Shown here in pieces: positions 1 through 64,000 of a stretch of DNA of 64,000 nucleotides. The DNA is taken from the NCBI GenBank assembly GCA_964487045.1, contig CAZAOT010000001.1, positions 4,875 to 68,874 of the forward strand, in the 5' to 3' direction. The first letter of the stretch is position 1. Each line of letters begins with the position of its first letter. This DNA comes from an uncultured Candidatus Saccharibacteria bacterium (GTDB taxonomy: Bacteria; Patescibacteriota; UBA1384; DTJR01). A model generated the notes under the pieces. The model saw only the letters and a program-made list of their open reading frames with translations. It had not been told where the DNA came from and ran no database searches. Made by a program: the position numbers and the translations under genes.

Positions 1-444
1 ACTCCTACCCTGCCTTTTGCCAAAATCCTCCCAGTGAGCGATATCAAGACAGACTCCAGCAAACTTATCTACGTTTTCTTTAAAGTCGGATCCGAGTTCG
101 TCTATGTTTTCGACAAAAATATCTCCTCTAAAATCTTTTAGCACGTAATCATCCGCAAGATTCTTCTTGCTAGAGTGGGTGTTAAAGAACTTAGTACCAT
201 ATCGATTCTTGAAGTAATTGATTTCATCAACATTGGTGTCTTCTACTCTGATGTGGACAAAGGGAACATACTCGATCGGGGTTTCGGCCAAAAGTTTGTA
301 GAAGTTGATTCTCTCTGCGGGGTTTAGAAATGTTGGGAAGACTGCTATTTCTTTTAGACCGAACTCTTTAATTTCTTGAATTTTTTCTTTCCAATTTGAG
401 TCCGGGGTAGTCGTTAATCCTAGGTAAATCTTTTGTTTTGCCAT
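1..444 (-). CDS. hypothetical protein, 5' portion only (ORF runs off the window start)
   Basis: ATG at 444-442 on the minus strand, then 148 in-frame codons with no stop down to position 1 (MAKQKIYLGLTTTPDSNWKEKIQEIKEFGL...). Lies directly downstream of rfbB on the same strand. No family recognised; weak RBS. Confidence 0.55.
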   Translation of the reverse strand, partial: MAKQKIYLGLTTTPDSNWKEKIQEIKEFGLKEIAVFPTFLNPAERINFYKLLAETPIEYVPFVHIRVEDTNVDEINYFKNRYGTKFFNTHSSKKNLADDYVLKDFRGDIFVENIDELGSDFKENVDKFAGVCLDIAHWEDFGKRQGRS

Positions 445-470
445 AAAGAATCGTTCCCGAAGGGAGCTCC

Positions 471-1502
471 TTAATTTTGAGTTTTAAGCTTTGAATTTTG
501 AGTTTGACGCGAAGCGTCAAGATACTCTTTGGAGATTATCCTCTGCCACCACGGCTCGTTGTTTTTGTACCACTCAATTGTTTGCTTCAAACCCTCCTCA
601 AAGGTCACAGATGGCTTCCAGCCGAGCTCGCGGGTGATCTTTGAGTGATCCATCGCGTAGCGCATGTCGTGGCCTTTTCGGTCCTCTACGAAGGTTTTAA
701 AAGACTGATCTTTGCCGAGCTCTTTTAGAATTGCATCGGCCAGTTCGATTGTATTTTTTTCGCTATCTCCACCAATACAATATGTTTCTCCTGGCTTGCC
801 CTTCTCTAAAATCACGTCAATTGCCGAGCAGTGATCGGTGACAAATAGATAATCCCGAACGGCCTTACCTTCCCCGTAAATTGGAACTGGTTTGTCTTTT
901 AATACATTAGTGATAAACAGCGGAATAACTTTTTCCGGAAAGTGAAATGGTCCGTAATTATTGGTGCAGTTTGAGATGGTTATTGGCAGAGAGTAGGTGT
1001 CAAAATAAGCTCTTACCAGATGATCAGAGCCAGCCTTGGAAGCAGAGTATGGCGAGTGGGGATCATAAGGTGTAGTTTCGGAAAATTTGGCTTCTCTGTC
1101 CTCTAGGCTAAGCGAGCCAAAAACTTCATCGGTGGAAACATGGTGAAAGCGCTTGATCCCCTTTTCCTTGGCGGCGTCAAGAAGAATCTGAGTGCCGATC
1201 ACATTTGTCTGGACGAAAACGGCCGGTCCAGTAATTGACCTGTCGACATGACTTTCGGCGGCGAAATGGACTATCTCATCCACTCCACTAACTGCTTTTT
1301 CAACATCTTCTTTGCTCGTAATATCCCCAAGGATAAACTGATAATTAGGATTGTTTTCGACTGACTTAAGGTTGTCTAGATTGCCAGCATAGGTCAAAGA
1401 ATCGAAGTTGATTATCTTAACGTTGTCATATTTTTCAAGCATAAAACGAACAAAATTGCTGCCAATAAATCCAGCGCCACCTGTAACTAAAATAGTTCTC
1501 AT
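471..1502 (-). CDS. rfbB: dTDP-glucose 4,6-dehydratase
   Basis: 343 aa. Extended SDR with GGAGFIGS Rossmann motif and YSASK (YxxxK). Collinear with RmlB. In an operon with rfbA and a RmlC-like gene. Confidence 0.92.
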   Translation of the reverse strand: MRTILVTGGAGFIGSNFVRFMLEKYDNVKIINFDSLTYAGNLDNLKSVENNPNYQFILGDITSKEDVEKAVSGVDEIVHFAAESHVDRSITGPAVFVQTNVIGTQILLDAAKEKGIKRFHHVSTDEVFGSLSLEDREAKFSETTPYDPHSPYSASKAGSDHLVRAYFDTYSLPITISNCTNNYGPFHFPEKVIPLFITNVLKDKPVPIYGEGKAVRDYLFVTDHCSAIDVILEKGKPGETYCIGGDSEKNTIELADAILKELGKDQSFKTFVEDRKGHDMRYAMDHSKITRELGWKPSVTFEEGLKQTIEWYKNNEPWWQRIISKEYLDASRQTQNSKLKTQN

Positions 1503-1510
1503 TATTACCT

Positions 1511-1999
1511 CTATTTGAATTTATCCCAGCCGGCGTCAATCTCCTTGTCAAAAGGATCAATTCGCTCTTCATCAGGATTATTTCTATTATAGTGTTTAGT
1601 GACGTGATAAAAAAGCATGACTGGCTCCTTGGAAATGCTCTTATAGCCATGGGCGACTCCAACTGGAATTAGTATCAGTTTGTAATCACCCTCTCCTGCT
1701 TCCACAATTTGTTTAACTTTATATGTTTTTGAATTCTTGCGTCTGTCGTACATCACGATCACTGCTTTACCCGAAGCGACAAACCAGAGGTCGTCTTGGT
1801 ATTTGTGGTAGTGAAAAGCTTTAATCGTACCTTTGCTTGAGATGGTGAAATTGCTTTGGCCAAATTTCTTCATCAATTTGTCGTCATCACGCAAAACTTC
1901 CATGAAAATTCCAGGTTCAATCTTTTGCTCTAAGTCTGGAATATCTTTGAAGACTTTTAGTTTCTTGATTACTACTCCGTCAATTTTTCCTGTTTTCAT
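1511..1999 (-). CDS. rfbC: dTDP-4-dehydrorhamnose 3,5-epimerase-like cupin (RmlC family, short form)
   Basis: 162 aa cupin (FHYHKYQDDLWFVASGKAVIVMYDRR; VAHGY). Sits between rfbA and rfbB, and its start abuts the rfbA stop. Confidence 0.7.
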   Translation of the reverse strand: MKTGKIDGVVIKKLKVFKDIPDLEQKIEPGIFMEVLRDDDKLMKKFGQSNFTISSKGTIKAFHYHKYQDDLWFVASGKAVIVMYDRRKNSKTYKVKQIVEAGEGDYKLILIPVGVAHGYKSISKEPVMLFYHVTKHYNRNNPDEERIDPFDKEIDAGWDKFK

Positions 2000-2760
2000 T
2001 AGAATGATTCTCCATTAGCTTTTCTCATTCTGATTTCATTTTGGATCTCGTTTAAAGCGTCGAAGGTTCCCGCATCGGCCCAGGTTCCATCAAAAACATT
2101 TACTTTGAGTTTATCTTGCTTGAGGTAAATATTGTTGAGGTCAGTGATCTCGATCTCGCCTCGCTTAGATGGTTTTAATTCCTTGGCATGCTTAATAACC
2201 TTATTGTCATAGGTATAGAGTCCGACTACTGCGTAGTTTGACTTTGGTTTTTTGGGTTTTTCCTCGATGGATTTAGCTTTCATTTTATCGTCAAAGCTGA
2301 CGACGCCAAAACGTTCTGGATCGTGAACTTCTTTGGCAAAAACCATTGCTCCGCTTTTGAAATTCTGAATCTCCTTGGAGAAATCATGACCAAGAAAGAT
2401 GTTGTCGCCGAGAATCATAGTTACATCGTCTTTGCCGATAAAGTCCTCGCCGATAATAAAAGCGTCTGCGAGGCCTCTGGGCGCAAGCTGGATTTTGAAA
2501 GTAAAGTCGACGCCGCAGAATTCTCCCCTTTCTCCGTTTTCTTTGCACTTCTGTTGTTCCATCGAGAGCAGGTTGACGAAACTGCCAGAGAAGGTTGGAG
2601 CAGTGATAATGAGAATATCCTTAATCCCGGCCTTGACCAAAGTCTTAATTGGGTAGTAAACCATCGGCTTGTCGTAAACCATCAGGAGCTGCTTGGAAGT
2701 GATATAGGTTACCGGCCTGAGTCTTGTCGCATTGCCTCCAGCTAGAACAATTCCTTTCAT
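1999..2760 (-). CDS. rfbA: glucose-1-phosphate thymidylyltransferase
   Basis: 253 aa. N-terminal GIVLAGGNATRLRP nucleotidyltransferase signature. Collinear with RmlA. Confidence 0.9.
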   Translation of the reverse strand: MKGIVLAGGNATRLRPVTYITSKQLLMVYDKPMVYYPIKTLVKAGIKDILIITAPTFSGSFVNLLSMEQQKCKENGERGEFCGVDFTFKIQLAPRGLADAFIIGEDFIGKDDVTMILGDNIFLGHDFSKEIQNFKSGAMVFAKEVHDPERFGVVSFDDKMKAKSIEEKPKKPKSNYAVVGLYTYDNKVIKHAKELKPSKRGEIEITDLNNIYLKQDKLKVNVFDGTWADAGTFDALNEIQNEIRMRKANGESF

Positions 2761-2818
2761 AAGATCCTTTCGTATTTATATGGGACAAATATAGCCGAGT
2801 CTGATAGTAAAATAAAGA

Positions 2819-4666
2819 TCAAGAATTAATTTGCTTTTTAAGACTTAGAAAAACACTTTCCGGAATTTTTTCTTCCAGGGTGCTAACATCGCCAAGATCC
2901 TTGTTTTCTAAAGCGGCTTTAAGTAGTCGCCGCATAATTTTTCCGGACCTGGTTTTGGGTAAGCTATCGATAAATATAATATTTGATACGGCGGCAAACT
3001 TACCAATCGAATTGACGATTAGCTGCTTGATCTCGGACTCAATATCAGCCTCTCTCGCATTTTTTAACTTAACAGCGAAGACAATTATCTGCTCTCCCTT
3101 GATGCTATCTTCAAAACCGATCGCGGCTGATTCGGCGATGAGTGGGTGCAGGTTAATAACGCTTTCTATCTCGGGTGAGCTAAAGCGGTGACCGGCAACT
3201 TTAATAACATCATCGAAACGGCCAAGGATATAAATATCGCCGTCTTTGTCTCTGGTCGCAAAATCTCCTGTTAAATAGCAGCCTTTGAACTTGCTAAGGT
3301 ATGAGTTGATGAATCTTTTTTGGTCTTTATAGATTCCAGTGGTCATTCCAGGCCAAGGCTGGTCAATCACTAGATATCCTTTTTGGCCAGTTGATGCTTG
3401 TCGACCACTTTCGTGAAGTACCTTAACCGACAAGCCTTGAAGAGGCTTGGTAGCCGATCCAGGTTTTTGCTTCTTAGGGCCATCTTTGCGGGGCGAGATA
3501 ATCACTCCACCGGTTTCGGTTTGCCACCAAGTATCAGCAATAGGGCATCTCCCCTGGCCGATCACATCGTGAAACCATTGCCAGGCTGATTTGTTGATAG
3601 GCTCACCGACAGAGCCGAGTTGTCTAAGGCTGGGTAAGTTGATCTTGGTCTTGTCTTCCTCGGCGAATTTCTTGAGCATCCGAATGGCGGTTGGCGAGGT
3701 ATAGAAAATGTCTATTTTATGTTTCTTGATTAGGCGGTACCAGATTTGTCTGTCTGGATAGTCAAGCGTACCTTCTTGCAGAAAAATCGTTAATCCATGC
3801 ATCAGTGGTGCGTAAGTAACATAAGAGTGTCCAGTTATCCAGCCGATATCTGCTGAGCACCAATAAACTGATTTTTGGTTGAAGTCGAAAATTTGCTCAA
3901 AGATCGAATAATTATGTACCAAATATCCGCCTACACGATGGACAATCCCTTTTGGCTTGCCAGTGGAGCCGGAGGTATAGAGAATGAAGATTGGATCGTT
4001 TGAGTCCATTTGCTCAGGTTCTACGTTTTCTTGCCCGATTGATTTTGACAAATTCTTAAAGCCGATACTTCTGCCTTTTGTGGTGAATTTTTCTCGATCA
4101 AAAATCAGTACTTTTTTGACACATTTAACTCCCCTCACAGCCTGATCTACATTTTCCTTAAGGCTGATTTTTTTGCCCCGTCTGTAAGAGATATCACAAG
4201 AGATCACTAACTTGCATGATGTCTCTTCGATCCGCTCACGAAGTGCCTTGGGGCTAAAACCCGAGAAAACAACATTGTGGACGGCGCCAAGTCTTGTGCA
4301 GGCAAGCATTGCAATTATTGCCTGAGGGATCATCGGCATATAAATAGTGATGATGTCACCCTTCTTTGCCCCAAGGCGTTTAAGACAAGCGGCCCAAAGA
4401 TTTACCTCTCTAAGTAAGTCATTGTAGCTAAGCTTAAGCATTTCGCCCGTCTCTGATTCCCAGATAATGGCTGTTTTTGTGCCATGGCCTTTGCTCACTT
4501 GCCAATCAATGCAAACACTCGAAGGATTAATTTTTCCTCCGATAAACCAATCAGTCTTGTTTCCTGATTGCCGGGCGACTTTAGTAAAATTTTGCGCCCA
4601 AGGAAGTTTTCGCCCCTCTTTATCCCAAAATATTTGGCTTTCCTTGCTTAGCTTGTTCATAGTCAT
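2819..4666 (-). CDS. acs: acetate--CoA ligase / AMP-forming acyl-CoA synthetase
   Basis: 615 aa. AMP-binding motif YTSGSTGKPKG, and a WWQTETGG motif typical of Acs. Transcribed divergently from the pse operon. Confidence 0.85.
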   Translation of the reverse strand: MTMNKLSKESQIFWDKEGRKLPWAQNFTKVARQSGNKTDWFIGGKINPSSVCIDWQVSKGHGTKTAIIWESETGEMLKLSYNDLLREVNLWAACLKRLGAKKGDIITIYMPMIPQAIIAMLACTRLGAVHNVVFSGFSPKALRERIEETSCKLVISCDISYRRGKKISLKENVDQAVRGVKCVKKVLIFDREKFTTKGRSIGFKNLSKSIGQENVEPEQMDSNDPIFILYTSGSTGKPKGIVHRVGGYLVHNYSIFEQIFDFNQKSVYWCSADIGWITGHSYVTYAPLMHGLTIFLQEGTLDYPDRQIWYRLIKKHKIDIFYTSPTAIRMLKKFAEEDKTKINLPSLRQLGSVGEPINKSAWQWFHDVIGQGRCPIADTWWQTETGGVIISPRKDGPKKQKPGSATKPLQGLSVKVLHESGRQASTGQKGYLVIDQPWPGMTTGIYKDQKRFINSYLSKFKGCYLTGDFATRDKDGDIYILGRFDDVIKVAGHRFSSPEIESVINLHPLIAESAAIGFEDSIKGEQIIVFAVKLKNAREADIESEIKQLIVNSIGKFAAVSNIIFIDSLPKTRSGKIMRRLLKAALENKDLGDVSTLEEKIPESVFLSLKKQINS

Positions 4667-4668
4667 AA

Positions 4669-5757
<1,089 letters not shown>

Positions 5758-5758
5758 A

Positions 5759-6922
5759 ATGGGCAAATTCATTTCTTATGGCAGGCAGTTTATTGATAAA
5801 GATGACATTAAGGCTGTCGTCTCAGCCTTGAAGAGTGATTTTTTAACTCAAGGTCCAGAGGTGGTTGAATTTGAACGAGAGATTTGCGCTTACACTGGGG
5901 CAAAATATTGTGTTGTTGTCTCGAGTGCTACTGCAGGACTCCATATTGCTGTTCAGGCGCTTAAAATTAAACCAGAAAGCGAAGGAATAACTACCCCGAA
6001 TACTTTTGTCGCCTCGGCTAATTGTCTTATCTATAACTCAATCAAACCAGTTTTTGCCGATATCGATAAGCAAACCTATAATATTTCATTTGAAGAAATA
6101 AAAAAGAAAACAACGAAAAAGACCAAACTTATAGTTTGCGTAGATTATGCTGGTCAAGTTTGTGAAGCAGAAAAAATCAGCAAATTTGCTAAGAGCAAGG
6201 GAATATACTTGATAGAAGATGCTGCGCACGCCATTGGCTCGCAATATAAAAATGGCGCCAAAGTAGGAAGCTGCCAATATTCTGATATGACTGTTTTTTC
6301 ATTTCACCCGATTAAGAATATGACCACGGGTGAGGGAGGAGCGGTTACCACAAATAGTAAAGAGCTCTACGAAAGACTCTTGCTCCTCAGGTCTCATGGG
6401 GTTGTTAAAGATCCAAAGAAGTTATCTAAAAATCCTGGCCCTTGGTACTACGAGATGATTTCAATAGGGTACAATTATAGGATGAGCGATATCTGCGCCG
6501 CGCTTGGCAGAAGTCAGCTCAAAAAATTAGATAAGTTCATTGCAAGAAGAAGAGATATTGTAGATCAGTATAATAAAGCTTTTAAAGATTTGAAAAATGT
6601 CACGATTCCTTTTGAGCAGCCTGGCGTAAAAAGTGCATTCCATCTTTATACTTTGCAAATTGATTTTAAAGCAATTGGTAAAACACGTTCCCGAGTTATG
6701 GAAGAGCTCCGCAATCATTCAGTGGGCTCTCAGGTTCTTTATATTCCAGTGCCTACCCAGCCGTTTTATAGACGCTTTGGTTATAAAAAGGGGGATTTTC
6801 CGGTTGTCGAGTCTTATTATGAAAAGACGCTTAGTATTCCGCTTTATCCCGCAATGAGCGCAAGTGATGTTAAAAAAGTGATTAACGCTTTAAATGAAAC
6901 AATTAACTCGAGTCAGCTCTAG
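5759..6922 (+). CDS. pseC: UDP-4-amino-4,6-dideoxy-N-acetyl-beta-L-altrosamine transaminase (DegT/DnrJ/EryC1 family)
   Basis: About 387 aa PLP aminotransferase (SFHPIKNMTTGEGG lysine motif). ATG at 5759, just after the pseB stop. Position within the pse operon. Confidence 0.85.
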   Translation: MGKFISYGRQFIDKDDIKAVVSALKSDFLTQGPEVVEFEREICAYTGAKYCVVVSSATAGLHIAVQALKIKPESEGITTPNTFVASANCLIYNSIKPVFADIDKQTYNISFEEIKKKTTKKTKLIVCVDYAGQVCEAEKISKFAKSKGIYLIEDAAHAIGSQYKNGAKVGSCQYSDMTVFSFHPIKNMTTGEGGAVTTNSKELYERLLLLRSHGVVKDPKKLSKNPGPWYYEMISIGYNYRMSDICAALGRSQLKKLDKFIARRRDIVDQYNKAFKDLKNVTIPFEQPGVKSAFHLYTLQIDFKAIGKTRSRVMEELRNHSVGSQVLYIPVPTQPFYRRFGYKKGDFPVVESYYEKTLSIPLYPAMSASDVKKVINALNETINSSQL

Positions 6923-7982
6923 CGCAGTAAAAGTAGTATTTTTTGTCGTTTTTATTCTATGCGCAATAATCGCTGTCGCGATAGTTGTTATGTCAATAAA
7001 ATCTCCCTGGTCCAGTAAGCCTCAAATCAAGGAAATTGCTAATTTTGAAAGGCCTTTCTGTGTGGCGCAGGATTCGCAAGAAAGGATATTGGTTTGCGAC
7101 TTTAATGTTAATCAGATTAAGATTTTCGATCAGGCGTTAAAGCCGGTTAGTGTTATCGGGCAAACAGGTACTAAGCAGGGGGAATTTAACAAGCCTCATT
7201 CGATAGATTTTAATTCAAAATCAGAGATTATTGTCAGCGATTATGCGAACAAGCGCGTTCAAAGATTTTCACGAGATTTTGATTTTAAATCTTATCTTGC
7301 GTCTGATAAAAAACTACTGGGTCCCGCTACGGCTTATTTCGGAGGGGATGGCAACCTATACGTAAGCGATTATGACTCAAGCTCTCTTTTAAAATTTGAT
7401 AAAAATGGAAAGTATTTAGGCTGGATAGGAGCCAAGGAGGATGGAAGTCTGACCGATGGTTGGAATCTCTCCGGGAATTCGACTAATTCAACTTCTCCAG
7501 GAGGATTCGATCGCTTGCATGGGGCAAAAGTTGATTCAAATGGCATGATTTATGTTGTTGATTCGTGGAATCACCGCGTCCAGCGTTTTGACGAGGATGG
7601 TAAATTTCGTGGTTTTATCGGCAGCAGGGCGGATGGAACGCTGACCGACGGCTGGGAGCTTGAAGGCCAAGTGACTGCCAGTCAGCTTCCAGGGGGATTT
7701 AATGTACCAATTGCCATCGAAATTTCAGGTGATGACCTGTTCGTCCTTGAGTTTAAGAACGCCAGAATTCAAAGATTCTCAAAATCAGGCGAATTCCTGG
7801 GCTGGTATGGCGGCATGAAAGACGGGGGTCTGACGCCAGGATTTGTTAAATCTGGTTTGTCGATGGAAGGTAATGAGCCCGGTGCTTTTAAAGAGGCTTA
7901 CGATCTCAAGATATATGAAAATAAAATTTTTGTAGCCGATACTGGTAATAAAAGGGTTCAAATTCTAACTTTTGACAAATGA
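6894..7982 (+). CDS. membrane-anchored NHL-repeat (six-bladed beta-propeller) protein
   Basis: 362 aa. N-terminal TM helix (VVFFVVFILCAIIAVAIVVM), then repeated NHL-like units (...D..N.R(V/I)Q(R/I)F...). Overlaps the pseC end by 29 nt. Confidence 0.75.
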   Translation: MKQLTRVSSSAVKVVFFVVFILCAIIAVAIVVMSIKSPWSSKPQIKEIANFERPFCVAQDSQERILVCDFNVNQIKIFDQALKPVSVIGQTGTKQGEFNKPHSIDFNSKSEIIVSDYANKRVQRFSRDFDFKSYLASDKKLLGPATAYFGGDGNLYVSDYDSSSLLKFDKNGKYLGWIGAKEDGSLTDGWNLSGNSTNSTSPGGFDRLHGAKVDSNGMIYVVDSWNHRVQRFDEDGKFRGFIGSRADGTLTDGWELEGQVTASQLPGGFNVPIAIEISGDDLFVLEFKNARIQRFSKSGEFLGWYGGMKDGGLTPGFVKSGLSMEGNEPGAFKEAYDLKIYENKIFVADTGNKRVQILTFDK

Positions 7983-8665
7983 ACAGGCAAGAAAAAATAT
8001 TCAAAGAGATTAGGCTTGAATTAAAGCAACCCCAAAGACTGAGTCTCTTTGAAGAGATTGGTCGAGAACTTTTCGCGCAAATAGAAGAGTTTGAGGGTAA
8101 GGCGCAAAATATCGATACTGCTTTTACGAGTAAGCTCAAGTTAATTTGGGTTTTGTCGGGTTCGGGCTCGATCTCAAAAAGCATTCTGGATCATGAGCGA
8201 GGAAGAATTTTTGCAAATACAGATAGGGATCGAATTAAACTTGCCCTGAAGATAGCGCGTCAAAATAAAAATATTTCTATTCTTTACAATGGTACTAACG
8301 AGCAGAATAGTGACTTAGTTAAGGCGATTCGGTCGGGACGGTATGATATTTCTCTCGACCAGGTGAAAATTATTCCTGGGGAAATAAATTGCACGCTTGA
8401 CCAGGTTAGGCTTTTTAGTTATCCTGCCGATATATCGATTAAAGGCGATGAGCTGTTTGGTGTACTTTCACATGCCCCTCATCTAGTTAGGGTGCTTAGA
8501 ATGATGGCTGCTCATAAAGGTAACTTTAAGCAAGCGAAGATACTACCAATTCCGCTGATACTCGATAATCCTAGTGAGGAAGAGGAGTTTATAAAACGAG
8601 AAATAATTGGCACAATAGACTATATATTAAAAAATGAAGCAAGAAGAGAACCTTATGGAAAGTGA
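7979..8665 (+). CDS. DUF218/YdcF-like protein (function unknown)
   Basis: 228 aa. LIWVLSGSG and GVLSHAPHLVRVLRMM resemble the DUF218 core. ATGA overlap with the upstream gene. Sits where pseG is usually found. Confidence 0.6.
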   Translation: MNRQEKIFKEIRLELKQPQRLSLFEEIGRELFAQIEEFEGKAQNIDTAFTSKLKLIWVLSGSGSISKSILDHERGRIFANTDRDRIKLALKIARQNKNISILYNGTNEQNSDLVKAIRSGRYDISLDQVKIIPGEINCTLDQVRLFSYPADISIKGDELFGVLSHAPHLVRVLRMMAAHKGNFKQAKILPIPLILDNPSEEEEFIKREIIGTIDYILKNEARREPYGK

Positions 8666-9122
8666 TCAAGTAGAAATAAGCCCAATTGGGCCTGGTGATG
8701 TTTTGGATGTTTACAAGCTCTCTAGTCAAAAAAGTGTTCGCGAAAATTCCTTTAATCAAAATAAGATTGCGCTTGAAGATCATAAGAAGTGGTTTGCTAA
8801 GAAGCTCGCTGATAACAATTGTATTATGATCAAAGCTGAGCTCGGAGGGGCTTTTGTTGGTCAGCTGAGGTTGGAAATTGAAGGCAAGGAGGCGCTTATC
8901 GGCATTTCGACCGACGAGAAGGCAAGGGGACGCGGCGTTGCTTCGATGCTTCTTCGAGAGGCGATTGATATTGGCAGAAAAAATCATTTTTCGGTAATTA
9001 ATGCTTATATTAAGCCTTCTAACGAAGCCTCGATTCACCTTTTTGAGAAGAACGGCTGGGTCTACGAAAAGGATGAAATGGTATCTGATAATCTTGCAAA
9101 AAAATATATTTATAAATTCTAA
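8655..9122 (+). CDS. pseH: GNAT N-acetyltransferase, PseH-like
   Basis: About 155 aa from the ATG at 8655. GNAT motif A (ARGRGVASMLL). Lies between the pse genes, and its stop abuts the pseI start. Confidence 0.75.
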   Translation: MESDQVEISPIGPGDVLDVYKLSSQKSVRENSFNQNKIALEDHKKWFAKKLADNNCIMIKAELGGAFVGQLRLEIEGKEALIGISTDEKARGRGVASMLLREAIDIGRKNHFSVINAYIKPSNEASIHLFEKNGWVYEKDEMVSDNLAKKYIYKF

Positions 9123-10174
9123 TGCAATTAAAAATCGGCAAAAAGATAATTTCGCAAAGCGCTCCAGCTTTTATTATTGCCGAGCTTTCTGCTAATCATA
9201 ATCAAGATTTTAAAGTCGCCGCAAAGACGATCGAAGCGATTAAGCAGTCGGGAGCGGATGCGGTTAAAATTCAAACTTATACAGCTGACACCCTGACGCT
9301 AGACTCTGACTTGCCCCATTTCAAAATTAATCAGGGTACGATCTGGGATAAAAAGACCTTTTATGAGCTATATAAAGAAGCTCATACTCCTTGGGAGTGG
9401 CAGCCACGCCTCAAGAAAATAGCCGAGGATCTTGGTTTGATTTTCTTTTCTTCGCCTTTTGACCTGACAGCAGTGGATTTCCTCGAGAAAATGAAAGTGC
9501 CAGCATACAAAATTGCTTCCTTTGAAATCACTGATCATGCCCTGATCGAGTATGTCGCTAAGCAAGGAAAACCGGTTATCATCTCTACTGGCATTGCGAA
9601 GAAGAAGGACATTGAAGATGCAATTAGAGTTTGCAAGAAAGCGGGAAACAAGCAGATAGCCTTACTAAAATGTACCTCGGCCTACCCAACTGCTCCTGAA
9701 GAAATGAATTTAAAGACTCTTGCCGATATGAGCAAGCGCTTCAAGGTGATTGTTGGCCTGTCGGATCATTCTGAGGGTTCGGTCGCTCCAATTACCTCGA
9801 TTGCCCTCGGAGCAAAAATAATTGAAAAGCATTTTATTTTAGATAAGAAGATCGGTGGCCCAGACGCTGAATTTTCCATGGAGCCTGTTGAATTTAAAAA
9901 AATGGTTGAGGATATTAGAGTGGCCGAAAAGACTTTGGGGAAGGTTAGCTATGAGCTGACTGAAAAAACGAAAAAAAGCCGTGGTTTTGCCAGGTCGTTA
10001 TTTGTTGTCAAAGAAATCAAGAAAGGCGAAATTTTTACTTCTAATAACATTCGTTCAATAAGGCCAAACCTTGGTGTTCATCCTAAATACCTTAAAGCAA
10101 TTATTGGTAAAAAGTCGGCTAAAGATCTTAAGCCAGGAGAGCCTATGAATTTAAAATATATTTCTAAATCATGA
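9122..10174 (+). CDS. pseI: pseudaminic acid synthase (NeuB/PseI family)
   Basis: 350 aa. N-terminal FIIAELSANHNQD...GADAVKIQTY TIM-barrel signature and a C-terminal SAF-like domain. Confidence 0.88.
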   Translation: MQLKIGKKIISQSAPAFIIAELSANHNQDFKVAAKTIEAIKQSGADAVKIQTYTADTLTLDSDLPHFKINQGTIWDKKTFYELYKEAHTPWEWQPRLKKIAEDLGLIFFSSPFDLTAVDFLEKMKVPAYKIASFEITDHALIEYVAKQGKPVIISTGIAKKKDIEDAIRVCKKAGNKQIALLKCTSAYPTAPEEMNLKTLADMSKRFKVIVGLSDHSEGSVAPITSIALGAKIIEKHFILDKKIGGPDAEFSMEPVEFKKMVEDIRVAEKTLGKVSYELTEKTKKSRGFARSLFVVKEIKKGEIFTSNNIRSIRPNLGVHPKYLKAIIGKKSAKDLKPGEPMNLKYISKS

Positions 10175-10851
10175 GCTGCTTAGCCATAATACCTGCTCGT
10201 GGTGGCTCAAAAAGAATTCCAAAGAAAAATATTATTTCTTTTCTTGGTTCGCCCATGATTAAATATTCGATTGATGCTGCCTTAAAAAGCAAGTGTTTTG
10301 AAGAAATCATGGTCTCAACTGACGACAAGGAAATTGCTAGCGTAGCCTCTCGCCTTGGAGCGAAGGTGCCATTTATGAGAAGTAATGATAATTCGAAAGA
10401 TTGCTCTATTCTTGCTGACGCGGTTCTTGAGGTTATTGAGCAATACGAACAATTGGGGAGAAAATTTGAATATATTTGCGTAATACTGCCAACCGCTCCC
10501 TTGATAAAAGTTAAAACTCTTAAGGAAGGTTTTGCTCTTATCAAAAAGGGGGCTCAGGCGGTTATCCCCGTTGTTGCCTTTAGCTACCCTATTCAAAGGG
10601 CATTTAAGGTTAAAAATACCAAGCTAAAGATGTTTGACGAAGCATTTATGCATGTTAATTCACAGGCTCTCGAGCCCGCTTATCATGACGCCGGTCAATT
10701 CTACTATCTGAAAACTTCTAGTTTTAAAAAACAAAAAAAGATTTTCTTGGACAAATCGCAAGCGATAATTCTTAGGGAGTCTGAGGTTCAGGATATTGAT
10801 GTCTTAGAGGACTTGAAAATCGCCGAGTTAAAATATAAGCTTCAGTCATAA
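10171..10851 (+). CDS. pseF: pseudaminic acid cytidylyltransferase (CMP-nonulosonate synthetase family)
   Basis: 226 aa. AIIPARGGSKRIPKKN signature. ATGA overlap with pseI. Confidence 0.88.
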   Translation: MSCLAIIPARGGSKRIPKKNIISFLGSPMIKYSIDAALKSKCFEEIMVSTDDKEIASVASRLGAKVPFMRSNDNSKDCSILADAVLEVIEQYEQLGRKFEYICVILPTAPLIKVKTLKEGFALIKKGAQAVIPVVAFSYPIQRAFKVKNTKLKMFDEAFMHVNSQALEPAYHDAGQFYYLKTSSFKKQKKIFLDKSQAIILRESEVQDIDVLEDLKIAELKYKLQS

Positions 10852-10872
10852 TCTATATAAGAGGAGTGTATT

Positions 10873-11496
10873 ATGTGTGCATTTAAAACAGATCAAGAGA
10901 ATTTCCGGGCTAGCGACTTTGGGGATGAATATATCAATCGTAATTGCGGCGAGGATTTTATTGCCAATCAGGTGAACTATTTTTCTAAAATTTTTGAATA
11001 TACTAGCTCAGTAAAATCAGTCCTCGAATTTGGCGCTAATATCGGGGAAAACCTTAAGGCCATCAAAGTGTTGAAGCCTAAAGCGGAATTATCGGCAATC
11101 GAGATAAATGCCAGAGCCGCCAAAGAAATGAAGAAATGGTCCAAGAACTCAATTAAGGTCTATGAGCAGTCAATTTTTGATTTTAAGGTAGATAAAAAGA
11201 GAGACTTTGTCTTTACAAAGGGTGTTCTTATTCATTTGAACCCGGAAAAGCTGAATCTTACTTATGAGCTTCTCTACAAATCAAGTAAGAAATATATCTG
11301 TATTGGTGAGTATTACAACCCTTTTCCTACCCAGGTTGAATATAGGGGAAATTCTGACAGATTATTCAAGCGCGATTTCGCCGGTGAGATGATGAAGAAA
11401 TATAAGGATCTTAAGCTAGTTGCTTATGGTTTTTGTTATCACAAGGACAATAACTTTCCTCAAGATGATATAACTTGGTTTCTTCTTGAAAAATAA
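10873..11496 (+). CDS. class I SAM-dependent methyltransferase (pse-cluster-associated methylase type)
   Basis: 207 aa. Motif I VLEFGANIGENL. RBS GAGGAG lies 7 nt upstream of the ATG. Confidence 0.75.
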   Translation: MCAFKTDQENFRASDFGDEYINRNCGEDFIANQVNYFSKIFEYTSSVKSVLEFGANIGENLKAIKVLKPKAELSAIEINARAAKEMKKWSKNSIKVYEQSIFDFKVDKKRDFVFTKGVLIHLNPEKLNLTYELLYKSSKKYICIGEYYNPFPTQVEYRGNSDRLFKRDFAGEMMKKYKDLKLVAYGFCYHKDNNFPQDDITWFLLEK

Positions 11497-11499
11497 AAA

Positions 11500-12111
11500 A
11501 TGCTAGTAGTTATCAATCTAAAAATATCCAATTTGAGTTCAGTGCTAAACGCGCTTGATTTCCTTGCTATCAAATATAAGGTTTCAGATAAGGCGGAGGA
11601 TATCAAAGGGGCGAGCGGTTTGATTCTTCCGGGCGTCGGAACTTTTGAAGCGGGTATGGGTTCGCTTGAAAAAAGTGGCCTTCTGGAAGTGCTAAAGCAA
11701 GAGGTTGTAAAAAACAAGAAACCGATACTCGGAATCTGTCTTGGGATGCAGATGTTTTTTGAAGATAGCGAGGAGTCGCCAGGGGCAAAAGGGCTTTCAT
11801 TCTTCAAGGGATCTGTGAGGAAGCTTCCCAAAAACAAGGATTATACGATACCGCGAATTGGTTGGGGCGAGAGCTATGTAAAAAAAGAAATGCTTGGCCT
11901 GAATGTCGGACAAACGAAAGACTTTTATTATATTCACTCTTTCGCAGCTAACCCACTGGACAACGGTATTATTGCAATTACTACTGAGAAAACTGGTGTA
12001 TGCGGAGCGGTGTGTGAGGGAAATATCTTTGGCTGCCAATTTCATCCAGAGAAGAGTCATACTGCCGGACTCAATATACTAAAAGAGTTCGCTAATAAAT
12101 ATTCATCATGA
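11500..12111 (+). CDS. HisH-like glutamine amidotransferase subunit (WbuY type)
   Basis: 203 aa. Class I GATase with GICLGMQ (Cys nucleophile) and FHPE. Paired with a HisF-like gene and a sugar amidotransferase. Confidence 0.85.
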   Translation: MLVVINLKISNLSSVLNALDFLAIKYKVSDKAEDIKGASGLILPGVGTFEAGMGSLEKSGLLEVLKQEVVKNKKPILGICLGMQMFFEDSEESPGAKGLSFFKGSVRKLPKNKDYTIPRIGWGESYVKKEMLGLNVGQTKDFYYIHSFAANPLDNGIIAITTEKTGVCGAVCEGNIFGCQFHPEKSHTAGLNILKEFANKYSS

Positions 12112-12896
12112 AAAAACGACTAATCCCATGTATTTTTTTGAAAAACGGACTGATTATTAGAAGTGAACAATTCAAAACACATCAAATTATTGGTAATCCT
12201 CTTGACGAACTAAGTCGCTACAGCGACTGGGCGGTTGATGAGATTGTTTATATTGATATCTCGGCTGAGCAGGAATATGACATGCGTCGCGACGATCATA
12301 AGGTTAAAGACGATATAAAAAACAAGTTTGATCTGGTCAAGAAAGTCGCCCAGCACTGCTTTGTTCCGCTTGGCTTTGGTGGTGGGATTAGAACAATCGA
12401 TGAGATAAGGCAGATTCTAAATAACGGTGCCGACAAGGTCGTTTTAAATACCGTTTTATTCGAAGATGAAACGATACTACCGGAGTCTATAAAAATCTTC
12501 GGTTCGCAGGCGATCGTTGCTTGTGTCGATTATCGTGGTGATAAAGTTTATCACTCTTCTGGCAAGATTGACTCGGGGAAAAAAGTAATAGATTGGTGCA
12601 AATATTTAGACAAAAATGGAATTGGCGAAATAATATTAAACTCTATTGACCGAGATGGCATGGCCAATGGATATGACATCGATATGATTAAAGAAGTCGT
12701 TTCTGAAACATCTGTACCTGTTGTCGCGCTAGGTGGAGTCGGTGATTATTTCGATTTTGAAGAGTGCTTTAAGGAAGCGAATCCGTCAGCTTGCGCCGCT
12801 GGCAATATTTTTCATTTTAAAGAACATAGTTATTATTACGCCAAAAAAACGCTTTCTGAAGCTGGAATTGATGTACGAAGAGAGTGGGAAGCTTAA
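12108..12896 (+). CDS. HisF-like cyclase/ammonia-channel subunit (WbuZ type)
   Basis: 262 aa HisA/HisF (beta/alpha)8 family (GGGIRT, GADKV, GGVG). ATGA overlap with the HisH-like gene. Confidence 0.85.
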   Translation: MKKRLIPCIFLKNGLIIRSEQFKTHQIIGNPLDELSRYSDWAVDEIVYIDISAEQEYDMRRDDHKVKDDIKNKFDLVKKVAQHCFVPLGFGGGIRTIDEIRQILNNGADKVVLNTVLFEDETILPESIKIFGSQAIVACVDYRGDKVYHSSGKIDSGKKVIDWCKYLDKNGIGEIILNSIDRDGMANGYDIDMIKEVVSETSVPVVALGGVGDYFDFEECFKEANPSACAAGNIFHFKEHSYYYAKKTLSEAGIDVRREWEA

Positions 12897-12912
12897 TTAA
12901 ATTCGGAGGAAG

Positions 12913-14049
12913 ATGAAGTTAGGAAAAGTAAAATACTGCAAAAAATGTGTCATGCCAAGCTCTTCCGCAATCCCGGTTGAGTTTAACGATGAAGGGATTT
13001 GCTCGGGATGCCTCGTATCCAAGCAAAAAGAAGAGATCGACTGGAAGAGGAGGGATAAACAGCTAAGGTCACTCCTCGAACAATATCGAAGCAAGGATAA
13101 GTCCAATTATGACTGCATTATTCCAGTAAGTGGTGGAAAGGATAGTTTTTTTCAGGTTCATATGATTAAGAATGTATATGGCATGAACCCCCTTCTCGTT
13201 ACTTACAATGGAAACAACTGGACTGAAACTGGTTACGAAAATCTTCACCGGATGAGAGAGGTTTTTTCTTGTGATCATATTTTCTTTACTCCTAGTATCG
13301 AAGTTCTAAAGAAGCTAAACAGAATTTGCTTCAAGAAGATGGGGGATATGAATTGGCACGCTCATTGCGGTATTTTTACTTACCCATTTATCATTGCGAC
13401 TAAATTCAATATTCCTTTGGTTTTCTATGGAGAGCATGGTTTTATGGATATCGGCGGAATGCATTCTTACAACGACTATATTGAATTTACTAACAGATTC
13501 CGTCATGAGCACGCTTTGAGGGGTTACGAATGGACTGATATGATGGGTGACAAGAAGGATCCTCTTGAGGAGAATGAACTACTTTGGGCCAAATATCCCT
13601 CTGATGAAGAGATCAAGCGAGTTGGTGTGAGAGGGATCTATTTATCTAACTATGTTGGTTGGTATCCTAATAAGCACGCCAAGATGGTCATCGAGAAATA
13701 TGGTTTCAAGGTTCCTAAAAAACCATTCGATCGAACTTATAGGACGATGTCCAACCTTGATGATATGCACGAAAATGGCATCCATGATTATCTCAAATAT
13801 ATTAAATTTGGTTATGGCCGATGCACCGACCATGTTTGCAAGGATATCAGGGATAAAAAAATGACTCGAGAAGAAGGTATCAAGCTGGTTAAGAAGTATG
13901 ACTCTGTCAAGCCAAGTGACCTTAAAAGGTGGCTTGAGTATGTTGGGATGACTGAAAAACAATTTGATAAGATTGCAGATAGCTTCCGCGATCCGAGAGT
14001 TTGGAAAAAGCAAAAAGGTGAGTGGGTTAAAGATAATATCTGGGATTAA
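12913..14049 (+). CDS. N-acetyl sugar amidotransferase (PseA/LfnA/WbuX family, PP-loop)
   Basis: 378 aa. N-terminal zinc ribbon (YCKKC...CSGC) and PP-loop SGGKDS. Partners with HisH/HisF-like genes in acetamidino-sugar clusters. Confidence 0.85.
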   Translation: MKLGKVKYCKKCVMPSSSAIPVEFNDEGICSGCLVSKQKEEIDWKRRDKQLRSLLEQYRSKDKSNYDCIIPVSGGKDSFFQVHMIKNVYGMNPLLVTYNGNNWTETGYENLHRMREVFSCDHIFFTPSIEVLKKLNRICFKKMGDMNWHAHCGIFTYPFIIATKFNIPLVFYGEHGFMDIGGMHSYNDYIEFTNRFRHEHALRGYEWTDMMGDKKDPLEENELLWAKYPSDEEIKRVGVRGIYLSNYVGWYPNKHAKMVIEKYGFKVPKKPFDRTYRTMSNLDDMHENGIHDYLKYIKFGYGRCTDHVCKDIRDKKMTREEGIKLVKKYDSVKPSDLKRWLEYVGMTEKQFDKIADSFRDPRVWKKQKGEWVKDNIWD

Positions 14050-14105
14050 TTCTGTTTGTAGGCAATTGTTTTAAATTAGCCTTCTACTGGCTAAATAATT
14101 AGTTT

Positions 14106-15098
14106 ATGAAGATTGTTACCTCTATAAATCGTATAATAAAGAAAGCTCTGTACTGGAGCCCGGCGGCCCGTTTGTTTGCCAAGCGTGCAAAATATGGGAT
14201 TTTTGACTTTGAAGAAAGCTCAAAGGATATTCCGCTAAAATATTTTGAAGGCTATACCCCGTCGCTCGATATTTTTAATGATTTTTATGGTAATGCGCAT
14301 CAATTGAAAAGATTTGCTGGGCTGAGAGAAAATTATAGAATTCCATACCATGTCGAGCATGGAGTTTTTTTGGATAGATCTAGCTATCATGATGAGCTTC
14401 ATGGGCCTTACAAGAGAATATTAGTTGCTTCGGTGCACCGAGAGGAGGTACTTCGTGAAGAATATAATCGCTCGGCCTATCCAATTGGACCAATCATTGT
14501 TTATGCAAAATCTTTCTTATCAAAGGGTGAAACTGATTTGATAAGAAAAAAATCCGGTAAGACCTTGACGGCTATCCCAGTTCATTCAACCAAGACTGTC
14601 GATTATAGCTATGATGTTGATGGATATTGCAAGGACTTAAAGAAAATTGCTAAGGCAAATGATTTTAAGACAGTTAGGATTTGTCTCTTTTATGAAGATA
14701 TTCAAAAGAACTTACATAAAAAATATGAAAAGTATGGTTTCGAAATTGTGTCTGCTGGCCACATGTTTGATCCTTTGTTCTTGCCTCGATTTAGGTCTAT
14801 AATCGAAATCTCTGATGTTACTTGCTCTAATGCTATTGGCACGCACGTAGTTTATAGTGTGTCTCTTGGAATACCGCATTATTTAAAAAAGCAGTCTTTA
14901 GATTATGAGGATAATGGGGGCGAGATTAGTCAGGATGTATGGGAAGCATATTATGGAGAGACTGAATTGGCTAAAGCATTTGAAAAATATAGTGAAAAAA
15001 TTTCCAATCGGCAGCTAAAGCTGTTAGGCTATTACGCTGGGTTGGATAAGATAAAAACTAAATCTCAGCTAAGACAGCTTTTACTAAAAAAGAAATGA
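14106..15098 (+). CDS. hypothetical protein in glycan cluster
   Basis: 330 aa, AT-rich native codon usage. Its stop overlaps the flippase start (ATGA). No family recognised. Confidence 0.65.
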   Translation: MKIVTSINRIIKKALYWSPAARLFAKRAKYGIFDFEESSKDIPLKYFEGYTPSLDIFNDFYGNAHQLKRFAGLRENYRIPYHVEHGVFLDRSSYHDELHGPYKRILVASVHREEVLREEYNRSAYPIGPIIVYAKSFLSKGETDLIRKKSGKTLTAIPVHSTKTVDYSYDVDGYCKDLKKIAKANDFKTVRICLFYEDIQKNLHKKYEKYGFEIVSAGHMFDPLFLPRFRSIIEISDVTCSNAIGTHVVYSVSLGIPHYLKKQSLDYEDNGGEISQDVWEAYYGETELAKAFEKYSEKISNRQLKLLGYYAGLDKIKTKSQLRQLLLKKK

Positions 15099-16384
15099 AA
15101 AAATATTTAATTAATTTAGTGGAAAGAATTCATCTTCTTGTATTTTCTCACCCAATGTCCGATCGGATGAGAGGATTCTTGGTAAATTTATCATGGTCTT
15201 TCTTCGCTGGATTAGGAGTAATGTTTGTTACGATGCTGATTGGGACCTTGGCTGGTAGATTGATGGGCCCTGAGGAATTTGGAAAATTTAATCTTGTTGT
15301 ACTACTAAGCTCTTACGCGATTTTATTCATCTTTTTTGGTTTGGATATCTCAACGGTAAAAACAATCGTAAAATCGAAAAGCGACAAAGATAAAAAAACT
15401 GCTTTTTTTAGTTCGTTTGTTTTTATCTTCACAATGCTGGCGGTTCTAGCGATTATATCAATCGTATTTGGCGGGAAAATCGCCAGCCATTATCATATCG
15501 AAAAAATAATTATTTTATTTGCTGTTTTGTATACTGCGATGACGTCGGTCAAGTCAGTTTTGGATCTATTGGTTCGTGCGCTTGAGAATTTCAAACTTCA
15601 AGCTATTGGGAAAATGGTAGAGGTGGGGGCGATGTTGGTAGGCTTTATTTTTATCTACATCTTCCTTAAAGGAATGGACTATCGCTCTTATATCGCGATG
15701 GTTATCGCCGGGATCTTTTGCGTCTCAGTCTATTATCTCGTTTTCTTGCGAAAATTCTTCTCAGGATTTTCTCTTCCAGTGCTTGGTCGTCAACTTTCTG
15801 AGGGAAAGTTTTTCATGCTTTCCGCTCTTCTGGCAACCTTTTTTATCTCAGCCGATAGGTTATTGATCGCTAAATATATCGATCTTAAGACCTTAGGGAT
15901 TTATAGCGCATATTACTCAGGTTCATTTGCGCTAGTTCGAACTTTTTCTCAGTTATTTACCAATGTTCTTTTACCGGCTAGTGCCAAGGAAAAAGACAAA
16001 GCGTTTACGGTCAAGCTTGATCAACTAATGATTAAAGGTTTTGTACCTTTGTATCTAATTGTTTGCCTTGCCTTGGTTGTAGTTCTTAGTCTGTTTGGCA
16101 AGGAGTATCCGCTCAGATTAGACTATTTGTCTCTATTCGCTTTGGTGTCGACCCTATTCTTTTTCCAGTGCTTATACGACACTATCATCCTTGATTTACA
16201 TAAGAAAAAATATTTTATATATGTCTTGATATCGAACGTGGTTAACTTATTAACAGTGCTGGCTTATTATCTAATTCTAAGAAGTGCGCATAAATCAATT
16301 AGTTTTGTGCTAATAGGCTTTGCTCTTAATTTGATCGTAAGCATCTTAATTCAAAGAGTATTTGTAAAAAGGATGAGAGCTTAA
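15095..16384 (+). CDS. Wzx-like polysaccharide flippase (MOP superfamily)
   Basis: 429 aa, about 12 hydrophobic segments. Located in a glycan cluster. Confidence 0.75.
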   Translation: MKKYLINLVERIHLLVFSHPMSDRMRGFLVNLSWSFFAGLGVMFVTMLIGTLAGRLMGPEEFGKFNLVVLLSSYAILFIFFGLDISTVKTIVKSKSDKDKKTAFFSSFVFIFTMLAVLAIISIVFGGKIASHYHIEKIIILFAVLYTAMTSVKSVLDLLVRALENFKLQAIGKMVEVGAMLVGFIFIYIFLKGMDYRSYIAMVIAGIFCVSVYYLVFLRKFFSGFSLPVLGRQLSEGKFFMLSALLATFFISADRLLIAKYIDLKTLGIYSAYYSGSFALVRTFSQLFTNVLLPASAKEKDKAFTVKLDQLMIKGFVPLYLIVCLALVVVLSLFGKEYPLRLDYLSLFALVSTLFFFQCLYDTIILDLHKKKYFIYVLISNVVNLLTVLAYYLILRSAHKSISFVLIGFALNLIVSILIQRVFVKRMRA

Positions 16385-16385
16385 A

Positions 16386-17381
16386 GTGGCCCTTCAAGCG
16401 AAAAAAATTGGATGTGTGATTCTAAACTGGAATAACTATCCCGATACCTTGGCTTGCCTAGACTCGCTCTTGAAGGCAAAGGGGAATTTTTCTATCTACT
16501 TGGTTGATAATAATTCTTCCGATAGGTCGGTAACTAAGATATTAGAATGGTTCGATAAGAACAAATTAAATTGTAGAGTGCTTGAAGAAAGCGAATTCCT
16601 GTCTTATAAGCCTAAGAGCAAGGACTCTAGATTCTTTTTGATAAAAAATGATGAGAACTATGGTTTTGCTGGAGGAAATAATATTGGGATTAATTTCGCT
16701 CTAAATCAATTGAATGATTACATAATGCTTCTCAATAACGATACTCTCGTGCATCATAACTTTTTAAGTCAGTTGGTCAAAAAGATTTCGTCCAGTGCAA
16801 AAATTGGTTCAGTTCAGTCGCTAATGCTCTCGATTGATGGAAAATCGATAGACTCTACGGGCCAGGAGATGATCGGAGGAAAAATTCAAGACATTGCCCA
16901 CGGAAAGAATTTTGAAAAATCGATCGAAGGCCGAGAGATATTTGGTGCTTGCGCCGGAGCTGCCCTGTTTAGATCGGAAGTATTTAAGAAAATTGGTCTT
17001 TTTGATTCAGCTTTTCATACTTCGCTAGAAGACGTTGATTTATCTTGGAGAGCTCGTTTAGCGGGGTATAAGAGCTATGTTGAGTCAAGTAGCATCGTTT
17101 ACCATAAAGGTGGGGTGTCTAGAAAAAAAGGGATTAGGCTTGATTCGACGTCGAGCTATGTCGGCTCGAGAAACACTTTAATGATTTATTTGAGATATTT
17201 CCCGGTATCAGCAAGATATTTTTTACCGAGCGTCTATCATCTATTGATCTGCTCTAGCTGTGCGCTCAAACAAGGAAAGGTCGAAGATTTATTTTCGCTC
17301 TTAACTCACTCTTTTAGTTTAAGATTAAAAATAAATAAAAATAAAAACCTAAAATCAGTTAGGAAGAAATGGCTAAAGTAG
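16386..17381 (+). CDS. family 2 glycosyltransferase
   Basis: 331 aa with a GTG start. GT-A signatures (VILNWNN..., DNNSSD, NNDT). Confidence 0.8.
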   Translation: MALQAKKIGCVILNWNNYPDTLACLDSLLKAKGNFSIYLVDNNSSDRSVTKILEWFDKNKLNCRVLEESEFLSYKPKSKDSRFFLIKNDENYGFAGGNNIGINFALNQLNDYIMLLNNDTLVHHNFLSQLVKKISSSAKIGSVQSLMLSIDGKSIDSTGQEMIGGKIQDIAHGKNFEKSIEGREIFGACAGAALFRSEVFKKIGLFDSAFHTSLEDVDLSWRARLAGYKSYVESSSIVYHKGGVSRKKGIRLDSTSSYVGSRNTLMIYLRYFPVSARYFLPSVYHLLICSSCALKQGKVEDLFSLLTHSFSLRLKINKNKNLKSVRKKWLK

Positions 17382-18511
17382 AAGAGAAGCAAAGAGAACT
17401 GACCTATCTTGATAAGGTTGATTTTTTTGACAATAATTTTGATTTCTTGCGGTTCTTAGCTGCAACCATGGTTATTGTCGGGCATACCTTTCCTCTATTT
17501 GGTAGCAATTTTGATCCACTGAGCAAAATTACTGAGACCGTGTCGCTTGGACCTCTTGGACTTTTTATATTTTTTATCATAAGCGGCTTTCTTATTACTA
17601 AGAGCTGGCTTGATAAGCCGAACTTTTTTGATTTTTTCAAGAAGAGATTGCTTCGAATAATGCCTGGTCTTATTCTGGCAACCCTTTTTGGCTTCTTGGT
17701 GATTGGTCCACTTGCTACCTCACTAAGTACCAAAGAGTATTTTAAAAACTCGTCGAGCTTCGAATATCTTAAGAATATATTTTTTATGACAAGGGTTGGA
17801 ATACCTAGCGTTTTTGAAAATAACCCTTATTCAGCCGCAATTAATGGATCCCTATGGAGTTTGCCAGTTGAATTTTGGATGTATATTGCTGTGGCAGTGC
17901 TTGGACTTATTGGAATTCTCAAACGAGCTAAGCTTTTTGTTCCTTTTGTAATTCTGGTAATTCTGGCGATGAATTGGCATGTTTTGGTTAGGCCAGAATA
18001 TAAGGGGATGGTGGTGCTCGGAATTTCAGCAGTGCAGTTTTTTCGCCTGGGCCTTTTCTTTGCACTTGGAAGCGCTTTTTATCTATATCGACGTTTGGTA
18101 ATTTTAGATATAAAACTAGTAATCTTTGCCTTAGCAATTCTTGTGCTGACGTTTCACACCACTTTGAGTGATTTAGCGCTAACTTTCATTCTTCCATACG
18201 TAGTTTTGGCATTCGCCTATATTCCGAAAGCAAGATTTCTAAGGAAGTGGGGAAAATTCGGGGATTTCTCTTATGGCATGTATGTTTATGCTTTTCCGGT
18301 TCAACAAACAATTATTCATTTTCTCAAAGATAAAATTAACATGTTCGAATTTTTTTGCTTGGCTTTCATTGTAACTTTGATTCTTTCTTACGGGTCGTGG
18401 CACTTGGTTGAAAAGCAGGCGCTAAAACTTAAAAAGAAACCGATTATTAAGCCAATAGTCGATGGCTTAAGAAAAGCTTTTAGAAAAGTAGTCCCTGGTA
18501 GCTCTCTTTAA
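17369..18511 (+). CDS. acyltransferase 3 family membrane O-acyltransferase
   Basis: 380 aa, about 10 TM segments. N-terminal FLRFLAATMVIVGH motif typical of OafA/WecH-like acyltransferases. Confidence 0.8.
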   Translation: MAKVEEKQRELTYLDKVDFFDNNFDFLRFLAATMVIVGHTFPLFGSNFDPLSKITETVSLGPLGLFIFFIISGFLITKSWLDKPNFFDFFKKRLLRIMPGLILATLFGFLVIGPLATSLSTKEYFKNSSSFEYLKNIFFMTRVGIPSVFENNPYSAAINGSLWSLPVEFWMYIAVAVLGLIGILKRAKLFVPFVILVILAMNWHVLVRPEYKGMVVLGISAVQFFRLGLFFALGSAFYLYRRLVILDIKLVIFALAILVLTFHTTLSDLALTFILPYVVLAFAYIPKARFLRKWGKFGDFSYGMYVYAFPVQQTIIHFLKDKINMFEFFCLAFIVTLILSYGSWHLVEKQALKLKKKPIIKPIVDGLRKAFRKVVPGSSL

Positions 18512-19337
18512 CTTCTCGAGGAAAGAGATTGAGAATCTCGGGGCGATTTTTAATCGTCTTAATACCCCGCATCAACATGTAGTCTTTGAGTGCAGTTGGG
18601 ATCAGATAGAACAATTTTATATATGCTGAGTAGAAGAGGACTTTCTTATTAAGATAATCACTCGGGTGATAATGCTCCGCAAACTTTTGATGAATTTTTC
18701 TTTCATACTCGTTCATTATTTTGGTTTTATTGACCGCTGAGGTCTTTGATAAATGATGATGGCGATAGAAATGCAGTACCTCTACCTTTTTGCCAACATA
18801 GCCGTTTATTGAGGCTCTGACCCAGAATTCTCGATCTTCTAAATATTTAAAATTCTCATCAAATCCATTTAGTTTATCGAAAACGGATTTCCTGACTAGA
18901 GATGTCACCATAAAATATTGATAATACTTGAGCAGCTTGGCATCGTAGGACATGACTTGCCAGAATCCCAGACGACTGCCAAACAAAACTTCATTTGGGA
19001 AACAGAAACTTATGTTCTTATCGTTGTCTAACTCTTTCGCCATTATTGATGCGAAATTTTTCTGAATAAGATCATCGGAGTCTAAAAAAAGCAGATACTC
19101 GCCCAGCGCCTTGCTTGCTCCAAAATTTCTAGCCGAGGCAGAGCCACCGTTTTCCTTATAAAATATTTTTAGTCCCTTGTCTTTTTCTAGACTCTTAAGC
19201 AGCTCCTTAGTTTTTGTATCATTTGATCCGTCATCAACAATGATTATTTCGTGCGAGATCTCTTCATCGATATTCTCAAGAGTCTTTTTAAGAAATTTGT
19301 GTGCATTATACACCGGGATGATGATCGAAACTTTCAT
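18480..19337 (-). CDS. family 2 glycosyltransferase
   Basis: 285 aa. VSIIIPVYNAHKFL, DDGSND and DSDD motifs. Confidence 0.85.
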   Translation of the reverse strand: MKVSIIIPVYNAHKFLKKTLENIDEEISHEIIIVDDGSNDTKTKELLKSLEKDKGLKIFYKENGGSASARNFGASKALGEYLLFLDSDDLIQKNFASIMAKELDNDKNISFCFPNEVLFGSRLGFWQVMSYDAKLLKYYQYFMVTSLVRKSVFDKLNGFDENFKYLEDREFWVRASINGYVGKKVEVLHFYRHHHLSKTSAVNKTKIMNEYERKIHQKFAEHYHPSDYLNKKVLFYSAYIKLFYLIPTALKDYMLMRGIKTIKNRPEILNLFPREVKESYQGLLF

Positions 19338-20164
19338 GAATAAATCTTTCCAGCTATTCTTGGGACGATATAGTTGTAGAATTTTCTAAGAAAGCTAATT
19401 TTTAGCAAGTTATACTGAACGTAATTTTTAAAATACGCTTTTGTAAATCCTGGATAATCTTTTTTATATCTCGATATGATCTGCAAATGCTCTCTCATCG
19501 CGTGAACCTTATTTTGGTTTGAGTAAGAAGTAGGGTGGAAGTGGTATTTTAGGCAGAAATCTCCCAGGTTAGCGAGTTTGGCATGAGTGCCAATGCGAAG
19601 CCAGTATTCGAAATCCTCAGTGCCGTATTTTAAATCTTCCAGATAGTATCCGATTCTATTTACTAAGCTTTTTCTAAACATTACAGAAGGGGCTACGAAC
19701 ATCGAGGCCATTAAAAGTTTTTTTCTGATCTTTTCGTCAGTTGTTGGCGGAATAAGCTCAAAATTTGGTCCATCCTCGTTTATGACTTTGGTCCAAGTTC
19801 CAATTAAGCCAAGATCGGGATCATTGAGTAGGGCTTTGGATTGTTTCTCCAGTTTCTTTTTATCAATAAACAAGTCGTCCTGATCAAGCCTGGCTATGAA
19901 TTGTCCTTTTGCAACCCTAAGACCTTTGTTTTGCGTTTTGGCTATTCCGAGATTTTTTTCGTTGATTACTAACGTGACATTGTTGGGGTTTTTCTTCTGG
20001 ATTTTTTTTGCTAATTGGAGGCTTTTATCCTTAGAGCCGTCATCAATCAAGACTATTTCTACCTGACTGAAAATTGTTTGATTAAGAACACTCGAAACAG
20101 CCCTCTCGAGTGTTTTTTCTCCGTTGTAAACCGGAATGATAACCGATACTAAAGCGTTCTTCAT
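19334..20164 (-). CDS. family 2 glycosyltransferase
   Basis: 276 aa. VSVIIPVYNGEKTL, DDGSKD and DQDD motifs. ATGA overlaps on both sides. Confidence 0.85.
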   Translation of the reverse strand: MKNALVSVIIPVYNGEKTLERAVSSVLNQTIFSQVEIVLIDDGSKDKSLQLAKKIQKKNPNNVTLVINEKNLGIAKTQNKGLRVAKGQFIARLDQDDLFIDKKKLEKQSKALLNDPDLGLIGTWTKVINEDGPNFELIPPTTDEKIRKKLLMASMFVAPSVMFRKSLVNRIGYYLEDLKYGTEDFEYWLRIGTHAKLANLGDFCLKYHFHPTSYSNQNKVHAMREHLQIISRYKKDYPGFTKAYFKNYVQYNLLKISFLRKFYNYIVPRIAGKIYS

Positions 20165-22164
20165 TTTTTTATCTTATAAATTGCAACTCCATCTTGTTCA
20201 AAAACCTTCTCGCCGTTTGCTGGTTTTGCGGTGTTTTCTAAAAACAATCCTTTGTTGTTAATGTCGTTTGACTTATAGTAATTTGGATTTCCAACAAACT
20301 TAGTTTTTTCAAATCTATATTTAGAATAAACAAAATATATATTATCTAGGTCAATTGTCTCAAAAGGAATTTCAGTTATCTCATAAATTGTTTCTTGACC
20401 CGAGGTGTCAACATAGGCGACCTTCTTAAGTTCAACCTGGCTGGCATTATAATCTTGTGCCTGCGATAAAGTTTTGGCAAAAATATCTTGCAAGCTATTG
20501 CTCGGCATTGGGCTTACTCCAAGGAAATTCTTTCCGGCAAAAGAGCTCATATTGAAATTATACGCTTGAGTTGATGCAATTGTGCTTGAGCTTGGCAACG
20601 ATCTGATGAAGTTGATCGCCTTATCTTCTTTTTTTGAAAGTAGAATTCCTCGATTATAGGTGAGGAATATTGAGCCTGCTACACCCGATAAAATAGAGAG
20701 ACTAATAATAACCGAAATTATCGTTGTTGCAGTTTTGCTTATAAGCCTGTTTTTTATTATCAGATATAGCGCTAATACGATCAATAGTGTCAGTCCGGTA
20801 TCGAGAAATATCCAGGCTCTTTCTGGCAAAAAGGCGATCTTGGCAAATCTAGGGTATATCTCAGCAACGAAGAGAAATATTGAAGTAAAAACGATCAAAG
20901 GTAGTCCAAAAAGTAATTCTTTTCTATTAATCTTCTTGCCCACTATGGCGAGTAGGAATATAGAAATAATGGCGATAAGTAAGCCAAGGTAAAAATACCA
21001 TGCGACACCGCTTAGGCCAGGGTATTCAAAAACAATTCCGTCAGGATTGACGTAATGCGAAACATACCACCAGTTCCAAGTAAATTTATCCGGGAGGTTA
21101 TTTATAAAAAAATTTGGAATAAATGCGATCAATTTTGCTTTTTGGGGAATCTTAAGCAAAATCAGATAAGGGGCAGCGATAATTAGGGCGAATATTATTC
21201 TTTTGATTGTTTGACGTGGTTTTAAGGCAAGGCCACTGATCGTCATTGTGACTACAGCCGTGAGACTAGTAAGTATCAATATAATTGCTAATTCATGAAA
21301 AGCGATAGCCGACGTCGCTAACAGAAGGCTCATTGCAACTAATAATTTGTCGTTTTTATAAAGTCCGATCACACTAGTAAGTAAAACTGGGAAGCAGAAA
21401 ATTAGGATGAAAATTTGGGGAATTGAGTATTGAAGCTGAAAATAAAGATATGGCGAGGCAAGAAAAATTAACCCTCCTAGGATTGATAATAAATAATTTT
21501 TGCTTTTAGCAAAAATTGCTATTGGCAGGGTGAAGCTAAGCATTGCCAAAACGGGCAGGAAGAAGATTAGGATAGAATTGATTGAGAGTCCGGTTGAATT
21601 GAATATAAACAAGATAAAGTGCGTGAAGAAAGGCCTTCTCTCGATGAATGGCTGGACTATCGACTGAAGACGAATGCTCTCATTTATTGACGAGACCAGT
21701 ACATATGTATCATCTCCTACAAAATAAGGATAGATGACATAGCAAACTATAAGTAGAGCTATTGGTATCATAATCGGAATAAGCCAGATTAGGCTTTTTT
21801 TCTCAAATTTTAGGTCTGGTTCGCCTTTTATAAAATAATTTATAAGTGTTAGGGCGAGGGACGTGGTGACAACTACTGCAACCGCACCGATTTGGGAGAA
21901 GATTCCAAAGAGTGCAGAGCAAATCATTGCCATAACCAGCGAGGTAAAGACCGAGATCGAGATTGAAAGAATTAAATTAAAAGGAAAAACAAAATATTTA
22001 TTGATTGGTAGTCTGGAGACTAGAAGGGCTCCGGGAAAAAATATTAGATAAACACCTAGCAAGGCAAAAATAATTTTTCCAAAATCATTTTCTTTAAGTA
22101 GGAAAGAGCAAGCATATAGCCCGATAATAATCAGATTTAGAGCAAGAAACTTATTTTTTGGCAT
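20161..22164 (-). CDS. polytopic membrane protein, probable GT-C-type glycosyltransferase (GtrC/ArnT-like role)
   Basis: 667 aa. More than 12 TM segments followed by a roughly 170-aa soluble C-terminal domain. Lies directly downstream of a GtrB-like GT2 and DUF2304. Confidence 0.6.
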   Translation of the reverse strand: MPKNKFLALNLIIIGLYACSFLLKENDFGKIIFALLGVYLIFFPGALLVSRLPINKYFVFPFNLILSISISVFTSLVMAMICSALFGIFSQIGAVAVVVTTSLALTLINYFIKGEPDLKFEKKSLIWLIPIMIPIALLIVCYVIYPYFVGDDTYVLVSSINESIRLQSIVQPFIERRPFFTHFILFIFNSTGLSINSILIFFLPVLAMLSFTLPIAIFAKSKNYLLSILGGLIFLASPYLYFQLQYSIPQIFILIFCFPVLLTSVIGLYKNDKLLVAMSLLLATSAIAFHELAIILILTSLTAVVTMTISGLALKPRQTIKRIIFALIIAAPYLILLKIPQKAKLIAFIPNFFINNLPDKFTWNWWYVSHYVNPDGIVFEYPGLSGVAWYFYLGLLIAIISIFLLAIVGKKINRKELLFGLPLIVFTSIFLFVAEIYPRFAKIAFLPERAWIFLDTGLTLLIVLALYLIIKNRLISKTATTIISVIISLSILSGVAGSIFLTYNRGILLSKKEDKAINFIRSLPSSSTIASTQAYNFNMSSFAGKNFLGVSPMPSNSLQDIFAKTLSQAQDYNASQVELKKVAYVDTSGQETIYEITEIPFETIDLDNIYFVYSKYRFEKTKFVGNPNYYKSNDINNKGLFLENTAKPANGEKVFEQDGVAIYKIKK

Positions 22165-22495
22165 TGTTAATATTAATGAGCATTATTTCTTTAGCTAGCG
22201 CAATTACCGCCTTCTCAACTCGGTTTGCTTTGACGTAAATTCGATAATTGATGAACAGGACAAAGGCGATTGCCATGCCAAATACCGTTCCTATCCCAGT
22301 TCGTTGTCCTCCGGTTTGCTTGATCAATTCATCGACTAGGTTTGGGTAGTAAGCCAAAGCGAGTATGCCAGCCCAAATCAAGATCCAGAAAACGGTCATT
22401 GTGAATGACTCTTTTTTTCTTTTGAAATCGATAAATGACCTAGAGATGACGAGTAGGCCTAGGACTGTCGCGAATATTTTAGCTATTATTAGCAT
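22151..22495 (-). CDS. DUF2304-type small membrane protein
   Basis: 114 aa, 3-4 TM segments. Typical partner encoded right after polyprenyl-phosphate GT2 genes. Confidence 0.7.
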   Translation of the reverse strand: MLIIAKIFATVLGLLVISRSFIDFKRKKESFTMTVFWILIWAGILALAYYPNLVDELIKQTGGQRTGIGTVFGMAIAFVLFINYRIYVKANRVEKAVIALAKEIMLININNAKK

Positions 22496-22496
22496 T

Positions 22497-23195
22497 TCAG
22501 CCTGTTATCTTTCTGAATAACAATTTTGCCACTATGTTGATTCCGTTTAAAATTGACTGACCTTTTTTCTTGGAATATCGGCTGTAGATTACTTTGATCG
22601 GTACTTCTTTAATTTTAAGTTTATTTTTTGAGGCTTCCATGATTATTTCACTACAAAATTCATATCCAATTGTGTTGAGCTCGATCGTGTTTAAGGCTTT
22701 TTGTGAAAAGGCCTTAAATCCTGACTGTGAATCACTCGTCCATTTACGGGATAACGCATAGGTTATAAAATTTAGTCCAAAATTACCAATTTTTTTAATA
22801 ATAGGCATGCCTTTATGATTAAGCATTCTCGAGCCGATAACTAAGTCGGCTTTTTGATCTATAATCGGCTTGATCAGCTTCGCGATATCGGAAGGCGAGT
22901 GCTGACCGTCACCGTCAAACGTAACTGCGGCAGTGACGCTTAGGTCTTTTGCAAGCTTAAGTCCGGTTAGGGTGGCGCTCCCCGGCCCGAGGTTTATCGG
23001 TAAATTAAAACACATTGCTCGAGTGTTTTTGATTTCGAGCTCAGAGTTGTCAGTTGAGCCATCATTAATAGCAAGAATCGAAATCTTATTAATCCCTTCG
23101 ATTTTTTTGGGGAGACTTTCTATTACTTGCTTGATTACCTTGCCTTCATTATAAACTGGAATGATGATAGCAAGATGAGTCTTAGCTTGAGGCAT
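22497..23195 (-). CDS. polyprenyl-phosphate glycosyltransferase (GT2, GtrB/Dpm1-like)
   Basis: 232 aa. AIIIPVYNEGKVI, NDGSTD and FDGDGQH motifs. Confidence 0.85.
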   Translation of the reverse strand: MPQAKTHLAIIIPVYNEGKVIKQVIESLPKKIEGINKISILAINDGSTDNSELEIKNTRAMCFNLPINLGPGSATLTGLKLAKDLSVTAAVTFDGDGQHSPSDIAKLIKPIIDQKADLVIGSRMLNHKGMPIIKKIGNFGLNFITYALSRKWTSDSQSGFKAFSQKALNTIELNTIGYEFCSEIIMEASKNKLKIKEVPIKVIYSRYSKKKGQSILNGINIVAKLLFRKITG

Positions 23196-24108
23196 TTTTG
23201 AAATATTCGATAGTTAGTTTTAGCCCCTCGTTTATTTCTACTTTTGGTTCCCAGCCCAATTCGTTTTTAGCTTTGTCTGCTGCAAGGCTACTATACATTT
23301 GCTCACCCGGTTTTCCTTCAGCGTGATTAATCTCGCTTTCGGACTGAGCGATCTTCTTCATTTCCTGCGCAAGAGAATTAATACTAATCTCGACACTTGT
23401 TCCGATATTGTATGAACCAGTCTTGTCGCTCTCAAGGGCTGCTAAATTAGCCGCTACAACATCTCCTACGTATACAAAATCCCTTGTTTGTTCTCCTGAT
23501 CCGTAAATTGTGCACTCTTCGTTCTTGATCATCTTCTGGCCGAATATTGCCACAACTCCTGCTTCGCCTTTTGGATTCTGTCTTGGTCCATAAACATTGG
23601 CGTAGCGTAGGCAAACAGCTTGAAGGTCTGAAGAAGCTGCGAAGTATGAGATGTATTTTTCAGCGAATAGCTTGTCGATGCCATAGGGACAAACTGGCTC
23701 CTCAGCCGATCCTTCAATGGTTGGTCTTTCAACTTTATCGCCATAAATTGCACCACCTGTTGAAGAAAAGACAAATTTCTTTGTGTTATTTTTGACAGCT
23801 AATTCAAGTAGATTGATTGTGCCGATGACGTTTATGCTCACATCGGTCTGGGGGTCTTCCGTCGAGAGTCGAACAGAAGCTTGAGCCGCAAGGTGACAAA
23901 TTGCTTCGGGGGAGAAGCCTTCAAATACCTTAGCGAGGGCATCCTTGTCGGTAATGTCGATTTCAAAGAATTTAGCCTTCTCGTTTAAGTTTTCTCTTTT
24001 TCCGGTTGATAGATTATCTACAACCGCGACCTCGTGATCACTCTGGATAAGTGCATCGACGAGATTCGATCCAATAAATCCGGCGCCTCCAGTAACTAAA
24101 ATTTTCAT
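23182..24108 (-). CDS. NAD-dependent sugar epimerase (UDP-glucose 4-epimerase family)
   Basis: 308 aa. GGAGFIGS motif and YGIDK (YxxxK). First gene of the minus-strand glycan operon. Confidence 0.85.
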   Translation of the reverse strand: MKILVTGGAGFIGSNLVDALIQSDHEVAVVDNLSTGKRENLNEKAKFFEIDITDKDALAKVFEGFSPEAICHLAAQASVRLSTEDPQTDVSINVIGTINLLELAVKNNTKKFVFSSTGGAIYGDKVERPTIEGSAEEPVCPYGIDKLFAEKYISYFAASSDLQAVCLRYANVYGPRQNPKGEAGVVAIFGQKMIKNEECTIYGSGEQTRDFVYVGDVVAANLAALESDKTGSYNIGTSVEISINSLAQEMKKIAQSESEINHAEGKPGEQMYSSLAADKAKNELGWEPKVEINEGLKLTIEYFKNASS

Positions 24109-24189
24109 AATTAAGCTCCCTCAAATTTATGAGTTCATCTTAGCTCTTTTCAGGAGTGATCGCAATAGAATAATCGGCGATGGTTTAGA

Positions 24190-24218
24190 TTGACTTGAAG
24201 CCGATATTATGTTATTTT
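24190..24218 (+). promoter_or_regulatory. putative promoter of GC-rich island 1
   Basis: TTGACT (24190-24195), 17 nt, then TATTTT (24213-24218). The -10 box is weak. The track ATG at 24209 lies inside this promoter. Confidence 0.35.
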
Positions 24219-24268
24219 TTTGTGTCAGGTTTTTTGCAGCCTGCATCACAGCAAGGGAGGGTTGTACC

Positions 24269-25675
24269 TTGAAACTTCGAGATTTGACTAGGGTTAGTAC
24301 GGCCGGTCAGCTTCATCATCTTCTGAGTAAGAAACGAACCCGCAATGAGAATGTCGAGCTGGGGGCTCTGCTCGAGAGTAATCTAGCGCTTGCCAGGCGA
24401 CTGGTCACCTTGGTGGCTGGCTCTGCTGACGCTAGTCTGGTCAAGATGTTCTCACCGATCTTCTGTCTGCTTTCGTCATCTTTGAGGGCGCAGATGATTG
24501 AGTCTTTCAAGCCGTTCAAGAGCAGAGAGTTTCTGTTCTTCGTCTCAAGTCTACCGGCCAAGGGGCTAAGGTACTTGATCAGGGCCCTCGATAAGATGTC
24601 GTCCGTTGACGACACGAGGTTTTGTCTCGGAAAGCTAGTCGTATCAGGCAATCCCGAATGGCCGGGTGTTATCGGCGAGGCTTTTTCGGACAAGGACCTT
24701 GACAGGTTGCGGGCGCGTGAGCCGATCTGTAGCGAACAATCAGAGGAATTCACTTCTCTACAGGCTATTACCTACATGATCGGTAGCTTGCTCTCAGCCA
24801 GCGTCATTCTTCTGCCGGTGTGTGGTCGGAATCCTCGACCCGAATACAACCTCGCTGGTTTCAAGCTGACAGAGATCAGGCCTCATGAGACATTGGTTAT
24901 GAATGGAGAGAAGTCTCAGAACCACTGGCTTCCTTGGGTATTTCAGACAGAGGAGGGAGTTGAGAAGGCGCTCCACTTACTCGAATTCCTCGTCGGCAGT
25001 CTGAGCCTCTGCGATCAGGGCAACGAGTTGCTCAACAGGATTGGTGACGATGCCGAAAGGATGCTGGTAGAGATCAGTGAGCGCTGGGAAGCAATCAAGA
25101 AAGGCGTGCATCGCTGGGTACTCCCAGATGGACAGATGAAGCTTCGGTTCGGAGGCGACTTTGTCTTCTGTGGCCTGATGGTGACAGAACTTCACCCCGG
25201 GAAGAAAGTACCCGAGATGACGGTCAGAATCGTACAGAATCGATTCGGTTACCTCAAGTTCAAGGATCGGCCTCTCGACGAGAATGGCCTTTTTAAGGAC
25301 ATGGACCTCGGTAAGCAGGTCGGACTGCTCGAACTTGGCATCAACCACAAGGTGGTCTGCTGGCTGGCTGATTACGCTTTGCGACCTTCAAACTACAAGC
25401 CAAAGAATGGTGAAGGCAAGAGTCTTGACCCGATCAAGGTCGCGTTTGGCGAAGGCAAGCTGCCTGCTGGGTTTCACCTTCCTGAGTATATGAATCTCCC
25501 GGACAAGATAAAGCAGAACGGCAAGCCTTACGAAGCCAGTGGCGATGCGAAGAAGCGCGCCGAAGCGCTGGGCTGGGCCGAGCCGACTGATGGTCAGACC
25601 TTTAGGATGTCGGGAGATCCTCTTAAGGAAGGCCTTGGCCTTCCGGAACCCCTCGACATCGTATATGATGTCTGA
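24269..25675 (+). CDS. orphan protein of GC-rich island 1
   Basis: About 468 aa from the TTG at 24269, preceded by GGGAGGG 7 nt upstream. G/C-ending codon bias unlike the flanks. No family recognised. Followed by a hairpin terminator. Confidence 0.7.
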   Translation: MKLRDLTRVSTAGQLHHLLSKKRTRNENVELGALLESNLALARRLVTLVAGSADASLVKMFSPIFCLLSSSLRAQMIESFKPFKSREFLFFVSSLPAKGLRYLIRALDKMSSVDDTRFCLGKLVVSGNPEWPGVIGEAFSDKDLDRLRAREPICSEQSEEFTSLQAITYMIGSLLSASVILLPVCGRNPRPEYNLAGFKLTEIRPHETLVMNGEKSQNHWLPWVFQTEEGVEKALHLLEFLVGSLSLCDQGNELLNRIGDDAERMLVEISERWEAIKKGVHRWVLPDGQMKLRFGGDFVFCGLMVTELHPGKKVPEMTVRIVQNRFGYLKFKDRPLDENGLFKDMDLGKQVGLLELGINHKVVCWLADYALRPSNYKPKNGEGKSLDPIKVAFGEGKLPAGFHLPEYMNLPDKIKQNGKPYEASGDAKKRAEALGWAEPTDGQTFRMSGDPLKEGLGLPEPLDIVYDV

Positions 25676-25690
25676 TATCTCTCTATCTCA

Positions 25691-25734
25691 AAGGGGCGCA
25701 CTGTCATCCGACAGGGCGCCCCTTCTCTTTTTTG
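25691..25734 (+). terminator. intrinsic terminator
   Basis: AAGGGGCGC (25691-25699) pairs with GCGCCCCTT (25716-25724), followed by CTCTTTTTT. Confidence 0.75.
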
Positions 25735-25742
25735 TAAAAAAA

Positions 25743-26318
25743 TTACAGACGAAAAACGCGAATTAGCTTTTCGCTGATTAACTCGCCACGTTCCAGTTTT
25801 TCCGGCAAGTATCGAAGTAAATAATTCCTAACTTCAGTCGAACTTTGGGTACCAAGGGGAATTGCAATTGGGGATTTGAAAAAACCAACTGGCTCGATAT
25901 ATAGAATTGATTTTTGCCCATGCTGGGCAATCCAAAATGACTTTAGCTCATAAAACGGAACATAATTTTCTCTTTGCAGCATTCCGCTCTCATCAATCGC
26001 AAATTCGTGAGTCTTAGGCTTCTCATGAGAAAGTTGGAAGGTAACGATGACTGCTAAAATGATTATTATTACTGGGAAAAAGTTACCGGTGTAGATCAAA
26101 ATCAGAGATAAAACCATCGAAACAAGCCCAACTACTAGTGACCAGTAAGGAGATCTTTCAAAAGTATAATAATCTGGTGCTCTCCAGCGCAATATTTTTT
26201 TGATATTACCAAGCTTGATCGGCCTTGGGGTCGTCTTTTTTTCTTCCGGCCTTTTGGAATCTTTTTTGGATTTTTGAGCCGGTTTCTTGGCTATTTTTTT
26301 GTCTTTTTCTTTGGCCAT
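25743..26318 (-). CDS. hypothetical membrane protein with Lys-rich N-terminus
   Basis: 191 aa, two central TM helices, AT-rich native composition. Confidence 0.65.
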   Translation of the reverse strand: MAKEKDKKIAKKPAQKSKKDSKRPEEKKTTPRPIKLGNIKKILRWRAPDYYTFERSPYWSLVVGLVSMVLSLILIYTGNFFPVIIIILAVIVTFQLSHEKPKTHEFAIDESGMLQRENYVPFYELKSFWIAQHGQKSILYIEPVGFFKSPIAIPLGTQSSTEVRNYLLRYLPEKLERGELISEKLIRVFRL

Positions 26319-26351
26319 TAACTTAATTATAGCACAGCGAGATTTTTTCGA

Positions 26352-26762
26352 TTAATCAATCGATTTTTTTATAGCCTCGGCGATTTTTGCTCTTTCTCCA
26401 GATGTAGTCTCTTTACCGGGCCAGAGTTTGAGGCCATCACCGGAAAAACGGGGCATAATGTGAAGATGAACATGTCCGACAACTTGCCCAGCGTCTTTGC
26501 CGTTATTTAGCCCTAGATTAAATCCGCTAGCTCCCACCGCCTCGTTCAAACTAGAGCCGATTTTTTGCGCTAGCTTCATCATCTCGCAAAGATATTTTTC
26601 TTCTACTTCTTCTAGAGAAGCAAAATGCTTCTGGGGAATTACAAGCGTGTGGCCATTATTTACCGGATTTATATCTAGAAAAGCCAAGACGTATTCATTT
26701 TCAAACACTTTGTCAGCCGGGATTTTTCCTTCTATAATTTGGCAAAAGATACAATTTTCCAT
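26352..26762 (-). CDS. HIT family (histidine triad) protein
   Basis: 136 aa with the HVHLHIMPR histidine triad. Confidence 0.9.
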   Translation of the reverse strand: MENCIFCQIIEGKIPADKVFENEYVLAFLDINPVNNGHTLVIPQKHFASLEEVEEKYLCEMMKLAQKIGSSLNEAVGASGFNLGLNNGKDAGQVVGHVHLHIMPRFSGDGLKLWPGKETTSGERAKIAEAIKKSID

Positions 26763-26764
26763 CG

Positions 26765-27217
26765 TTAAAATTTCACTAAATTTTTCTCGAGGTCCTGAAC
26801 AATTAGCTTCTTGCCCTTTGTAACTATTTTATACCCTTCTTTTTCAAGAAGCTTTTTTTGATTTTCTATTCCACCTGGGTATTTATCGTTTAATTCTCCA
26901 GAGCCTTTTAGCGTACGCCAGTAAGGGGCACCATCTTTTAATTCCTCGGAGGCGTTAGCGGCTATCCAAGTAAAGATTCCAGTTGTAAGCGGGCAAGCGA
27001 TCGCAGTTTTATGTTTTTTTGCGAAGTATTGTCTTATGAGAGCAACCGAGGCGAGTTTGCCTTTTGGAACTTTCTTCATTACTTCGTAAACTTCCTCGGG
27101 ACATGGGATGTACATTGTTTCTCCACCCCATTTTTCAGCTGCTTCTTTGTCTAATTTTACAATTTTAGGGAGGTCGTTTTTGGTTTTTAGCTTTTCTACC
27201 CATGACTTTTTAGCCAT
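26765..27217 (-). CDS. hypothetical protein (possibly MGMT/Atl-like DNA-binding domain lacking the Cys)
   Basis: 150 aa. APYWRTLKGSGEL loosely resembles the PCHRV region. Family assignment is tentative. Confidence 0.55.
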   Translation of the reverse strand: MAKKSWVEKLKTKNDLPKIVKLDKEAAEKWGGETMYIPCPEEVYEVMKKVPKGKLASVALIRQYFAKKHKTAIACPLTTGIFTWIAANASEELKDGAPYWRTLKGSGELNDKYPGGIENQKKLLEKEGYKIVTKGKKLIVQDLEKNLVKF

Positions 27218-27225
27218 ACTGCTCC

Positions 27226-27711
27226 TTAGAATTTAGGATTTTCTTTTAAACTATCGGCCCATCCACCAACTAGTCCGCTAAGGATAATTACAACAACCGC
27301 AACCAGTAGATGCCCTAGCATTATTTTACCGACCGACCTTTTTTCAGCTTTAGCTATGAAGTAGGTAAGAATTGAGATCAAAATAAGTCCAAATAGTACT
27401 GATAAAATTATCGCTTGGTTTATTTGCAAAAAGAAAAAGGGAAGGGCAAACAAAATTCCAACAGAAAATTTAGAGATAAAGGTGGAAATTGTTTCTTCCC
27501 ATTTTGATTTTTCGTTGTCCCGCTCGGCTTCATCAGCCATAAAAATTGCAAATGAGTCCGACAAGGCGTCGGTGATGGCGATTACGGCGATACCAGCGAC
27601 AATTACAGAAACTGAATGAGTTCCTTGGTTCAGGCCAATCATCATTCCAAGCGTCGTAATAATACCGCTTGTCAGGCCAAAGCCAAATCCTTTTCTAACT
27701 GCTGATTTCAT
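27226..27711 (-). CDS. VIT1/CCC1-like small membrane protein
   Basis: 161 aa, 4-5 TM segments (LTSGIITTLGMMIGL, DALSDSFAIFMADEA). Confidence 0.6.
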   Translation of the reverse strand: MKSAVRKGFGFGLTSGIITTLGMMIGLNQGTHSVSVIVAGIAVIAITDALSDSFAIFMADEAERDNEKSKWEETISTFISKFSVGILFALPFFFLQINQAIILSVLFGLILISILTYFIAKAEKRSVGKIMLGHLLVAVVVIILSGLVGGWADSLKENPKF

Positions 27712-27768
27712 AGTTTGATTTTACTCCTTAATCCAGTGTTTCGGCAAGGGTTATGTTAATTTTTCTTC

Positions 27769-27797
27769 TTGATTTGGCGCCTCGCTTGTACTATACT
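27769..27797 (+). promoter_or_regulatory. sigma70-type promoter of GC-rich island 2
   Basis: TTGATT (27769-27774), exactly 17 nt, then TATACT (27792-27797), about 70 nt upstream of the ATG at 27869. Confidence 0.6.
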
Positions 27798-27868
27798 CTG
27801 CGGATCTCAAGATTTCTCTTGAGTTGCGACGAAATAGTGAACATTGACATAGAAGGGAATGGTTACGA

Positions 27869-29638
27869 ATGCAAGAGCTGGTGCTGTTTGTTGCTGTAAT
27901 CGGCTATCTGATCGGGTCGATACCGATCGGCTATCTGATTGGCAAGAAGTTCGGCGTGAATCTTCTCGAAGAAGGGTCTAAGGCGATCGGCCGGACCAAC
28001 CTCGAGCGGGTTCTCGCGCCGATCATCGGCGCCAAGCGCGCCAAGCTCTGGGGTTATATCGGCGAGGCAGGCGACCAGCTCAAGGGACTCGTCCCAATTC
28101 TGATTGGTATGCTTCTGCTTCGTCTTGACCCCATCTCGCTCGCTGTCCTCGCTACTTCGCTCATTCTCGGCCACTGCTACTCTGCGTTTCTTTTCTTCAG
28201 GGGTGGCAAGGGAGTCGCGACGACGATGGGCATCGTGCTTGCTCTTTGCTGGTACATCGCTGTGCCATGCTACGTGTTCTGGTTTGCCGCCAAGAAAGCG
28301 CTCGAGACCAAGACGCAGGAGGCAACCGCACTCGCTTCGATTCGCGGAGGTCTTCTGGTTGGTGTTCTGGGAGTCATGGTCACGCACGACCTGGCCATGC
28401 AGATCTTCTTCGCCTTTGCTGCGCTTCACATCGTTTTTGCTCACCGCGAGAACCTGAAGCGCTACAGGCAGGAACAGCTGCAGAAGAAGCTTGAGAAAGC
28501 AAGCTTCCCGGACGATATGCCGACCGGTGTATTCATCACCGATGCGGCTACGAACAATCCTGAGACGGTCAAGCGGCTTCTGATGCAAAAGAAGAAGTTC
28601 GCCTGGCTCGTCAACCTCTTTCCGGCCCAGTTCGTCTGCGACGTGATTCTCCCCATCATCCCGATGAAGTACCTGAAGATGGGCGAGGTCATCCTCGAGA
28701 ATGATCTTGGGGCCAAGGTCAGAGTTGTGACCTGGGGCTACCCGGACATCCCAAGACGAATGATGGAGAACCCGGGCCGTACGATCTCGAGGCTACTTGA
28801 TCTTTGTTCATACGTCGAGTCGCTTGGTGCAGACGACATCTGCCTTGGCGCCAACACAGCCAGTGTCGGCGACAAGGGAGCAACGCTTCAGCAGTTTGCC
28901 CAGTCGATCACGAACGGCAATCGCCTAACCTGCGTCTATGCGGTTAAGGCTGCTCTCAAAGTGCTAGACACAATGCTAATCCCTCGAGGAACCGCTGTAG
29001 CAACTGTGGTTGGCAGTGGCGGCTCAGTAGGAGATGGCGTGTGTCAGCTTCTGCTCAAGGCCGGTATCGGACGCCTGTATTTGGTTGGAAGCACTCTTGG
29101 TAAACAGGCTGGTCAGGCAACTGAGCTCTCGAGGCGTTTTGGGGTTCCGGTTGAAGAACTGGGACTAATGGACGCCCTCTCGCGAAGTCATCTGGCCATC
29201 TTTGCCTCTAGTGGTACGGCCAGAGAGAACGCGCACAAGATCAATCCCGAGGCGCTTCCAGCAGGCTTGATTGTCGTTGACATGGAACGCCCGCGCGAGA
29301 TCTCAAAGATGCTTGCCGAGTATGTGTGGCTTCTGCCGAACGATGGTGGCATGGTTGCTATCGAAGGAACGGGCAAGGCTGGGACTGGCTTGCCTGAAGG
29401 CGTTTACTTCCCTTGTTTCAGCGAACTAGCCTTGCGCCTCTTCCGCGGAATCAGGACGAAGTGGTGCTATCCAGCTACTCTCGAGGAATTGAGGGAGGTT
29501 TGGGAAGCGGCTGAGGAGGAAGGCTTCTCTCTAGCTGGTCTGCGTCTTAATGAGCAGCCAGTTGAAGATCATGAGCTTGCTTTCCGTATCGAGCAAGCAG
29601 AGATGGCAAAAGCCTACAAACCCAGGAGGGTGACATGA
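27869..29638 (+). CDS. fusion protein: PlsY-like glycerol-3-phosphate acyltransferase + acyl-ACP-reductase-like NAD(P) domain
   Basis: 589 aa, GC-rich.
- Residues 1-200 are PlsY-like: YLIGSIPIGYLIGKKFG, GDQLKG, LGHCYSAFLFFRGGKGVATT, AHRENLKRY.
- Residues about 215-589 are collinear with cyanobacterial AAR recalled from memory: TNGN, VVGSGGSVG and YFPCFSE versus TTGN, VVGATGDIG and MFACFAE, which contains the catalytic Cys. Confidence 0.8.
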   Translation: MQELVLFVAVIGYLIGSIPIGYLIGKKFGVNLLEEGSKAIGRTNLERVLAPIIGAKRAKLWGYIGEAGDQLKGLVPILIGMLLLRLDPISLAVLATSLILGHCYSAFLFFRGGKGVATTMGIVLALCWYIAVPCYVFWFAAKKALETKTQEATALASIRGGLLVGVLGVMVTHDLAMQIFFAFAALHIVFAHRENLKRYRQEQLQKKLEKASFPDDMPTGVFITDAATNNPETVKRLLMQKKKFAWLVNLFPAQFVCDVILPIIPMKYLKMGEVILENDLGAKVRVVTWGYPDIPRRMMENPGRTISRLLDLCSYVESLGADDICLGANTASVGDKGATLQQFAQSITNGNRLTCVYAVKAALKVLDTMLIPRGTAVATVVGSGGSVGDGVCQLLLKAGIGRLYLVGSTLGKQAGQATELSRRFGVPVEELGLMDALSRSHLAIFASSGTARENAHKINPEALPAGLIVVDMERPREISKMLAEYVWLLPNDGGMVAIEGTGKAGTGLPEGVYFPCFSELALRLFRGIRTKWCYPATLEELREVWEAAEEEGFSLAGLRLNEQPVEDHELAFRIEQAEMAKAYKPRRVT

Positions 29639-30804
29639 ACAGTAGGGTGGCCGTGCTTGGAGCGGGCCAGTTTGGCTTTGCTCTTGCTTGCCGATTGGCT
29701 CAAGGCGGGATAAAGACGGTTCTGTGGGGCCGTAGTCCGCATATTCTCAGCGGTCCGCGGGCAGTCTCACAGCGGTTCAGTGGTGGATCGCCGCCCCTTG
29801 GGCTTCAAGTTACTGGCGGATCAGGTCTTCCCAGCCTGGATGACTTTGACCTGGTCTTTGTCGCCACTGATTCTTCTGGACTCGCTGAGCTAGTCCCGAT
29901 GATCGCCCAGAGTGATATTGGCGATACGCCGGTTCTTCTTGTCCAGAAGGGTCTTGTGAATGGTGTCTCTCCCGTGGAATTCGCTAGCGCCGCCGGACTT
30001 AACGCCGGTTCGTTTACCGGCGCGGCCTTCGCAAGTGACATCTATCTCGGCTCTGAGGCGATGATGATCGTCGCAGCCGAGGACGTTACCCTCTGCATTA
30101 CAGTGATGGAGCTGCTTAAGCCCCTTAAGTTCTGGATAACTGCATGTAGTGATCCAGACGCGATCTGCGCTGCCAACGTAGCGCGAACGATCACCTCGAT
30201 CGAGATGGGTATTGTCAGCGGCTTCGCGGACTACTTGCAGCGCCAATCAAAGTATGCACTGGTGCCGCATAGGTCGCCTGACTTTACTCCAACCGAGATC
30301 GCGGCGGCCACCGCTAGCATCCAGTACGAGTGGCGGGTTGTCTCAGCGATGCTTAGTCCGGTGATTAACTCCTTGCTCTATCCAGAAGTAGTCTCGGATG
30401 ATGTTTCGATCGTGCGCAACATCAATCGCGAGCGCATTCTCAGGGTCCTTTCCGCTGACAACTACCTCTGCAGCGGGATGATACTCGACCGTAACGACAG
30501 GGGAGGAGATTCTCGGGTGACTCTGGGTCTTCCTCTCGCCACACCGGTCTCGCGCAACTGGCGGTTTGGCTATGCGCTTGGCTGCTGGCGTTATGTCCCG
30601 GATGCCATAAGGGCGGTTGCTGACCTTGGAGTGATCCAGGGGCAGCAGAACGCTCTTGATCTATACAAGCGGTTCGGTGCGAGCGCCCCGCCGTTTCTCA
30701 CCTCCCTTGGCCGAATCTTGACTGAAGTGTCAAAGGTCGAGGAGGAGATCCAGGTCATTCGCGATCGTCGCGATGCCTGGTATGAAAAGTACGCTTCTAG
30801 CTGA
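29635..30804 (+). CDS. divergent GpsA-like NAD(P)H-dependent glycerol-3-phosphate dehydrogenase homolog
   Basis: 389 aa, GC-rich. VAVLGAGQFGFALACRLAQGG...VLWGR aligns with the GpsA N-terminus, and further blocks are collinear (VLLVQKGL; FTGAAFA). ATGA overlap with the upstream fusion gene. Confidence 0.65.
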   Translation: MNSRVAVLGAGQFGFALACRLAQGGIKTVLWGRSPHILSGPRAVSQRFSGGSPPLGLQVTGGSGLPSLDDFDLVFVATDSSGLAELVPMIAQSDIGDTPVLLVQKGLVNGVSPVEFASAAGLNAGSFTGAAFASDIYLGSEAMMIVAAEDVTLCITVMELLKPLKFWITACSDPDAICAANVARTITSIEMGIVSGFADYLQRQSKYALVPHRSPDFTPTEIAAATASIQYEWRVVSAMLSPVINSLLYPEVVSDDVSIVRNINRERILRVLSADNYLCSGMILDRNDRGGDSRVTLGLPLATPVSRNWRFGYALGCWRYVPDAIRAVADLGVIQGQQNALDLYKRFGASAPPFLTSLGRILTEVSKVEEEIQVIRDRRDAWYEKYASS

Positions 30805-30822
30805 GCTATGCTCGGTCTTACA

Positions 30823-30860
30823 CGGGCTCCCGGAAGTTTTCCGGGAGCCCGTTTCTTTTT
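30823..30860 (+). terminator. intrinsic terminator (shared with convergent gene)
   Basis: CGGGCTCCCGG (30823-30833) pairs with CCGGGAGCCCG (30841-30851), followed by TTTCTTTTTT. Confidence 0.8.
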
Positions 30861-31729
30861 TAGTACAAATCTAACTTTGGTTTTTTCTTTTGATAATTTG
30901 CGAATGCTTTTTTCCAACTTTTTGACCAGTAACCGGGCTTCTTGCGGTAATCTTCAAACAGAAATAATCCGCAGTACGGACAAAGTTTCTCCAATTGTTC
31001 GCGCATCGAATCTTTATCCTCTGGCAGAGTTTTTCTTCCTAAATTGAAGCCCATAATTCGATCAATTGATCCAGCATTCGGGCAAGCATAATAGCCGTGC
31101 TTGGTAAGTGATTTGCCGCACTGGTTTAGAACTAGGCAGCCATTTCTAAAATCTGCATCCTTATATCGTTTGCGATCTCGAGGTGCAGCGTTGATAGAGA
31201 TAAAGTAGCCGTGTATTTGAGAGGTCTTTTTATTGTTTTGGATAATTATGCCTTCTGGCAACTTTTTAATCTCATCTTGAACTTTTTTACCGACCCCATT
31301 GGTGATGATTTTAATTTCTGATTTTGGTGAAAAATCGCGTTTATATTTTAAAAGCAAGCGAAACATCCCCATAGTTTCTGGTTCGAGCGTTGATTCTCCG
31401 CCATAAACCGTTATCCTTCCCCATTTCTTACCCGCTTTTTTCGACTCGGAAATAAATTTTTTCACTTGCTCAATCGTCATTTTCTCGCGCGATGGAGCTT
31501 GGCGACACATCTGAGAGCAGTCGTAACATTTGAGGTTGCAATGATAGGTGGTGATTAAATCTACTTTATTAGGGTCGCTTCTGTAAGCATAACCAAGTAT
31601 CTTGGTCACTCTAGGATTGATTCGAAAACGGTGCCAATTATCTTTTAAGAAAAAATAGCTCCAGCGAGCAGCTTTTTTCAGTGGTTTTATTCTATATACT
31701 ATCTTCCGAACAAAAAAGTTTTCTGTCAC
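30860..31729 (-). CDS. radical SAM protein
   Basis: 289 aa with CNLKCYDC (CxxxCxxC). AT-rich native composition. Confidence 0.75.
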   Translation of the reverse strand: MTENFFVRKIVYRIKPLKKAARWSYFFLKDNWHRFRINPRVTKILGYAYRSDPNKVDLITTYHCNLKCYDCSQMCRQAPSREKMTIEQVKKFISESKKAGKKWGRITVYGGESTLEPETMGMFRLLLKYKRDFSPKSEIKIITNGVGKKVQDEIKKLPEGIIIQNNKKTSQIHGYFISINAAPRDRKRYKDADFRNGCLVLNQCGKSLTKHGYYACPNAGSIDRIMGFNLGRKTLPEDKDSMREQLEKLCPYCGLFLFEDYRKKPGYWSKSWKKAFANYQKKKPKLDLY

Positions 31730-31734
31730 GTGGA

Positions 31735-32259
31735 CTATTTTATTTCAATTGATTCGATCTTATCACCGATTTTGATTTTCTTAACGATGTCCATGCCTGA
31801 ACTGACCTTGCCAAAATATGTATACTGCTTGTTTAGGAATGAGCAGTCGACTGTGCAGATGAAGAATTGGTCGGCATTTGAAACTTTAATATCGCCGGCC
31901 CTGGCAATACCTACCGCTCCCTCTGAAAAATTGCTGTCAGATAACTCAGTTGCTTGATCGCCACCGCCGGTGCCGTCTCCCTTTGGGTCACCTCCTTGTA
32001 CGACCCAATCCTCGACGCGGTGAAAAGTTCTCCCAGCATACTCACCGGCAGTAACTTTCTTGATGAAATTATCGACTGTGTTTGGTGCCGACTTAGCGTC
32101 GAGGTCGATTGTAAAACTTCCAGCATTTGTTTTGATAGTAGCCTTCTTATTAATCACATTATTCACGATATTTTCCTTCGATGTCTGCTTGCTAGATGCG
32201 CAAGCGGTTAATGTTAGAGCGAGCCCAAAAACAAAAAAAGCGATAAATATTTTTCTCAT
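31735..32259 (-). CDS. cyclophilin-type peptidyl-prolyl isomerase, lipoprotein
   Basis: FHRVEDWVVQGGDP cyclophilin core. Lipobox LTLTAC after the MRKIFIAFFVFGLA signal peptide (start taken at the second Met, 32259). Confidence 0.85.
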   Translation of the reverse strand: MRKIFIAFFVFGLALTLTACASSKQTSKENIVNNVINKKATIKTNAGSFTIDLDAKSAPNTVDNFIKKVTAGEYAGRTFHRVEDWVVQGGDPKGDGTGGGDQATELSDSNFSEGAVGIARAGDIKVSNADQFFICTVDCSFLNKQYTYFGKVSSGMDIVKKIKIGDKIESIEIK

Positions 32260-32301
32260 AAAGACAATGTAAAACAACTTAGCCGTTTTGGCAAATCAAT
32301 G

Positions 32302-33474
32302 TTATCTGTTAGATAGGTCACCAATAATTTTTTTGTATGTAGCGACGCTCTTTCTTGGTTTGCGGTCAATTGTATGCAGACCAAACATCATCGAGTAACC
32401 ACTGGCCCACTCAAAGTTATCAAGAAGCGACCAATAGAAATAGCCACGAAGATCATATCCGTCCTTTATCGACTCGCCAAGCTCCTGAAAAACGTTCTCT
32501 AGATAAGCTTGGCGCTTATCGTCATCGATCGTGTCATCGCAAGGAATGCCGTTTTCAGTAATATAAATTGGTTTATTATATTTGCTTGCCTCCTTGATAA
32601 CTTCACAAATTCCAGACGGCTTTTGGATCCAGTGATATTTTTCTTTTTCGGTAATTCGATCGCGGATGAATTTTGGGCTAAAACAGACGAAATGACTCAA
32701 ATAATGATTGATACCTACAAAATCAAAATGTCCCTTTATCTTGTTTAAGAAAAATTCGTTAACTAACCATTTGGCAAGACCAGTTAGTAGTCTATCTTGC
32801 CAAACGGGACGAGAAGGGAAAAATGCGCTCATATTATAAGCAATTCCAATTTGAATATCCTTACTTTCTTTTTTCATTGCTAAATAGGACTGCTTTTGGG
32901 CTGAAATAAGATTAAAAAAAGTTCTGACGCCGTCTAGGTATGCGCCTCGTCTTCCAGGATACCAGTTCCCAGCGATGAATCCGGTCATTACATAGACATT
33001 TGGTTCGTTTAGGACAGACCATAGCTTCACTTCATTGCCGAACTCCTTCGCCATCCTAGAGGCAAACCTAGCAAAATACCAAGGGGCTTTGCGATTGGTC
33101 AGGCCTCCCTTGTCATCTAGCCAGACGGGTAGGGTGAAGTGAAACAGCGTCACCATAGGCTCAATTTTGTTTCTATTGAGCTCGGCAATTATTTCCCGGT
33201 AATGTTCAACAGCCTCTTGATTGAATTTTCCTTCTTCGGGCTCGATTCGTGACCATTCTATCGAAAAACGATAAGCATTTTGAGAAGAATCCTTCAGAAG
33301 TTTAATATCATCACGCCATTTATTGTAACTATCCGCCGCTATTTCAGCAGTATCATGATTATGAATCTTTCCGGGAAGTTTCTCCCACTCAGACCAGTCA
33401 TTGTGCTGGTGCCCTTCGATTTGGTGAGCGCTTGTGGCTGAGCCGAATAAAAATCCTTTTGGAAATTTTATCAT
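32302..33474 (-). CDS. glycoside hydrolase family 1 beta-glucosidase
   Basis: 390 aa with NEPN (acid/base Glu) and ITENG (nucleophile Glu) motifs. Confidence 0.9.
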   Translation of the reverse strand: MIKFPKGFLFGSATSAHQIEGHQHNDWSEWEKLPGKIHNHDTAEIAADSYNKWRDDIKLLKDSSQNAYRFSIEWSRIEPEEGKFNQEAVEHYREIIAELNRNKIEPMVTLFHFTLPVWLDDKGGLTNRKAPWYFARFASRMAKEFGNEVKLWSVLNEPNVYVMTGFIAGNWYPGRRGAYLDGVRTFFNLISAQKQSYLAMKKESKDIQIGIAYNMSAFFPSRPVWQDRLLTGLAKWLVNEFFLNKIKGHFDFVGINHYLSHFVCFSPKFIRDRITEKEKYHWIQKPSGICEVIKEASKYNKPIYITENGIPCDDTIDDDKRQAYLENVFQELGESIKDGYDLRGYFYWSLLDNFEWASGYSMMFGLHTIDRKPRKSVATYKKIIGDLSNR

Positions 33475-33893
33475 CTGACTTTTTTTGAATATTTAGTAAT
33501 CAGATCTTTTACTCCAGCGATGACCGCGTCGCGTACTTCAGGATCACTTTGCGCCACCCAAATTGCCAGGTTGTAGAGCTTAGCCGGCTGAATTGTCATC
33601 CATCTTTTATTTAAGAACAAAAAGATAAGCAATGTTGTGACGGCAATGCGCTTGTTGCCATTTTGAAAGGGATGGTTTTTGATGAGTAGATAAAATAATA
33701 CCGCCGCCTTTTCTTCGAATTCAGGATAGAGATCCTTGCGATTATAGGTCTGAAAGGGTACAGCAAGACAGCTTTCCAGCACTTTTGGAAATCTTGTCTC
33801 AAACGCAGGGATTGGTTCATCCCAAGCCATAGTAGCGATGGCGAGCTGGTGAGCAATATCTTTGATGTGATCAACTCCAATACGCTTGATCAT
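33471..33893 (-). CDS. doc: Doc (death-on-curing) Fic-family toxin
   Basis: 140 aa with Fic/Doc motif HPFQNGNKR. ATGA overlap with the upstream HTH gene. Confidence 0.88.
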   Translation of the reverse strand: MIKRIGVDHIKDIAHQLAIATMAWDEPIPAFETRFPKVLESCLAVPFQTYNRKDLYPEFEEKAAVLFYLLIKNHPFQNGNKRIAVTTLLIFLFLNKRWMTIQPAKLYNLAIWVAQSDPEVRDAVIAGVKDLITKYSKKVR

Positions 33894-34147
33894 TCTGCTC
33901 CCAAGTCCTTAATGACCGACCCATAATCTCGAAGTGTTTTCTCTACACCCTTAGTAATCAGAGACTTATCGTTGCCAGAAATTTCCCCCGTAATTTTATT
34001 GAGCTCTCCGATTGGTATCAGGTAATTTTTACCAAAACGCTCAGACTTAATAAGCCCAGCCTTTACTCTTCTAAAGATCTGAGATCTGCTCATACCGATT
34101 GCAAGTGCGAAATCGGGGATAGTGATAAATTCCTTTTCATGTTGCAT
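33890..34147 (-). CDS. helix-turn-helix antitoxin partner of Doc
   Basis: 85 aa. N-terminal excisionase/MerR-like HTH (FITIPDFALAIGMSRSQIFRRVKAGLI). Translationally coupled to doc. Confidence 0.75.
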   Translation of the reverse strand: MQHEKEFITIPDFALAIGMSRSQIFRRVKAGLIKSERFGKNYLIPIGELNKITGEISGNDKSLITKGVEKTLRDYGSVIKDLGAE

Positions 34148-34155
34148 ATAAGTAT

Positions 34156-34195
34156 ATTATGAAACATATGTTGCATCTTGTCAATAGTATGCAAC
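34156..34195 (-). promoter_or_regulatory. TA-operon promoter with overlapping inverted-repeat operator
   Basis: On the minus strand: TTGACA (34184-34179), 17 nt, then CATAAT (34161-34156). GTTGCAT (34170-34176) and ATGCAAC (34189-34195) flank the -35 box. A third GTTGCAT copy covers the start codon (34141-34147). Confidence 0.6.
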
Positions 34196-34196
34196 C

Positions 34197-34221
34197 AAAA
34201 AGAACCATCTTGCAATGGTTC
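34197..34221 (-). terminator. putative intrinsic terminator (minus strand)
   Basis: GAACCAT (34202-34208) pairs with ATGGTTC (34215-34221), with a T-run on the minus strand (plus-strand A-run 34197-34201). Confidence 0.4.
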
Positions 34222-34533
34222 CTTCGGGTGTCTAGCTATAAACTGGTTCGAAGATAGCTTAAACTCTTAACATAAGCTTACCATGAGTTGTCAATGGGGG
34301 TTAGGTAATATAAAAAGCCGGTTTGTTGCCGGTATTTCATTTTTGGCGGAGCGATTTTTGAGAGCTTTTGCGAGGTGGAATCGCAAAATTCCTAAGCAAA
34401 AATCTAATGTATGAGGGATTCGGTCAGCGGTCAAAATTTGCTATTTTTTCCTTATGGAGGGATCCTCGTAAGGCTGGGCAAAGCCCATCTTCCTTGCGCA
34501 CCCTCGTCGAGGGTTCGATCCTTTCCCTCGCAG

Positions 34534-34558
34534 AAATAAAACACCGACACGAGGTCGG
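34534..34558 (-). terminator. terminator downstream of tRNA-Ser(GCU)
   Basis: CCGAC (34544-34548) pairs with GTCGG (34554-34558), with T-rich tracts on both sides, immediately 3' of the tRNA. Confidence 0.5.
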
Positions 34559-34569
34559 CATTTTATTTC

Positions 34570-34659
34570 TGGCGGAGAGGGAGGGATTCGAACCCTCGGG
34601 CCCCTTGCGAGACCAACACATTAGCAGTGTGTCCCATTCGACCACTCTGGCACCTCTCC
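34570..34659 (-). tRNA. tRNA-Ser (anticodon GCU)
   Basis: 90 nt. Acceptor GGAGAGG/CCTCTCC, anticodon arm ACACA-CTGCTAA-TGTGT, long variable arm, T arm GAGGG-TTCGAAT-CCCTC, encoded CCA. Confidence 0.92.
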
Positions 34660-34722
34660 ACTCCTGAAATTTTAGCACAAAAAATGAAAAACTCAATTAA
34701 TTGCTAGCTTATTTGAGACTCT

Positions 34723-35628
34723 CTATTTTTTAAGCTCTAGGTAGACCAAAGTCCAGTATGATGAGAAATAAGCCTGTACGATGCCAGCTAGAAAAAACAT
34801 CACGGCCAAAAATGGAATTCCTAGAATTATCGAATAAACGACGGTACTGATTAGGCCGAGCGTCGTATAAACCCCGAAACCAATTAGGGAAAGTATCAGA
34901 CCGATGACTCCGATAACTATCAAAATCCCAAGTCCAGCACCCATATTTAGAACCATTTGTAGAAGCATCGCTAAAATCGAATTGCCAAGATTAGCTTTAA
35001 TTTTTCTAAGAGATCTTACAAAAGCCTCGTAAGTACCTGCCTTTTCCAGAACAATTTCCCTCTTGGCATATTCGACTGTTGGAACTAATCCAAAGCAGAT
35101 TAAAATCATTCCAAGAATGCCGACGAATACTAGGATTCCACCCAAAATGTAAATCGGTAGCGCCTGAACAAAGACCATAAGTAGAATTGGCATGGCCATA
35201 AATACTAACATCCAACCCATGACCAAGGCGCAGACTAACAGTCCGAGAAGAAATAATTTTCCAGCGTAACCCTTGCTAGATGCCCACGCCTGTGAAAAAT
35301 TCTTGAAGTGAGTTTTATTTTCAATTTTATCTACTGAGTTTATAAGCCCTGCTTCTGCTCGAAGAGATAAATAAATAAAAACAATTGCCAAGACAAACAT
35401 GATAAGGGTAGCGATAATTATCGCTGATTCGTGCGTTGAGACCCAATTTGAAATATTATCAGCAATAGGACCAACCTGATCTGATTCATTCATGTTATAT
35501 CCAGAGGACATGCTGTTTGGCATACTGCTTGATCCACCTGCCAAGGAAGCAAGTACTCCAAGACCCCATAAATATCGGTAATGTTTTATATTCTGGAAAG
35601 ATTTCGAAATAATTTTGCCAAAGTCCAT
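34723..35628 (-). CDS. polytopic membrane protein, unknown function
   Basis: 301 aa, about 6 TM segments, AT-rich native composition. Confidence 0.65.
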   Translation of the reverse strand: MDFGKIISKSFQNIKHYRYLWGLGVLASLAGGSSSMPNSMSSGYNMNESDQVGPIADNISNWVSTHESAIIIATLIMFVLAIVFIYLSLRAEAGLINSVDKIENKTHFKNFSQAWASSKGYAGKLFLLGLLVCALVMGWMLVFMAMPILLMVFVQALPIYILGGILVFVGILGMILICFGLVPTVEYAKREIVLEKAGTYEAFVRSLRKIKANLGNSILAMLLQMVLNMGAGLGILIVIGVIGLILSLIGFGVYTTLGLISTVVYSIILGIPFLAVMFFLAGIVQAYFSSYWTLVYLELKK

Positions 35629-35700
35629 ATTTTCTCCAATTTATTTATATTTTAATTATAAACTTTTTTTTAGGAGTTTGTCTTCTGCTAGAATAATACT

Positions 35701-36828
35701 ATGAAGCGAGATACTAAGATATTTATTACTCTGCTAATTTTTTTCCTAGCAGTTTTGGCTTTCTTCTGTAAGAAGGAGTATGAAAATCTTGATTATTTTT
35801 TGCCGCTTGCTAACTCGATCTTGCATGGAAAATTCAGTGTTAATTGCAACCTAGCGCTAAACGAACTCGTAAACATCAAAAATAGATGCTTTGTAGTTTA
35901 TCCGCCGGCGCCGGCGATCGCACTACTACCGTTTGCGCTTTTATTTGGCAGCAAATTAAGCCAAGTATACCCTGGAATCATCTATGCCTCGCTCGCCGGC
36001 GCCTTGTTCTATCTGGTTCTAAGACGTCTCACAAAAGAACCAGAAGCAATAGCGCTTAGTTTATTTCTGATGTTTGGCACTAATTTCTTCATGATTTCGC
36101 TGATTGGAAGGTCATGGTATTTTGCCCATGTCACCGGAATATTTTTCATGGTTATTTCAGTACTCTTTGCCCTCAAAAAAAAGCCATACTTAGCTGGAAT
36201 TTTCTTAGGCTTAGCTGGCATGAGCCGTTTGCCGATGCTCTTTGCTTTTCCAGCAGTCTTATATCTTCTCAAACCTACCAAAAAAGATTATATAAAGTTT
36301 TTTATTCCAGTTAGCGCAGTTGTTCTTATTTTCTTAGCCTATAATTACTATCGTTTCGGCTCGATATTTCAAACTGGCTACTCCCTGATTCCGGGAGTGC
36401 TTGATGAAGCTTGGTACAAGCAGGGGATTATGTCGCTTAGCTATATACCTAGAAATCTCAAAGCGATGTTCCTGCAAATGCCAGAATATATATCCGTTTT
36501 CCCTTGGTTTGTTCCCAAGACTTATGCCATGGCCTTGTGGCTAACTTCGCCGGCCCTTCTGCTTCTTGTTTTTGGCCTTAAGGACAAGCGCTCCTTAGTA
36601 ATGATGCTGAGCTTCGCTTTAATAATTTTCACCGATTTAATGCACGGCGCGGTCGGATTTAGTCAGTTTGGTTACAGATTTGCGCTTGATGGAATGATTT
36701 TTCTTATTATCGCGATGATTCCAGCCCTTGAGTCACAGCCGATACTATCACTAAGCTTAATCTTTGTAAGTGTAGTGATAAACTTTTACGCTGTTTTGGA
36801 ATATGCGCTTGGTTACTTTCATCCTTAA
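35701..36828 (+). CDS. polytopic membrane protein, probable GT-C-fold glycosyltransferase (ArnT/PMT-like)
   Basis: 375 aa, about 10 TM segments. Functional call is tentative. Confidence 0.55.
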   Translation: MKRDTKIFITLLIFFLAVLAFFCKKEYENLDYFLPLANSILHGKFSVNCNLALNELVNIKNRCFVVYPPAPAIALLPFALLFGSKLSQVYPGIIYASLAGALFYLVLRRLTKEPEAIALSLFLMFGTNFFMISLIGRSWYFAHVTGIFFMVISVLFALKKKPYLAGIFLGLAGMSRLPMLFAFPAVLYLLKPTKKDYIKFFIPVSAVVLIFLAYNYYRFGSIFQTGYSLIPGVLDEAWYKQGIMSLSYIPRNLKAMFLQMPEYISVFPWFVPKTYAMALWLTSPALLLLVFGLKDKRSLVMMLSFALIIFTDLMHGAVGFSQFGYRFALDGMIFLIIAMIPALESQPILSLSLIFVSVVINFYAVLEYALGYFHP

Positions 36829-37220
36829 ATATCGATTCTGCTATAATTAATCTGTACTAATTTTTCTGCAAAACATTTACTTCTGCGTGAAGTATCTCAA
36901 AAGAGGGGGCACCCCGATTAAATTTACATATTTAACGGGTCGAGGTGACGTACTTTTTTCGCCTAAAATCTGATAGGTAATCGTTCAGTCTCGCCTGGCA
37001 CCCTATTGCATAGCGCGATAGAACTATCACAAGTCTAACAACCTCTTTTTGCTCGCTTTGTTAAAGTCGAAATCATTTCTTTGGTTTTTACAAAGTAGAG
37101 CTAAGCGAAACCAGTCGCTATTATTAGTTTTTTGTTCGAAGGAGGGGAAAATTCGGCAATTGTTTTGTTAGTGATTTTTTTCATACTAATGAGTGGGCGG
37201 TAAGATTTTAAAAAATATTT

Positions 37221-37264
37221 AAACAAAAGAGGCGGGAGCGAAGGGGTTGCCCTTCGCTCCCGCC
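37221..37264 (-). terminator. intrinsic terminator of the GC-rich small-protein operon
   Basis: GGCGGGAGCGAAGGG pairs with CCCTTCGCTCCCGCC (37231-37264), followed on the minus strand by TCTTTTGTTT. Confidence 0.8.
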
Positions 37265-37270
37265 GGGATG

Positions 37271-37423
37271 CTACGCGCTTTTCGCGCGCTTGATGTGGTA
37301 GGCGAGTGAGATGATGGCGCACACCCCACAGAAGAATGGGATTGCGCGTATGTGCTCACCTCCATAGGCCTCAATAAGGCCGCCAGTGACCAGCGATAGA
37401 ATCGAATAGCCCAGAAGACTCAT
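37271..37423 (-). CDS. 50-aa two-TM peptide (gene D of GC-rich operon)
   Basis: MSLLGYSILSLVTGGLIEAYGGEHIRAIPFFCGVCAIISLAYHIKRAKSA. RBS TAGGAG overlaps the stop of gene C. Not in the ORF track because of its size. Confidence 0.55.
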   Translation of the reverse strand: MSLLGYSILSLVTGGLIEAYGGEHIRAIPFFCGVCAIISLAYHIKRAKSA

Positions 37424-37433
37424 CGTGATACTC

Positions 37434-37709
37434 CTATTCTAATCCCAGAGTTGCTCCGCCGGCAAAGCGGCGTTCTGTTTCAGCGAGGAGAGCCTTTCCC
37501 TCGATCGTCACCATGTTGTCCGACATGATTCCTTGCTTGTCTGGACAAATGATGAGTTCTGCTTCGCCTGTCAGTCTGACTTCAGCGGAACTCGTTTCCG
37601 CTATCTCGACAAAAAGAGGTGGCTCGTGTGAGCCAGACTTATTCTTCAGACAGACCCAGATACGCGAGCCGACAGGTTGGCGCCTGAGGTCGAAGAAGTT
37701 TAGCTTCAC
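37434..37709 (-). CDS. 91-aa soluble protein (gene C of GC-rich operon)
   Basis: GTG at 37709, preceded by GAGGAGG. GTGA start/stop overlap with gene B. VKLNFFDLRRQPVGSRIWVCLKNK... No family recognised. Confidence 0.6.
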   Translation of the reverse strand: MKLNFFDLRRQPVGSRIWVCLKNKSGSHEPPLFVEIAETSSAEVRLTGEAELIICPDKQGIMSDNMVTIEGKALLAETERRFAGGATLGLE

Positions 37710-37927
37710 GCTACCTCCTCGCTTGACGCTTCGGCTGTTTCTTCTCTTCTTCCTCTGAACGAAGAGATGATGGCAAGGCCGCCACAGAAGATGCAATTGC
37801 CGCTTGCGAGGAGAGTCACTGAGACTGGCACGTCCTGCTTGATGTAGAGAATACCGAGCAGGACAAGTCCCATGGCGATTAGTCCGAGACCGCTAAGGAT
37901 CAGGCTTATATCCGGTTTGTATTTCAT
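37706..37927 (-). CDS. 73-aa two-TM protein (gene B of GC-rich operon)
   Basis: MKYKPDISLILSGLGLIAMGLVLLGILYIK...NCIFCGGLAIISSF. RBS AAGGGAAAG. Starts 15 nt after the gene A stop. Confidence 0.65.
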   Translation of the reverse strand: MKYKPDISLILSGLGLIAMGLVLLGILYIKQDVPVSVTLLASGNCIFCGGLAIISSFRGRREETAEASSEEVA

Positions 37928-37942
37928 TGGTGCTTTCCCTTT

Positions 37943-38077
37943 CTAGCGCGTGAATGCGAACTGGGGAAGGTGCTGCCAGGCGAGAGCAATGGCAGCACAG
38001 AAGATGATCACTAGTCCTACCAAGGCGAGGTAGGCCGGCAGATTGTGCCTTTCTGATTCTAGGAATCTTAGTCGCAT
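37943..38077 (-). CDS. 44-aa single-TM peptide (gene A of GC-rich operon)
   Basis: MRLRFLESERHNLPAYLALVGLVIIFCAAIALAWQHLPQFAFTR. RBS AGGGAGAGGG lies 3 nt upstream of the ATG at 38077. Confidence 0.5.
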   Translation of the reverse strand: MRLRFLESERHNLPAYLALVGLVIIFCAAIALAWQHLPQFAFTR

Positions 38078-38204
38078 GATCCCTCTCCCTATGTCAAGTT
38101 TCTTGTGTTTTACAGAATTAGGATATTTTACATCAAAAAACCCACCTTATCAAGGGTGGGCGATCATTATTTGATCAGATCATGATATATTAAATGTCTT
38201 AGTC

Positions 38205-38233
38205 TTGAAAACTTTGCGCATAAGAAGTAGTAT
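38205..38233 (+). promoter_or_regulatory. promoter of tRNA-Arg
   Basis: TTGAAA (38205-38210), 17 nt, then TAGTAT (38228-38233), 11 nt before the mature tRNA 5' end. Confidence 0.55.
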
Positions 38234-38244
38234 TACCCTGATAT

Positions 38245-38321
38245 GCACCCGTAGCTCAGCTGGATAGAGCGTTGGCTTGCGGAGCCAAAGGTCGTAGGTT
38301 CGAATCCTATCGGGTGTACCA
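38245..38321 (+). tRNA. tRNA-Arg (anticodon GCG)
   Basis: 77 nt. Acceptor GCACCCG/CGGGTGT, D arm with A20, anticodon arm TTGGC-TTGCGGA-GCCAA, T arm GTAGG-TTCGAAT-CCTAT, encoded CCA. Its last 6 nt are also the first 6 nt of IR-A. Confidence 0.9.
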
Positions 38322-39776
38322 GTACGGAAATGTCAAATTTTGGGAGTTTGCGCCGCCTGCGGCGGCGACTAAATTGTAGGGAATTTTTGCTTCAAAATGC
38401 CACTTTCGATTCTGTAAGAAATGGTTCGAGCCGATATTTTTGAGAAATGTTAGAATTTCCGAATAATCTTCGGAATTTTTTAGTTTATCTGCTTTGGCAA
38501 GCGATAAAATGAACTCTTTGGCCGGTTCGAGCCAAGACAATCCTTTTTGTTCAAAATCTGTAATTTTTTCGTTAATCTCCAGCTTTTCGCTAAGTAGCTT
38601 TTGTTTTCGCAAAGTATATTCTTCGGTTGTAATGACTTCGCTCAGATATACATCGAGTAATTTTTCAAGCTGTTTCGTAATTTCTTCGAGCTTTACTTTG
38701 AGATTTTGAACAGAAGTTTTAGCCAACGTTCTTGCTTGAGTTTCTTGTTTCTCTAATTCAAACAAAACTTTTTTGGTATCTTGGCTCGACAAAGAAACTT
38801 TTTGTAAATACCCATTTATTTGCTCAACGAGTTTTTCTTCTCGCAGATAATGCTTTTCTTGGCAACCACTTTTCTTTTTTGTGCATCGGTAATAGTTGTG
38901 GCCTTTTTGTATTTCGGCAGTAATCGCACAGCCGCAACTTTTACATTTCATAAGCCCAAGAAAAGCAAAATGATGTTTTTCCTTTTTGCGAGGCTTGCCA
39001 CGATCTTTCAATACTTCTTGGCATTTATCAAAAAGTTTCTTTGGGATTATCGGTTTGTGTTTTCCTTCGTATATTTCGCCGTTATATTTCATTAGCCCAA
39101 TGTAGAAAATATTTTGTAGAATTGAATTGATATTGCTGATAGAAATCCTCTTGTTGAGATTCCCGAATAACATGTCATCTTCCGCCCAATTTGCGAGAGA
39201 ATTAAAGGTATATTTGCCGGTTGAATAGAGCTCAAAAAGCTTTCTGACTTTTCTAACCTTTATTTCGTCGACATCAATATTTCTTGTTCTCGGATTATTT
39301 ATATAGCCAACCGGCGCCCAGCCGGGCCAAACTCCATTTCGTATTTTTTGCCTTAACCCTCGTTTTACATTCTCTCGCAAATTGTCTACAAAATATTTTG
39401 ATTGACCAAAAGCAATGTTCAACATGAAAATCCCTTGAGGTGTTGGTTCAAACCAGAACGAAGGAAAACACAAGGATTTGATTTTCTGCCGGTCTATCAT
39501 GTGGATTATCTTTCCACCGTCTACACTATTTCTTGCTAACCTGTCAGGGTGCCAACTCAAAATCCCTTCCGCCTTTCCTTTTTCGATCAATTCTAACATT
39601 TCAGCGAACTTCGTTCGACCAGGTTCTTTGGCAGTTTTGGCTTCGCACAGCGAAGCGACAATTTCAAGTTTTTCTTTGGCGGCAAATTCCCGAAGCTCAA
39701 CTAGTTGAGCTTCAATCGAAAGAACTTGTCTGTCATCATCTTCAGTACTTTTGCGAGCGTAAATTATGTAGCGCAT
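38307..39776 (-). CDS. large serine recombinase (integrase)
   Basis: 489 aa from the ATG at 39776 (RBS AAAGGAGG).
- MRYIIYARKSTEDDDRQVLSIEAQ resolvase catalytic domain (Ser10).
- Recombinase domain, zinc ribbon CKSCGC...YYRC...C, and a coiled-coil.
- AT-rich.
- The last roughly 36 codons lie in IR-A, and the stop lies inside the tRNA. Confidence 0.9.
   Translation of the reverse strand: MRYIIYARKSTEDDDRQVLSIEAQLVELREFAAKEKLEIVASLCEAKTAKEPGRTKFAEMLELIEKGKAEGILSWHPDRLARNSVDGGKIIHMIDRQKIKSLCFPSFWFEPTPQGIFMLNIAFGQSKYFVDNLRENVKRGLRQKIRNGVWPGWAPVGYINNPRTRNIDVDEIKVRKVRKLFELYSTGKYTFNSLANWAEDDMLFGNLNKRISISNINSILQNIFYIGLMKYNGEIYEGKHKPIIPKKLFDKCQEVLKDRGKPRKKEKHHFAFLGLMKCKSCGCAITAEIQKGHNYYRCTKKKSGCQEKHYLREEKLVEQINGYLQKVSLSSQDTKKVLFELEKQETQARTLAKTSVQNLKVKLEEITKQLEKLLDVYLSEVITTEEYTLRKQKLLSEKLEINEKITDFEQKGLSWLEPAKEFILSLAKADKLKNSEDYSEILTFLKNIGSNHFLQNRKWHFEAKIPYNLVAAAGGANSQNLTFPYWYTR
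38316..38415 (+). repeat. IR-A, left copy (100 bp)
   Basis: Manual base-by-base comparison with the reverse complement of 39817-39916 gives 98/100 identical (mismatches at 38398 and 38407). Contains the palindrome CGCCGCCTGCGGCGGCG. Confidence 0.9.
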
Positions 39777-39816
39777 TTTCCTCCTTTTAATTTCATAAAA
39801 ATTTTCTTTTACAATC

Positions 39817-39916
39817 ACAGAATCAAAAGTGGCAATTTGAAGCAAAAATTCCCTACAATTTAGTCGCCGCCGCAGGCGGCGCAAACTCCCAAAATTTGAC
39901 ATTTCCGTACTGGTAC
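39817..39916 (-). repeat. IR-A, right copy (100 bp, inverted)
   Basis: Reverse complement of 38316-38415 with 2 mismatches. Lies upstream of the recombinase start. Its outer 7 nt (CTGGTAC) are shared with IR-B. Confidence 0.9.
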
Positions 39917-40004
39917 TCTATCCTGAAAATTGTTCGAACGTATTTTGGCCGCGAAGCGGCCGAGAAAACACCCCCGAAAATTCCCGACTGAAATTCTGAA
40001 CTTT
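39910..40004 (+). repeat. IR-B, left copy (95 bp)
   Basis: Manual comparison with the reverse complement of 40970-41064 gives 95/95 identical. Contains the hairpin GGCCGCGAAGCGGCC. Confidence 0.92.
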
Positions 40005-40133
40005 CAAAACTGCCAAAGAATCTGTTTCAAAAATATCGGCTCGAATCCATTAGTTTGTAAAAGAAAATTTTTATTAATTCAATCAGCACTGATTGATTTT
40101 TTATTCTTCTTGGTATATGCTTTTATTCAACAA

Positions 40134-40175
40134 TCGAAAGCAGAAATATTGAGTTTCTCAATTTCCTGCTTTCGA
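40134..40175 (+). promoter_or_regulatory. long imperfect hairpin upstream of the cargo gene
   Basis: TCGAAAGCAGAAATATTGAG, loop TTT, then CTCAATTTCCTGCTTTCGA: a roughly 19-bp stem with small bulges. An alternative CCTGCTT/AAGCAGG stem lies at 40165-40181. Sits about 37 nt before the cargo RBS. Confidence 0.4.
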
Positions 40176-40225
40176 AGCAGGAAAATCTCTGTACAGGCCA
40201 CAAGGCCGTGCAAGGAGTGAGAACA

Positions 40226-40846
40226 TTGTCTAAGGTCAACAGTATCCAGCTCACGTGTCTCAAGCCGAATGACTGTTCCACCCGACTTGCTCTTCCCGAA
40301 GTCACCTACGACTTTCGGGTGTGGGCTATCATCAACGACCTTGAGAAGGCCGTTGAGAAGGCGGGCGGTGCAACGCTCGCAGTCTTCGCGGGTGTTCCGT
40401 GGGAGTACGGGAGCCGCTCGGTCAACTTTCTCAACTATGTGGCCGAGATGGTGGTGAGAACAAACCGCGGCAAAGGGGAATTCATCGGAAGAAGCTATCT
40501 TGCGAGTGGCGGGATGTCACGGCTCGCAAGCTTGATGAAGGACGTTCGGCCAGACGGACAGATCAGAGCTGTGGTCGACCAAATCACGCGAACAATCTGG
40601 TCCGACCAGCCGATCCCGCGCGGTTTGCCCGACAATCTCTGGTACGAGCAGACGGACTACGAGTCGTTCTGCATCAAGTCGGGCAAAGGTGACATCATCA
40701 GGTGGGTTCCCGAGAATCAAGTTCAGGAGGAGCGGACGATGGGATTTCTCCGCTTGGAGTTTGAGGAGCCCTCTGTCAAGCACTTCTGTCAGCTAATTCA
40801 ACAGCTACATCGCTTTCCGGGTGTGGCCGAGTTCGCCAACGGCTAG
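40226..40846 (+). CDS. orphan GC-rich cargo protein of the recombinase element
   Basis: About 206 aa from the TTG at 40226 (AAGGAG 8 nt upstream); GTG at 40208 or 40217 are alternative starts. G/C-ending codon bias. No family recognised. Followed by a terminator. Confidence 0.65.
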   Translation: MSKVNSIQLTCLKPNDCSTRLALPEVTYDFRVWAIINDLEKAVEKAGGATLAVFAGVPWEYGSRSVNFLNYVAEMVVRTNRGKGEFIGRSYLASGGMSRLASLMKDVRPDGQIRAVVDQITRTIWSDQPIPRGLPDNLWYEQTDYESFCIKSGKGDIIRWVPENQVQEERTMGFLRLEFEEPSVKHFCQLIQQLHRFPGVAEFANG

Positions 40847-40869
40847 CTGTAGACCGGAGTACAAGCAAC

Positions 40870-40898
40870 AGGCAGACCAGCAGTGGCCTGCCTTTTTT
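40870..40898 (+). terminator. intrinsic terminator after cargo gene
   Basis: AGGCAGACC pairs with GGCCTGCCT (one mismatch), followed by TTTTTCTT. Confidence 0.6.
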
Positions 40899-40969
40899 CT
40901 TGCCGCCAAAGGAGAAATCTGCTAAGATTTCTCTAGTGAGCGAAGCTCACTAAAAAACTTGAAATTGTC

Positions 40970-41064
40970 AAAGTTCAGAATTTCAGTCGGGAATTTTCGG
41001 GGGTGTTTTCTCGGCCGCTTCGCGGCCAAAATACGTTCGAACAATTTTCAGGATAGAGTACCAG
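40970..41064 (-). repeat. IR-B, right copy (95 bp, inverted)
   Basis: Perfect reverse complement of 39910-40004. Ends with GTACCAG at 41058-41064. Confidence 0.92.
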
Positions 41065-41186
41065 AATAAAATTTGCCCCTCGCGGGCTAATTTTATTATT
41101 TGGGAACCATAGGATTCGAAGGCCGCAGCGAGCGTAGGCGAGCGAGGCGGGGTCGATGAATTTGCCAGCAGGCAAATATCAGTGAC

Positions 41187-41208
41187 CGAATCCTATCGGG
41201 TGTACCAG
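41187..41208 (+). repeat. direct repeat of tRNA-Arg 3' end (att-type site)
   Basis: 22/22 identical to 38301-38322. Followed by hairpin ATATGAC...GTCATAT plus T8 (41210-41248). Confidence 0.85.
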
Positions 41209-41288
41209 AATATGACCCCGCACAAGTGGAGTCATATTTTTTTTATTGATGTTGTTTGATGAGCGGGGTAAAATTAAATAAATAATTA

Positions 41289-41828
41289 ATGGCAAATTAT
41301 ATGAACGAAGATACAAAGCATAAGTTTCTGTTAGCAATTTTGATTATATTGATCATAGTGCTCCTAGGCTTGGTTGGGCTTATCTATAGACAGATTAAGT
41401 CTGCTAGAGACGTGGCAGCTCGAGAGGATGGCTTGGTGTCAAGCTCAGCTACAATCGCTCCTACGGACAATATCAGTGTATCCTACGACTTGGGGTCACC
41501 AAGCAGCGCAAATACGGAGATACTTGATGGCGTTAAGGACGTCGCAAATAGGTTTATGCAAGCCAAAGAAAATCGATCTCTAGAAGAAGCCAAGCCTTAT
41601 ATGACTGAAGATCTATTTAAGTCGACAGCTCAGGAAGAATTCGCTGGAACGTCTAGTCCGTCAATGGATCGATTTGAGGTTAAAAGTGCCCAAGCGGTTA
41701 AGACTCCAAATACTTATGAAGTTGATGTGGTTAGCTACTGGAAATTAAACGGCGAAGATGCCGAAACGGTTAATTATAGTTTGATAGTTATAAAACAAGA
41801 CGAAAATTATCTGGTTAGTAAATTCTAG
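41289..41828 (+). CDS. hypothetical membrane-anchored protein
   Basis: 179 aa with an N-terminal TM helix (FLLAILIILIIVLLGLVGLIY). AT-rich. Confidence 0.65.
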   Translation: MANYMNEDTKHKFLLAILIILIIVLLGLVGLIYRQIKSARDVAAREDGLVSSSATIAPTDNISVSYDLGSPSSANTEILDGVKDVANRFMQAKENRSLEEAKPYMTEDLFKSTAQEEFAGTSSPSMDRFEVKSAQAVKTPNTYEVDVVSYWKLNGEDAETVNYSLIVIKQDENYLVSKF

Positions 41829-41981
41829 TCCTATTATTTTGATAGAGGACCTCTTAGAGCATTTCGGCTCTACTGATTTTGATATATTTTTCTAATATTT
41901 CAAACAACCTTAATTATATCTGGCAACACAAATAATAATTATTTTTTGGCCAAACACAATTAAGGTTGTATTTAAGTTAAC

Positions 41982-42293
41982 TTAGATATTAAACTTGTCT
42001 GCGTACTGTCCAATGATAGGTAACGGCTTTTCTTGTCCTCCAACTGCATTGATTATACCCATAATCCAGAGGATGAAGACGACTAAACCTCCGACGATGG
42101 AGATGATCTGTCCGATCACCGGTATCACATTAATAATGCTTACCGCTATCGAAGCGATGATCAAAACCAAACCTTGCTTGATGTGAAATTTTACAAACGC
42201 ATCGTTCTTCGCATCAGTTAACAAGGGAACCACGATCAAGATACCTAGATAACACAAAACAGCCATTCCAATATTTTTACTTCCTTCGGCCAT
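41982..42293 (-). CDS. DUF4870-type small membrane protein
   Basis: ATG at 42293, preceded by GGTGGGTGA. MAVLCYLGILIVVPLL...KFHIKQGLVLII is typical of DUF4870. Confidence 0.7.
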   Translation of the reverse strand: MAEGSKNIGMAVLCYLGILIVVPLLTDAKNDAFVKFHIKQGLVLIIASIAVSIINVIPVIGQIISIVGGLVVFILWIMGIINAVGGQEKPLPIIGQYADKFNI

Positions 42294-42437
42294 ATTATCA
42301 CCCACCTTTCTTACTAAATTGTAGCAAAAATTCTGATAAGTAAATACCTTTTAAAATTTTGATTATTATGCTTGCTTTAGCGTGGTTTATCTGGTAAAAA
42401 ATGCATATCACGACCATGTTCGAAGGATGGTGAGCAG

Positions 42438-42635
42438 ATGGCCAGGCATATGAGTTGGCGTAAAGGTGGTCGGGCGAGACCCAAGAGGTGTCACCGAGAG
42501 CAACCGGGTCACCCCGATCCGCAAGGTGCCCAGTGGCGTCACGAACGGTACATCGAGCAGATGCGCGCAAGCCTGAAGCCGGGACAGCTTGAGGCCCTTC
42601 AGGCGCTCAGCCACGGTTACCACAGGTACCGATGA
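42438..42635 (+). CDS. possible 65-aa highly basic protein of GC-rich island 5 (could instead be non-coding)
   Basis: ATG preceded by AAGGATGGTGA. Followed by hairpin AGAGTCTC/GAGACTCT (42656-42692) plus a T-rich run. The composition-biased sequence makes coding status uncertain. Confidence 0.35.
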   Translation: MARHMSWRKGGRARPKRCHREQPGHPDPQGAQWRHERYIEQMRASLKPGQLEALQALSHGYHRYR

Positions 42636-42717
42636 ACCACGAGCGCAGTCGTATCCAGAGTCTCAAGCTGGTCTTGTACCGGCGCGAGACTCTTCTTCTT
42701 TAATGATTGATTTTCCG

Positions 42718-43452
42718 TTATTTCTCTTGCCACACTTCTGTGATTACCTGTCTATTTTTTTTGAGGCCCGAACTTAGTGCCCAGCCATCTGCGGTTACAA
42801 ATGCGCATGCGGACTCGCCCCTTCCTCTGGGAATGATTTCTGCAGTTGGGGAAATTGCTCTTACGGATGCGACGGCTTGTTGTAAATCCTTTGTATCAAC
42901 TCGGGGAGAAAAAATAGTGTCGAGAACCTTGAATTGACTTTGCTTTACAGACTCGCCAATATGAGCGATTTGCTTTGCTGGAAGTCGGTATAGGATATGA
43001 CTTAGTAAAATAAAGAACTGGCCATCTTTTTCTAGACGCATCATTAGTGGGCAACAGTCCTTGGCTCTATCAGTATAAGCGCTAACACCACTGTCTGCTG
43101 GTAGAATAACAGCTGCGCTCCAGTTACTTTCATCAATGTAAACAACTTTTCCATCTTTATTTGAAAAAACAGGCATCTCTCCAGAATTATATGATCGAAT
43201 TGTTTGCCCATTCTCATCTTTAATATCCTCTATGGGTCCCTCGATCACAAATTGTTTATCTAAAGTTTCAGTCGGGCCTTCTCCTGAAAATATCATAACT
43301 TTAATGTTGCGGTACTGGTCCAGGATTTTTGCTCTTTTTTGTTCATCGTTAGGATCTTCGGGGGCAGCAGGTGCGCTTGGTATCTCCGTCATACGTTGAT
43401 CGTTAGGGGAAAGATTTTCTGGGTCTATCTGCGAGCGGCTTTCGTTAAGCAT
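42718..43452 (-). CDS. hypothetical protein
   Basis: 244 aa with an acidic, Pro-rich N-terminus. No family recognised. Downstream of tRNA-Ser(UGA) on the same strand. Confidence 0.65.
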   Translation of the reverse strand: MLNESRSQIDPENLSPNDQRMTEIPSAPAAPEDPNDEQKRAKILDQYRNIKVMIFSGEGPTETLDKQFVIEGPIEDIKDENGQTIRSYNSGEMPVFSNKDGKVVYIDESNWSAAVILPADSGVSAYTDRAKDCCPLMMRLEKDGQFFILLSHILYRLPAKQIAHIGESVKQSQFKVLDTIFSPRVDTKDLQQAVASVRAISPTAEIIPRGRGESACAFVTADGWALSSGLKKNRQVITEVWQEK

Positions 43453-43496
43453 AACTAGCCTTTAAACTATTATTTAAAATATGTAATATTCCCTAC

Positions 43497-43586
<90 letters not shown>

Positions 43587-43677
43587 CTCCGTCCTCTATT
43601 CTACGGAATTCTATCTTATTTTAGCAATTATTTCAATCCATTTACTAATTATTTTATATTTCCGCTATCTTTTGCTC

Positions 43678-43706
43678 TTGATTGTATGGGTATATTCTAG
43701 TATTAT
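43678..43706 (+). promoter_or_regulatory. sigma70-type promoter of GC-rich island 6
   Basis: TTGATT (43678-43683), exactly 17 nt, then TATTAT (43701-43706). Confidence 0.6.
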
Positions 43707-43750
43707 GACGTGACGAGAATTCGCGTTCATTACAGAGGAGAGAGTGCCAT

Positions 43751-44179
43751 ATGTGTAAGAAACTGATATTTGCTAGTACGCTGGCACCGAAACTCTACTG
43801 CTTGTGCACACCGAGTGAGGAGTTGCTGGAGGTCTTGCTTGAGCGTGCCAAGGACGATGAGTGTCGCGCCGAGCCACTTATGGTGGCCGAACAGGAGATC
43901 GAGTTCGGGCCAGCCAACTATCTTTATGACGAGGCCCGCATGCGCGTCTGTGAGGCTAGTGCAGGCATGGCTACGGTCATGATCCAGGTCGGTAGTCATG
44001 CTGATGGAATTCGATCAGTGCTTGTGCCTGTTGGCGAGAAGGAGGGTGATGACGAAGCCCTGCCTGAAGGGGCTTTGATGCCAGGTATCGGTTGCCCGAT
44101 GGAATGTCTGCTGGGCCTGGGGCTGTTTTGTCTCGTGATCAAAGGCGGCATTTGCGCCGTCCATTATCTGCTCGGCTAA
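43751..44179 (+). CDS. orphan Cys-rich protein with C-terminal TM helix (GC-rich island 6)
   Basis: 142 aa. RBS GAGGAGAGAG. C-terminus GIGCPMECLLGLGLFCLVIKGGICAVHYLLG. Confidence 0.6.
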   Translation: MCKKLIFASTLAPKLYCLCTPSEELLEVLLERAKDDECRAEPLMVAEQEIEFGPANYLYDEARMRVCEASAGMATVMIQVGSHADGIRSVLVPVGEKEGDDEALPEGALMPGIGCPMECLLGLGLFCLVIKGGICAVHYLLG

Positions 44180-44200
44180 TGGCCGGGAGGGGAGTACAGC

Positions 44201-44512
44201 ATGTCTTTGTTTGGCAAAAAGGGAGAGCCGAAGCCGCCTAAGGTGAGGAAGGAGCGCAAGCCGCGCGCTCCGATCACCAAGGAGCGAGTCTTTGAAGGGT
44301 TGTTGGCTTTTGGCCGCAACCTGTTGCTGGTAGTGACCGTCGTAGGCATCTTGGCGCTCTCGGCGCTCGTCTACGTCCTGTTCCAGAAGATCGGCGGCGG
44401 CAGTAGCGACCCAGCAACGAAGAACCTGATTCTCGTCGCGACTGCGATGACGGCCGGAGGCGGCTTTTTCACGCTCTGGCTCGGCCGCACCTGGGGCATC
44501 ATCCCGTACTAG
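44201..44512 (+). CDS. orphan two-TM protein with Lys/Arg-rich N-terminus (GC-rich island 6)
   Basis: 103 aa. RBS GGGAGGGGAG lies 6 nt upstream of the ATG. Followed by a strong terminator. Confidence 0.65.
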   Translation: MSLFGKKGEPKPPKVRKERKPRAPITKERVFEGLLAFGRNLLLVVTVVGILALSALVYVLFQKIGGGSSDPATKNLILVATAMTAGGGFFTLWLGRTWGIIPY

Positions 44513-44535
44513 GGCTGATGCCTGCGAGCATCTTT

Positions 44536-44576
44536 GGCGGTTTGTCCGGTCACCCGGACAAACCGCCTTCTTTTTT
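44536..44576 (+). terminator. intrinsic terminator
   Basis: GGCGGTTTGTCCGG (44536-44549), loop TCAC, CCGGACAAACCGCC (44554-44567), then TTCTTTTTT. Confidence 0.85.
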
Positions 44577-44582
44577 AAAAAC

Positions 44583-44603
44583 AAAAAAATCGCCCTTTGG
44601 CGA
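44583..44603 (-). terminator. intrinsic terminator of the valS-TPR operon
   Basis: TCGCC (44590-44594) pairs with GGCGA (44599-44603), with a T7 run on the minus strand. Confidence 0.5.
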
Positions 44604-44644
44604 AATAGAGTTCTCTCGTTCTTAGCTCTTAGTTTTTAGTTTTT

Positions 44645-45286
44645 TTATCCTCCAATTTCAGTCTCGAAACCAAATTGTTTGGCTTTGGCGAACTCCTTCT
44701 TGGCGGTTGTATTGTCTTTTAGCTCTTGATAGGTGAGGGATAGAAGATAATGGGCTTGGCCGCAAAGAGGATCGATTTTAAGAGCTTGCTCGAAGGCCGT
44801 TTTAGCCTCATCAAATTTGTTAGCAACCAGAAGAACATGGCCTTGATTGATATATCCATCGCGCCACGAAGCATCTTTTTCAACTGCCAATCTTGCCGCT
44901 GCTTCGGCTCGTTCTACGTCTTTATTTTTCAAAAACTGCTCAGAAAGGGCGACAAATCCTAGGGCATCAGTAGCCTGCGAAGCAACTTCTGCTTTAATTT
45001 TAGTAATATGCTCTTCATAGGTTTGTTTTTGCGCTACCATTGCCGCTTCGTTTGATTTGGCCGAGTATTCATAAACTGACTTAATACCAATATAACTCAT
45101 CACGATCAAGGCAAAGACTCCAAGAACCAAACCGATGCCCTTAAAGGGCACCTTTTTCAAATTTATCGAAGTTATTAGGTCAATTGGCGAGTATTTAAAT
45201 GAAGAAAAAGAGGTAGCTGATTTTCGGTTGTGATGTAATTCGGCTTTTAATTGAGCCGAAAGATGATACGACTTTAGATTATTCAT
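44645..45286 (-). CDS. membrane-anchored TPR-repeat protein
   Basis: About 213 aa from the Met at 45286 (MNNLKSYHLS...); the longer track ORF would overlap valS. One TM helix and C-terminal TPR units (AKTAFEQALKIDPLCGQAHYLLSLTY). Confidence 0.7.
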   Translation of the reverse strand: MNNLKSYHLSAQLKAELHHNRKSATSFSSFKYSPIDLITSINLKKVPFKGIGLVLGVFALIVMSYIGIKSVYEYSAKSNEAAMVAQKQTYEEHITKIKAEVASQATDALGFVALSEQFLKNKDVERAEAAARLAVEKDASWRDGYINQGHVLLVANKFDEAKTAFEQALKIDPLCGQAHYLLSLTYQELKDNTTAKKEFAKAKQFGFETEIGG

Positions 45287-45321
45287 CCCCACCTTGTTAA
45301 GAATAAAAATTAAAAATTCGA

Positions 45322-47427
45322 TCAGAGAGCTGGCCAGGAAGCGTCGATGAGCATTTTGCTCTCTCGTTGCTCCTCGGGTAGCTCTTGCCAACATGCTTCA
45401 GTTACAAACGGCATGTATGGGTGAAGCAATTTCAAGCTTGTTTTCAATATTTTTGTAAGCTTTAAGAGAGACGTCTTTTTTTCTCGTTCATCGCCGCCAT
45501 AAAGACGTTTCTTTTCCTGCTCTATAATCTTATCAGCAAACTCATGCCAAATATAAGCGTACAAATGTTCGCCTGCTTGTGAAAATTTAAACTCATCGAT
45601 CAGTTTTGTAACTTCTGAAGTAACCTTATCCAGATTCTCTATATCTTTTTTATCTTGATCTGAAAAATTAGATTCCTCAGTATCAATTTCAATATTTTCC
45701 AGATTTGTTACTACAAATCTGGCAATATTCCAAATCTTGTTTGAAAAATTACGATACCCTCTGATTTTGCTTTCACCAAGGGCTATATCCTGACCTGCGG
45801 TAGTTCCGACAATCAAGGAATATCTCAGGGCGTCGGCGCCGTATTTTTCGATAATATCTATTGGATCAATCACGTTGCCAAGAGATTTGGACATCTTGCG
45901 ATTCTTTTCGTCCCTTACGAGGCCATGCAGGTAAACAGTCTCAAAAGGAGCTTTGCCTGTCAGCTCTAATCCCATCATGATCATCCTGGCGACCCAGAAA
46001 AACAAGATGTCATAACCTGTTTCCATGACTGTTGTTGGGTAGAAGTTCTTGTAATCTTCAGCATCTTTGTCTGGCCAGCCAAGAGTGGAGAATGGCCAAA
46101 GTCCACTTGAGAACCAAGTATCGAGTACATCTTCTTCTTGCACCCAGCCGTCACCCTCGGGAGCTTTTTTGCCAACATAAATTTCTTCTCCCTTATACCA
46201 AACCGGAATTTGGTGGCCCCACCAGAGTTGGCGCGAGATACACCAGTCGCGTATATTATCCATCCAATGGAAGTAAACTTTTTCAAAACGCTTTGGCATA
46301 ATTTTGATCTCGCCTGACTCCACCGTTTTTTTGGCTTTCTCGGTGAGTGGTTTCATCTTTACGAACCATTGCTTTGATGGAATTGGTTCAATTTGACCAC
46401 CGCAGCGGTAACAAGTGGCTATATTATGTTCGTAATTTTCTTCAATATGATCGATTAGACCCATTTTCTGCATATCTTCGACAATTGCTTCGCGAGCCTC
46501 CTTGGTCTTCATGCCGGTATATTTACCGGTGTTCTCCATCATGCGGCCGTTTTCGTCTATCACTTGTTTAAGTGGAATATCGTTGCGCTGAGCAATTTCA
46601 AAATCAACCAAGGAGTGAGCAGGGGTAACCTTGATCGCACCTGTGCCGAATTTTGGGTCGACGGCGTTATCAGCGACGACAACAATTTCAAAATCTCCCA
46701 GTACTCCCGGAATCATAAATTTCTTGCCAACCATATCCTTATATCTCTTATCGGTTGGGTGAACGGCGACTGCAGTGTCGCCAAGCTTTGTCTCTGGTCT
46801 AGCGGTAGCTAAGGTAAATGGACCATATTTAATCCAGTAGAATTTGCCAACTTCTGGTTTGTGCTCAACTTCATCATCGGCAATTGCGGTGTGGCAGCGG
46901 GGGCACCAGTTAACTGTGCGCAGCCCCTGATAAATAAGTCCCTTATCGTATAAATTTACAAATGCTTCTTTGACTGCTTCGGATAGTCCCTCGTCTAGGG
47001 TAAAGCGTTCTCTTGTCCAGTCACAGGAAGCACCAAGTTTTCTAATTTGAGAGGTGATAGTATTGCCGTATTCTTCTTTCCATTGCCAAACTCGCTCCAC
47101 AAACTTTTCACGTCCTAAGTCGTGTCGCCTCAAACCTTCTTTGGAAAGTTGCTTTTCGACAACATTTTGAGTGGCGATGCCAGCGTGGTCAGTTCCGGGA
47201 AGCCAAAGAGTTGGTTCTCCCCTCATGCGATGGTAGCGAGCCATAATGTCCTCGAGCGTTACGTACATACCATGGCCGATATGAAGTTTGCCGGTCACGT
47301 TTGGCGGAGGCATCGAAATAACAAAAGGTTTTTTACCTTCTTCTATTTTTGGAGTGAAGGATCCGCTATCTTCCCATTTTTTATATATTTCGTCTTCAAA
47401 AACTTTGTGGTTGTAAGCCTTATCCAT
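45322..47427 (-). CDS. valS: valine--tRNA ligase (short form)
   Basis: About 701 aa from MDKAYNHKVFEDEIY. PPPNVTGKLHIGH (HIGH), PGTDHAGIATQ and KMSKS motifs. Confidence 0.9.
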   Translation of the reverse strand: MDKAYNHKVFEDEIYKKWEDSGSFTPKIEEGKKPFVISMPPPNVTGKLHIGHGMYVTLEDIMARYHRMRGEPTLWLPGTDHAGIATQNVVEKQLSKEGLRRHDLGREKFVERVWQWKEEYGNTITSQIRKLGASCDWTRERFTLDEGLSEAVKEAFVNLYDKGLIYQGLRTVNWCPRCHTAIADDEVEHKPEVGKFYWIKYGPFTLATARPETKLGDTAVAVHPTDKRYKDMVGKKFMIPGVLGDFEIVVVADNAVDPKFGTGAIKVTPAHSLVDFEIAQRNDIPLKQVIDENGRMMENTGKYTGMKTKEAREAIVEDMQKMGLIDHIEENYEHNIATCYRCGGQIEPIPSKQWFVKMKPLTEKAKKTVESGEIKIMPKRFEKVYFHWMDNIRDWCISRQLWWGHQIPVWYKGEEIYVGKKAPEGDGWVQEEDVLDTWFSSGLWPFSTLGWPDKDAEDYKNFYPTTVMETGYDILFFWVARMIMMGLELTGKAPFETVYLHGLVRDEKNRKMSKSLGNVIDPIDIIEKYGADALRYSLIVGTTAGQDIALGESKIRGYRNFSNKIWNIARFVVTNLENIEIDTEESNFSDQDKKDIENLDKVTSEVTKLIDEFKFSQAGEHLYAYIWHEFADKIIEQEKKRLYGGDEREKKTSLLKLTKILKTSLKLLHPYMPFVTEACWQELPEEQRESKMLIDASWPAL

Positions 47428-47495
47428 AGGTTTAATATTAGCGCAATTCAAGGAGAAAACAAGATGAAACTGTGAAAGCTGGAAGCAATTAGTGA

Positions 47496-47524
47496 TTGAC
47501 TAATTATTACTCTTGAGCTATATT
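47496..47524 (+). promoter_or_regulatory. sigma70-type promoter of GC-rich island 7
   Basis: TTGACT (47496-47501), exactly 17 nt, then TATATT (47519-47524). Confidence 0.65.
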
Positions 47525-47575
47525 TTCAGGATTGAGTGCCCCTTATGGGGCCCAAAGGACATTGAGGTGATGGCG

Positions 47576-48730
47576 ATGCGAATCGGCATGTTCACTTTGA
47601 CTTATGGAAGGTCTAACGGCGTGGCCGTCTCCGTCGCCAATCTGAGCCGCGCGCTTCGCGAAGCCGGCCATGAAGTTCATATCTTCGGGCCAAGCGGTGT
47701 GGCGGATACAGACGAATTCTACCATCCGTTCGTGACGGTGCGATTTCCCCAGGCTCCGGACTATCCGGTGCCAATACCGAACTTCCTGCGTGCTCTCAAG
47801 ATAGCGCGTCGGTACAATCTTAAGCTTATGCACACTCACCATCCTTGGCTGCTCGGCAGTGATGCGGTGAGGGTGGCGCGCGAGCTGGAGGTGCCGGTAG
47901 TTTCCACGGTGCACACTCAGTATGATTTCTACTCCGAGCTTTTCCCGTGGATTCCGAGCAAATGGAAGCGCAAAGCGCTGCATTGGGTGCTCAGGCGTCA
48001 CCTCTGCAGTGTCGATCTGGTGACGACGCCGGGCATTGGTTCCAAGGCGCGCCTGGATGACATGCAGCTGACTACGCCGGTTCGTCTCGTCACCAACGGC
48101 ACCGACCTGTCGCTCTTCGGGTATGGCGGCGCCAACGAAATCAGACGCCAGCTCAGAATTCCGGAAGGCGCCCAGGTCTTCGGCTATGTTGGCCGGTTCG
48201 ATCCCGAAAAAGATCTCGGCACCCTGATCGATGCGGCGGCTAAAGTGTTCAAATGGCATCCGCGAGCCGTGCTGCTCATGGTCGGCGACGGTAAAGAGCG
48301 CGAATCGCTCGAGTGGAAATCCAAACCGCTCGGCAACCGAGTCATCTTCACCGGCCGAATTGCCCACGAGCAAATCGCGCCCTACTACAGCGCGATGGAT
48401 ATCTTCGTCACGCCGAGTAGGTTCGAGGTTCAGCCGATGACCATCGCCGAAGCGTTTGCCAGCGGTTTGCCGGTCGTTGCTTTGGATGTGCCTGGCAGCG
48501 AGATGGTCCATCACGGCTACAACGGCCTGCTCGTGGATCCAGCCCAACCGGTAAGCGCCCTGGCTCGAGGAGTCAGTCAGATCTTTAGCGACCCATTCCG
48601 ACATCTGACGCTACAGGGCCACGCCAGAGAGTCGGCGCGGCAGTACGAAACCGCCGAAGCTTTGTCACAGATGCTCAGTGCCTACCAAGACGCCGGCTAC
48701 TTCTGCCGCACTCGTCAGTCGTCCGTCTAA
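47576..48730 (+). CDS. GT4 glycosyltransferase, GC-rich copy (diacylglycerol glycosyltransferase-like branch)
   Basis: About 384 aa from MRIGMFTLTY (GAGGTG RBS; ATG at 47570 is an alternative start). Motifs NGVAVS, GHEVHIFGP, TVHTQYDFY, VDLVTTPG, EVQPMTIAEA. Resembles alMGS/CpoA-type GT4 (from memory). Confidence 0.8.
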   Translation: MRIGMFTLTYGRSNGVAVSVANLSRALREAGHEVHIFGPSGVADTDEFYHPFVTVRFPQAPDYPVPIPNFLRALKIARRYNLKLMHTHHPWLLGSDAVRVARELEVPVVSTVHTQYDFYSELFPWIPSKWKRKALHWVLRRHLCSVDLVTTPGIGSKARLDDMQLTTPVRLVTNGTDLSLFGYGGANEIRRQLRIPEGAQVFGYVGRFDPEKDLGTLIDAAAKVFKWHPRAVLLMVGDGKERESLEWKSKPLGNRVIFTGRIAHEQIAPYYSAMDIFVTPSRFEVQPMTIAEAFASGLPVVALDVPGSEMVHHGYNGLLVDPAQPVSALARGVSQIFSDPFRHLTLQGHARESARQYETAEALSQMLSAYQDAGYFCRTRQSSV

Positions 48731-48746
48731 CAAGTAATGGTTCCGT

Positions 48747-48778
48747 GGCCGGAGGTTCGCCTCCGGCCTGTTTTTTTT
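48747..48778 (+). terminator. intrinsic terminator
   Basis: GGCCGGAGG (48747-48755), loop TTCG, CCTCCGGCC (48760-48768), then TGTTTTTTTT. Confidence 0.85.
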
Positions 48779-48803
48779 GAAAAAAGGTTCTACAATTAGG
48801 GTG

Positions 48804-49958
48804 ATGAAGATCGCAATTTTTACTAATACCTATTGGCCAACTGTAAATGGCGTAGCTGTTTCGGCGACTAATTTGCGCGAAGGACTCATTCAGCTTGGAC
48901 ATGAGGTTTTTATCTTTGCGCCAGACGACGAAGATTTGAAGAAGTTGAAAGAACAGGCTAACGTTTATCGCTATCCATCTTTCAATATTAAAGAAATTGC
49001 TGATTATGAATTGGCGCTTCCGTCCTTGAAGATTAATGAAGTTTTAGATAAAAATTCCTTTGATATCGTGCACAGCGAACATCCGCTCTGGATAGGAAAG
49101 TGGGGGATGAATTATGCCAAAAAAACCAATACCCCGATTATTACAACCGTTCATACTCAGTACGATCTCTACGCCAAATTAATACCGCTACCCCAGGGAA
49201 TTTTGGTACCAATTTTACATAAAAATCTTAATCGATATTTAAATAATGTTGATTTAGTGACGACTCCAGGGGAGGGATCGAAGCAAAGGCTGATTGAGCA
49301 AGGAGTGAAGACGCCGATCAGGGTGGTTTCAAACGCGACCGATCTCAGTAGGTACTGGAAGGCCAAAGGAGATAAGGTACGCCGTGAGCTGACTAACAAT
49401 AATGAGAAATTGATTGGGTTTGTCGGGCGGCTATCGAAGGAAAAAGACGTTTCTGTCTTACTTGATGCAATGAATCTTATTTTAAATAAAATGCCTGATA
49501 GTAAGCTCATTTTGATTGGTGATGGTCCGGATAGAAAAGAGCTCGAGGAAAAAGCCAAAACTATTTCAAACAAAATTGTTTTTCTTGGCAAAATTGATCA
49601 TAAACAAATCCCTGATTATTATGCCTCCTTTGATATTTTTCTCTCGGCTAGCCAGTCGGAGGTTCAGCCAATGACTTTTGCCGAAGCGATGGCAACCGGT
49701 ACGCCGATTGTTGTTTTTAATGTTGCTGGTTGTAATGATATGGTGAAAAATCGCGAGAATGGACTATTGATTGACCCTAAAAAGGGCGCCCAGGGATTGG
49801 CAGATGCGGTGACAAAGATTTTAGTAAACGAAAAAGAGTTAAAAAAATTAAGCTCTCAGGCTAGAAAATGGGCCAGCCGCTATGATCTGATGACGGCGAC
49901 CAAAGATATGGTTGAAGCCTATGAGCAGGCAATCAAGATTCACTCAAACAAGAACTAA
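48804..49958 (+). CDS. GT4 glycosyltransferase, AT-rich copy (same subfamily as 47576-48730)
   Basis: About 384 aa from MKIAIFTNTY. Shares NGVAVS, GHEVFIFAP, TVHTQYDLY, VDLVTTPG and EVQPMTFAEA with the upstream GC-rich gene. Confidence 0.85.
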   Translation: MKIAIFTNTYWPTVNGVAVSATNLREGLIQLGHEVFIFAPDDEDLKKLKEQANVYRYPSFNIKEIADYELALPSLKINEVLDKNSFDIVHSEHPLWIGKWGMNYAKKTNTPIITTVHTQYDLYAKLIPLPQGILVPILHKNLNRYLNNVDLVTTPGEGSKQRLIEQGVKTPIRVVSNATDLSRYWKAKGDKVRRELTNNNEKLIGFVGRLSKEKDVSVLLDAMNLILNKMPDSKLILIGDGPDRKELEEKAKTISNKIVFLGKIDHKQIPDYYASFDIFLSASQSEVQPMTFAEAMATGTPIVVFNVAGCNDMVKNRENGLLIDPKKGAQGLADAVTKILVNEKELKKLSSQARKWASRYDLMTATKDMVEAYEQAIKIHSNKN

Positions 49959-51079
49959 ATACCTAGCCCAATTGCTGTTTTGGCTTCCTTTAGAGTTTCC
50001 TGCGCATCGGGGGCGACTTTTGAAGCGCCGTCCGAGAGAATTTTTTTGAGGTTTTCTTTATCGGCAATCAGTTCGTTAAATTTTTCTCTAACTGGCTTTA
50101 ACTCGGCGATGACTGCTTCTGCCAAGGCCTCTTTGAATTCGCCATAGGTTTTGCCTTCAAATTCTTTTTCAATTTCGCTAATTTCCCGGCCGGTAACCCC
50201 GGAAAAAATATTAAGTAGATTGGTGATAGCAGGTTTATCTTCTCCAGCTTTGATTTCATTTCCAGAATCTGTGACCGCTTTTTTAATCTTGGTTCTAATC
50301 GTCTTATCATCATCAGTTATAGCAATGTAATTTGCGGGTGATGGGGCTGATTTTGACATTTTCTTTTTAGGATCATCAAGTCCCATAATTCTAGCGGTTT
50401 CTTTGCGGATTAAAGGTTCTGGAACGGTAAAGATTTGCCCATATTTATTATTAATTCTTTGGGCAATATCTCGGGTTATCTCAATATGTTGTTTTTGATC
50501 TTCGCCGACCGGAACTTGATCGGTTTGGTAAAGCAAGATATCAGCGGCCATGAGCGCTGGGTAGTCAAAAAGGCCAACTGAACTTATATCGTAGGATTTA
50601 CGTTCGGATTCTTCTAGGATATTTTTTGCAAGGTCTATTCTCTTTTCATTATTATCTTGTAATTCTTTTAGCTGTTCGGGTGAATTTATTTTATCGACTA
50701 ATCTTTTTATGACATTATCTGAAATTCTGTCTCTTATTTCACTCGATTTTTCCTTAAATTGGGTCATGCGGTTAAGCTCACCCATATAGGTATGGCAATT
50801 TAAAATCCAAGCTAGTTCGGAGTGCTCGGGACGGTCAGACTGAACAAAAATTGTTGATTTATTGGGGTCGATGCCAGAAGCAATATAGAGTGCGGCGACT
50901 TCTAGTGTCTTTTCTTTTAAAACTTTTGGATCTTGGGGAACGGTAATTGCATGCAGATCGACGATGCAAAAGATGCACTCGGCTTCATCTTGAACCTTGG
51001 CCCATTGCTTAAGTGCCCCTAAATAATTTCCTAAATGTAGGTTGCCCGACGGCTGTACGCCGGAAAAGATTTTTTTCAT
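49955..51079 (-). CDS. trpS: tryptophan--tRNA ligase
   Basis: 374 aa. SGVQPSGNLHLGNYLG (HIGH-type) and KKMSKS motifs. Confidence 0.9.
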   Translation of the reverse strand: MKKIFSGVQPSGNLHLGNYLGALKQWAKVQDEAECIFCIVDLHAITVPQDPKVLKEKTLEVAALYIASGIDPNKSTIFVQSDRPEHSELAWILNCHTYMGELNRMTQFKEKSSEIRDRISDNVIKRLVDKINSPEQLKELQDNNEKRIDLAKNILEESERKSYDISSVGLFDYPALMAADILLYQTDQVPVGEDQKQHIEITRDIAQRINNKYGQIFTVPEPLIRKETARIMGLDDPKKKMSKSAPSPANYIAITDDDKTIRTKIKKAVTDSGNEIKAGEDKPAITNLLNIFSGVTGREISEIEKEFEGKTYGEFKEALAEAVIAELKPVREKFNELIADKENLKKILSDGASKVAPDAQETLKEAKTAIGLGI

Positions 51080-51244
51080 TTTTATAGATCCTTCGACAAG
51101 CTCAGGATTAAAATGCCTTTTTAATTTTCTATTAAAACATTTTCAATTTAACAAAATTAAGGGGTTACCACAACTATTTGCTTGAAAATCGTCTGAAGGG
51201 TGTTAATTTTAATATAGATTCGGGGACCGAAGGGTAGGTGATAG

Positions 51245-51538
51245 ATGAAACTAGCATTTGTCCGCACTGAGAAGGGCTGGCAGCGAGGTTACTTCAGCGG
51301 AAGGATGCTGGTCGTAGGAGACAGCAAGCCAATCTCTGAAGTAGAGGCCAGAAGGCAGCTCAGCTTGCCAGGGGAAACGATCGTCAAGGTGATCGTTTCA
51401 GACCAAGTCTTTCGCGCCTATGACGTACTGATGAGACGGGACGATATGAAACCGGAGCAGGTCCAAATGGGTCTGCTGCCAAAGCCTGACAAACCCCGAA
51501 GAGGGTGCTTGATGTGGTTTCTTCCGCGCCATCATTGA
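51245..51538 (+). CDS. orphan 97-aa protein (GC-rich island 8)
   Basis: RBS AAGGGTAGGTGA, then the ATG. GC-rich codons. Followed by a hairpin terminator. Confidence 0.55.
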   Translation: MKLAFVRTEKGWQRGYFSGRMLVVGDSKPISEVEARRQLSLPGETIVKVIVSDQVFRAYDVLMRRDDMKPEQVQMGLLPKPDKPRRGCLMWFLPRHH

Positions 51539-51551
51539 TCCCGAATCTTAC

Positions 51552-51592
51552 AAGGGACGCTCCGCCTTGTGCGGTACGTCCCTTTTCCTTTT
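51552..51592 (+). terminator. intrinsic terminator between convergent island-8 genes
   Basis: AAGGGACG (51552-51559) pairs with CGTCCCTT (51577-51584), followed by TTCCTTTT. Confidence 0.6.
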
Positions 51593-51648
51593 AAAAGTAA
51601 AACGCCCCCCGGACCGTTGGCTCGGGGCATGAGGTTGGCTGGCCGGTG

Positions 51649-51924
51649 CTACTTCTTCTTTGGCCACGCCGGGCAGAGGACGAAGGCAAGCAAGGTGAAT
51701 CCGAGCGCGATGGGCGTTCCGAGGAACGCCCAGGCGACCCCGCTCCATCCCCAGATGGCTCCGGCTGTGACGCACCACCCGATCCATCCGGCGATCCCGA
51801 TGACAAGGGTCCAGAGAATCTTGTCGCCGGCATGGCGGATCCTGGGACAACTTAGGCCGATGAAGACAGCGGCCAAGAGCAATCCCCCTCCAACCGAAAT
51901 CAATGCGGGTACCATCGCACCCAT
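51649..51924 (-). CDS. orphan Trp-rich three-TM protein (GC-rich island 8)
   Basis: 91 aa (MGAMVPALISVGGGLLLAAVFIGL...WIGWCVTAGAIWGWSGVAWAFLG...KKK); the start may be the second Met at 51915. Overlapping ORFs in other frames look like shadows. Confidence 0.6.
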   Translation of the reverse strand: MGAMVPALISVGGGLLLAAVFIGLSCPRIRHAGDKILWTLVIGIAGWIGWCVTAGAIWGWSGVAWAFLGTPIALGFTLLAFVLCPAWPKKK

Positions 51925-51966
51925 CCTTTCTGTTCTGTTGCCAGATTGTCAAAACGCGATCTGGAT

Positions 51967-51995
51967 ATACTAACTCAAGGACAGCTATATTGCAA
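51967..51995 (-). promoter_or_regulatory. sigma70-type promoter for the 51924-51649 gene
   Basis: On the minus strand: TTGCAA (51995-51990), exactly 17 nt, then TAGTAT (51972-51967). Confidence 0.55.
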
Positions 51996-52024
51996 GCGTA
52001 TGGTTTCGATAATATAGTCGGTTT

Positions 52025-52651
52025 GTGAGTAAATTAATCAAAAGAGCCCGCTTGGCCGGACAAGTTCTGAGATTTGTTCCTTTCTTAAGGATGGCAGCTC
52101 TTAACGGTTCAATTGTCCGCGGGGAAGAAAACAAACAAAGCGATATTGATATTTTAATTATCGCCTGTGCCGGCCGGCTTTATACCTGCCGCGCGTTTGC
52201 AAGTGCATTAATTCATCTAACTGGCTGGCGACGTCATGGCAAAAAAATTTCTGGCCGAATATGCCTCAATTGTTATCTTAGCGACCAGTATTTAGATATA
52301 TTTCCGGAGAATAAAACCTCCGCTTATAAAGTGGCGAAAGCCTATAAATCGTCAATTGCACTAGTAGATGAAGGGCTAGCCCAAAAATTCCAAATTGAGA
52401 ACTCTTGGTTTGAAAAGTTTGAAAAATCATCAAACACCCATACAAAACTTTTACAAGAAGCTTGTTTCATAGGATTTCCATTGAAGCCAAGTGCCAGACT
52501 GCTTGAAAAAATGTTGCTCGGTAAGGTCGGCAATTTTGTAGAGAGAAGGTTAATGCAATATCAACAAAGTCGTATTCTCAGAGGTAAGCGAAAAGGTGAC
52601 GAAATTTACGCAAGCGAAAAAGCGATCAAATTGCATCCAAAAAAGTACTAA
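52025..52651 (+). CDS. nucleotidyltransferase-domain protein (Pol-beta superfamily)
   Basis: 208 aa with a GTG start. GSIVRGEENKQSDIDILI (GS...DxD) motif. Confidence 0.7.
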   Translation: MSKLIKRARLAGQVLRFVPFLRMAALNGSIVRGEENKQSDIDILIIACAGRLYTCRAFASALIHLTGWRRHGKKISGRICLNCYLSDQYLDIFPENKTSAYKVAKAYKSSIALVDEGLAQKFQIENSWFEKFEKSSNTHTKLLQEACFIGFPLKPSARLLEKMLLGKVGNFVERRLMQYQQSRILRGKRKGDEIYASEKAIKLHPKKY

Positions 52652-52711
52652 ATTCAGCTTGTTTGCAATGTAGAAAAAAGGTATAATTTTAGGTGGATTA
52701 TAAGGAGGGAA

Positions 52712-55700
52712 TTGGTCCAAATACCAAAGATTTTTAGCAAATCCAAATTCTTCAGGTTTAGCGAGGTTAAAACTCGCCCGAATCTTGTTATCAAATTTGG
52801 CAAGATAGAAAAAACGGCTGAAGAAAATGCTAAAAAACCTTCTAATTGGTTGATAGTTCTAACGCTAGTTGCAATTGTCATCGTTCAGTCATATTATCCG
52901 TCTGTTCAGACCAAGGCTTCGGGACAGACTTCGATTTCAAAAACTAGCACTTCTGATTGGGCTAAAGGAACTAATTCCGGAGTTAGTACTAGCTCGGATG
53001 AGGTCAAGATCTCTTCTGTGGATGGTTGGGCTAGTGATAACTACGCCTATCGTAAACAATTGACAGTTTCTGCTCAAGCATCTAATACTGTCACAAAAGG
53101 TCATACCTTAAATGCTGCTGGAGTTGGAAGCGGAACTTTTGATGGTAGCGGTGATTATTTTGATCTGGGCGATAATTATAATTCAACTGCATTGCCTGTA
53201 ACGGTTGAAGCCTGGGTCAAGATTACCGGTTCTGCTCCTGGTAGTGCGGGCTGGATGATTTTTGATTCTGATTCAAGCCCAACTTTCTATTATGGTTTTT
53301 GGATGTATGTGGATGTAAATAGAAATGTTTTTTTAAGTTATGGCGATGGTGGAGGTCAGCTATCTACAAATCGTCGCTCTAAAGTTTCTACCGGGACAGT
53401 ATCTCTTGATACTTGGACTCATGTAACTGGAGTGATTCGAGGTGCGACGGATATGTCGATTTATCTAAATGGTGTAGATGCAGGCGGATCTTACTCTGGG
53501 ACGACGAACAATGCTATGGCTCATTCTGTGGATAAAGCTAGGATTGGCTATCGTAATGTTGCAGTTAACCCAATGATGCGAGGAAATATTGACGATCTCA
53601 GAGTTTGGACAAAAGCTCGAACGACCACTGAAGTTACGGCTGATATGAACAAGGAGATATCTGCCCAGGCTAATTTGGAAGGTTATTATAAATTTAATCA
53701 GTCATCTGGAACTTTAGCCGATGATTCTGGTCATAATATCACTGGTACTGCGACTGGAGACGCAGGTTATTCACCATATTCATACGTTTGGGGTGGTATT
53801 GATACAAAGTCTCTAGTTGACGCAGGTAAGATGCGTTCGGACGGGAATGATTTGAGGGTATATTATGGTTCAAATGAAATTGAAAGGGAGTTAGTTCCAG
53901 CGAATGGAAAAACCCTGGCTACATCAGAGGCGACGCAGGTTTTGTTTAAAGCTCAGGCCCAGGTTGCAGGCGGAGCGACGGATAACGGATATTACTTGTA
54001 TTATGGTGATTCAGACGCTACTGATCCAATTGCGAATGTTTATGAAAAGAAGATGCGGGTTAAGAATGCCTATATCAACCCATCCGATGGAGACTCAACG
54101 GCGAACTCTTTGCAGTATAGCGCTGATAATTTTCCAACCGGCGGGGATGGTACTCTCGAACTGTGGTACAAATGGTCGAATCCGGTTTCTAAGTCGTGGG
54201 CAGGACCAATATTTACCGGCAACGACGATAACTCCTGGAGTATCTTCTATGGCAGATCGGGTTATAGGGTGAGATATGGCATTGGTAGTAGCCTTGTTGA
54301 ACCGTCAGGTAGCAATAATGAAGGAGGCGATTGGAACCATGTAGTACTCACATGGCATAACACGGACACCAATTCACAAATTAGAATCTACGAAAATAAT
54401 GCTTTAACACTTTCCAATGATGCTGGAACCAAAATCACAAAATGGCCCGATTATCTAAGGCTTCAAGATCCCCGAGCAGGGTTTGATGGCATAGAGATTG
54501 GTTTGTTTGACATTTATAACACTGCTAAAGATGCAGCATGGGTGTCGAGCCAATACTCAAGGACAACGGCCGTTCCATATGCAGCCGGCAGAGATACCGC
54601 TGCAACTTTTATACACAACTTTGACGGATCCACGTTTGATGCAACGGAAGCCAATGGGGGTTATGCTTTGGGAACCGCAACAGCTACGGCAACAAATGTA
54701 GCAATGAGTGGAGACTATCGAATGGGCGATACCTACGATGAAAGAGCCAATAATTCTTGGGTTAGCGGCGTTTACTATTGGTATGACGATTTTGCCGGCA
54801 ACGGAACGAAGTCGACGCCATGGAGAGAGATTGGAAAAATAAACACCGTTTCGGATGCTACGGTCTTAGGAAATGACCAGCATCTACTTATGAATAAAAA
54901 TAACATTCCAAGCAGCGTCAGAGTGGAAGCCGAAGCCAAAGGTACTGGACCGAAATTTATTTTCAACGACAGCGGTGCCTTTAACACTAACTTTTGCGGC
55001 GATCAGATGACTAGAGATGTCTATCCCGGCGATAGTGTATGGTGGCCAAGGGGTGCGGCGAGCACTTTTATCAGCGCGACTAATCAAAGTTTCATCTTGC
55101 AAAAACGTGATTATATTACTAACGGCAAGAGGATGTATATCGATATTGTAACTCCCGGGAGCTATAGTGGGCTAACCTATGAATACTGGAATGGAACGGC
55201 CTGGACATCTTTTACTCCAACCGATACAACTGCTGGGTTCACTAAAAGCGGTTATATCGATTTCTCGAATATTTATGATTCTCTAAGCGGTAGCAACCCA
55301 CCCACCGTGGGTACTTGTAACTTTTCGGGTCAAACGTATAACCGATTTATTAAAATTACTGCCACGTCAGTTACTACTGCGGCTACTTATAATATTATCT
55401 ACAATCAGTCAGATCATGCCGAAAATTTATTTACTAATGTGTCAAATGCGTTATCCGGTGATCTTCATAGTGCAACTGGTTCGACTACTATCACTCGAAA
55501 TACTAGTGCGTACAAAACAATCGGCATGTCAAAAACGTCAAACACTATCACAAGCTACATGGACGGCTATCAGACCTTTACCTCGACCGCTTCAGGTGGA
55601 GCTTGGGATAATGCGATGATTGGCCTTTCGGCCACGACTGATGCAACTTACGATAGTTTTAAAGCTTACAAAACATTAACTAGTGAACCTTCGACCGCTC

Positions 55701-58615
55701 AGGCTTCCGAGGCTCCTAAATATATAACTGGTTCGTATTATTCATCACCAACTTCTACAGCGGCTGATTCAGGAATTATTAATCTCGGTTGGATAGGAGA
55801 TTGGGGAACTCCAACCGGCTTTTCGGCAAATGTTACTATTCCGACCAATACCTCAATTGAATTCAAGGTCCGTTCTTCTTCGGTAGCCGGGTCAAATGAT
55901 GCTGACTGGACTGATTGGGCGACGATCGGCTCAGCCACAACGACTGGTGAATATAGTGTAGCTCATGCTTCGATGCCAAATATTACTTTGGGCTTGAATA
56001 AATATTTACAAATTAAGGCCACTTTAAACACTACTGACGGAGCTAGTACGCCTATTTTGAGCGACTATACTATATATTATGTTGCTGATACGGATGCTCC
56101 AACTAATCCTTCCGTTAGCTCTCTTACAGTCAATGGAACGTCAATTACTGCTTCTAACTGGACAAGCGTAAATGGAGCGGTTTTGGCGCAATTCTCTGGA
56201 GCAACGGACGCCGACGACCAATCTGGAGTAGCAGGATATTATATATATTTTGGAACGTCCTCTTCGGCTGATCCAGCTGCAAGCGGAGCATACCAAGCTC
56301 ATGTTGGAGCTGTTGGTGATACTCAAAGCTATGCTTCAACAATTACTACATCAGACGATGGAAAATATTACTATCTAATCTATAAAACCAAGGATGGCGC
56401 TGGTAACACTTCAAATGCGTCGACTTTGTATCAATTTGGCTATGATAAAACTAGTCCGATCAAGCCATCATTTGTCTCGGTTTCACCACTTGGATACACA
56501 ACGTCAAATTCGTTCACTTTTACCTGGCCAGCCGCCTCTGACCCAGATGGAGCAAATGGATCTTCAGGGATTAAATATTACGAATATCGTCGTGGCAATG
56601 AAGCCAACTGGTCGCATACGCTAAATAGCAGCCAGACCTCGGTTGCTTCACTTCAAGCTTATCAGGAAGGAGCGAACGCTTTTTATGTGAGGACGGTCGA
56701 TAGAGCTGATAATATCTCCTCTTCATACTCTCAAGTTACATATTATTGGTCAGGAACTGCTCCTGATAAGCCTGTAAATTTATCGGTTAGTCCCGATACA
56801 GCTGATGAAAATAATTTCGTAATATCTTGGGATAAGCCAACTGTTACAGAGGGGAATCCTCCAGTTGCTGGCTATTACTATTCCATCAATGCTTCTCCGA
56901 CGCTAAACAATATTACTTATATTGCTTCGACTGCAAGCCACGTCGAGCTCCCTGCTTCTAGCTATGCTACTAAGCAAGGGGCCAACATAGTTTATGTATT
57001 ATCCGTTAATGAAGCGGGTAACTTCTCGCTAGAGGAAGCATACATCGCCCAGGCAACTTTTAATTGTCAGACCGCTGCTCCGCCAATTCCGGTATCAGTT
57101 TCTATATCAGATACTACCAACCGCGCATATAATATTTATTCTCTCACTACAAAATGGTCGGCTGGAACTGGCCAAAATCAAACAAGTTTTGATCATTATA
57201 CTATTGAGAGATCAACTGACGCGGTAAATTATTCTGAACTTGCTACTACTACTTCTACAGCGTACATCGATGCTTCAAGTTTAAACAATTCAACAACATA
57301 CTACTATCGTATCAAAGCAGTTGATGATGCTGGCTCGACTTCGGCGGTTTCAACTGTGGTCTTTAAAACTCCGACCGGCAAATATCAGACCCCGCCCAAC
57401 TATCTTTCAAACCCTCAAACTTCAAATATTAAATCTTCTTCGGCCACTATTTCTTGGGCCACAGACCGAGTTTCAAATTCAATTGTAAAGTACGGAAAGA
57501 CTCAGTCGAGCCTAAGTGCTTCTAGCGGACAGCTTGACTCGGTTCTAAATCACGTAGTAGAGCTGCTTGGTCTTGAGCCATCTACTACTTATTATTATCA
57601 AGCTCAGTCGCTGGACAACGAAAGAGATTATCAATCTGACGAAGCTAATAGCGAGATGCAATCATTTACGACCTTGGCGGCGCCTGCAATATCAAATGTA
57701 AATGTATCAAATGTCACACTTTCTTCTGCTGATGTAACTTGGGAAACAACGACTCTTGCTGTTAGCTCGCTTAATTATGGTAATAATTCTAATCTTGATA
57801 AAACGCTTGATGATATTTCGGGATCAAATACTACCAAACACTCGGTTAAGCTTACCGATCTAGGGCATTCAACGCGTTATGGTTTTAGAATTTCCGGAAC
57901 AGATGCAGATAATAATGAACTCACTTCAGACCTTTATTATTTTGAGACACTACCAATGCCTCGAGTTGAAAATTTGAAATTAGAAATCGTGAAGGATAAA
58001 TCTAGGCCAGCCATCAAGGTTAATTGGAATACGAATGTTGCTACTTCTAGCATTGTTAAATATTCTGGATCAGAAGAAACACCAAAAGAAGAAGTGAAGG
58101 CCAAATTAGTCACAGAGCATGAAGTATTGCTTGAAAATCTTTCAGACGAAACTAGCTATAAAGTATCGGTATCAGGAATGGACTCGATCGGTAATTTGAC
58201 CGAAGCTTCATCGGCTTCGATTTTGACTCCGCAGGACTCAAGGCCTCCACAGATTTCTGATATTTCGATTGAAACTTCTAACGTTGGGCTAAACCGTCAG
58301 GATAAGGCTCAAGTCGTAGTTTCCTGGAGGACTGATGAACCGGCCACCAGTCGCGTCGAATATGGAGTTGGGCTAAGTGGTGACAATTATGAGAAGCAAA
58401 CCAGTGAAGATGCCAACCTAACAACAAATCATGTTGTGATCTTATCCGACCTCGAGCCAACCTCGCCATATCATCTAAAGGTTAATTCAAAAGATAAGGC
58501 GGGAAATACTTCAAAAAGTGACGATCAAGTAATTGTCTCTAGCGAAGTACCAAGATCGGTCTTGAGAGTTTTGCTAAACGCCTTAGAAGGAATATTTGGA
58601 TGGATAAAGATATGA
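52712..58615 (+). CDS. giant membrane-anchored surface protein (LamG/DUF2341-like N-terminal half, fibronectin-III-like repeats)
   Basis: 1967 aa. TTG start after AAGGAGGG. N-terminal signal-anchor (WLIVLTLVAIVIVQ). LamG-type IDDLRVW motif. The C-terminal roughly 950 aa are paralogous to the next gene. Confidence 0.85.
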   Translation: MVQIPKIFSKSKFFRFSEVKTRPNLVIKFGKIEKTAEENAKKPSNWLIVLTLVAIVIVQSYYPSVQTKASGQTSISKTSTSDWAKGTNSGVSTSSDEVKISSVDGWASDNYAYRKQLTVSAQASNTVTKGHTLNAAGVGSGTFDGSGDYFDLGDNYNSTALPVTVEAWVKITGSAPGSAGWMIFDSDSSPTFYYGFWMYVDVNRNVFLSYGDGGGQLSTNRRSKVSTGTVSLDTWTHVTGVIRGATDMSIYLNGVDAGGSYSGTTNNAMAHSVDKARIGYRNVAVNPMMRGNIDDLRVWTKARTTTEVTADMNKEISAQANLEGYYKFNQSSGTLADDSGHNITGTATGDAGYSPYSYVWGGIDTKSLVDAGKMRSDGNDLRVYYGSNEIERELVPANGKTLATSEATQVLFKAQAQVAGGATDNGYYLYYGDSDATDPIANVYEKKMRVKNAYINPSDGDSTANSLQYSADNFPTGGDGTLELWYKWSNPVSKSWAGPIFTGNDDNSWSIFYGRSGYRVRYGIGSSLVEPSGSNNEGGDWNHVVLTWHNTDTNSQIRIYENNALTLSNDAGTKITKWPDYLRLQDPRAGFDGIEIGLFDIYNTAKDAAWVSSQYSRTTAVPYAAGRDTAATFIHNFDGSTFDATEANGGYALGTATATATNVAMSGDYRMGDTYDERANNSWVSGVYYWYDDFAGNGTKSTPWREIGKINTVSDATVLGNDQHLLMNKNNIPSSVRVEAEAKGTGPKFIFNDSGAFNTNFCGDQMTRDVYPGDSVWWPRGAASTFISATNQSFILQKRDYITNGKRMYIDIVTPGSYSGLTYEYWNGTAWTSFTPTDTTAGFTKSGYIDFSNIYDSLSGSNPPTVGTCNFSGQTYNRFIKITATSVTTAATYNIIYNQSDHAENLFTNVSNALSGDLHSATGSTTITRNTSAYKTIGMSKTSNTITSYMDGYQTFTSTASGGAWDNAMIGLSATTDATYDSFKAYKTLTSEPSTAQASEAPKYITGSYYSSPTSTAADSGIINLGWIGDWGTPTGFSANVTIPTNTSIEFKVRSSSVAGSNDADWTDWATIGSATTTGEYSVAHASMPNITLGLNKYLQIKATLNTTDGASTPILSDYTIYYVADTDAPTNPSVSSLTVNGTSITASNWTSVNGAVLAQFSGATDADDQSGVAGYYIYFGTSSSADPAASGAYQAHVGAVGDTQSYASTITTSDDGKYYYLIYKTKDGAGNTSNASTLYQFGYDKTSPIKPSFVSVSPLGYTTSNSFTFTWPAASDPDGANGSSGIKYYEYRRGNEANWSHTLNSSQTSVASLQAYQEGANAFYVRTVDRADNISSSYSQVTYYWSGTAPDKPVNLSVSPDTADENNFVISWDKPTVTEGNPPVAGYYYSINASPTLNNITYIASTASHVELPASSYATKQGANIVYVLSVNEAGNFSLEEAYIAQATFNCQTAAPPIPVSVSISDTTNRAYNIYSLTTKWSAGTGQNQTSFDHYTIERSTDAVNYSELATTTSTAYIDASSLNNSTTYYYRIKAVDDAGSTSAVSTVVFKTPTGKYQTPPNYLSNPQTSNIKSSSATISWATDRVSNSIVKYGKTQSSLSASSGQLDSVLNHVVELLGLEPSTTYYYQAQSLDNERDYQSDEANSEMQSFTTLAAPAISNVNVSNVTLSSADVTWETTTLAVSSLNYGNNSNLDKTLDDISGSNTTKHSVKLTDLGHSTRYGFRISGTDADNNELTSDLYYFETLPMPRVENLKLEIVKDKSRPAIKVNWNTNVATSSIVKYSGSEETPKEEVKAKLVTEHEVLLENLSDETSYKVSVSGMDSIGNLTEASSASILTPQDSRPPQISDISIETSNVGLNRQDKAQVVVSWRTDEPATSRVEYGVGLSGDNYEKQTSEDANLTTNHVVILSDLEPTSPYHLKVNSKDKAGNTSKSDDQVIVSSEVPRSVLRVLLNALEGIFGWIKI

Positions 58616-61600
58616 GATACATAGCAAAAATTAAAAATCATTTATTGTTTGCCCTTATCTCCATAATGATCTTATCTGTTGTTGTGATTTCGCCGTGGCA
58701 CAAGCCATCTGTTGCGAGAGCGTCCTGGTATCCTGACGCTGCATGGCAATATCGTCAACAGATTGTAATCGATCATACAAAGGTTGCTGCCGATCAATCT
58801 GATTTTCCGGTAATGCTTAAAATTACCAGTCAGTACAATCCAGTTTTTGCTTCAGCCAAAGACGACGGAACTGATATTTTATTCACCTCAAGTGACGGCG
58901 CCACAAAACTATCTCATGAGATTGAAACTTTCTCTAAAACATCAAAAGAACTTTGGGCATGGGTTAAAATTCCTACATTATCATCGAGTAATGATGTGAC
59001 ACTTTATATGTACTACGGCAATGCAGACGCTACGAACCAACAAAATAATAATGACGTATGGTCCAACAATTATTCGGCTGTTTGGCATTTAGGTGAAGCG
59101 AGTGGCAATTCGTTAGATTCCACATCGAGTGGTATTAGTGGAACGATTGGCACTGGGGTGACCCAAAATGTTTCAAATAAGCTAGCTCGATATTATTCTT
59201 TGGCTGGAGCTGGTTCGGTCAATTATGGAAATTCTAGCGCTCTGCCAAATGGTACTTCAGCAAAAACGCTTTGCGGATGGGGAAGGTCTAATAGTGTAGC
59301 TGTAGGCTATCGCTGGATGGCGGCATATGGAACTGGTGCAACTAACCAAGCACTATTTATCGGGATGAATGGTACTACAGCTTATGGAGGAGGGTATGGT
59401 AACGATCTAACTTCGTCGAATTTTTGGTCTGCAGGTGAATGGAAATATCTGTGTGTAACTTATGACGGGACACAAGGAGCTTTGTACGGCAATGGATCGC
59501 AGCTAGTGGCGCCAACCACAAAACCTTGGAGCTTAGTCAGAAATCAGACATATCTTGGTCAGCAAGTGGGTGCAACTGAATACTGGAATGGAGATCTCGA
59601 TCAGGTTACAATCTCATCAACCGCCAGATCTTCAACATGGATTCAGACGGAATACAATAACCAGAATGATCCCGGAAGTTTTGCTACTTTTTACTGGGAA
59701 AAAAATCAGAACAATTATAATCAGACAACGGAAAGTGATTGGCTTTCATCGAACTGGCTTTATAGACAAAAAATTCAGGTCACAAACAATACCGCTTCGG
59801 CGCTTACAGATTATCAAGTTCTAATTGATAGCGGGTCGTTGAACTTATCTAACGTATTTAGCAAGGCAAATTCGGATGGTTCGGATATAAGATTTGGAAA
59901 TAATTCATCTAGTGAAGAGCTTAATTATTATATGCAATCTTATTCTAAGGTTTCTGGTACGGCTAAAATTTGGGTTAAAATACCTTATTTGCCGGCTAGC
60001 GGGAGCGGATATATTTACCTATATTATGGAAATTCTGGCGCTGCTTCACTTTCAAATTTGACAAATGTCAATTCCTCTACTGAAACTAAAATTAGCATTG
60101 GCTTAACAGCAAATGCTACTTCTTATTTTTCATCCTACGTGCCAGCTAACACTATCGACGGCAATACATCTTCAACTTTTTGGCATGGTAATAATGATGG
60201 TCAGCTGCATAATTTATGGGTTTCGGGGATATCTAATAAAATTTTATCGTCTGTTAAGGTTTATCATTACGCTGGACAGTGGGCTTCAACATTCAAAATT
60301 CAGGGATCAAATGATAATTTTGCTTCAGATATTCGGGAATTTGCCAGTGTTACCTCACCAACTCAAAATATGACTTTCTCTAATATTAATGATTCTGCAT
60401 CTTCGGTAAGATATCAAACCCTTACAACTACAAACTGGTATAATCCTACAATTTATGAAATTGAGATTTATACCAAATTTAAAACTGCCTCTAGCGAGCC
60501 AACCTTAATTTTGAGTGGGAGTGAGGTAGCCTTTGATTCCGATATTCCAAGCAATCCATCATCATTTGTCGGAAAAAATATCTCTGGGGGAGCAATAACA
60601 CTTGATCCAACCGCATATTATAATTACACCACGCCAGAAATCTCCTGGCCTACAGTTGGTTCAGCGGGAGGAGCCAGTGACTCAACTACCGGTGTCGACG
60701 GTTATTATATGTATTTTGGGACCAGTTGCGGCGGCGGAGGTGCTGATCCAGCACTGACCAGAGGGCTACTTAGTGACACGGGCTCGGGTCTTCATTACTC
60801 GGCAGCAGTTTCTATATCTGCTCCGACATTATCGACTGATGGAACTTATTGTCTGCGTCTAAAAACTAAAGATGTTGCAGGCAATATTTCTAGTGCTGTT
60901 GAGGCGTTTGTGTATAAGTTTGATGCCTCATCGCCTTCACAGCCAACATATATAGCCGCGAATCCCGCCGGATATACTTCAACCAATTCCTTTTCGTTCT
61001 CCTGGCCAGCCGCTTCCGATACAGGCGGTTCACTTTTTGCAGGGTATCAGTATAAGCGAGGTGGTAGCTCAGGGGACGGTTGGTCATCGACAATTACTCA
61101 AACCAGTGTATCGGGAATTCAATCTTATCAGACAGGTGAAAATATTTTCTTGGTCAGGGCTATTGATAACGCTCAAAATGTTTCAAGCGAGACCCAAACA
61201 AATTACTATTATTCTTCGAACGCTCCAACCAAGCCGACTAGTTTCTCGGCTTCTCCTGAAATATCTGCAACTAACAACTTTTCCTTTAGCTGGACAGCTC
61301 CAGTGCATGACATAGAAATTGATGAGTATGGCTATTCTATAAATGCCGCGCCAACGATGCAAAATATTACTTGGACAGGCTCAAATTCAACTTCAATTGC
61401 GGCCGGGCCATTTGCCACCAAGCAGGGCGTCAATACTATTTATCTTGTTGCCAAAGATGCTGCGGGTAACTACGCTTTTGATCAGGCTAATTATGCTACA
61501 GCGAATTTCGATTGTCAGACTTCCGCCCCGCCAACTCCAGTGGCCGTATCAGCGGTTGACTCCTCGGATAGATCAATTAGCAGATGGATGATCACAACTC

Positions 61601-63063
61601 AGTGGGCAACTGGCACTGGCCAAGACAGCGCCACATTCCATCATTATTCAGTCGAGCGCTCGACAGATAATGCTACATTTACCGAACTTGCTACTACCAC
61701 ATCAACTGCCTACATCGATGCTGATCTATCAAATACTTCCGCGTATTACTATCGAATAAAGTCTGTTGATAATGCTGGATCCAGTTCGGTTGCTTCGACG
61801 ACAGTTTCGAAAACTCCTACCGGGAACTATCCCACGCCTCCAACGATAGTGTCTGAGCCAACTTCAGTTGTTAAAGCGACTTCAGCGACAGTGACTTGGG
61901 TCACAAATAGAGCTTCAACTGGTGCGGTTAAATTTGGCACATCGGAAAGTGATATGGATCGAAGTCAGCTTGATGCGGAGGAGAGGACGGAGCATCAGAT
62001 CACTCTTCCCGGCTTAGAGCCAAATACGACCTATTATTTCAAGGTTCAATCGCTTGATAGTGCTAGGGACTATTCTGATTCCGAAGCATATTCTTCGATT
62101 TTTACGCTAAAGACACTTGCCTCCCCAGGAATTCAAAACGTAAAAATTACCAATATTAGCTTAGATTCGGCTGATATTTCCTGGGAGACTTCGTCCGCTT
62201 CTACAACCTTGATCAGATATGGGACAACGATCAATTATGATAAGTCGTGGGAAGACGCATCCTCATATACGACTAATCACACATTTAAACTTCAGGACTT
62301 AAATCATACGAGCACATATCACTTTAAAATCAGTGGCCTAGATGCTGATGAGAATAGTATCAATTCAGATGACTATGTTTTTGATACTCTACCATTACCG
62401 AAGATCTCCGCGGTTTCTTTTGACACTGACTATTCGGATGCTGAGCCCCAAACATCAATTAGTTGGACGACCAATGTTGCGACAACTTCCTCGGTTGAAT
62501 ATTTTCCAAAAAGCGGAGGCAATGTCGCTTACGAAGAAAGCCAATCAGACCTGATCACTACTCACAAGGTTAAGCTTACAAAGCTTTCCGACAATACGTC
62601 TTATAGTTTTTATGTTTCTGGAACGGATCAATTTGGAAATAAGGCTACTTCAGATGAATATATCTTTAATACCCCGTTTGACTCAAGGCCGGCCCGAATC
62701 ACCGATGTCCAGGTAGAAACTTCAAATGTCGGATTAGATAAACAGGATAAGGCTCAAATCATTGTGTCGTGGAAGACTGACGAGCCGGCTACGACTCAAG
62801 TCGAATACGGCAAAGGTGTAAGCGGTGATTATACAAATAAGACCAGCGAAGATAAAACTCTCACTAATGAGCATTTTGTTATACTCTCAGATCTCGAACC
62901 AAACCAACCATATCATTTACGGGTAATTTCCAAGGACAAGGGTGGTAACGAATCAATCGGAGAGGATACAAACTCCATTCCTGGAGAAGTACCACGATCC
63001 ATGCTGCAGGTCATATTCTCAACTTTTGAAAAAGTGTTTGGTTGGTTGGAAAAATTAGTATAG
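58600..63063 (+). CDS. giant membrane-anchored surface protein, paralog (DUF2341/LamG, discoidin-like, FN3-like repeats)
   Basis: 1487 aa. The start is 58600, or 58612 (ATGA overlap with the upstream stop). TM anchor LLFALISIMILSVVVI. NTIDGNTSSTFWHG is discoidin-like. The C-terminal half is collinear with the upstream protein. Confidence 0.85.
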   Translation: MDKDMRYIAKIKNHLLFALISIMILSVVVISPWHKPSVARASWYPDAAWQYRQQIVIDHTKVAADQSDFPVMLKITSQYNPVFASAKDDGTDILFTSSDGATKLSHEIETFSKTSKELWAWVKIPTLSSSNDVTLYMYYGNADATNQQNNNDVWSNNYSAVWHLGEASGNSLDSTSSGISGTIGTGVTQNVSNKLARYYSLAGAGSVNYGNSSALPNGTSAKTLCGWGRSNSVAVGYRWMAAYGTGATNQALFIGMNGTTAYGGGYGNDLTSSNFWSAGEWKYLCVTYDGTQGALYGNGSQLVAPTTKPWSLVRNQTYLGQQVGATEYWNGDLDQVTISSTARSSTWIQTEYNNQNDPGSFATFYWEKNQNNYNQTTESDWLSSNWLYRQKIQVTNNTASALTDYQVLIDSGSLNLSNVFSKANSDGSDIRFGNNSSSEELNYYMQSYSKVSGTAKIWVKIPYLPASGSGYIYLYYGNSGAASLSNLTNVNSSTETKISIGLTANATSYFSSYVPANTIDGNTSSTFWHGNNDGQLHNLWVSGISNKILSSVKVYHYAGQWASTFKIQGSNDNFASDIREFASVTSPTQNMTFSNINDSASSVRYQTLTTTNWYNPTIYEIEIYTKFKTASSEPTLILSGSEVAFDSDIPSNPSSFVGKNISGGAITLDPTAYYNYTTPEISWPTVGSAGGASDSTTGVDGYYMYFGTSCGGGGADPALTRGLLSDTGSGLHYSAAVSISAPTLSTDGTYCLRLKTKDVAGNISSAVEAFVYKFDASSPSQPTYIAANPAGYTSTNSFSFSWPAASDTGGSLFAGYQYKRGGSSGDGWSSTITQTSVSGIQSYQTGENIFLVRAIDNAQNVSSETQTNYYYSSNAPTKPTSFSASPEISATNNFSFSWTAPVHDIEIDEYGYSINAAPTMQNITWTGSNSTSIAAGPFATKQGVNTIYLVAKDAAGNYAFDQANYATANFDCQTSAPPTPVAVSAVDSSDRSISRWMITTQWATGTGQDSATFHHYSVERSTDNATFTELATTTSTAYIDADLSNTSAYYYRIKSVDNAGSSSVASTTVSKTPTGNYPTPPTIVSEPTSVVKATSATVTWVTNRASTGAVKFGTSESDMDRSQLDAEERTEHQITLPGLEPNTTYYFKVQSLDSARDYSDSEAYSSIFTLKTLASPGIQNVKITNISLDSADISWETSSASTTLIRYGTTINYDKSWEDASSYTTNHTFKLQDLNHTSTYHFKISGLDADENSINSDDYVFDTLPLPKISAVSFDTDYSDAEPQTSISWTTNVATTSSVEYFPKSGGNVAYEESQSDLITTHKVKLTKLSDNTSYSFYVSGTDQFGNKATSDEYIFNTPFDSRPARITDVQVETSNVGLDKQDKAQIIVSWKTDEPATTQVEYGKGVSGDYTNKTSEDKTLTNEHFVILSDLEPNQPYHLRVISKDKGGNESIGEDTNSIPGEVPRSMLQVIFSTFEKVFGWLEKLV

Positions 63064-63072
63064 ACTATTCGC

Positions 63073-63762
63073 ATGGCAGATCTAGCAAAAAAAATACTTG
63101 AAAGTATAAAAGCTGGCTTGGGTTTGATAGGAAAGTATCTTTTAATGGTAATTATAATTGCCAGAAATTTTATCACTCGTAAACGAAGACTTTATGCAAA
63201 CCCGGTATTTTATATTGCTCTTATTGGTGCTTTTTGTGCTGGAGTCTATTTAAGACAACCTGCTCAGAATATAATGTCGAAAAATTCTAAGTCAAAAGAA
63301 AAGACGCAGGTAGCTAAAGTTGTTGAAACTGATTTTTATACTGGTTGGGAAAAATATGAAGATCAGTTGGGATATACGATTCGCTACCCGAAAGATTGGC
63401 AATTTAAAAAAGAAGATGAGCTGTCTAGGTCGTTGTGTAAAGATGAATATTGTCTGTATTTTGCGATGAATAAACAAGGGAGTGGGGAATTAAAAATTTT
63501 CCAGCGCTACGACAAAGAGAAGCCAACAGACTCTGGATACTTAAAAATAGGGGAAGAAAAGCTTAAAAAGCAGAAATATCTAGTTGGCGAGAAAGCAAAA
63601 GAATATTATTATCCAAAAACAGTTCAAAATGTTAAAAATTTTCAAATTATTGCCAGTTTTGCTTATAAAAACAAAAAAGTTGAAGAAGCGAGCGTAGATA
63701 TGGAAACGCTTGATTCAAGAGCGATTGCAGAAAAAATCTTGCAATCAATCGAGCTAAAGTAG
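63073..63762 (+). CDS. hypothetical membrane-anchored protein
   Basis: 229 aa with two N-terminal hydrophobic segments. Lies 10 nt downstream of the giant gene. Confidence 0.65.
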   Translation: MADLAKKILESIKAGLGLIGKYLLMVIIIARNFITRKRRLYANPVFYIALIGAFCAGVYLRQPAQNIMSKNSKSKEKTQVAKVVETDFYTGWEKYEDQLGYTIRYPKDWQFKKEDELSRSLCKDEYCLYFAMNKQGSGELKIFQRYDKEKPTDSGYLKIGEEKLKKQKYLVGEKAKEYYYPKTVQNVKNFQIIASFAYKNKKVEEASVDMETLDSRAIAEKILQSIELK

Positions 63763-63828
63763 GTTGTTGAATCGGTTCTAACGGGTGATATAATTGACTT
63801 GTATCAAAAAAGGCGGGGGTGCATCTGA

Positions 63829-64000
63829 AGAAATTCAGATTAGACCTAAATATAAGAGAAAAGTTCTCTCTAGATTCTAAGTCTCGGGGGTATTTATATT
63901 TGACTCATATTTGCAAGTTGAATCGATTTAAGATATCATCTTCCTTTCTAGAGCGAGCTCAAAAAGTGCTTAAAAATATCTGGGACCTTGCCTATCAAAA
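63829..64000 (+). CDS. possible start of a CDS running off the window end
   Basis: GTG after AGGCGGGGG. Open frame to position 64000 (VHLKKFRLDLNIREKFSLDSKSRGYLYLTH...). Very short sample. Confidence 0.3.

What the first reader, a model, noticed from the sequence alone, without database searches (positions are those of the whole stretch)
27869..49958. The foreign-composition cassettes that can be read encode consecutive membrane-lipid steps
Every GC-rich ORF with a recognisable family maps to glycerolipid assembly:
- a GpsA-like gene (glycerol-3-phosphate supply);
- PlsY (the first acylation) with an acyl-activating-type partner domain;
- a GT4 of the diacylglycerol-glycosyltransferase-like branch.

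Most of the remaining island ORFs are small integral membrane proteins. If this organism is CPR-like, that lineage is generally reported to lack complete de novo lipid synthesis. Acquired lipid-assembly genes kept as separately insulated transcription units would then be functionally meaningful. The thematic link between physically separate islands is inference.
Basis: inference. Interest (0 to 1): 0.7.

Follow-up and report, generated by a model that had tools for sequence, protein, structure and literature searches.

The report
Old GC-rich membrane-gene cassettes
An AT-rich, probably CPR-type bacterial genome carries eight small GC-rich gene units, one of which encodes an unusual fused enzyme set for the first steps of membrane-lipid assembly; these units are long-standing residents found only in this lineage, not recent imports from a traceable donor.

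Summary
Eight islands of 51-58% GC sit in a 40% GC background, and four independent assemblies reproduce one of them with its junctions. The recognisable island enzymes are a PlsY domain fused to a partner domain, a divergent GpsA and a GT4.

Three corrections:
- The PlsY partner is not an acyl-activating enzyme. It is an acyl-ACP-reductase (AAR) type thioester reductase with its catalytic Cys and NAD(P) motif intact.
- The GC-rich GT4 is a paralogue of the native-composition GT4 directly downstream.
- Only two of the eight islands carry lipid-type enzymes.

"Recently acquired foreign cassettes" is not supported:
- Relatives whose flanking genes are 62-88% identical carry GC-rich genes in the same slots for the three slots covered. 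Those genes are only 26-62% identical, or undetectably similar.
- The PlsY-AAR and GpsA-like families have 5 and 3 known members among billions of proteins, so no donor can be named.
- Only one island lies on a demonstrable mobile element.

Best reading: these are old, self-contained transcription units. The plsY::AAR-like plus gpsA-like operon makes lysophosphatidic acid, and the AAR-like domain plausibly supplies acyl-phosphate without PlsX. That last step is inference. Why the GC richness persists is unresolved.

The parts
27769..27797 (+). sigma-70-like promoter site (TTGATT-17-TATACT) upstream of the lipid operon
   Evidence: sequence read. This is a consensus match only.
27869..29638 (+). 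plsY::AAR-like fusion gene (589 aa). The PlsY membrane domain covers about residues 1-205. The cytoplasmic acyl-ACP-reductase-like domain covers about residues 215-589 (Cys516; GSGGSVG at 382-388).
   Evidence: PF02660, 4.7e-30. PDB 5xj5, E 7.6e-19, with the substrate-binding residues conserved. AAR 6jzq, E 7e-9. Predicted fold matches 6jzu with TM 0.77. Invariant residues.
29635..30804 (+). divergent GpsA-family gene (389 aa); its start overlaps the stop of the fusion gene (ATGA)
   Evidence: PF01210, 1.8e-7. Family profile against GpsA structures, E 8.9e-22, full length. The SRN motif is kept. The catalytic Lys position holds an invariant Arg184.
30822..30852 (+). intrinsic terminator (14-bp stem, 10 G-C pairs, T run) closing the lipid operon
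47496..47524 (+). sigma-70-like promoter site (TTGACT-17-TATATT) of the GC-rich GT4 unit
47576..48730 (+). GC-rich GT4 glycosyltransferase (384 aa from ATG 47576; alternative starts at 47513 and 47570), 59% GC
48747..48768 (+). intrinsic terminator (9-bp G+C stem, T run) between the two GT4 genes
48804..49958 (+). native-composition GT4 (41% GC), paralogue of the GC-rich copy (38% identity); 86% identical to its orthologues in relatives
24209..25675 (+). GC-rich ORFan of 488 aa; a GC-rich 453-aa ORF occupies the same slot in relative L005 (26% identity)
   Evidence: the structure model was unusable
37231..38153 (-). GC-rich minus-strand unit: promoter-like site 38153-38125; four small ORFs with ribosome-binding sites (44 aa, 73 aa, 91 aa, 50 aa; three are membrane proteins); terminator 37264-37231 (15-bp stem)
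38301..41208 (.). insert at the 3' end of tRNA-Arg, bounded by a perfect 22-nt direct repeat. It carries an AT-rich large serine recombinase (38307-39902, -) and the GC-rich ORF212 (40208-40846, +). Each gene is bracketed by an inverted repeat of 95-100 nt.
42300..42700 (.). short GC-rich segment; coding status unresolved
43678..44567 (+). GC-rich unit: promoter-like site 43678-43706; ORF142 (43751-44179, one membrane segment); ORF103 (44201-44512, two membrane segments); terminator 44536-44567 (14-bp stem)
51245..51915 (.). GC-rich pair of convergent genes: ORF97 (51245-51538, +) and an 88-aa protein with three membrane segments (51649-51915, -). The latter is 44% identical to a gene in the same slot of L010.

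Best explanation
The GC-rich segments are old accessory transcription units restricted to this lineage. For the three slots covered by relatives, they sit at fixed chromosomal positions in a small clade of AT-rich, probably CPR-type bacteria. Each well-defined unit has its own promoter-like site, one to four GC-rich genes and a strong hairpin terminator.

One unit (27769-30852) is a glycerolipid-initiation module:
- The GpsA-family enzyme supplies glycerol-3-phosphate from DHAP.
- The PlsY domain transfers an acyl group from acyl-phosphate to glycerol-3-phosphate, giving lysophosphatidic acid.
- The AAR-like domain fused to the cytoplasmic C-terminus of PlsY takes an acyl chain onto Cys516 as a thioester. 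It hands the chain on as acyl-phosphate, by phosphorolysis of the thioester, starting either from an acyl-thioester or from a fatty aldehyde plus NAD(P)+. This would replace the missing PlsX or FakAB step.

A second unit holds a fast-diverging GT4 paralogue of the neighbouring native GT4. The pair possibly makes glycolipid, by analogy with paired DAG glycosyltransferases.

The other units encode small membrane proteins and ORFans with no demonstrable lipid link.

Shown: the composition, the domain identities, the conserved catalytic residues, the synteny and divergence in relatives, and the absence of donors. Inferred: the enzyme activities, the acyl-phosphate chemistry, the GT4 substrate, and an ancient acquisition from a GC-rich source that is still slowly losing GC.
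For: PlsY domain:
- PF02660 at 105 bits.
- The alignment to Aquifex PlsY keeps Ser35, Thr41, Arg45, His92, the GGKG loop with Lys104, His177 and Asn180. These are the residues Li et al. showed bind glycerol-3-phosphate and acyl-phosphate (PMC5700162).

AAR-like domain:
- Sequence match to AAR, E 7e-9, with the Cys294 equivalent aligned.
- Predicted fold matches 6jzu with TM 0.77, E 1.6e-14.
- Cys516 and GSGGSVG are invariant in all five family members.

Functional coupling:
- In L014 the PlsY and AAR-like parts are separate overlapping ORFs followed by the GpsA-like gene.
- The three components are adjacent in W, L005, L006 and L014.
[quoted passage not shown] - CPR genomes were reported to have PlsY and PlsC but no PlsX (10.1101/465690).

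GpsA-like gene:
- The family profile matches four solved glycerol-3-phosphate dehydrogenases over their full length, E 9e-22 to 1e-11.
- The L014 orthologue passes both Pfam GpsA domains.

Age and fixation:
- The same slots and the same GC excess occur in L005, L006, L010 and L012.
- Four-fold sites of flanking genes are 28-54% identical against 23-30% expected at random, so they are close to saturation.

No donor.

GT4:
- The clade of native copies plus GC-rich copies has 266/300 bootstrap support.
- Compositional attraction should have pulled the GC-rich copies away from the native ones, so this result is conservative.

Unit architecture.

Slow AT-ward decay: polarised four-fold changes run 47 GC-to-AT against 27 AT-to-GC.
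Against: - No enzyme activity was tested.
- AAR is known only as a reductase. Thioester phosphorolysis by this fold is my inference, by analogy with aspartate-semialdehyde dehydrogenase and GAPDH.
- The AAR and PlsY equivalog models are not passed (21.5 against 449.7 bits; 111.7 against 137.2).
- The catalytic Lys of GpsA is an invariant Arg in this family, so activity or substrate may differ.
- The rest of the genome was not available, so plsX, fakAB, plsC, cdsA and native copies could not be checked.
- A rough amelioration estimate suggests that GC3 of 0.61-0.74 is hard to retain passively over this divergence, unless the donor was extremely GC-rich.
- The 47:27 count is subject to parsimony bias at saturated sites.
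- The GT4 may serve surface glycans. The window holds a large glycan cluster.
- The CPR assignment rests on one mobile-element protein cluster and on the source samples, two of which are landfill metagenomes.
Confidence: 0.55

Rival explanations
1. One reading: the islands are recently acquired foreign cassettes, possibly from one donor clade, retained because they complete a lipid pathway that the CPR-like host lacks.
For: Atypical composition at all codon positions, and codon usage uncorrelated with native genes (r -0.03 to -0.28). Self-contained promoter and terminator units. One island (40100-41200) really lies on an insert bounded by att-like repeats and carrying a serine recombinase.
Against: GC-rich genes sit in the same slots in relatives whose flanking genes are only 62-88% identical. 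Island proteins are more diverged than the flanks, not less. The protein, genome, metagenome and virus searches found no homologue above 37% identity outside the lineage. The GT4 groups with the adjacent native copy. No mobility signature lies at seven of the eight islands.
Confidence: 0.08
2. The GC richness is actively maintained or produced in place. In this view a local process, such as GC-biased gene conversion at recombination-prone accessory loci or a gene-specific mutational regime, keeps these genes both GC-rich and fast-evolving. The GC-rich GT4 would then have arisen by tandem duplication of the native one.
For: The GC excess persists in every lineage examined, although synonymous sites of the flanks are near saturation. 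The two GT4 copies are adjacent, on the same strand and in the same subfamily, yet differ in GC3 (0.70 against 0.42) and in rate (42% against 86% identity between W and L010). Island codon usage is similar across islands and lineages (r 0.32-0.78).
Against: No mechanism is known that raises GC by 15-20 points gene by gene in bacteria. Polarised changes lean towards GC loss (47:27), which argues against an equilibrium held by a GC-ward force. A duplicate would have had to remodel its amino-acid composition from 20% to 30% G+A+R+P. The NJ tree cannot separate a duplication from an old transfer out of a related lineage.
Confidence: 0.15
3. The slots are hypervariable envelope loci, comparable to O-antigen or capsule loci. 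Their contents would be repeatedly replaced by recombination in the conserved flanks, drawing on a GC-rich cassette pool that circulates in the clade. On this view the deep divergence between lineages reflects old alleles rather than fast evolution.
For: Flanks are conserved while contents are very divergent. Island content varies: the W island ends after the GpsA-like gene, L005 adds u324, and L006 adds u130 and u346. The neighbourhood is devoted to the cell envelope. One GC-rich cargo gene sits on a mobile element whose recombinase is at least 90% identical to proteins from two CPR phyla.
Against: PlsY-AAR identity ranks in the same order as flank identity (L006 closer than L005), as vertical descent predicts. 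No free GC-rich element carrying these genes was found among viral contigs. Only two or three lineages could be compared.
Confidence: 0.17
4. The AAR-like domain is a true reductase. It would make fatty aldehyde or alcohol from an acyl-thioester or acyl-phosphate for ether-type or other modified lipids. It would not be an acyl-phosphate supplier.
For: All characterised members of the fold reduce thioesters: AAR, the N-terminal domain of PigE and the carmabin TAD. The NAD(P)-binding motif is invariant. From my own knowledge, reductase-acyltransferase fusions occur in myxobacterial ether-lipid synthesis (ElbD).
Against: The PlsY phosphate hole and acyl-phosphate contacts are intact, so PlsY still needs acyl-phosphate. 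No alkyl-transfer enzyme lies nearby.
Confidence: 0.2
5. The two GT4 enzymes act on surface polysaccharide or on soluble acceptors. In that case the lipid theme is confined to one island.
For: Both are far below the MGlcDAG-synthase cut-off (106 and 175 bits against 400). Their best solved relatives are 6kih (Tll1590), which I recall to be a sucrose-phosphate synthase, and BshA- and MshA-type enzymes. The window holds rhamnose, nonulosonic-acid, GT2 and flippase genes.
Against: For the native copy the MGlcDAG-synthase model is the best hit by 13 orders of magnitude. JGI names the orthologues 1,2-diacylglycerol 3-alpha-glucosyltransferase, an automatic annotation. From my own knowledge, adjacent paralogous GT4 pairs make mono- and di-glycosyl-DAG in Acholeplasma and Streptococcus.
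Confidence: 0.45

Closest known systems
PlsX/PlsY/GpsA route of bacterial phospholipid initiation
   Same: A PlsY domain with the glycerol-3-phosphate clamp and the acyl-phosphate 'phosphate hole' conserved, coupled to a GpsA-family gene.
   Different: No PlsX lies in the operon or in the window. PlsY carries a 375-aa AAR-like domain at its C-terminus. In the GpsA-like protein an Arg replaces the catalytic Lys. The whole family has only about five known members.
PlsY-DegV (FakB-like) fusions noted by Li et al. 2017 (PMC5700162)
   Same: An acyl-donor-handling protein fused to the cytoplasmic C-terminus of PlsY. This suggests channelling of the acyl donor.
   Different: The fused domain here is a Rossmann-type thioester reductase fold with a catalytic Cys. 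It is not a fatty-acid-binding DegV protein.
Cyanobacterial acyl-ACP reductase AAR (PDB 6jzq/6jzu; TIGR04058)
   Same: The fold (TM 0.77), the NADPH-type glycine motif, and the nucleophilic Cys in the F-x-C-F-x-E context.
   Different: About 20% identity and far below the equivalog score. It is fused to PlsY, and no aldehyde-deformylating oxygenase partner was seen in the window. The proposed product is acyl-phosphate rather than aldehyde, which is inference.
Paired GT4 diacylglycerol glycosyltransferases (Acholeplasma alMGS/alDGS; NF049988 MGlcDAG synthase)
   Same: Two adjacent paralogous GT4 genes. The MGlcDAG-synthase model is the best characterised match for the native copy.
   Different: Scores are well below the family cut-off. 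The two copies differ by 18 points of GC and each has its own terminator or promoter. The substrate is unknown.
Classical horizontally acquired genomic islands
   Same: Atypical base composition and codon usage. One island is next to a tRNA gene with a recombinase and direct repeats.
   Different: Seven of the eight islands have no mobility marks. Islands are 0.4-3 kb, each a single transcription unit. Where relatives could be compared, the slots are conserved in diverged genomes, and no donor is traceable.
Hypervariable surface-polysaccharide loci (O-antigen or capsule type)
   Same: A stable chromosomal slot, conserved flanks, very divergent contents, persistently atypical composition and an envelope function.
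   Different: The compositional deviation runs the opposite way (GC-rich in an AT-rich genome). There are many small separate units rather than one large cluster.

Membership tests
PlsY (acyl-phosphate:glycerol-3-phosphate acyltransferase) | Match to the family model PF02660 above the curated cut-off | tested here: met
   105.3 bits against 24.1; residues 11-198 cover model positions 1-163 of 164
PlsY (acyl-phosphate:glycerol-3-phosphate acyltransferase) | Substrate-binding residues of Aquifex PlsY (Ser35, Thr41, Arg45, His92, Lys104 in the GGKG loop, Ser142, His177, Asn180) | tested here: met
   All are conserved in the alignment except Ser142, which is Thr. Residue roles are taken from PMC5700162.
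PlsY (acyl-phosphate:glycerol-3-phosphate acyltransferase) | NCBIfam equivalog score (TIGR00023) | tested here: not met
   111.7 bits against a cut-off of 137.2
PlsY (acyl-phosphate:glycerol-3-phosphate acyltransferase) | Acyl-phosphate-dependent formation of lysophosphatidic acid | not testable with these tools
   Requires an enzyme assay.
Long-chain acyl-ACP reductase (AAR, TIGR04058) | Equivalog score | tested here: not met
   21.5 bits against a cut-off of 449.7
Long-chain acyl-ACP reductase (AAR, TIGR04058) | AAR fold | tested here: met
   Foldseek against 6jzu_A: E 1.6e-14, TM 0.77 normalised to the target. The C-terminal domain of the model has pLDDT mostly 75-95.
Long-chain acyl-ACP reductase (AAR, TIGR04058) | Nucleophilic Cys (Cys294 of the Synechococcus enzyme) and a glycine-rich NADPH motif | tested here: met
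   Cys516 aligns with Cys294. Cys516 and G382/G384/G385/S386/V387/G388 are invariant in five sequences.
Long-chain acyl-ACP reductase (AAR, TIGR04058) | Partner aldehyde-deformylating oxygenase and alkane production | not tested
   No such gene was recognised in the ORFs of the window that were scanned. The rest of the genome was unavailable.
GpsA, NAD(P)H-dependent glycerol-3-phosphate dehydrogenase | N-terminal NAD-binding domain PF01210 above cut-off | tested here: met
   31.7 bits against 23.1
GpsA, NAD(P)H-dependent glycerol-3-phosphate dehydrogenase | C-terminal substrate domain PF07479 and full-length homology | tested here: met
   Not detected in the window protein alone. The L014 orthologue scores 26.0 against 25. 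The profile of six family members matches 3k96, 1z82, 1evy and 1txg over the full length, E 8.9e-22 to 1e-11.
GpsA, NAD(P)H-dependent glycerol-3-phosphate dehydrogenase | Catalytic Lys of the K-N motif (Lys204 in human GPD1 numbering, from my own knowledge) | tested here: not met
   The aligned position is Arg184, invariant in all six family members.
GpsA, NAD(P)H-dependent glycerol-3-phosphate dehydrogenase | Phosphate-binding S-R-N motif, the Q/T-K-G lysine and the Asp of the D-x-x-L-(T/C)-C motif | tested here: met
   S306/R307/N308, K105/G106 and D275 are invariant.
GpsA, NAD(P)H-dependent glycerol-3-phosphate dehydrogenase | NCBIfam GpsA model cut-offs | tested here: not met
   Best score is 55.4 bits against a cut-off of 202.
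alpha-Monoglucosyl-diacylglycerol synthase (NF049988) | Equivalog score | tested here: not met
   105.9 bits (GC-rich copy) and 174.9 bits (native copy) against a cut-off of 400.
GT4 glycosyltransferases | Both Rossmann-like halves (PF13439 and PF00534) above cut-off | tested here: met
   97 and 115 bits for the GC-rich copy.
Recently acquired genomic island | Atypical composition | tested here: met
Recently acquired genomic island | Absent from the same position in related genomes | tested here: not met
   Present and GC-rich in L005, L006 and L010 at the same slots.
Recently acquired genomic island | Mobility marks (integrase, flanking repeats, tRNA target) | tested here: not met
   Found only for 38301-41208. 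None at the other seven islands.
Recently acquired genomic island | Identifiable donor lineage | tested here: not met
Integron gene cassettes | A shared recombination site at cassette borders and an integron integrase | tested here: not met
   No shared repeat or motif lies at the island borders. The only recombinase is a large serine recombinase.

The most novel reading that the evidence does not exclude
In this clade a fixed set of chromosomal slots is kept GC-rich and fast-evolving by an active local process, rather than by inheritance from a donor. That process could be GC-biased conversion, a gene-targeted mutational regime, or continual cassette exchange with an unsampled GC-rich pool. 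The neighbouring GT4 pair would show the process acting on a duplicate of a native gene. One product of these slots, the PlsY::AAR-like fusion, would be a previously undescribed PlsX- and Fak-independent source of acyl-phosphate. That would answer how PlsX-less CPR bacteria feed PlsY.
Probability: 0.15. Interest if true: 0.8.

Novelty: new variant of a known kind. Interest (0 to 1): 0.6.

Why it matters
CPR/Patescibacteria are thought unable to build their own membrane lipids. Published genome surveys found PlsY and PlsC but no PlsX, which leaves the source of acyl-phosphate unexplained (10.1101/465690).

A PlsY fused, or translationally coupled, to a thioester-handling domain and followed by a GpsA-family gene is a concrete candidate for that missing step. 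It can be cloned and tested with a simple assay.

Separately, the persistence of islands 12-18 GC points above background, in the same slots across lineages whose synonymous sites are near saturation, challenges the routine reading that atypical composition means recent transfer. The adjacent GT4 pair offers a natural control: same subfamily, same locus, opposite composition and rate.

Tried and rejected
- Assembly chimera: rejected for the 27800-30860 island. Four independent assemblies give 99.99-100% identity across it and both junctions.
- Structured RNA in the ORF-poor islands: nothing passes the Rfam gathering score. Only weak sub-threshold hits occur in 36800-38300. These islands turned out to hold small ORFs with ribosome-binding sites. 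The nucleotide conservation in 51650-52030 is explained by a conserved 88-aa membrane protein.
- Phage or defence origin of the ORFans: no PHROG hits. PADLOC was not run.
- Viral carriers of the fusion: none.
- Other PlsY fusion proteins in the database (P0007, P0008, P0015, P0017): their C-terminal parts are unrelated to AAR.
- Shared repeats or att-like cores at island borders: none except at 38301-41208.
- Homology between islands: none.
- Strain-level SNPs to measure mutation direction: the four assemblies are identical, so there is no signal.
- Structure of ORF488 from the single sequence: pLDDT 41.8, unusable.
- AlphaFold-database fold search: library not available.
- Taxonomic placement through the species-genome collection: the scan found no relative of the fusion, so the source genome appears not to be among the representatives.
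- The nearby AMP-binding enzyme (2819-4666) as a fatty-acid activator: it is an acetate-CoA ligase, passing the equivalog at 780 bits against 725.

Full report

Yes. Outside the islands, 300-bp windows average 40.1% GC (sd 3.9, maximum 49%). Eight segments between 24.2 and 52.0 kb reach 51-58% GC. Their edges coincide with ORF or transcription-unit edges.

The excess is present at all codon positions. Island genes have GC1 0.54-0.64, GC2 0.39-0.48 and GC3 0.60-0.81. Native genes have GC3 of 0.36-0.45. The proteins are correspondingly richer in Gly, Ala, Arg and Pro and poorer in Lys, Ile and Asn.

Four independent assemblies from four sequencing runs match 24289-34597 at 99.99-100% identity. 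That stretch spans the 27800-30860 island and both of its junctions, and L001 also starts inside the 24190-25690 island. For that region the mosaic is not an assembly chimera. The other islands were not re-examined this way.

**2. What the recognisable island genes are**

*The fusion gene, 27869-29638 (589 aa).*
- Its first ~205 residues are a PlsY domain (PF02660, 105 bits; PDB 5xj5, E 7.6e-19).
- The residues that Li et al. showed to clamp glycerol-3-phosphate and hold the acyl-phosphate are all present, with Ser142 replaced by Thr. These are Ser35, Thr41, Arg45, His92, the GGKG loop with Lys104, His177 and Asn180.
- They match cyanobacterial acyl-ACP reductase (6jzq, E 7e-9) and the related N-terminal domain of PigE.
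- A model built from the five known family members has a confident C-terminal domain, although the PlsY part of the same model is poor (whole-model mean pLDDT 70.5). The C-terminal domain superposes on AAR with TM 0.77.
- The AAR nucleophile Cys294 aligns with Cys516. This Cys and the GSGGSVG dinucleotide motif are invariant in the family.

*The GpsA-like gene, 29635-30804.*
- It overlaps the stop codon of the fusion gene.
- On its own it only weakly resembles GpsA.
- A profile of six family members matches four solved glycerol-3-phosphate dehydrogenases end to end (E 8.9e-22 to 1e-11). The next family is far behind and matches only the N-terminal domain.
- One orthologue passes both Pfam GpsA domains.
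- The S-R-N phosphate motif, the K-G lysine and the D-x-x-L-C aspartate are invariant. The catalytic lysine position holds an invariant arginine.

*The unit as a whole.* A promoter-like site at 27769-27797 and a 14-bp-stem terminator at 30822-30852 frame the two genes.

*The GT4 gene, 47576-48730.*
- It is a GT4 enzyme with its own promoter-like site and terminator.
- Directly downstream lies a second GT4 of native composition, 38% identical to it.
- The range given in the finding ends at the end of that native gene.

**3. The other islands**

- 37231-38153 is a minus-strand unit of four small ORFs with ribosome-binding sites. Three are membrane proteins. It ends in the strongest terminator of the region.
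- 43678-44567 encodes two small membrane proteins.
- 51245-51915 encodes a 97-aa soluble protein and, convergently, an 88-aa protein with three membrane segments.
- 24209-25675 (488 aa) and 40208-40846 (212 aa) are soluble ORFans with no hit in Pfam, NCBIfam or PHROGs.

None can be tied to lipid metabolism.

**4. Are the islands recent imports?**

The evidence says no.

*Synteny and divergence.* Every comparison shows the same pattern: conserved AT-rich flanks and a GC-rich, much more diverged occupant of the same slot.

| Relative | Flanking genes (identity to the window) | Island genes in the same slot |
|---|---|---|
| L005 (landfill metagenome contig) | GT2, epimerase, u191, VIT1-like, PPIase: 65-75%; one HIT-family flank gene only 35% | 453-aa ORFan 26%; PlsY-AAR 46%; GpsA-like 29%; islands 55-61% GC against 35-48% in the flanks |
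| L006 | PPIase 87%; GH1 68% | Fusion 62%; GpsA-like 26%; GC 0.58-0.59 |
| L010 | Native GT4 86%; TrpRS 71%; next gene 62% | Upstream GT4 (59% GC) 42% to the window's GC-rich GT4; the 97-aa ORF slot is GC-rich but unrecognisably diverged |

L012 shows another GC-rich GT4 of the same subfamily between AT-rich flanks.

*Saturation.* Four-fold degenerate sites of the flanking genes are 28-54% identical, against 23-30% expected at random. Synonymous sites are therefore close to saturation, and the islands predate these splits.

*Donors.* None can be found.
- The fusion and its AAR-like domain have only five relatives in 5.8 billion protein clusters.
- The fusion has no relative in 185,579 species genomes.
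- A scan of the JGI metagenome contigs found it on only two contigs, one of which is the L005 contig.
- No viral contig carries it.
- The GpsA-like protein has two close relatives among 1.84 billion representatives.

*The GT4.* Its best database hits are orthologues of the neighbouring native GT4 (86, 86 and 73% identical to the native copy, 38% to the GC-rich one). In a neighbour-joining tree the native copies and all the GC-rich copies form one clade in 266 of 300 bootstraps. A GT4 from a uniformly GC-rich genome falls outside it. Compositional attraction would act against this grouping, so the result is conservative.

*The exception.* Only one island shows mobility. A perfect 22-nt direct repeat of the 3' end of tRNA-Arg bounds 38301-41208. 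This segment carries an AT-rich large serine recombinase and the GC-rich ORF212. No comparable repeats or cores flank the other islands.

**5. Why are the islands still GC-rich?**

This is unresolved. A rough amelioration argument goes as follows:
- Divergence at four-fold sites is about 0.6-1 substitution per site per lineage.
- A GC3 excess should therefore have decayed to roughly a third of its starting value.
- A present excess of 0.25-0.30 then implies an improbably GC-rich donor, or some retaining force.

Against a retaining force, polarised changes at four-fold sites of the fusion gene run 47 GC-to-AT against 27 AT-to-GC. That fits slow ongoing decay, although parsimony at saturated sites is biased in that direction.

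Island codon usage is uncorrelated with native usage (r -0.03 to -0.28). It is moderately similar among islands and across lineages (r 0.32-0.78), and a little less similar to an unrelated GC-rich genome (r 0.21-0.67).

I therefore rank the explanations in this order:
1. An ancient acquisition that is still ameliorating.
2. Recurrent cassette replacement.
3. An active local process.

None is excluded.

**6. How the lipid unit most likely works**

*Shown:*
- A catalytically intact PlsY that still needs acyl-phosphate.
- A thioester-reductase-fold domain with its nucleophile and dinucleotide site, attached to the cytoplasmic C-terminus of PlsY.
- In L014 that domain is encoded by a separate, overlapping ORF.
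- A GpsA-family gene always comes next.

*Context from the literature:*
- CPR genomes were reported to have PlsY and PlsC but no PlsX.
- Li et al. found the fatty-acid-binding component of the alternative acyl-phosphate route fused at the same end of PlsY.

*Inferred:*
- The AAR-like domain loads an acyl chain on Cys516.
- It releases the chain as acyl-phosphate by phosphorolysis, as aspartate-semialdehyde dehydrogenase and GAPDH do with their thioester intermediates.
- The acyl-phosphate feeds PlsY directly.

I put this specific chemistry at about 35%. A conventional reductase role is the main rival.

*The GT4 pair.* It may make glycosyl-diacylglycerols. The native copy's best characterised model is MGlcDAG synthase. 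However, the scores are far below the cut-off, and the window's first 22 kb is a surface-glycan cluster. I rate a lipid role at roughly even odds.

**7. Comparison with known systems and novelty**

The unit works like the PlsX/PlsY/GpsA initiation route and resembles the PlsY-DegV fusions. It fails the equivalog thresholds for PlsY, AAR and GpsA and carries a Lys-to-Arg change in GpsA.

I found no description of a PlsY-AAR fusion in the searchable literature. I file it as a new variant of a known kind.

The islands resemble genomic islands in composition only. In behaviour they are closer to stable hypervariable envelope loci.

**8. Verdict**

- The lipid theme is real for one island, possible for a second and absent from the rest.
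- The reading of recent foreign cassettes from a common donor is not supported.

The two things worth following up are the candidate PlsX-independent acyl-phosphate supply and the unexplained long-term persistence of compositional islands.

Noticed in passing
window 38301-41208: A ~2.9-kb insert at the 3' end of tRNA-Arg(GCG), bounded by a perfect 22-nt direct repeat (38301-38322 and 41187-41208). Two inverted-repeat pairs lie side by side inside it: 38316-38415/39817-39916 (98%) bracket the serine recombinase, and 39910-40004/40970-41064 (100%) bracket the GC-rich ORF212. A GTACCAG core sits at all four junctions (9 copies in the window against 2.4 expected). This may be a pair of invertible segments, or an assembly artefact of one. 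The recombinase's 90%-identity cluster includes Candidatus Berkelbacteria and Peregrinibacteria proteins.
   Followed up: partly
window 37231-38153 (- strand): A compact GC-rich operon of four small ORFs (44, 73, 91 and 50 aa; three with membrane segments). Each has a Shine-Dalgarno-like site. It ends in a 15-bp G+C hairpin terminator and lies immediately upstream of tRNA-Arg.
   Followed up: partly
window 1-22200: A native-composition surface-glycan cluster. It includes RmlA/RmlC/RmlB-type genes, a PseB-like dehydratase, a DegT aminotransferase, NeuB, a cytidylyltransferase, a HisF-like gene, a flippase, an O-acyltransferase and several GT2 genes. It looks like a nonulosonic-acid plus rhamnose glycan pathway.
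   Followed up: partly
window 52712-63063: Two giant ORFs (1967 and 1487 aa), native in composition and Ser/Thr-rich. By eye they look like repetitive surface proteins. They were not analysed.
   Followed up: no
window 30860-31729 (-); L005 12966-13940; L006 3215-4640: The content downstream of the GpsA-like gene differs between relatives. The window has an AT-rich radical-SAM gene. L005 has a GC-rich 324-aa ORF whose C-terminus is 46% identical to L006 u130. L006 adds a GC-rich 346-aa ORF. None has a family assignment.
   Followed up: partly
window 42300-42700: A short GC-rich segment (51%, peak 59%) between a 107-aa membrane-protein gene and a 244-aa ORF. Only weak overlapping ORFs are present, and its coding status is unresolved.
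   Followed up: no
window 30822-30852, 37231-37264, 44536-44567, 48747-48768: The four strongest intrinsic terminators found in 23.9-52.3 kb (stems of 9-15 bp, mostly G-C) all sit at the 3' ends of GC-rich islands. L010 has a 17-bp-stem hairpin (4024-4060) between the two convergent island genes.
   Followed up: partly
window 2819-4666 (-): A bona fide acetate-CoA ligase (TIGR02188, 780 bits against a cut-off of 725), native in composition. It is not a long-chain acyl activator.
   Followed up: yes
L005, L006 and L010 against the window: Background synonymous GC differs between lineages (native GC3 about 0.38-0.40 in the window and L010, 0.47-0.50 in L005, 0.53 in L006). Island GC3 stays at 0.55-0.74 in all of them, so the gap between island and background narrows as the background rises.
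   Followed up: partly

Follow-up and report, generated by a model that had tools for sequence, protein, structure and literature searches.

Phage morons, which have been described for lambdoid phages, are autonomous cassettes of promoter, gene and terminator with a deviant composition, and many of the exclusion proteins that they encode are small membrane proteins. Flexible genomic islets, or replacement islands, at tRNA genes are strain-variable, have conserved flanks and are exchanged by homologous recombination. We compared these and other described systems with a four-gene operon next to a tRNA-Arg gene in a 64-kb stretch of DNA (the window), using related loci (designated L002 to L019), most of which are short metagenomic contigs. 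The host lineage is uncultivated and, going by the name of a single homologue at 43% identity, probably belongs to CPR/Patescibacteria near Berkelbacteria. The site of the operon is called the slot, and the genes that it holds the cargo.

37271-37423, minus strand: gene D, 50 aa
37434-37709, minus strand: gene C, 91 aa, GTG start
37706-37927, minus strand: gene B, 73 aa
37943-38077, minus strand: gene A, 44 aa, first gene of the operon
38245-38321, plus strand: tRNA-Arg(gcg), neighbour of the slot
38301-41208, no strand: recombinase element of 2.9 kb, bounded by a 22-nt direct repeat

Like a moron, the operon carries a sigma-70-like promoter and an intrinsic terminator of its own, forms an insert between neighbours that are conserved, differs in composition from the adjoining genes and is dispensable, and small membrane proteins are among its products. 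Unlike a moron, it has four genes instead of one and lies outside a prophage, among cellular neighbours (LeuRS, TyrRS/TrpRS, GH1 and glycosyltransferases). Moreover, A to D have no PHROG match, no relatives of A, C or the recombinase were found in the IMG/VR viral contigs, and the promoter and terminator belong to the backbone slot and not to each cargo. The likeness to tRNA islets lies in the fixed tRNA-adjacent position, the conserved flanks and the atypical composition, in the unrelated gene sets, or none, that relatives of the locus carry, and in a cargo that is identical in strains with diverged flanks. The operon departs from them in its very small size (0.9 kb), with cargo proteins almost all below 100 aa, in having transcription signals as the conserved ends of the slot, and in the retention of cargo gene A in several versions.

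In an integron array, too, a resident promoter transcribes small genes that vary and can be exchanged, at a fixed position close to a site-specific recombinase. However, the recombinase near the operon is a large serine recombinase and not the IntI tyrosine recombinase, there are no attC-like imperfect inverted repeats between the genes, and translation of the genes is coupled, as is usual in operons. The terminator stem was the only structure inside the operon in an inverted-repeat scan of positions 36800-41400. Unlike the cargo of tRNA-linked elements, the operon has neither an attL/attR direct repeat nor an internal recombinase. With the mer operons (MerT, MerF and MerE with the soluble MerP) it shares membrane proteins of less than 120 aa with paired transmembrane (TM) cysteines, CIFC in B and CGVC in D, beside a soluble protein of about 90 aa. 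In contrast to mer, the operon has no match to the MerT, MerC, MerE, MerF or HMA families at E ≤10 (Pfam, NCBIfam), C lacks GMxCxxC and its cysteines, C20 and C55, are not kept in its homologue P0004, and the neighbourhood is without MerR or MerA. Proteins of the DUF1328/UPF0391 (YtjA) type fill the equivalent slot in L011 and L012 as two-helix proteins of 61-66 aa, but A to D do not match PF07043 and the likeness is positional only.

The four genes and their products

The preliminary description had placed four packed reading frames on the minus strand, and all four were recovered at those positions. The stop of B overlaps the start of C in GTGA, and the stop of C (TAG) is part of the ribosome-binding site of D (TAGGAG), both as had been described. 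A strong Shine-Dalgarno site had been claimed for every gene. This is true of A (GGGAGAGGG), C (GAGGAGG) and D (TAGGAG), and the site of B (AAGGGAAAG) is only moderate. Two of the frames are too short for the ORF track on which that description drew, as it had remarked, and gene A is uncalled in every public contig. Codon-usage log-odds were trained on the other GC-rich genes of the window and assigned 37 of 39 control chunks of 150 nt correctly; by this measure the annotated frame ranked first of six and was the sole positive frame in all four ORFs. In each ORF GC2 is lower than both GC1 and GC3, the pattern of coding sequence. Relatives carry homologues of A and C at the equivalent position, with the reading frames of both conserved, which the preliminary description had asked of genuine genes. 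No Rfam family was matched within the block. Judged from these signals, A to D form one genuine, compact, GC-rich operon.

A crosses the membrane once, with an NLPAY motif and the helix IIFCAAIALAW. Its two homologues, L012:2907-3035(-) and L011:4154-4291(-), lie on related metagenomic contigs and were found with Smith-Waterman z values of 17.3 and 9.7, respectively, and the resulting family has three members, each at the equivalent locus and each the first gene of its operon. A Flp-pilin-like identity for A, considered for its PAY motif, was rejected for want of a G/xxxxEY site and of a Pfam match. B has two TM helices and an acidic C-terminal tail, with CIFCGGLAI, a CxxC, within TM2; it is a singleton cluster with no homologues elsewhere. 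D has two hydrophobic segments, the second of which contains FFCGVCAIIS, also a CxxC. No homologue of D was found anywhere, and D is absent from the orthologous operon of the relative that carries P0004, where the terminator stands directly 3' of the C homologue. The scores of B and D against the small proteins of other cargos were marginal. C is soluble and has no signal peptide, TM or hydrophobic segment, so membrane proteins make up three of the four products (A, B and D) and not all four, as the title of the preliminary description had it.

A single homologue of C, P0004, was detectable among 1.84 billion representatives (42% identical, E = 3.5e-10), and the two proteins begin at the same residue. 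Only C and P0004 came out of a word-indexed search of 5.8 billion proteins, whether C or a C+P0004 profile was the query, and scans of GTDB genome and JGI metagenome contigs with C and with the C/P0004 and A-family profiles returned nothing. A eukaryotic sushi-repeat protein (P0005) from an exhaustive phmmer search with C was discarded as a repeat-driven short match. The sequence-profile search of the PDB with C gave just APOBEC noise at E ~0.5. The AF2 model of C, built on a two-sequence alignment, has beta strands followed by a helix and at a pLDDT of 49 is unusable as a structure; the Foldseek search of the PDB with this model gave nothing below E = 0.7 and carries no weight. A PilZ-like identity for C, considered for its RRQPVGS motif, was rejected because the spacing is wrong and there is neither a DxSxxG nor a Pfam match, and kinship with the soluble domain of the 182/191-aa proteins of L016 and L018 was rejected at an hhalign probability of 0.3%. 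When A to D and P0004 were scanned against Pfam, NCBIfam, PHROGs and PADLOC, no family emerged and sub-threshold matches were TM-type noise only. A search of the literature on small-protein hypervariation in CPR bacteria found nothing relevant. Any role given to the operon below is inferred.

When the 64-kb window is translated in six frames, the pattern FC[GA]xxA[IL] turns up three times and no more, in A, B and D only. The corresponding block (IFCAAIAL, IFCGGLAI and FFCGVCAI) has a three-way score of 72 as compared with a mean of 38 for shuffles (z ~6), and this score was not attained by any of 3000 triples drawn at random from the real predicted TM segments of the window. The motif that the preliminary description saw in the three hydrophobic products is thus non-random, and the paralogy that it proposed is sustained for A and B. 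Residues 30-53 of B (KQDVP...FCGGLAI), its loop and TM2, align with the A-family member of L012 (KQNLPAY...FCGALAL) with a score of 40 and z = 6.0. D shares a block of 8-10 residues only. Since its pairwise scores are marginal (p 0.04-0.12), partial duplication and convergence on a helix-packing motif, either of which may account for the block, cannot be separated.

A slot with conserved ends and variable genes

The following features delimit the slot.

37137-37155, plus strand: conserved backbone hairpin CGAAGGAGGGGAAAATTCG, outer edge of the variable slot
37156-37225, no strand: non-conserved spacer between cargo and backbone, unalignable between the window and L002
37221-37264, minus strand: intrinsic terminator with a T-rich tail; stem 37264-37231 of 15 pairs, 12 of them G-C
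38083-38097, minus strand: conserved TTGACA element of the 5' UTR, then the Shine-Dalgarno site of gene A
38153-38125, minus strand: sigma-70-like promoter TTGATA-17-TAAAAT, 10 of 12 matches
38140-38161, minus strand: terminator-like G+C hairpin and T-run, 7 pairs, tail TTTTTGATGT, with the -35 hexamer in its loop

The promoter of the operon had gone unremarked in the preliminary description. Its -35 and -10 positions are conserved in a five-locus alignment. A homologous hairpin is found directly 3' of the end of tRNA-Arg in L011, L016 and L018, where the stems covary and the CCTTGA loop is kept. In the 5' UTR, TTGAC is invariant in the window, L011, L012, L016 and L018, even with a different first gene. 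The terminator has the GC-rich stem of 15 bp that had been described, and the base of this stem, GGCGGGAG/CTCCCGCC or GGCGG(G/A)AG...CT(C/T)CCGCC, is common to L005, L011, L012 and L018. The 5' module and the terminator base are each unique within the window. So is the backbone hairpin CGAAGGAGGGGAAAATTCG, which was found in the window, L002, L011, L012, L013, L015 and L018. A direct repeat, CGCCCAC..., at both edges of the operon was unconvincing by eye and is absent from L002, and we did not retain it.

Across relatives the promoter, 5' UTR and terminator base are kept, and the genes between them vary or the site is empty. In L011 the cargo is a version of A (A') followed by genes of 70, 66 and 223 aa, with a DUF1328-type protein; in L012 it is A' followed by genes of 46 and 99 aa and a DUF1328 gene. 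L016 and L018 have a 47/50-aa gene with a 182/191-aa gene, and in L013, L014, L015 and L019 the slot is empty. The neighbouring 375-aa protein is 48-70% identical across relatives, and unrelated gene sets occur where it is 55-70% identical. L002 presents the other extreme. It has 0 differences from the window in the 887 nt of the operon, then an unalignable spacer of 70-90 nt, then 5 differences in ~130 nt (~96% identical), although the 100% identity of the operon could stem from one shared population and not from transfer.

Explanations of the locus

We lean towards the view, which we hold to be somewhat probable, that the operon is accessory, replaceable cargo of a conserved tRNA-Arg expression slot, a horizontally exchanged module of small membrane proteins. 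The slot lies between tRNA-Arg(gcg) and the conserved gene of the 375-aa membrane protein, and its conserved parts are the hairpin with the -35 box in its loop, the 5' UTR TTGACA with the Shine-Dalgarno site, and the base of the terminator stem. The pattern suggests that cargo is swapped by homologous recombination across the conserved ends, and the region may also be reworked by tRNA-targeting serine recombinases. Because relatives have empty sites, the operon is dispensable. More tentatively, A, B and D may come together within the membrane by way of the Cys-bearing helix that they share (F-C-G/A-x-x-A-I/L), which would present a small-residue packing face with a thiol, with a CxxC in each of B and D. 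C might dock on the cytoplasmic side, perhaps onto the acidic tail of B, and the module might serve a strain-variable envelope role, for example the exclusion of, or protection against, phages or competitors.

It is possible, though unlikely, that a large serine recombinase instead brought an integrative element to tRNA-Arg, and that the operon is the cargo of this element or what is left of it, a moron-like cassette beside the attachment site. The preliminary description had placed the block next to a tRNA-Arg that hosts a recombinase element, and it does adjoin one: the 2.9-kb element has its attachment site at the 3' end of the tRNA and is bounded by an exact direct repeat of this end, 22 nt long, with copies at 38301-38322 and 41187-41208. 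The recombinase (38307-39902) matches Resolvase, Recombinase and Zn_ribbon_recom, which identifies it as a large serine recombinase, and the element carries a GC-rich passenger gene. In L011, L016 and L018 the 3' end of a tRNA-Arg in the same orientation immediately precedes the cargo, L018 has two tandem copies of the tRNA, the orientation of the tRNA varies between genomes, and the operon combines a promoter and terminator of its own with a deviant composition, all of which speak for such an element. Against it, the operon lies outside the 38301-41208 segment, on the 5' side of the tRNA, and no direct repeat of the tRNA end or other att-like repeat was found flanking it. The readable stretches of L011-L018 contain no recombinase gene (L011, L012 and L016 are short contigs), PHROGs and viral contigs gave no match or relatives, as described above, and the slot is delimited by conserved backbone sequence, not by the ends of an element.

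Vertical inheritance is the improbable converse of exchange. A to D would then be lineage-specific housekeeping genes for fast-evolving small subunits of a membrane complex, with a GC shift that follows from amino-acid composition or expression-linked codon choice. The locus of P0004 argues for this, as P0004 sits in an operon at the syntenic position and gene order is conserved over ~15 kb (TyrRS/TrpRS, LeuRS, TPR, MamF-like, 176/179-aa protein, operon, 375/377-aa protein, DUF7544). The retention of A in three genomes and the conserved promoter and terminator point the same way. With regard to composition, the block has a GC content of 52-55% as compared with 39-41% in adjoining genes; in the window the cargo as a whole is at 54%, the 375-aa gene at 41% and the adjacent intergenic stretches at 34-36%. 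In three genomes the cargo and the 375-aa gene are at 54 and 41%, 51 and 42%, and 57 and 46%, respectively, the cargo being richer by 8-13 GC points, although this elevation could partly mirror amino-acid composition. Some genes for ordinary enzymes in the window are GC-rich too (PlsY, a GpsA-like gene and a GT4 glycosyltransferase). The GC3 of the cargo (0.57-0.67, against 0.37-0.45 in the backbone) nevertheless argues against vertical inheritance, as do the four empty sites, the unrelated gene sets beside a neighbour protein that is 55-70% identical, and the zero substitutions in the operon of L002 despite a diverged flank. Scans of genome, metagenome and viral contigs found no donor sequence for the cargo.

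We consider it quite improbable that the locus is a membrane toxin/immunity, holin-like or bacteriocin-like module, in which membranes are damaged by at least one of the hydrophobic peptides, which C or another peptide would neutralise. In its favour, small hydrophobic peptides are among the products, the locus is hypervariable and horizontally exchanged in the manner typical of conflict genes, and in D a Gly-Gly at residues 21-22 precedes the second hydrophobic segment. However, the segment before this Gly-Gly is hydrophobic and not an amphipathic leader, and the N-terminus of the double-glycine leader type is unlike it. No ABC transporter or C39 peptidase was present among the ORFs scanned within 6 kb, no endolysin or antisense-RNA feature lies nearby, and the four-gene coupled layout differs from that of typical type I toxin-antitoxin loci. 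A to D have no holin match in Pfam or PHROGs, no toxin, immunity or defence profile match and no PADLOC component match (at E ≤1, none for P0004 or the neighbours either), and the slots of relatives hold DUF1328-type small membrane proteins and not known toxins. The roles offered in the preliminary description, a holin/toxin set, a bacteriocin-immunity module or a small-subunit complex, thus find no match in Pfam, NCBIfam, PHROGs or PADLOC and no lysin or transporter partner nearby.

A bolder extension of the slot, which we rate as a long shot, is that hairpin, promoter, 5' UTR and terminator make up a dedicated platform for cassette capture and expression in CPR bacteria, integron-like without IntI or attC. 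GC-rich genes for small membrane proteins would be swapped in from a shared mobile pool, possibly helped by a tRNA-targeting large serine recombinase that also flips and duplicates the tRNA, with A as the resident subunit, to which variable partners (here B, C and D) would dock through the Cys-bearing helix. That the frames are open by chance only, in a GC-rich insert that is non-coding or encodes an RNA, as the missing homologues of B and D and the uncalled gene A might suggest, is hardly credible, being largely refuted by the codon test in four of four ORFs, the homologues of A and C with common start positions and motifs, the Shine-Dalgarno sites with coupled stops and starts, and the negative Rfam search.

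Read as exchangeable cargo, the locus is a clean comparative example in which promoter and terminator are fixed and small-protein cargo turns over. It adds two new protein families, the NLPAY single-pass family and the C/P0004 family, the latter with 2 members in 1.84 billion representatives. Small membrane proteins are systematically overlooked by annotation, and gene A is a case in point. The locus also offers a testable motif, a Cys within a helix face of small residues. Almost nothing is known of the accessory genome of CPR/Patescibacteria, and the practical value of the finding is modest pending a function. Were the cargo to have an envelope or exclusion role that varies between strains, the locus would be relevant to the way in which these episymbiotic bacteria deal with phages, hosts or competitors.

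The operon, its coding status and its shared helix

Four small open reading frames lie on the minus strand between tRNA-Arg(gcg) and the gene of a 375-aa membrane protein, at exactly the positions proposed for them in the preliminary description.

37943-38077, minus: A, 44 aa
37706-37927, minus: B, 73 aa
37434-37709, minus: C, 91 aa, GTG start
37271-37423, minus: D, 50 aa

The coupling described for them is also there: the stop of B and the start of C overlap as GTGA, and the stop of C (TAG) is the first triplet of the TAGGAG ribosome-binding site of D. Strong Shine-Dalgarno sequences were claimed for every gene; this is true of A, C and D, but the sequence of B (AAGGGAAAG) is only moderate. 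A consensus scan recovered the very strong terminator already described (15 pairs, 37264-37231) and added a promoter graded good (TTGATA-17-TAAAAT, 38153-38125). The loop of another hairpin (38161-38140) contains the -35 box of this promoter. The block has a GC content of 52-55% as compared with 39-41% in the backbone. tRNA-Arg(gcg) occupies 38245-38321 on the plus strand with the recombinase element to its right.

In all four frames GC2 is below both GC1 and GC3, as in coding sequence. A codon log-odds score was trained on five GC-rich genes elsewhere in the window; by this score the annotated frame ranked first of six and was the sole positive frame in each ORF. In a leave-one-out control of the score, the correct frame was best in 37 of 39 chunks of 150 nt. 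A-D are a real four-gene operon. The designation as tiny membrane proteins fits A, B and D, for which hydropathy predicts one, two and two transmembrane segments, respectively. It does not fit C, which has none; C is thus soluble and, lacking a signal peptide, presumably cytoplasmic.

Pairwise local alignments of A, B and D are marginal (p 0.04-0.12). The three-way ungapped block IFCAAIAL / IFCGGLAI / FFCGVCAI, on the other hand, scores 72 as compared with 38 +/- 5 for shuffles and 39 +/- 8 for random triples of real predicted transmembrane segments from the window (maximum 70 in 3000). In a six-frame translation of all 64 kb, FC[GA]..A[IL] has three matches, exactly those of A, B and D. The shared Cys-bearing helix motif is real and non-random, as the earlier reading required. 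The DNA-level repeat behind it spans 28 nt at 79% identity and 21 nt at 81%, and in both B and D the motif helix contains a CxxC. The paralogy suggested for the three products held in part. A is clearly related to the first genes of two related metagenomic loci, L011 and L012 (Smith-Waterman z = 17.3 and 9.7), with which it has N(L/F)PAY(L/C)AL and the Cys in the helix in common. Residues 30-53 of B align with the L012 homologue of A at z = 6.0, so B looks like an extra N-terminal helix joined to an A-like module, whereas the likeness of D to A and B is limited to the short block.

A conserved slot with variable cargo

Nine related loci were read with the neighbouring 375-aa protein as anchor, and the stretch from tRNA-Arg to the conserved intergenic hairpin was compared as cargo. 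One homologue of the 375-aa protein, 43% identical, is labelled Candidatus Berkelbacteria, the sole taxonomic hint obtained.

Table. Related metagenomic loci: identity of the 375-aa protein; tRNA-Arg; cargo
L011: 70%; co-oriented, immediately upstream of the operon; A homologue (45 aa) followed by membrane proteins of 70, 66 and 223 aa, the 66- and 223-aa ones DUF1328-like
L012: 69%; contig stops short of tRNA-Arg; A homologue (42 aa), 46- and 99-aa genes, 61-aa DUF1328 protein
L016: 55%; 3' end immediately upstream; 50-aa protein with two helices, 191-aa protein, then more small ORFs
L018: 48%; co-oriented tandem pair immediately upstream; 47-aa protein with two helices, 182-aa protein
L015: 59%; minus strand; none
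L013, L014: 57%; plus strand; none
L019: 48%; plus strand, two tRNA-Arg genes; none

The slot in L012 additionally carries a separate small operon upstream (3178-3557, minus; a 65-aa OmpR-type winged-helix fragment and a 61-aa membrane protein) and a Cys-rich ORF downstream (1604-2029, minus), whose 141-aa product is very rich in CxxC pairs and zinc-ribbon-like.

The window, L011, L012, L016 and L018 were aligned over their upstream regions. The conserved features are a hairpin, whose stems covary and whose CCTTGA loop is the -35 box, a T-run, a -10 box and an invariant TTGAC(A) just 5' of the Shine-Dalgarno sequence. The last is found also in L016 and L018, whose first gene is not a homologue of A. 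The terminator stem base GGCGG(G/A)AG...CT(C/T)CCGCC is common across loci, and the upper stems differ. Beyond the slot, all loci that were read across this part (the window, L002, L011, L012, L013, L015 and L018) have a backbone hairpin, CGAAGGAGGG(G)AAAATTCG (37137-37155, plus), with a GGAGG loop and a covarying outer base pair (C-G, T-A, T.G). Upstream module, terminator base and backbone hairpin are each unique within the window. A start codon and tiny ORF follow the backbone hairpin by ~3-8 nt, with 3-4 codons in most loci (e.g. MFC*, MFIV*, MII*) and more in L002 and L012; the region has no Rfam match, and hairpin and ORF may represent either a structured RNA or a leader peptide.

The GC content of the cargo exceeds that of the 375-aa gene in L011 (51 vs 42%) and L012 (57 vs 46%) as it does in the window (54 vs 41%), so the shift in composition belongs to the slot and not to this genome alone. 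The site is a conserved expression slot, and its cargo, of deviant composition, is variable or absent.

None of A-D matched a curated family in Pfam, NCBIfam, PHROGs or PADLOC, and C stood alone in an index of 5.8 billion proteins. Exhaustive phmmer against 1.84 billion cluster representatives found one true relative of C, the 116-aa protein P0004 (42% identity, E = 3.5e-10), and a profile of the two found nothing beyond them. They have an N-terminal FFDLRRQPxGSxIWV and, close to the C-terminus, AETxRxFxGGxTLG in common, and P0004 begins at the residue equivalent to the start of C, which confirms the GTG start. The reading frames are conserved, as the preliminary description demanded, for C in P0004 and for A in its two homologues. 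The P0004 operon comprises 160-, 79-, 229-, 68- and 116-aa genes, with no counterpart of D, and is followed by a terminator whose stem base matches that of the window and then by a LuxR-type regulator gene. Gene order around it is shared with the window: TyrRS/TrpRS, LeuRS, TPR protein, MamF-like 104/107-aa protein, a 176/179-aa protein encoded on the other strand, the operon, the 375/377-aa membrane protein and DUF7544. With so many genes matched, the P0004 locus is orthologous in position. A and C/P0004 are two new, extremely rare small-protein families.

Proposed exchange and recombination around tRNA-Arg

L002, a contig from another sequencing run, has no difference from the window in 887 nt (38112 to 37226); its next ~70-90 nt cannot be aligned to the window, and beyond them there are 5 differences in ~130 nt. 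The calculated probability of 887 identical nucleotides is ~1e-15 at the rate of this flank and ~1e-4 even at 1% per site. The pattern fits a cargo that was recently transferred or swept through; alternatively, one population may simply have been sampled for the operon, the spacer being polymorphic. An assembly chimera is unlikely, since the window junctions are exactly reproduced in three further contigs, the runs of which may be the genome's own source.

The recombinase element runs from one exact 22-nt copy of the tRNA 3' end (38301-38322) to another (41187-41208) and is thus only 2.9 kb long. Two long inverted repeats lie in it: 38316-38415 pairs with 39916-39817 (100 nt, 98%) and flanks the serine-recombinase gene, and 39910-40004 pairs with 41064-40970 (95 nt, 100%) and flanks a GC-rich 212-aa ORF (40208-40846). 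They suggest invertible segments or assembly of a mixed-orientation population. The repeat coordinates predict four copies of the tRNA-end core GTACCAG: 38316, 39910 (reverse complement), 41058 and 41202. In the 531-aa recombinase ORF, the inverted repeats cover the initial 42 codons and the final ~28, and the true start is probably MRYIIYARKST. The ORF enters the tRNA-Arg 3' end by 15 nt on the opposite strand (38307-38321), so its annotated C-terminus is set by attachment-site sequence.

The orientation of tRNA-Arg(gcg) and its promoter relative to the 375-aa gene is opposite between relatives: plus strand in the window (38245-38321), L013 (7262-7337), L014 and L019, and minus strand in L011 (4385-4442), L015 (1680-1756) and L018 (10886-11121; two tandem copies). 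The tRNA gene itself appears to have been flipped or duplicated via site-specific recombination.

Elsewhere in the window, a second GC-rich islet (43751-44584, 55-62% GC) adjoins tRNA-Ser(tga) (43498-43586), and L013 likewise has a GC-rich stretch beside tRNA-Ser(tga). The islet encodes a 142-aa protein with a Cys-rich C-terminal transmembrane helix (GLFCLVIKGGICAV) and a 103-aa two-helix protein, neither with a family match. More genes of 53-58% GC (GC3 0.61-0.70) stand inside the ~40% GC backbone.

24209-25675: uncharacterised 488-aa protein, GC-rich
27869-30804: PlsY-domain fusion and GpsA-like dehydrogenase, GC-rich
47513-48730: GT4 glycosyltransferase, GC-rich, beside a paralogue-like GT4 of 41% GC (48777-49958)

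The genome is a compositional mosaic.

Nature of the cassette

The operon and motif of the preliminary description stand, and its interpretation is supported in part. In membership tests, A-D failed as Mer-type, holin, bacteriocin, DUF1328 or PADLOC proteins. In its behaviour the cassette resembles a small flexible genomic islet beside a tRNA. It shares two of three defining features with a phage moron, namely its own promoter and terminator and a deviant composition, but lies outside any prophage. With a serine recombinase nearby, no attC and coupled genes, it is not an integron array. No att repeats bound the operon.

We propose that the cargo is accessory and would be exchanged by recombination across the conserved slot ends, in a region also reworked by serine recombinases, as the 2.9-kb element, the variable tRNA orientation and the tandem tRNA copies of L018 suggest. 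More tentatively, A, B and D may associate via the shared helix, with C, coupled to B, perhaps acting as their partner in the cytoplasm. Comparison across the loci gives a clean pattern; going by turnover alone, our guess for the role of the cargo would be a strain-variable envelope or exclusion function. We class the locus as a variable islet whose expression frame is conserved and built in.

Follow-up and report, generated by a model that had tools for sequence, protein, structure and literature searches.

Phage-type large serine integrases (A118/LI, phiC31, Bxb1) combine a Resolvase, a Recombinase and a Zn-ribbon domain and recombine, around a short shared core, P- and B-type half-sites in which the same motif is shifted by 5 bp (PMC3783163). 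The ZD motif lies 5 bp nearer to the centre in attB (bp 11-19) than in attP (bp 16-24; Rutherford et al. 2013, PMC3783163). The three domains, the shifted half-sites and the short shared core are common to the element described here. Large serine recombinases also move small non-phage elements with cargo, namely TnpX and TndX in Tn4451 and Tn5397, and Ccr in SCCmec. No separate RDF is known for the excision and integration that these enzymes carry out. We know of no report of tRNA mimicry or of a double inverted-repeat architecture for Tn4451/Tn5397 or SCCmec elements, and their targets and end structures differ from those of the family to which our locus belongs.

The locus lies in a 64-kb stretch of DNA (64,000 nt, the window) from an uncultured Candidatus Saccharibacteria bacterium. 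A real integrative element is present in the 3' end of tRNA-Arg(GCG), as the sequence-only reading had proposed: the recombinase is intact, and the family demonstrably moves between tRNAs. Its kind, the serine-integrase element, is already known, and this variant is new. We consider it likely that the locus represents a single insertion of a family of small elements that extends across Patescibacteria and has a large serine recombinase and the tRNA 3' end as attB. The locus contains the following features:

38245-38321, plus strand: intact tRNA-Arg(GCG) (ARAGORN; Rfam tRNA, 69.8 bits)
38294-38345, plus strand: attL, approximate extent from an alignment of ~57 attL sites
38307-39776, minus strand: large serine recombinase, 489 aa (domain search, homologue alignment)
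38316-38415: left arm of IR1 (x arm; nhmmer E=3.6e-23)
39640-39656: short palindrome GCTTCGCTGTGCGAAGC in the N-terminal coding region of the recombinase (read from the sequence)
39817-39916: right arm of IR1 (x' arm), upstream of the recombinase (repeat and profile search)
39885-39945, minus strand: internal attP-like junction, x/y on the plus strand and y/x on the minus strand
39896-39924, plus strand: promoter-like TTGACA-17-TATCCT spanning the internal junction (pattern match only)
39910-40009: left arm of IR2 (y arm; repeat and profile search)
40005-40082, plus strand: conserved non-coding backbone (repeats I3, I4, I5)
40208-40846, plus strand: cargo gene, a GC-rich orphan of 212 aa (206 aa if the start is 40226)
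40870-40898, plus strand: hairpin followed by a T-run 3' of the cargo gene, a likely terminator (read from the sequence)
40900-40969, plus strand: distal cargo-module backbone with two further recombinase-gene pieces (I6, I13)
40965-41064: right arm of IR2 (y' arm; repeat and profile search)
41030-41085, plus strand: attR, approximate extent, with the y arm, central GT at 41058-41059, ACCAG and host flank
41065-41186: segment Z, outside the element, with a terminator-like hairpin, an inverted T-arm-like fragment and a GC-rich stretch
41187-41208, plus strand: second copy of the tRNA 3' end, a direct repeat

IR1 brackets the recombinase and IR2 the cargo gene; each is about 100 nt long and 98% complementary. 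The two pairs overlap in a 7-nt core, GTACCAG (CTGGTAC), which occurs four times in the locus and nine times in the window, compared with 2.4 expected by chance. On the plus strand the order is attL (tRNA/x), the R module with the recombinase, the internal junction, the C module with the cargo gene, and attR (y/host flank). Hence the locus is not the plain recombinase and cargo gene between direct repeats that had been described, but consists of two modules bounded by inverted repeats with an internal inverted attP-like junction. The inverted-repeat anatomy around both genes is absent from the earlier description.

The left arm of attL is formed by the T-arm and the 3' strand of the acceptor stem of the tRNA and the right arm by x (ACCAG TAC GGAAATGTCAAA...), with the central dinucleotide GT (38316-38317) at tRNA positions 71-72. 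In the internal junction the central AC is found at 39915-39916 (plus strand) and the TTCGAAC of the y arm at 39933-39939; its sequence is exactly the attP (y/x) of the element, in inverted orientation. The element ends at 41064, because about 90 related loci share the layout with the y-arm/core junction at the right end. By boundary arithmetic the inserted DNA comprises 2,742 bp (38323-41064). In independent assemblies, Logan unitigs match the cargo module and the attR junction with 100% identity, and their breaks coincide exactly with the arm boundaries. No further long inverted repeats exist elsewhere in the 64-kb window. In profile searches the x and y arms matched the four arms of this locus only, with none at the other GC-rich islands of the window, so that the element does not serve as the explanation of those islands that had been suggested.

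The claim of a 489-aa large serine recombinase was borne out. The ORF is intact, and HMM classification matched all three serine-integrase domains: Resolvase (PF00239, E=6.7e-22), Recombinase (PF07508, E=6.6e-14) and Zn_ribbon_recom (PF13408, E=1.2e-6). The protein aligns with its homologues from end to end; R8 and S10 (YARKST) as well as C278, C281, C298 and C305 are invariant in an alignment of 34 sequences, and residues ~330-420 appear heptad-like by eye (EKQETQARTLAKTSVQNLKVKLEEITKQLEKLL). Among PDB sequences, the nearest matches are the catalytic domains of recombinases from the resolvase family. PHROG 95 'integrase' matches with E=4e-74, and PHROG 125 'DNA invertase' matches through the catalytic part only. 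The best NCBIfam matches, CcrB and XisF, are far under their equivalog cut-offs; assignment as an equivalog was rejected at 95.5 versus 900 bits for CcrB, 90 versus 375 for XisF and 66.8 versus 700 for CcrA.

An RBS (AAGGAGG) precedes the ATG at 39776. At its other end the ORF crosses the left x arm, which encodes the last ~33 codons, and the stop codon (38307-38309) lies within the tRNA on the antisense strand. At codons 481-486 the entropy is equal at all three codon positions, whereas in the gene body it is far higher at position 3 than at the other two, which points to a constraint at the DNA level beside the core. Judging from the repeats I5, I6 and I13, the position of the palindrome at 39640-39656 is taken by the y arms in the cargo-module backbone, and a mosaic breakpoint between the loci L049 and L067 lies near it.

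A domain scan of the cargo ORF gave no match. The cargo is GC-rich (GC 0.56, GC3 0.70) and the recombinase AT-rich (0.38) compared with the window (0.42), in agreement with the sequence-only reading. The backbone at 40005-40082 is made up of three short pieces identical to the N-terminal coding region, the 3' end and the 5'UTR of the recombinase gene; these are also found in L003 and L004, and conservation across 42 loci is 0.85-0.94. The promoter-like element has its -35 box in x' and its -10 box in y and is directed at the cargo gene (hand-derived family consensus TTGaca-17-TATtCT). A promoter formed where x' and y meet at the internal junction probably drives transcription of the cargo. For the hairpin at 40870-40898 the scanner listed the stem on the minus strand only.

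The family of which the locus is a copy resides in Patescibacteria (CPR); it is very large and apparently undescribed. About 90 related loci, picked by similarity to the recombinase, have the arrangement tRNA, x-recombinase-x, y-cargo-y, host flank; more than 25 different tRNA genes are occupied in this way, and both inverted-repeat pairs are present in 42 loci. The best 120 homologues have an identity of 69-87%, and almost all of those with a taxon name are Patescibacteria. More than 588 stretches were found in JGI metagenomes, and IMG/VR yielded only six weak relatives. R modules 99.2-99.65% identical to each other reside at tRNA-Lys(ttt) and tRNA-Arg(tcg), and two copies are found on one contig (L087, L032). 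Almost every locus has a cargo of its own; the 42 cargo genes compared sort into 34 groups unrelated to one another, with a GC content of 0.31-0.54.

The arms are identical within one element (median 100%) and ~63-65% alike between loci. Some modules are mosaic (L049 and L047, each compared with L067). The 3' end of the recombinase gene overlaps the convergent tRNA 3' end in ~50 loci, whose tRNAs include Arg, Leu, Ala, Lys, Gln, Ile, Met, Val, Tyr and Glu isoacceptors; it lies beside the tRNA in ~47 loci, with one clear flipped case (L050). About 15% of the homologues have no tRNA close by, and their 3' x arm adjoins other P-type arms (w, v). In one example of such a layout (L091) the arms are 73% alike.

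When the sites were aligned on the x arm, GTTCRA started at column 17 in 40 attL sites and at column 18 in seven, but at column 12 in 45 internal sites (relaxed pattern; 26 exact). The y arm mimics the tRNA 3' end, with GTTCGA exactly 5 bp further from the crossover than in the tRNA. At our locus the T-loop GTTCGAA (38298-38304) lies 13-19 bp and the GTTCGAA of the y' arm (41035-41041) 18-24 bp left of the inferred crossover. This shift is the attP versus attB geometry that has been published for serine integrases. The attR junctions of L037 (ending in GCA) and L046 (ending in AC) narrow the shared core to columns 35-36, and the core dinucleotide classes track the tRNA type. From these two junctions, the crossover probably maps to acceptor-stem positions 71-72, GT here.

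Recognition by the family recombinase seems to be directed at the universal T-loop of tRNAs. The zinc-ribbon domain of the enzyme would read GTTCGA in the tRNA, 13-19 bp from the crossover, as a B-type half-site, and GTTCGA in the y arm, 18-24 bp out, as a P-type half-site. Strands would be exchanged at the 2-bp core, and the cores of element and tRNA would have to match. On integration the x arm would supply discriminator and CCA anew, leaving the tRNA intact, and the C-terminal tail of the recombinase would be swapped, because the ORF runs across the site. Excision may release the element as a circle.

Some observations count against the preferred reading of a serine-integrase element at a tRNA end. 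Neither an empty site nor a circular junction was observed, and Logan unitig L090 is unbranched across 41058-41087, so that an allele with the tRNA joined to segment Z was not assembled in SRR11845624. GTTCGA is missing from the x arm, an unusual trait in a serine-integrase site, and the host-side right half of attB has no conserved motif in the family loci. The genes of the element, the recombinase and the variable cargo, include no RDF candidate, and we could not derive the w/v-arm layouts from simple integration. With two identical inverted attP copies, both recombinase orientations would be expected equally often, but a ratio of ~47:1 was observed. Contigs from metagenomes could be chimeras or could have been homogenised at the repeated arms, and the loci were chosen by their similarity to the recombinase.

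Possibly the internal junction is active in inversion or module exchange. We are doubtful that it is the working part of a device for cassette exchange and self-regulation; the mosaic modules, the arms that are identical within elements but ~64% alike between them, and the two tail classes of the recombinase are consistent with this idea. As the cargo lies between two identical inverted sites, whole single-gene modules could be swapped between elements. If true, this would be integron-like gene shuffling in CPR populations, built on a serine integrase and tRNA genes. A flip of the R module would then change the tail from antisense-tRNA to y-arm-encoded and could switch directionality without a separate RDF.

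In the sequence-only reading, a simple element (38301-41208) was bounded by a 22-nt direct repeat; on this model, integration would have duplicated the repeat or the element would have carried it, as in tyrosine-integrase islands. The repeat CGAATCCTATCGGGTGTACCAG (38301-38322 and 41187-41208) is indeed perfect, although it shares 21 nt with the tRNA plus one base and not 22 plus one. It is far beyond chance (~1e-7 for a 22-mer in 3.5 kb, an arithmetic estimate), and its distal copy, 3' of the cargo, precedes a terminator-like hairpin, as a native tRNA end would. However, serine recombinases exchange at a 2-bp core and make no long repeats, which is established knowledge (PMC3783163). The right end of the family is the y-arm/core junction, 41058-41064 here, and the second repeat copy lies 123 nt beyond 41064; the 122 nt of segment Z in between gave no significant x/y-arm signal in a profile search. 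A tRNA-end copy of at least 12 nt beyond attR was found in none of 20 other loci, each with at least 1.3 kb past attR. Removal of the element in silico lengthens the direct repeat from 22 to 26 nt (to 41212), and since it reaches this length only then, its template predates the insertion. We therefore regard this boundary as quite improbable; the 22-nt repeat is probably an older scar and segment Z probably a relic of an older event. Of the two empty-site joins that had been named, the one from 41065 onward, given as a mere alternative, fits the family boundary, and the one from 41209 onward does not.

It is also unlikely that R and C are two independent circles with palindromic sites x/x and y/y, inserted successively at the tRNA end, the inverted repeats being the two halves of each palindrome. 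This would account for the identical inverted arms around each module. The cargo-module backbone resembles a recombinase-gene circle opened at the internal palindrome, in L028, L061 and L088 R is flanked by two arm classes, y and w, and the mosaic modules fit as well. Yet the order tRNA-R-C is essentially fixed, with no tRNA/y and one x/flank junction (L035) among ~57 loci; since x and y share 6-7 nt of overlapping core, y-core-x can be read as a single site. The centre of symmetry of x/x would, moreover, shift between GC, GT and CC cores, and the x arm has no T-loop-like motif. A resident, immobile switch, in which the recombinase flips its own gene and/or the cargo (phase variation) and the link to the tRNA is historical, could explain why both genes are flanked by inverted repeats, why the module of L050 is in the opposite orientation and why ~15% of the homologues have tails reading into a P-type arm, and the pattern of arm identity fits ongoing arm exchange. 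It is very unlikely given near-identical R modules at different tRNAs, the core dinucleotide matched to each of the more than 25 targets and several copies on some contigs; free flipping should also give both states instead of the strong orientation bias. Such a switch is compatible with the preferred reading rather than exclusive of it. That the inverted repeats and the module order are mis-joins at repeats in metagenome assembly is hardly credible. Many related contigs end at or near arms, and assemblers can mis-orient segments flanked by inverted repeats, but the same architecture is present in JGI, ENA, NCBI MAG and Logan data from unrelated samples, and the fully identical Logan unitigs break where a true 95-100-nt inverted repeat breaks a k=31 graph.

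Unlike phage-type serine integrases with their single target locus, the family uses a whole class of targets made up of many tRNA 3' ends; its attB is conserved on the tRNA-side half only, and an intact inverted attP-like junction is kept inside the integrated element. In addition, 100-nt inverted arms surround both modules, and there are no RDF candidate and no phage genes. Tyrosine-integrase islands such as the tycheposons of Prochlorococcus likewise insert at tRNA 3' ends and carry variable niche genes. Like the family, tycheposons occur in streamlined genomes without plasmids; they measure 10-20 kb, 910 of 937 use tyrosine recombinases, and they often have replication genes and partial tRNA copies at their flanks (10.1101/2020.12.28.424599). 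In contrast, the family elements are ~2.7 kb, serine-based and without a tRNA-end repeat, and each integrase lineage can use many tRNAs. Classification as a tyrosine-integrase island was rejected: in scans of the recombinase and cargo ORFs the recombinase matches serine-recombinase domains only, and no tRNA 3'-end repeat is present at the distal family boundary here or in the 20 other loci.

The resemblance to integron cassettes is functional only and consists in one promoterless-looking gene per unit, extreme cargo diversity and a probable platform promoter. Unlike integrons, each element has one cargo slot and no evident attI or attC. An integron was rejected, as the two element ORFs scanned have no IntI domain and the cargo lies within 100-nt inverted arms and not beside a single attC, and so was a Hin/Gin-type invertase (small, with a C-terminal HTH and short inverted sites), given the 489-aa recombinase and ~100-nt arms. 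In its layout the excised circle would resemble the yeast 2-micron plasmid and plastid inverted-repeat genomes, with two unique segments and two identical inverted sites. Unlike our element, in which no replication function is seen, the 2-micron plasmid carries a replication origin; its recombinase, Flp, is of the tyrosine type. The analogy is one of layout only. In SSV-type archaeal integrases, as described in PMC7253208, the att site likewise lies within the integrase ORF and integration alters the protein. Whereas those tyrosine integrase genes are split in two, in the family only the last few codons after a conserved Trp are swapped, and two tail classes are found there, an antisense-tRNA tail and a y-arm tail.

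The gist of the sequence-only reading, an integrative element at the 3' end of a tRNA-Arg(GCG), is upheld by our analysis; the boundary assigned to the element and its extension to the other GC-rich islands are not. The tRNA was called by ARAGORN with Rfam in agreement, and no other Rfam match was found in 38000-41500. The 489-aa protein carries Resolvase, Recombinase and zinc-ribbon domains and is a large serine recombinase on every domain criterion tested. Since it aligns over its full length with its homologues and the catalytic Arg and Ser and the four cysteines are invariant, it is not a pseudogene. The cargo ORF is GC-rich, as had been noticed (GC 0.56, GC3 0.70; recombinase GC 0.38). 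What had been missed is the inverted-repeat anatomy, whose features are the most informative ones at this locus.

Features of the element and its surroundings in the window
38245-38321, plus strand: tRNA-Arg(GCG)
38301-38322 and 41187-41208: perfect copies of the 22-mer CGAATCCTATCGGGTGTACCAG
38307-39776, minus strand: recombinase ORF
38316-38415 and 39817-39916: IR1 (x arms), inverted repeat of about 100 nt around the recombinase gene, outer 81 nt perfect
39910-40009 and 40965-41064: IR2 (y arms), inverted repeat of about 100 nt around the cargo gene, outer 95 nt perfect
40208-40846: cargo ORF
38316 (plus), 39910 (minus), 41058 (plus), 41202 (plus): copies of the 7-nt core at the locus

Apart from IR1 and IR2 the 64-kb window has no long inverted repeats. 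The two overlap in a 7-nt core, GTACCAG/CTGGTAC, which consists of the last two acceptor-stem bases of the tRNA, the discriminator, CCA and one further base; this core occurs nine times across the window against 2.4 expected. The recombinase ORF crosses the left IR1 arm and has its stop codon inside the tRNA, on the antisense strand. In most bacteria CGN codons are decoded by an ACG (inosine) rather than a GCG anticodon; the GCG anticodon of the window's tRNA-Arg recurs in other fetched CPR loci (L066, 7456-7531; L074, 1551-1623).

On this reading attL, the tRNA/x junction, would be centred at 38316-38317 and attR, the y/host-flank junction, at 41058-41059, giving 2,742 bp of inserted DNA. The 22-nt direct repeat, which had been taken for the element boundary, does not fit these ends, its second copy lying 123 nt past attR, and a copy of the target tRNA end of at least 12 nt beyond attR was found in none of the 20 other loci whose sequence continues there for 1.3 kb or more. 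Excision in silico, which joins 38322 to 41065, leaves a tRNA end of the sequence ...ACCAGAATA and lengthens its repeat with 41187-41212 to 26 nt. As the repeat reaches 26 nt only once the element is removed, a contiguous template existed only before the insertion. We conclude that the repeat is real and probably the relic of an event at this tRNA that was older than the insertion and unrelated to it. The 118-nt segment in 41065-41212 that separates the two copies of the 26-nt repeat after removal of the element resembles a scar left at this tRNA by a different insertion at an earlier time. Between attR and the second copy of the 22-mer (41065-41186) there is a hairpin of terminator type, together with an inverted T-arm-like fragment, CCATAGGATTCGAAGG, and a GC-rich part; that this stretch is a decayed x or y arm was rejected, the nhmmer match being insignificant (E=7.9). 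Short partial copies of other, unoccupied tRNA genes were seen 100-300 nt from the parent gene on unrelated CPR contigs (L046, 4377-4398 and 4485-4506; L021, 2200-2223 and 2525-2548). Such tRNA-fragment scars seem to be common in CPR genomes, independent of the element.

Homologues of the recombinase number thousands. The best 120 are 69-87% identical, and nearly all of those with a named host are from Patescibacteria (Berkelbacteria, Saccharibacteria, Kuenenbacteria, Jorgensenbacteria and Nealsonbacteria). JGI metagenomes yielded at least about 600 matching stretches, and the family occurs in hundreds to thousands of metagenome contigs. For comparison about 90 loci were fetched and oriented on the recombinase. 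Where the contig extends far enough, the 3' end of the recombinase gene almost always overlaps by a few bases with the 3' end of a convergent tRNA gene, the isoacceptor of which varies by locus: five for Arg, five for Leu, Ala, two each for Lys, Gln and Ile, Met, three for Val, Tyr and Glu. IR1 is present in almost every fetched locus and IR2, among loci with scorable upstream sequence, in 42, where it encloses a module of 0.6-3.3 kb directly upstream. The order tRNA, x-recombinase-x, y-cargo-y, flank is thus a conserved design of which the window holds an ordinary member. A phage origin was rejected: IMG/VR viral contigs held six weak relatives only, none with the tRNA or inverted-repeat layout. 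The flanks of the window were shared by no fetched locus, exact-sequence look-up found neither the recombinase nor the 212-aa cargo protein in the records, and in the part of the full-text literature that was covered the family was not found described. We regard the locus as a real integrative element that is intact and belongs to a large CPR family, one that is apparently undescribed.

The attachment sites became clear when all junctions were aligned on a conserved motif of the x arm. The tRNA-side junctions have the consensus ...GGTTCGAnTCC-(9 nt)-[GC]CACCA-NNNN-GGAAA..., and the internal junctions, where a y arm meets an x arm, ...GAAATGCGTTCGAACTATTTTAAGAATACT-GCACCA-NNNN-GGAAA.... GTTCGA is the T-loop motif of the tRNA; it is repeated in the y arm, always 5 bp farther from the core. 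With a relaxed pattern it starts at column 12 in 45 y-type sites compared with column 17 in 40 tRNA sites, a further seven tRNA-side sites having it one column off. With the crossover set at columns 35-36 the y-arm motif falls at about 18-24 and the tRNA motif at about 13-19. In the Listeria integrase the zinc-ribbon motif occupies bp 16-24 of attP and bp 11-19 of attB, that is, 5 bp closer to the centre, and this shift underlies the selectivity for attP x attB (Rutherford et al., PMC3783163). Independent support for columns 35-36 comes from distal junctions in which the host flank diverges early: one of them (L037) shares GCA only, another (L046) AC only. With tRNA genes that do not encode CCA, the shared core is GCAC only and the CCA comes from the element (L057). 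The dinucleotide at the core varies among element lineages, following the occupied tRNAs.

Core dinucleotide and occupied tRNAs
GC: Leu, Lys, Arg, Met, Tyr, Val
CC: Ala, Ile, Glu, Val
CA: Gln
AC: Arg
GT: Arg

The element in the window has the dinucleotide GT at both attL and attR, with the complement at 39915-39916, and this fits the G·U-closing acceptor stem of its tRNA-Arg; the window's two tRNA-Ser genes, both unoccupied, end in CC-G-CCA. In the six recombinase codons adjoining the core the three positions are equally variable, as opposed to the third-position excess in the rest of the gene, which indicates that these codons are constrained as DNA and not as protein.

Several comparisons between loci bear on mobility. 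Recombinase modules that are 99.2-99.65% identical adjoin tRNA-Lys(ttt) in one locus (L019) and tRNA-Arg(tcg) in another (L031), the alignment stopping in the tRNA, and two contigs (L087 and L032) each carry two copies of the element. The modules are also mosaic: the recombinase genes of L047 and L067 are 98.6% identical and their cargos differ, and L049 is 100% identical to L067 over flank, cargo and the first approximately 120 nt of the recombinase gene, after which the two are about 12% diverged. This switch (L049, 5470-5670) lies close to a short internal palindrome corresponding to the place of the y arm in the cargo backbone, and it may be a recombination hotspot. Within an element the arms of both repeats have a median identity of 100%, a value possibly exaggerated by assemblers, compared with about 63-65% between loci.

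The internal junction is an intact inverted copy of the y/x site. An excised element would be a circle carrying two inverted attP copies. Integration via either copy would always set the recombinase module beside the tRNA, which matches the observation. The same model predicts both orientations equally; an equal split was not observed, about 47 elements having the standard orientation and one (L050) being flipped. Possibly this bias results from selection against read-through off the tRNA promoter. In about 15% of the homologous proteins the C-terminal tail of the recombinase reads into a P-type arm and not into a tRNA; a y-tail version of the window's 489-aa protein would read ...YWYSILKIVRTYFG.... 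Several contigs show a junction of the 3' x arm with a second class of P-type arm (w). One of these is the 170-kb contig L091 (11540-21539), where the w arm joined to the recombinase 3' arm leads into an island, at least 9 kb long, that encodes an OLD-family nuclease (AAA_15 + TOPRIM), an N6/N4 methyltransferase and, as a second serine recombinase, a protein of 550 aa. Its IR1 arms are only 73% alike, and a tRNA is absent within 21 kb.

An empty site, a circular junction and an RDF were all looked for and not found, and none of the fetched contigs showed a terminal direct overlap. No empty allele is assembled at the Logan unitig L090, which covers attR: from its start, 30 nt into the y' arm, it passes the core without branching. 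Upstream, the unitig L099 with the preceding gene ends at 37262, short of the tRNA, and hence is silent on the empty site; a GC-rich stretch directly before the tRNA has its edge at this position, and the break may reflect strain variation or repeated sequence.

The second module consists of one gene in nearly all loci, oriented almost always divergently from the recombinase gene. Its content is highly variable: 42 cargo proteins fall into 34 groups without detectable similarity. Among them, as judged by eye, are a short-chain dehydrogenase, an acetyltransferase, a racemase-like protein, a NUDIX hydrolase, a dihydroorotate-dehydrogenase-like protein, a subtilisin-like protease and a kinase; many are membrane or secreted orphans. 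The GC content of the cargos ranges from 0.31 to 0.54 across loci, that of the recombinases from 0.36 to 0.45. The window cargo is an orphan. It had no match in Pfam, NCBIfam or PHROGs, its AlphaFold single-sequence model was unusable (pLDDT 33), and the only true database match is a 206-aa form on two short Logan unitigs. An exhaustive representative search returned the protein itself and one further match (P0122), which was rejected as a relative because it rests on a 35-aa repeat inflated by ten copies.

The best-conserved parts of the cargo module among the 42 loci are short non-coding bits identical to pieces of the recombinase gene (40005-40082 and 40900-40969; column conservation 0.85-0.96), arranged as though a recombinase-only circle were opened at an internal palindrome. 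One piece, GGCTCGAATCC, resembles a T-loop and forms part of a pseudo-tRNA-end motif, GGCTCGAATCC...GT (40038-40058). That its GT matches the element core was rejected as chance because the counterpart in L004 has TA and the core there is GC. By pattern match, a promoter-like TTGACA-17-TATCCT crosses the internal junction facing the cargo; the consensus of this motif in the family is TTGaca-17-TATtCT.

The other GC-rich islands, for which the element had been suggested as a mechanism, are single genes or pairs with a GC content of 0.52-0.60 and GC3 up to 0.70 in a genome of about 0.40 GC.

Other GC-rich genes in the window
24209-25675
27869-30804 (27869-29638 and 29635-30804)
about 37200-38000
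44015-44584
47513-48730
51245-51952

Their products include a PlsY-like acyltransferase fusion, a glycerol-3-phosphate-dehydrogenase-like protein and a GT4 glycosyltransferase, besides several orphans. Neither x or y arms nor long inverted repeats accompany any of these genes, and therefore the element supplies no mechanism for them. Elsewhere in the window two very long ORFs lie next to each other on the plus strand (52712-58615, 1,967 aa; 58600-63063, 1,487 aa).

The CPR, or Patescibacteria, make up a large share of bacterial diversity and have tiny genomes; few ways in which they exchange genes have been described. An element of 2.7 kb that is able to enter most tRNA genes, with a cargo gene that differs in nearly every copy, would be a major vehicle of gene flow that has been overlooked in these organisms. 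It would also be a natural case of a universally conserved RNA-gene motif serving as the bacterial half-site, with the half-site of the element a mimic of this motif at shifted spacing. The family would thereby put the 5-bp zinc-ribbon-shift model to a direct test in nature; its specificity would be readable from the acceptor-stem dinucleotide, and its recombinases could serve as tools for currently intractable organisms in genetics.

Compared with known systems, the recombinase scores far under the NCBIfam cut-offs of the named equivalogs CcrB, CcrA and XisF. The site logic is the same as that of phage serine integrases. In contrast to these, the element uses a generic tRNA feature as the bacterial half-site, has a P arm that mimics the tRNA, retains an internal junction, and combines a double inverted-repeat layout with a single hypervariable cargo slot. 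With tycheposons and classical tRNA islands it has the target and the role of the cargo in common; these, however, are larger, mostly tyrosine-based and carry partial tRNA copies at their flanks.
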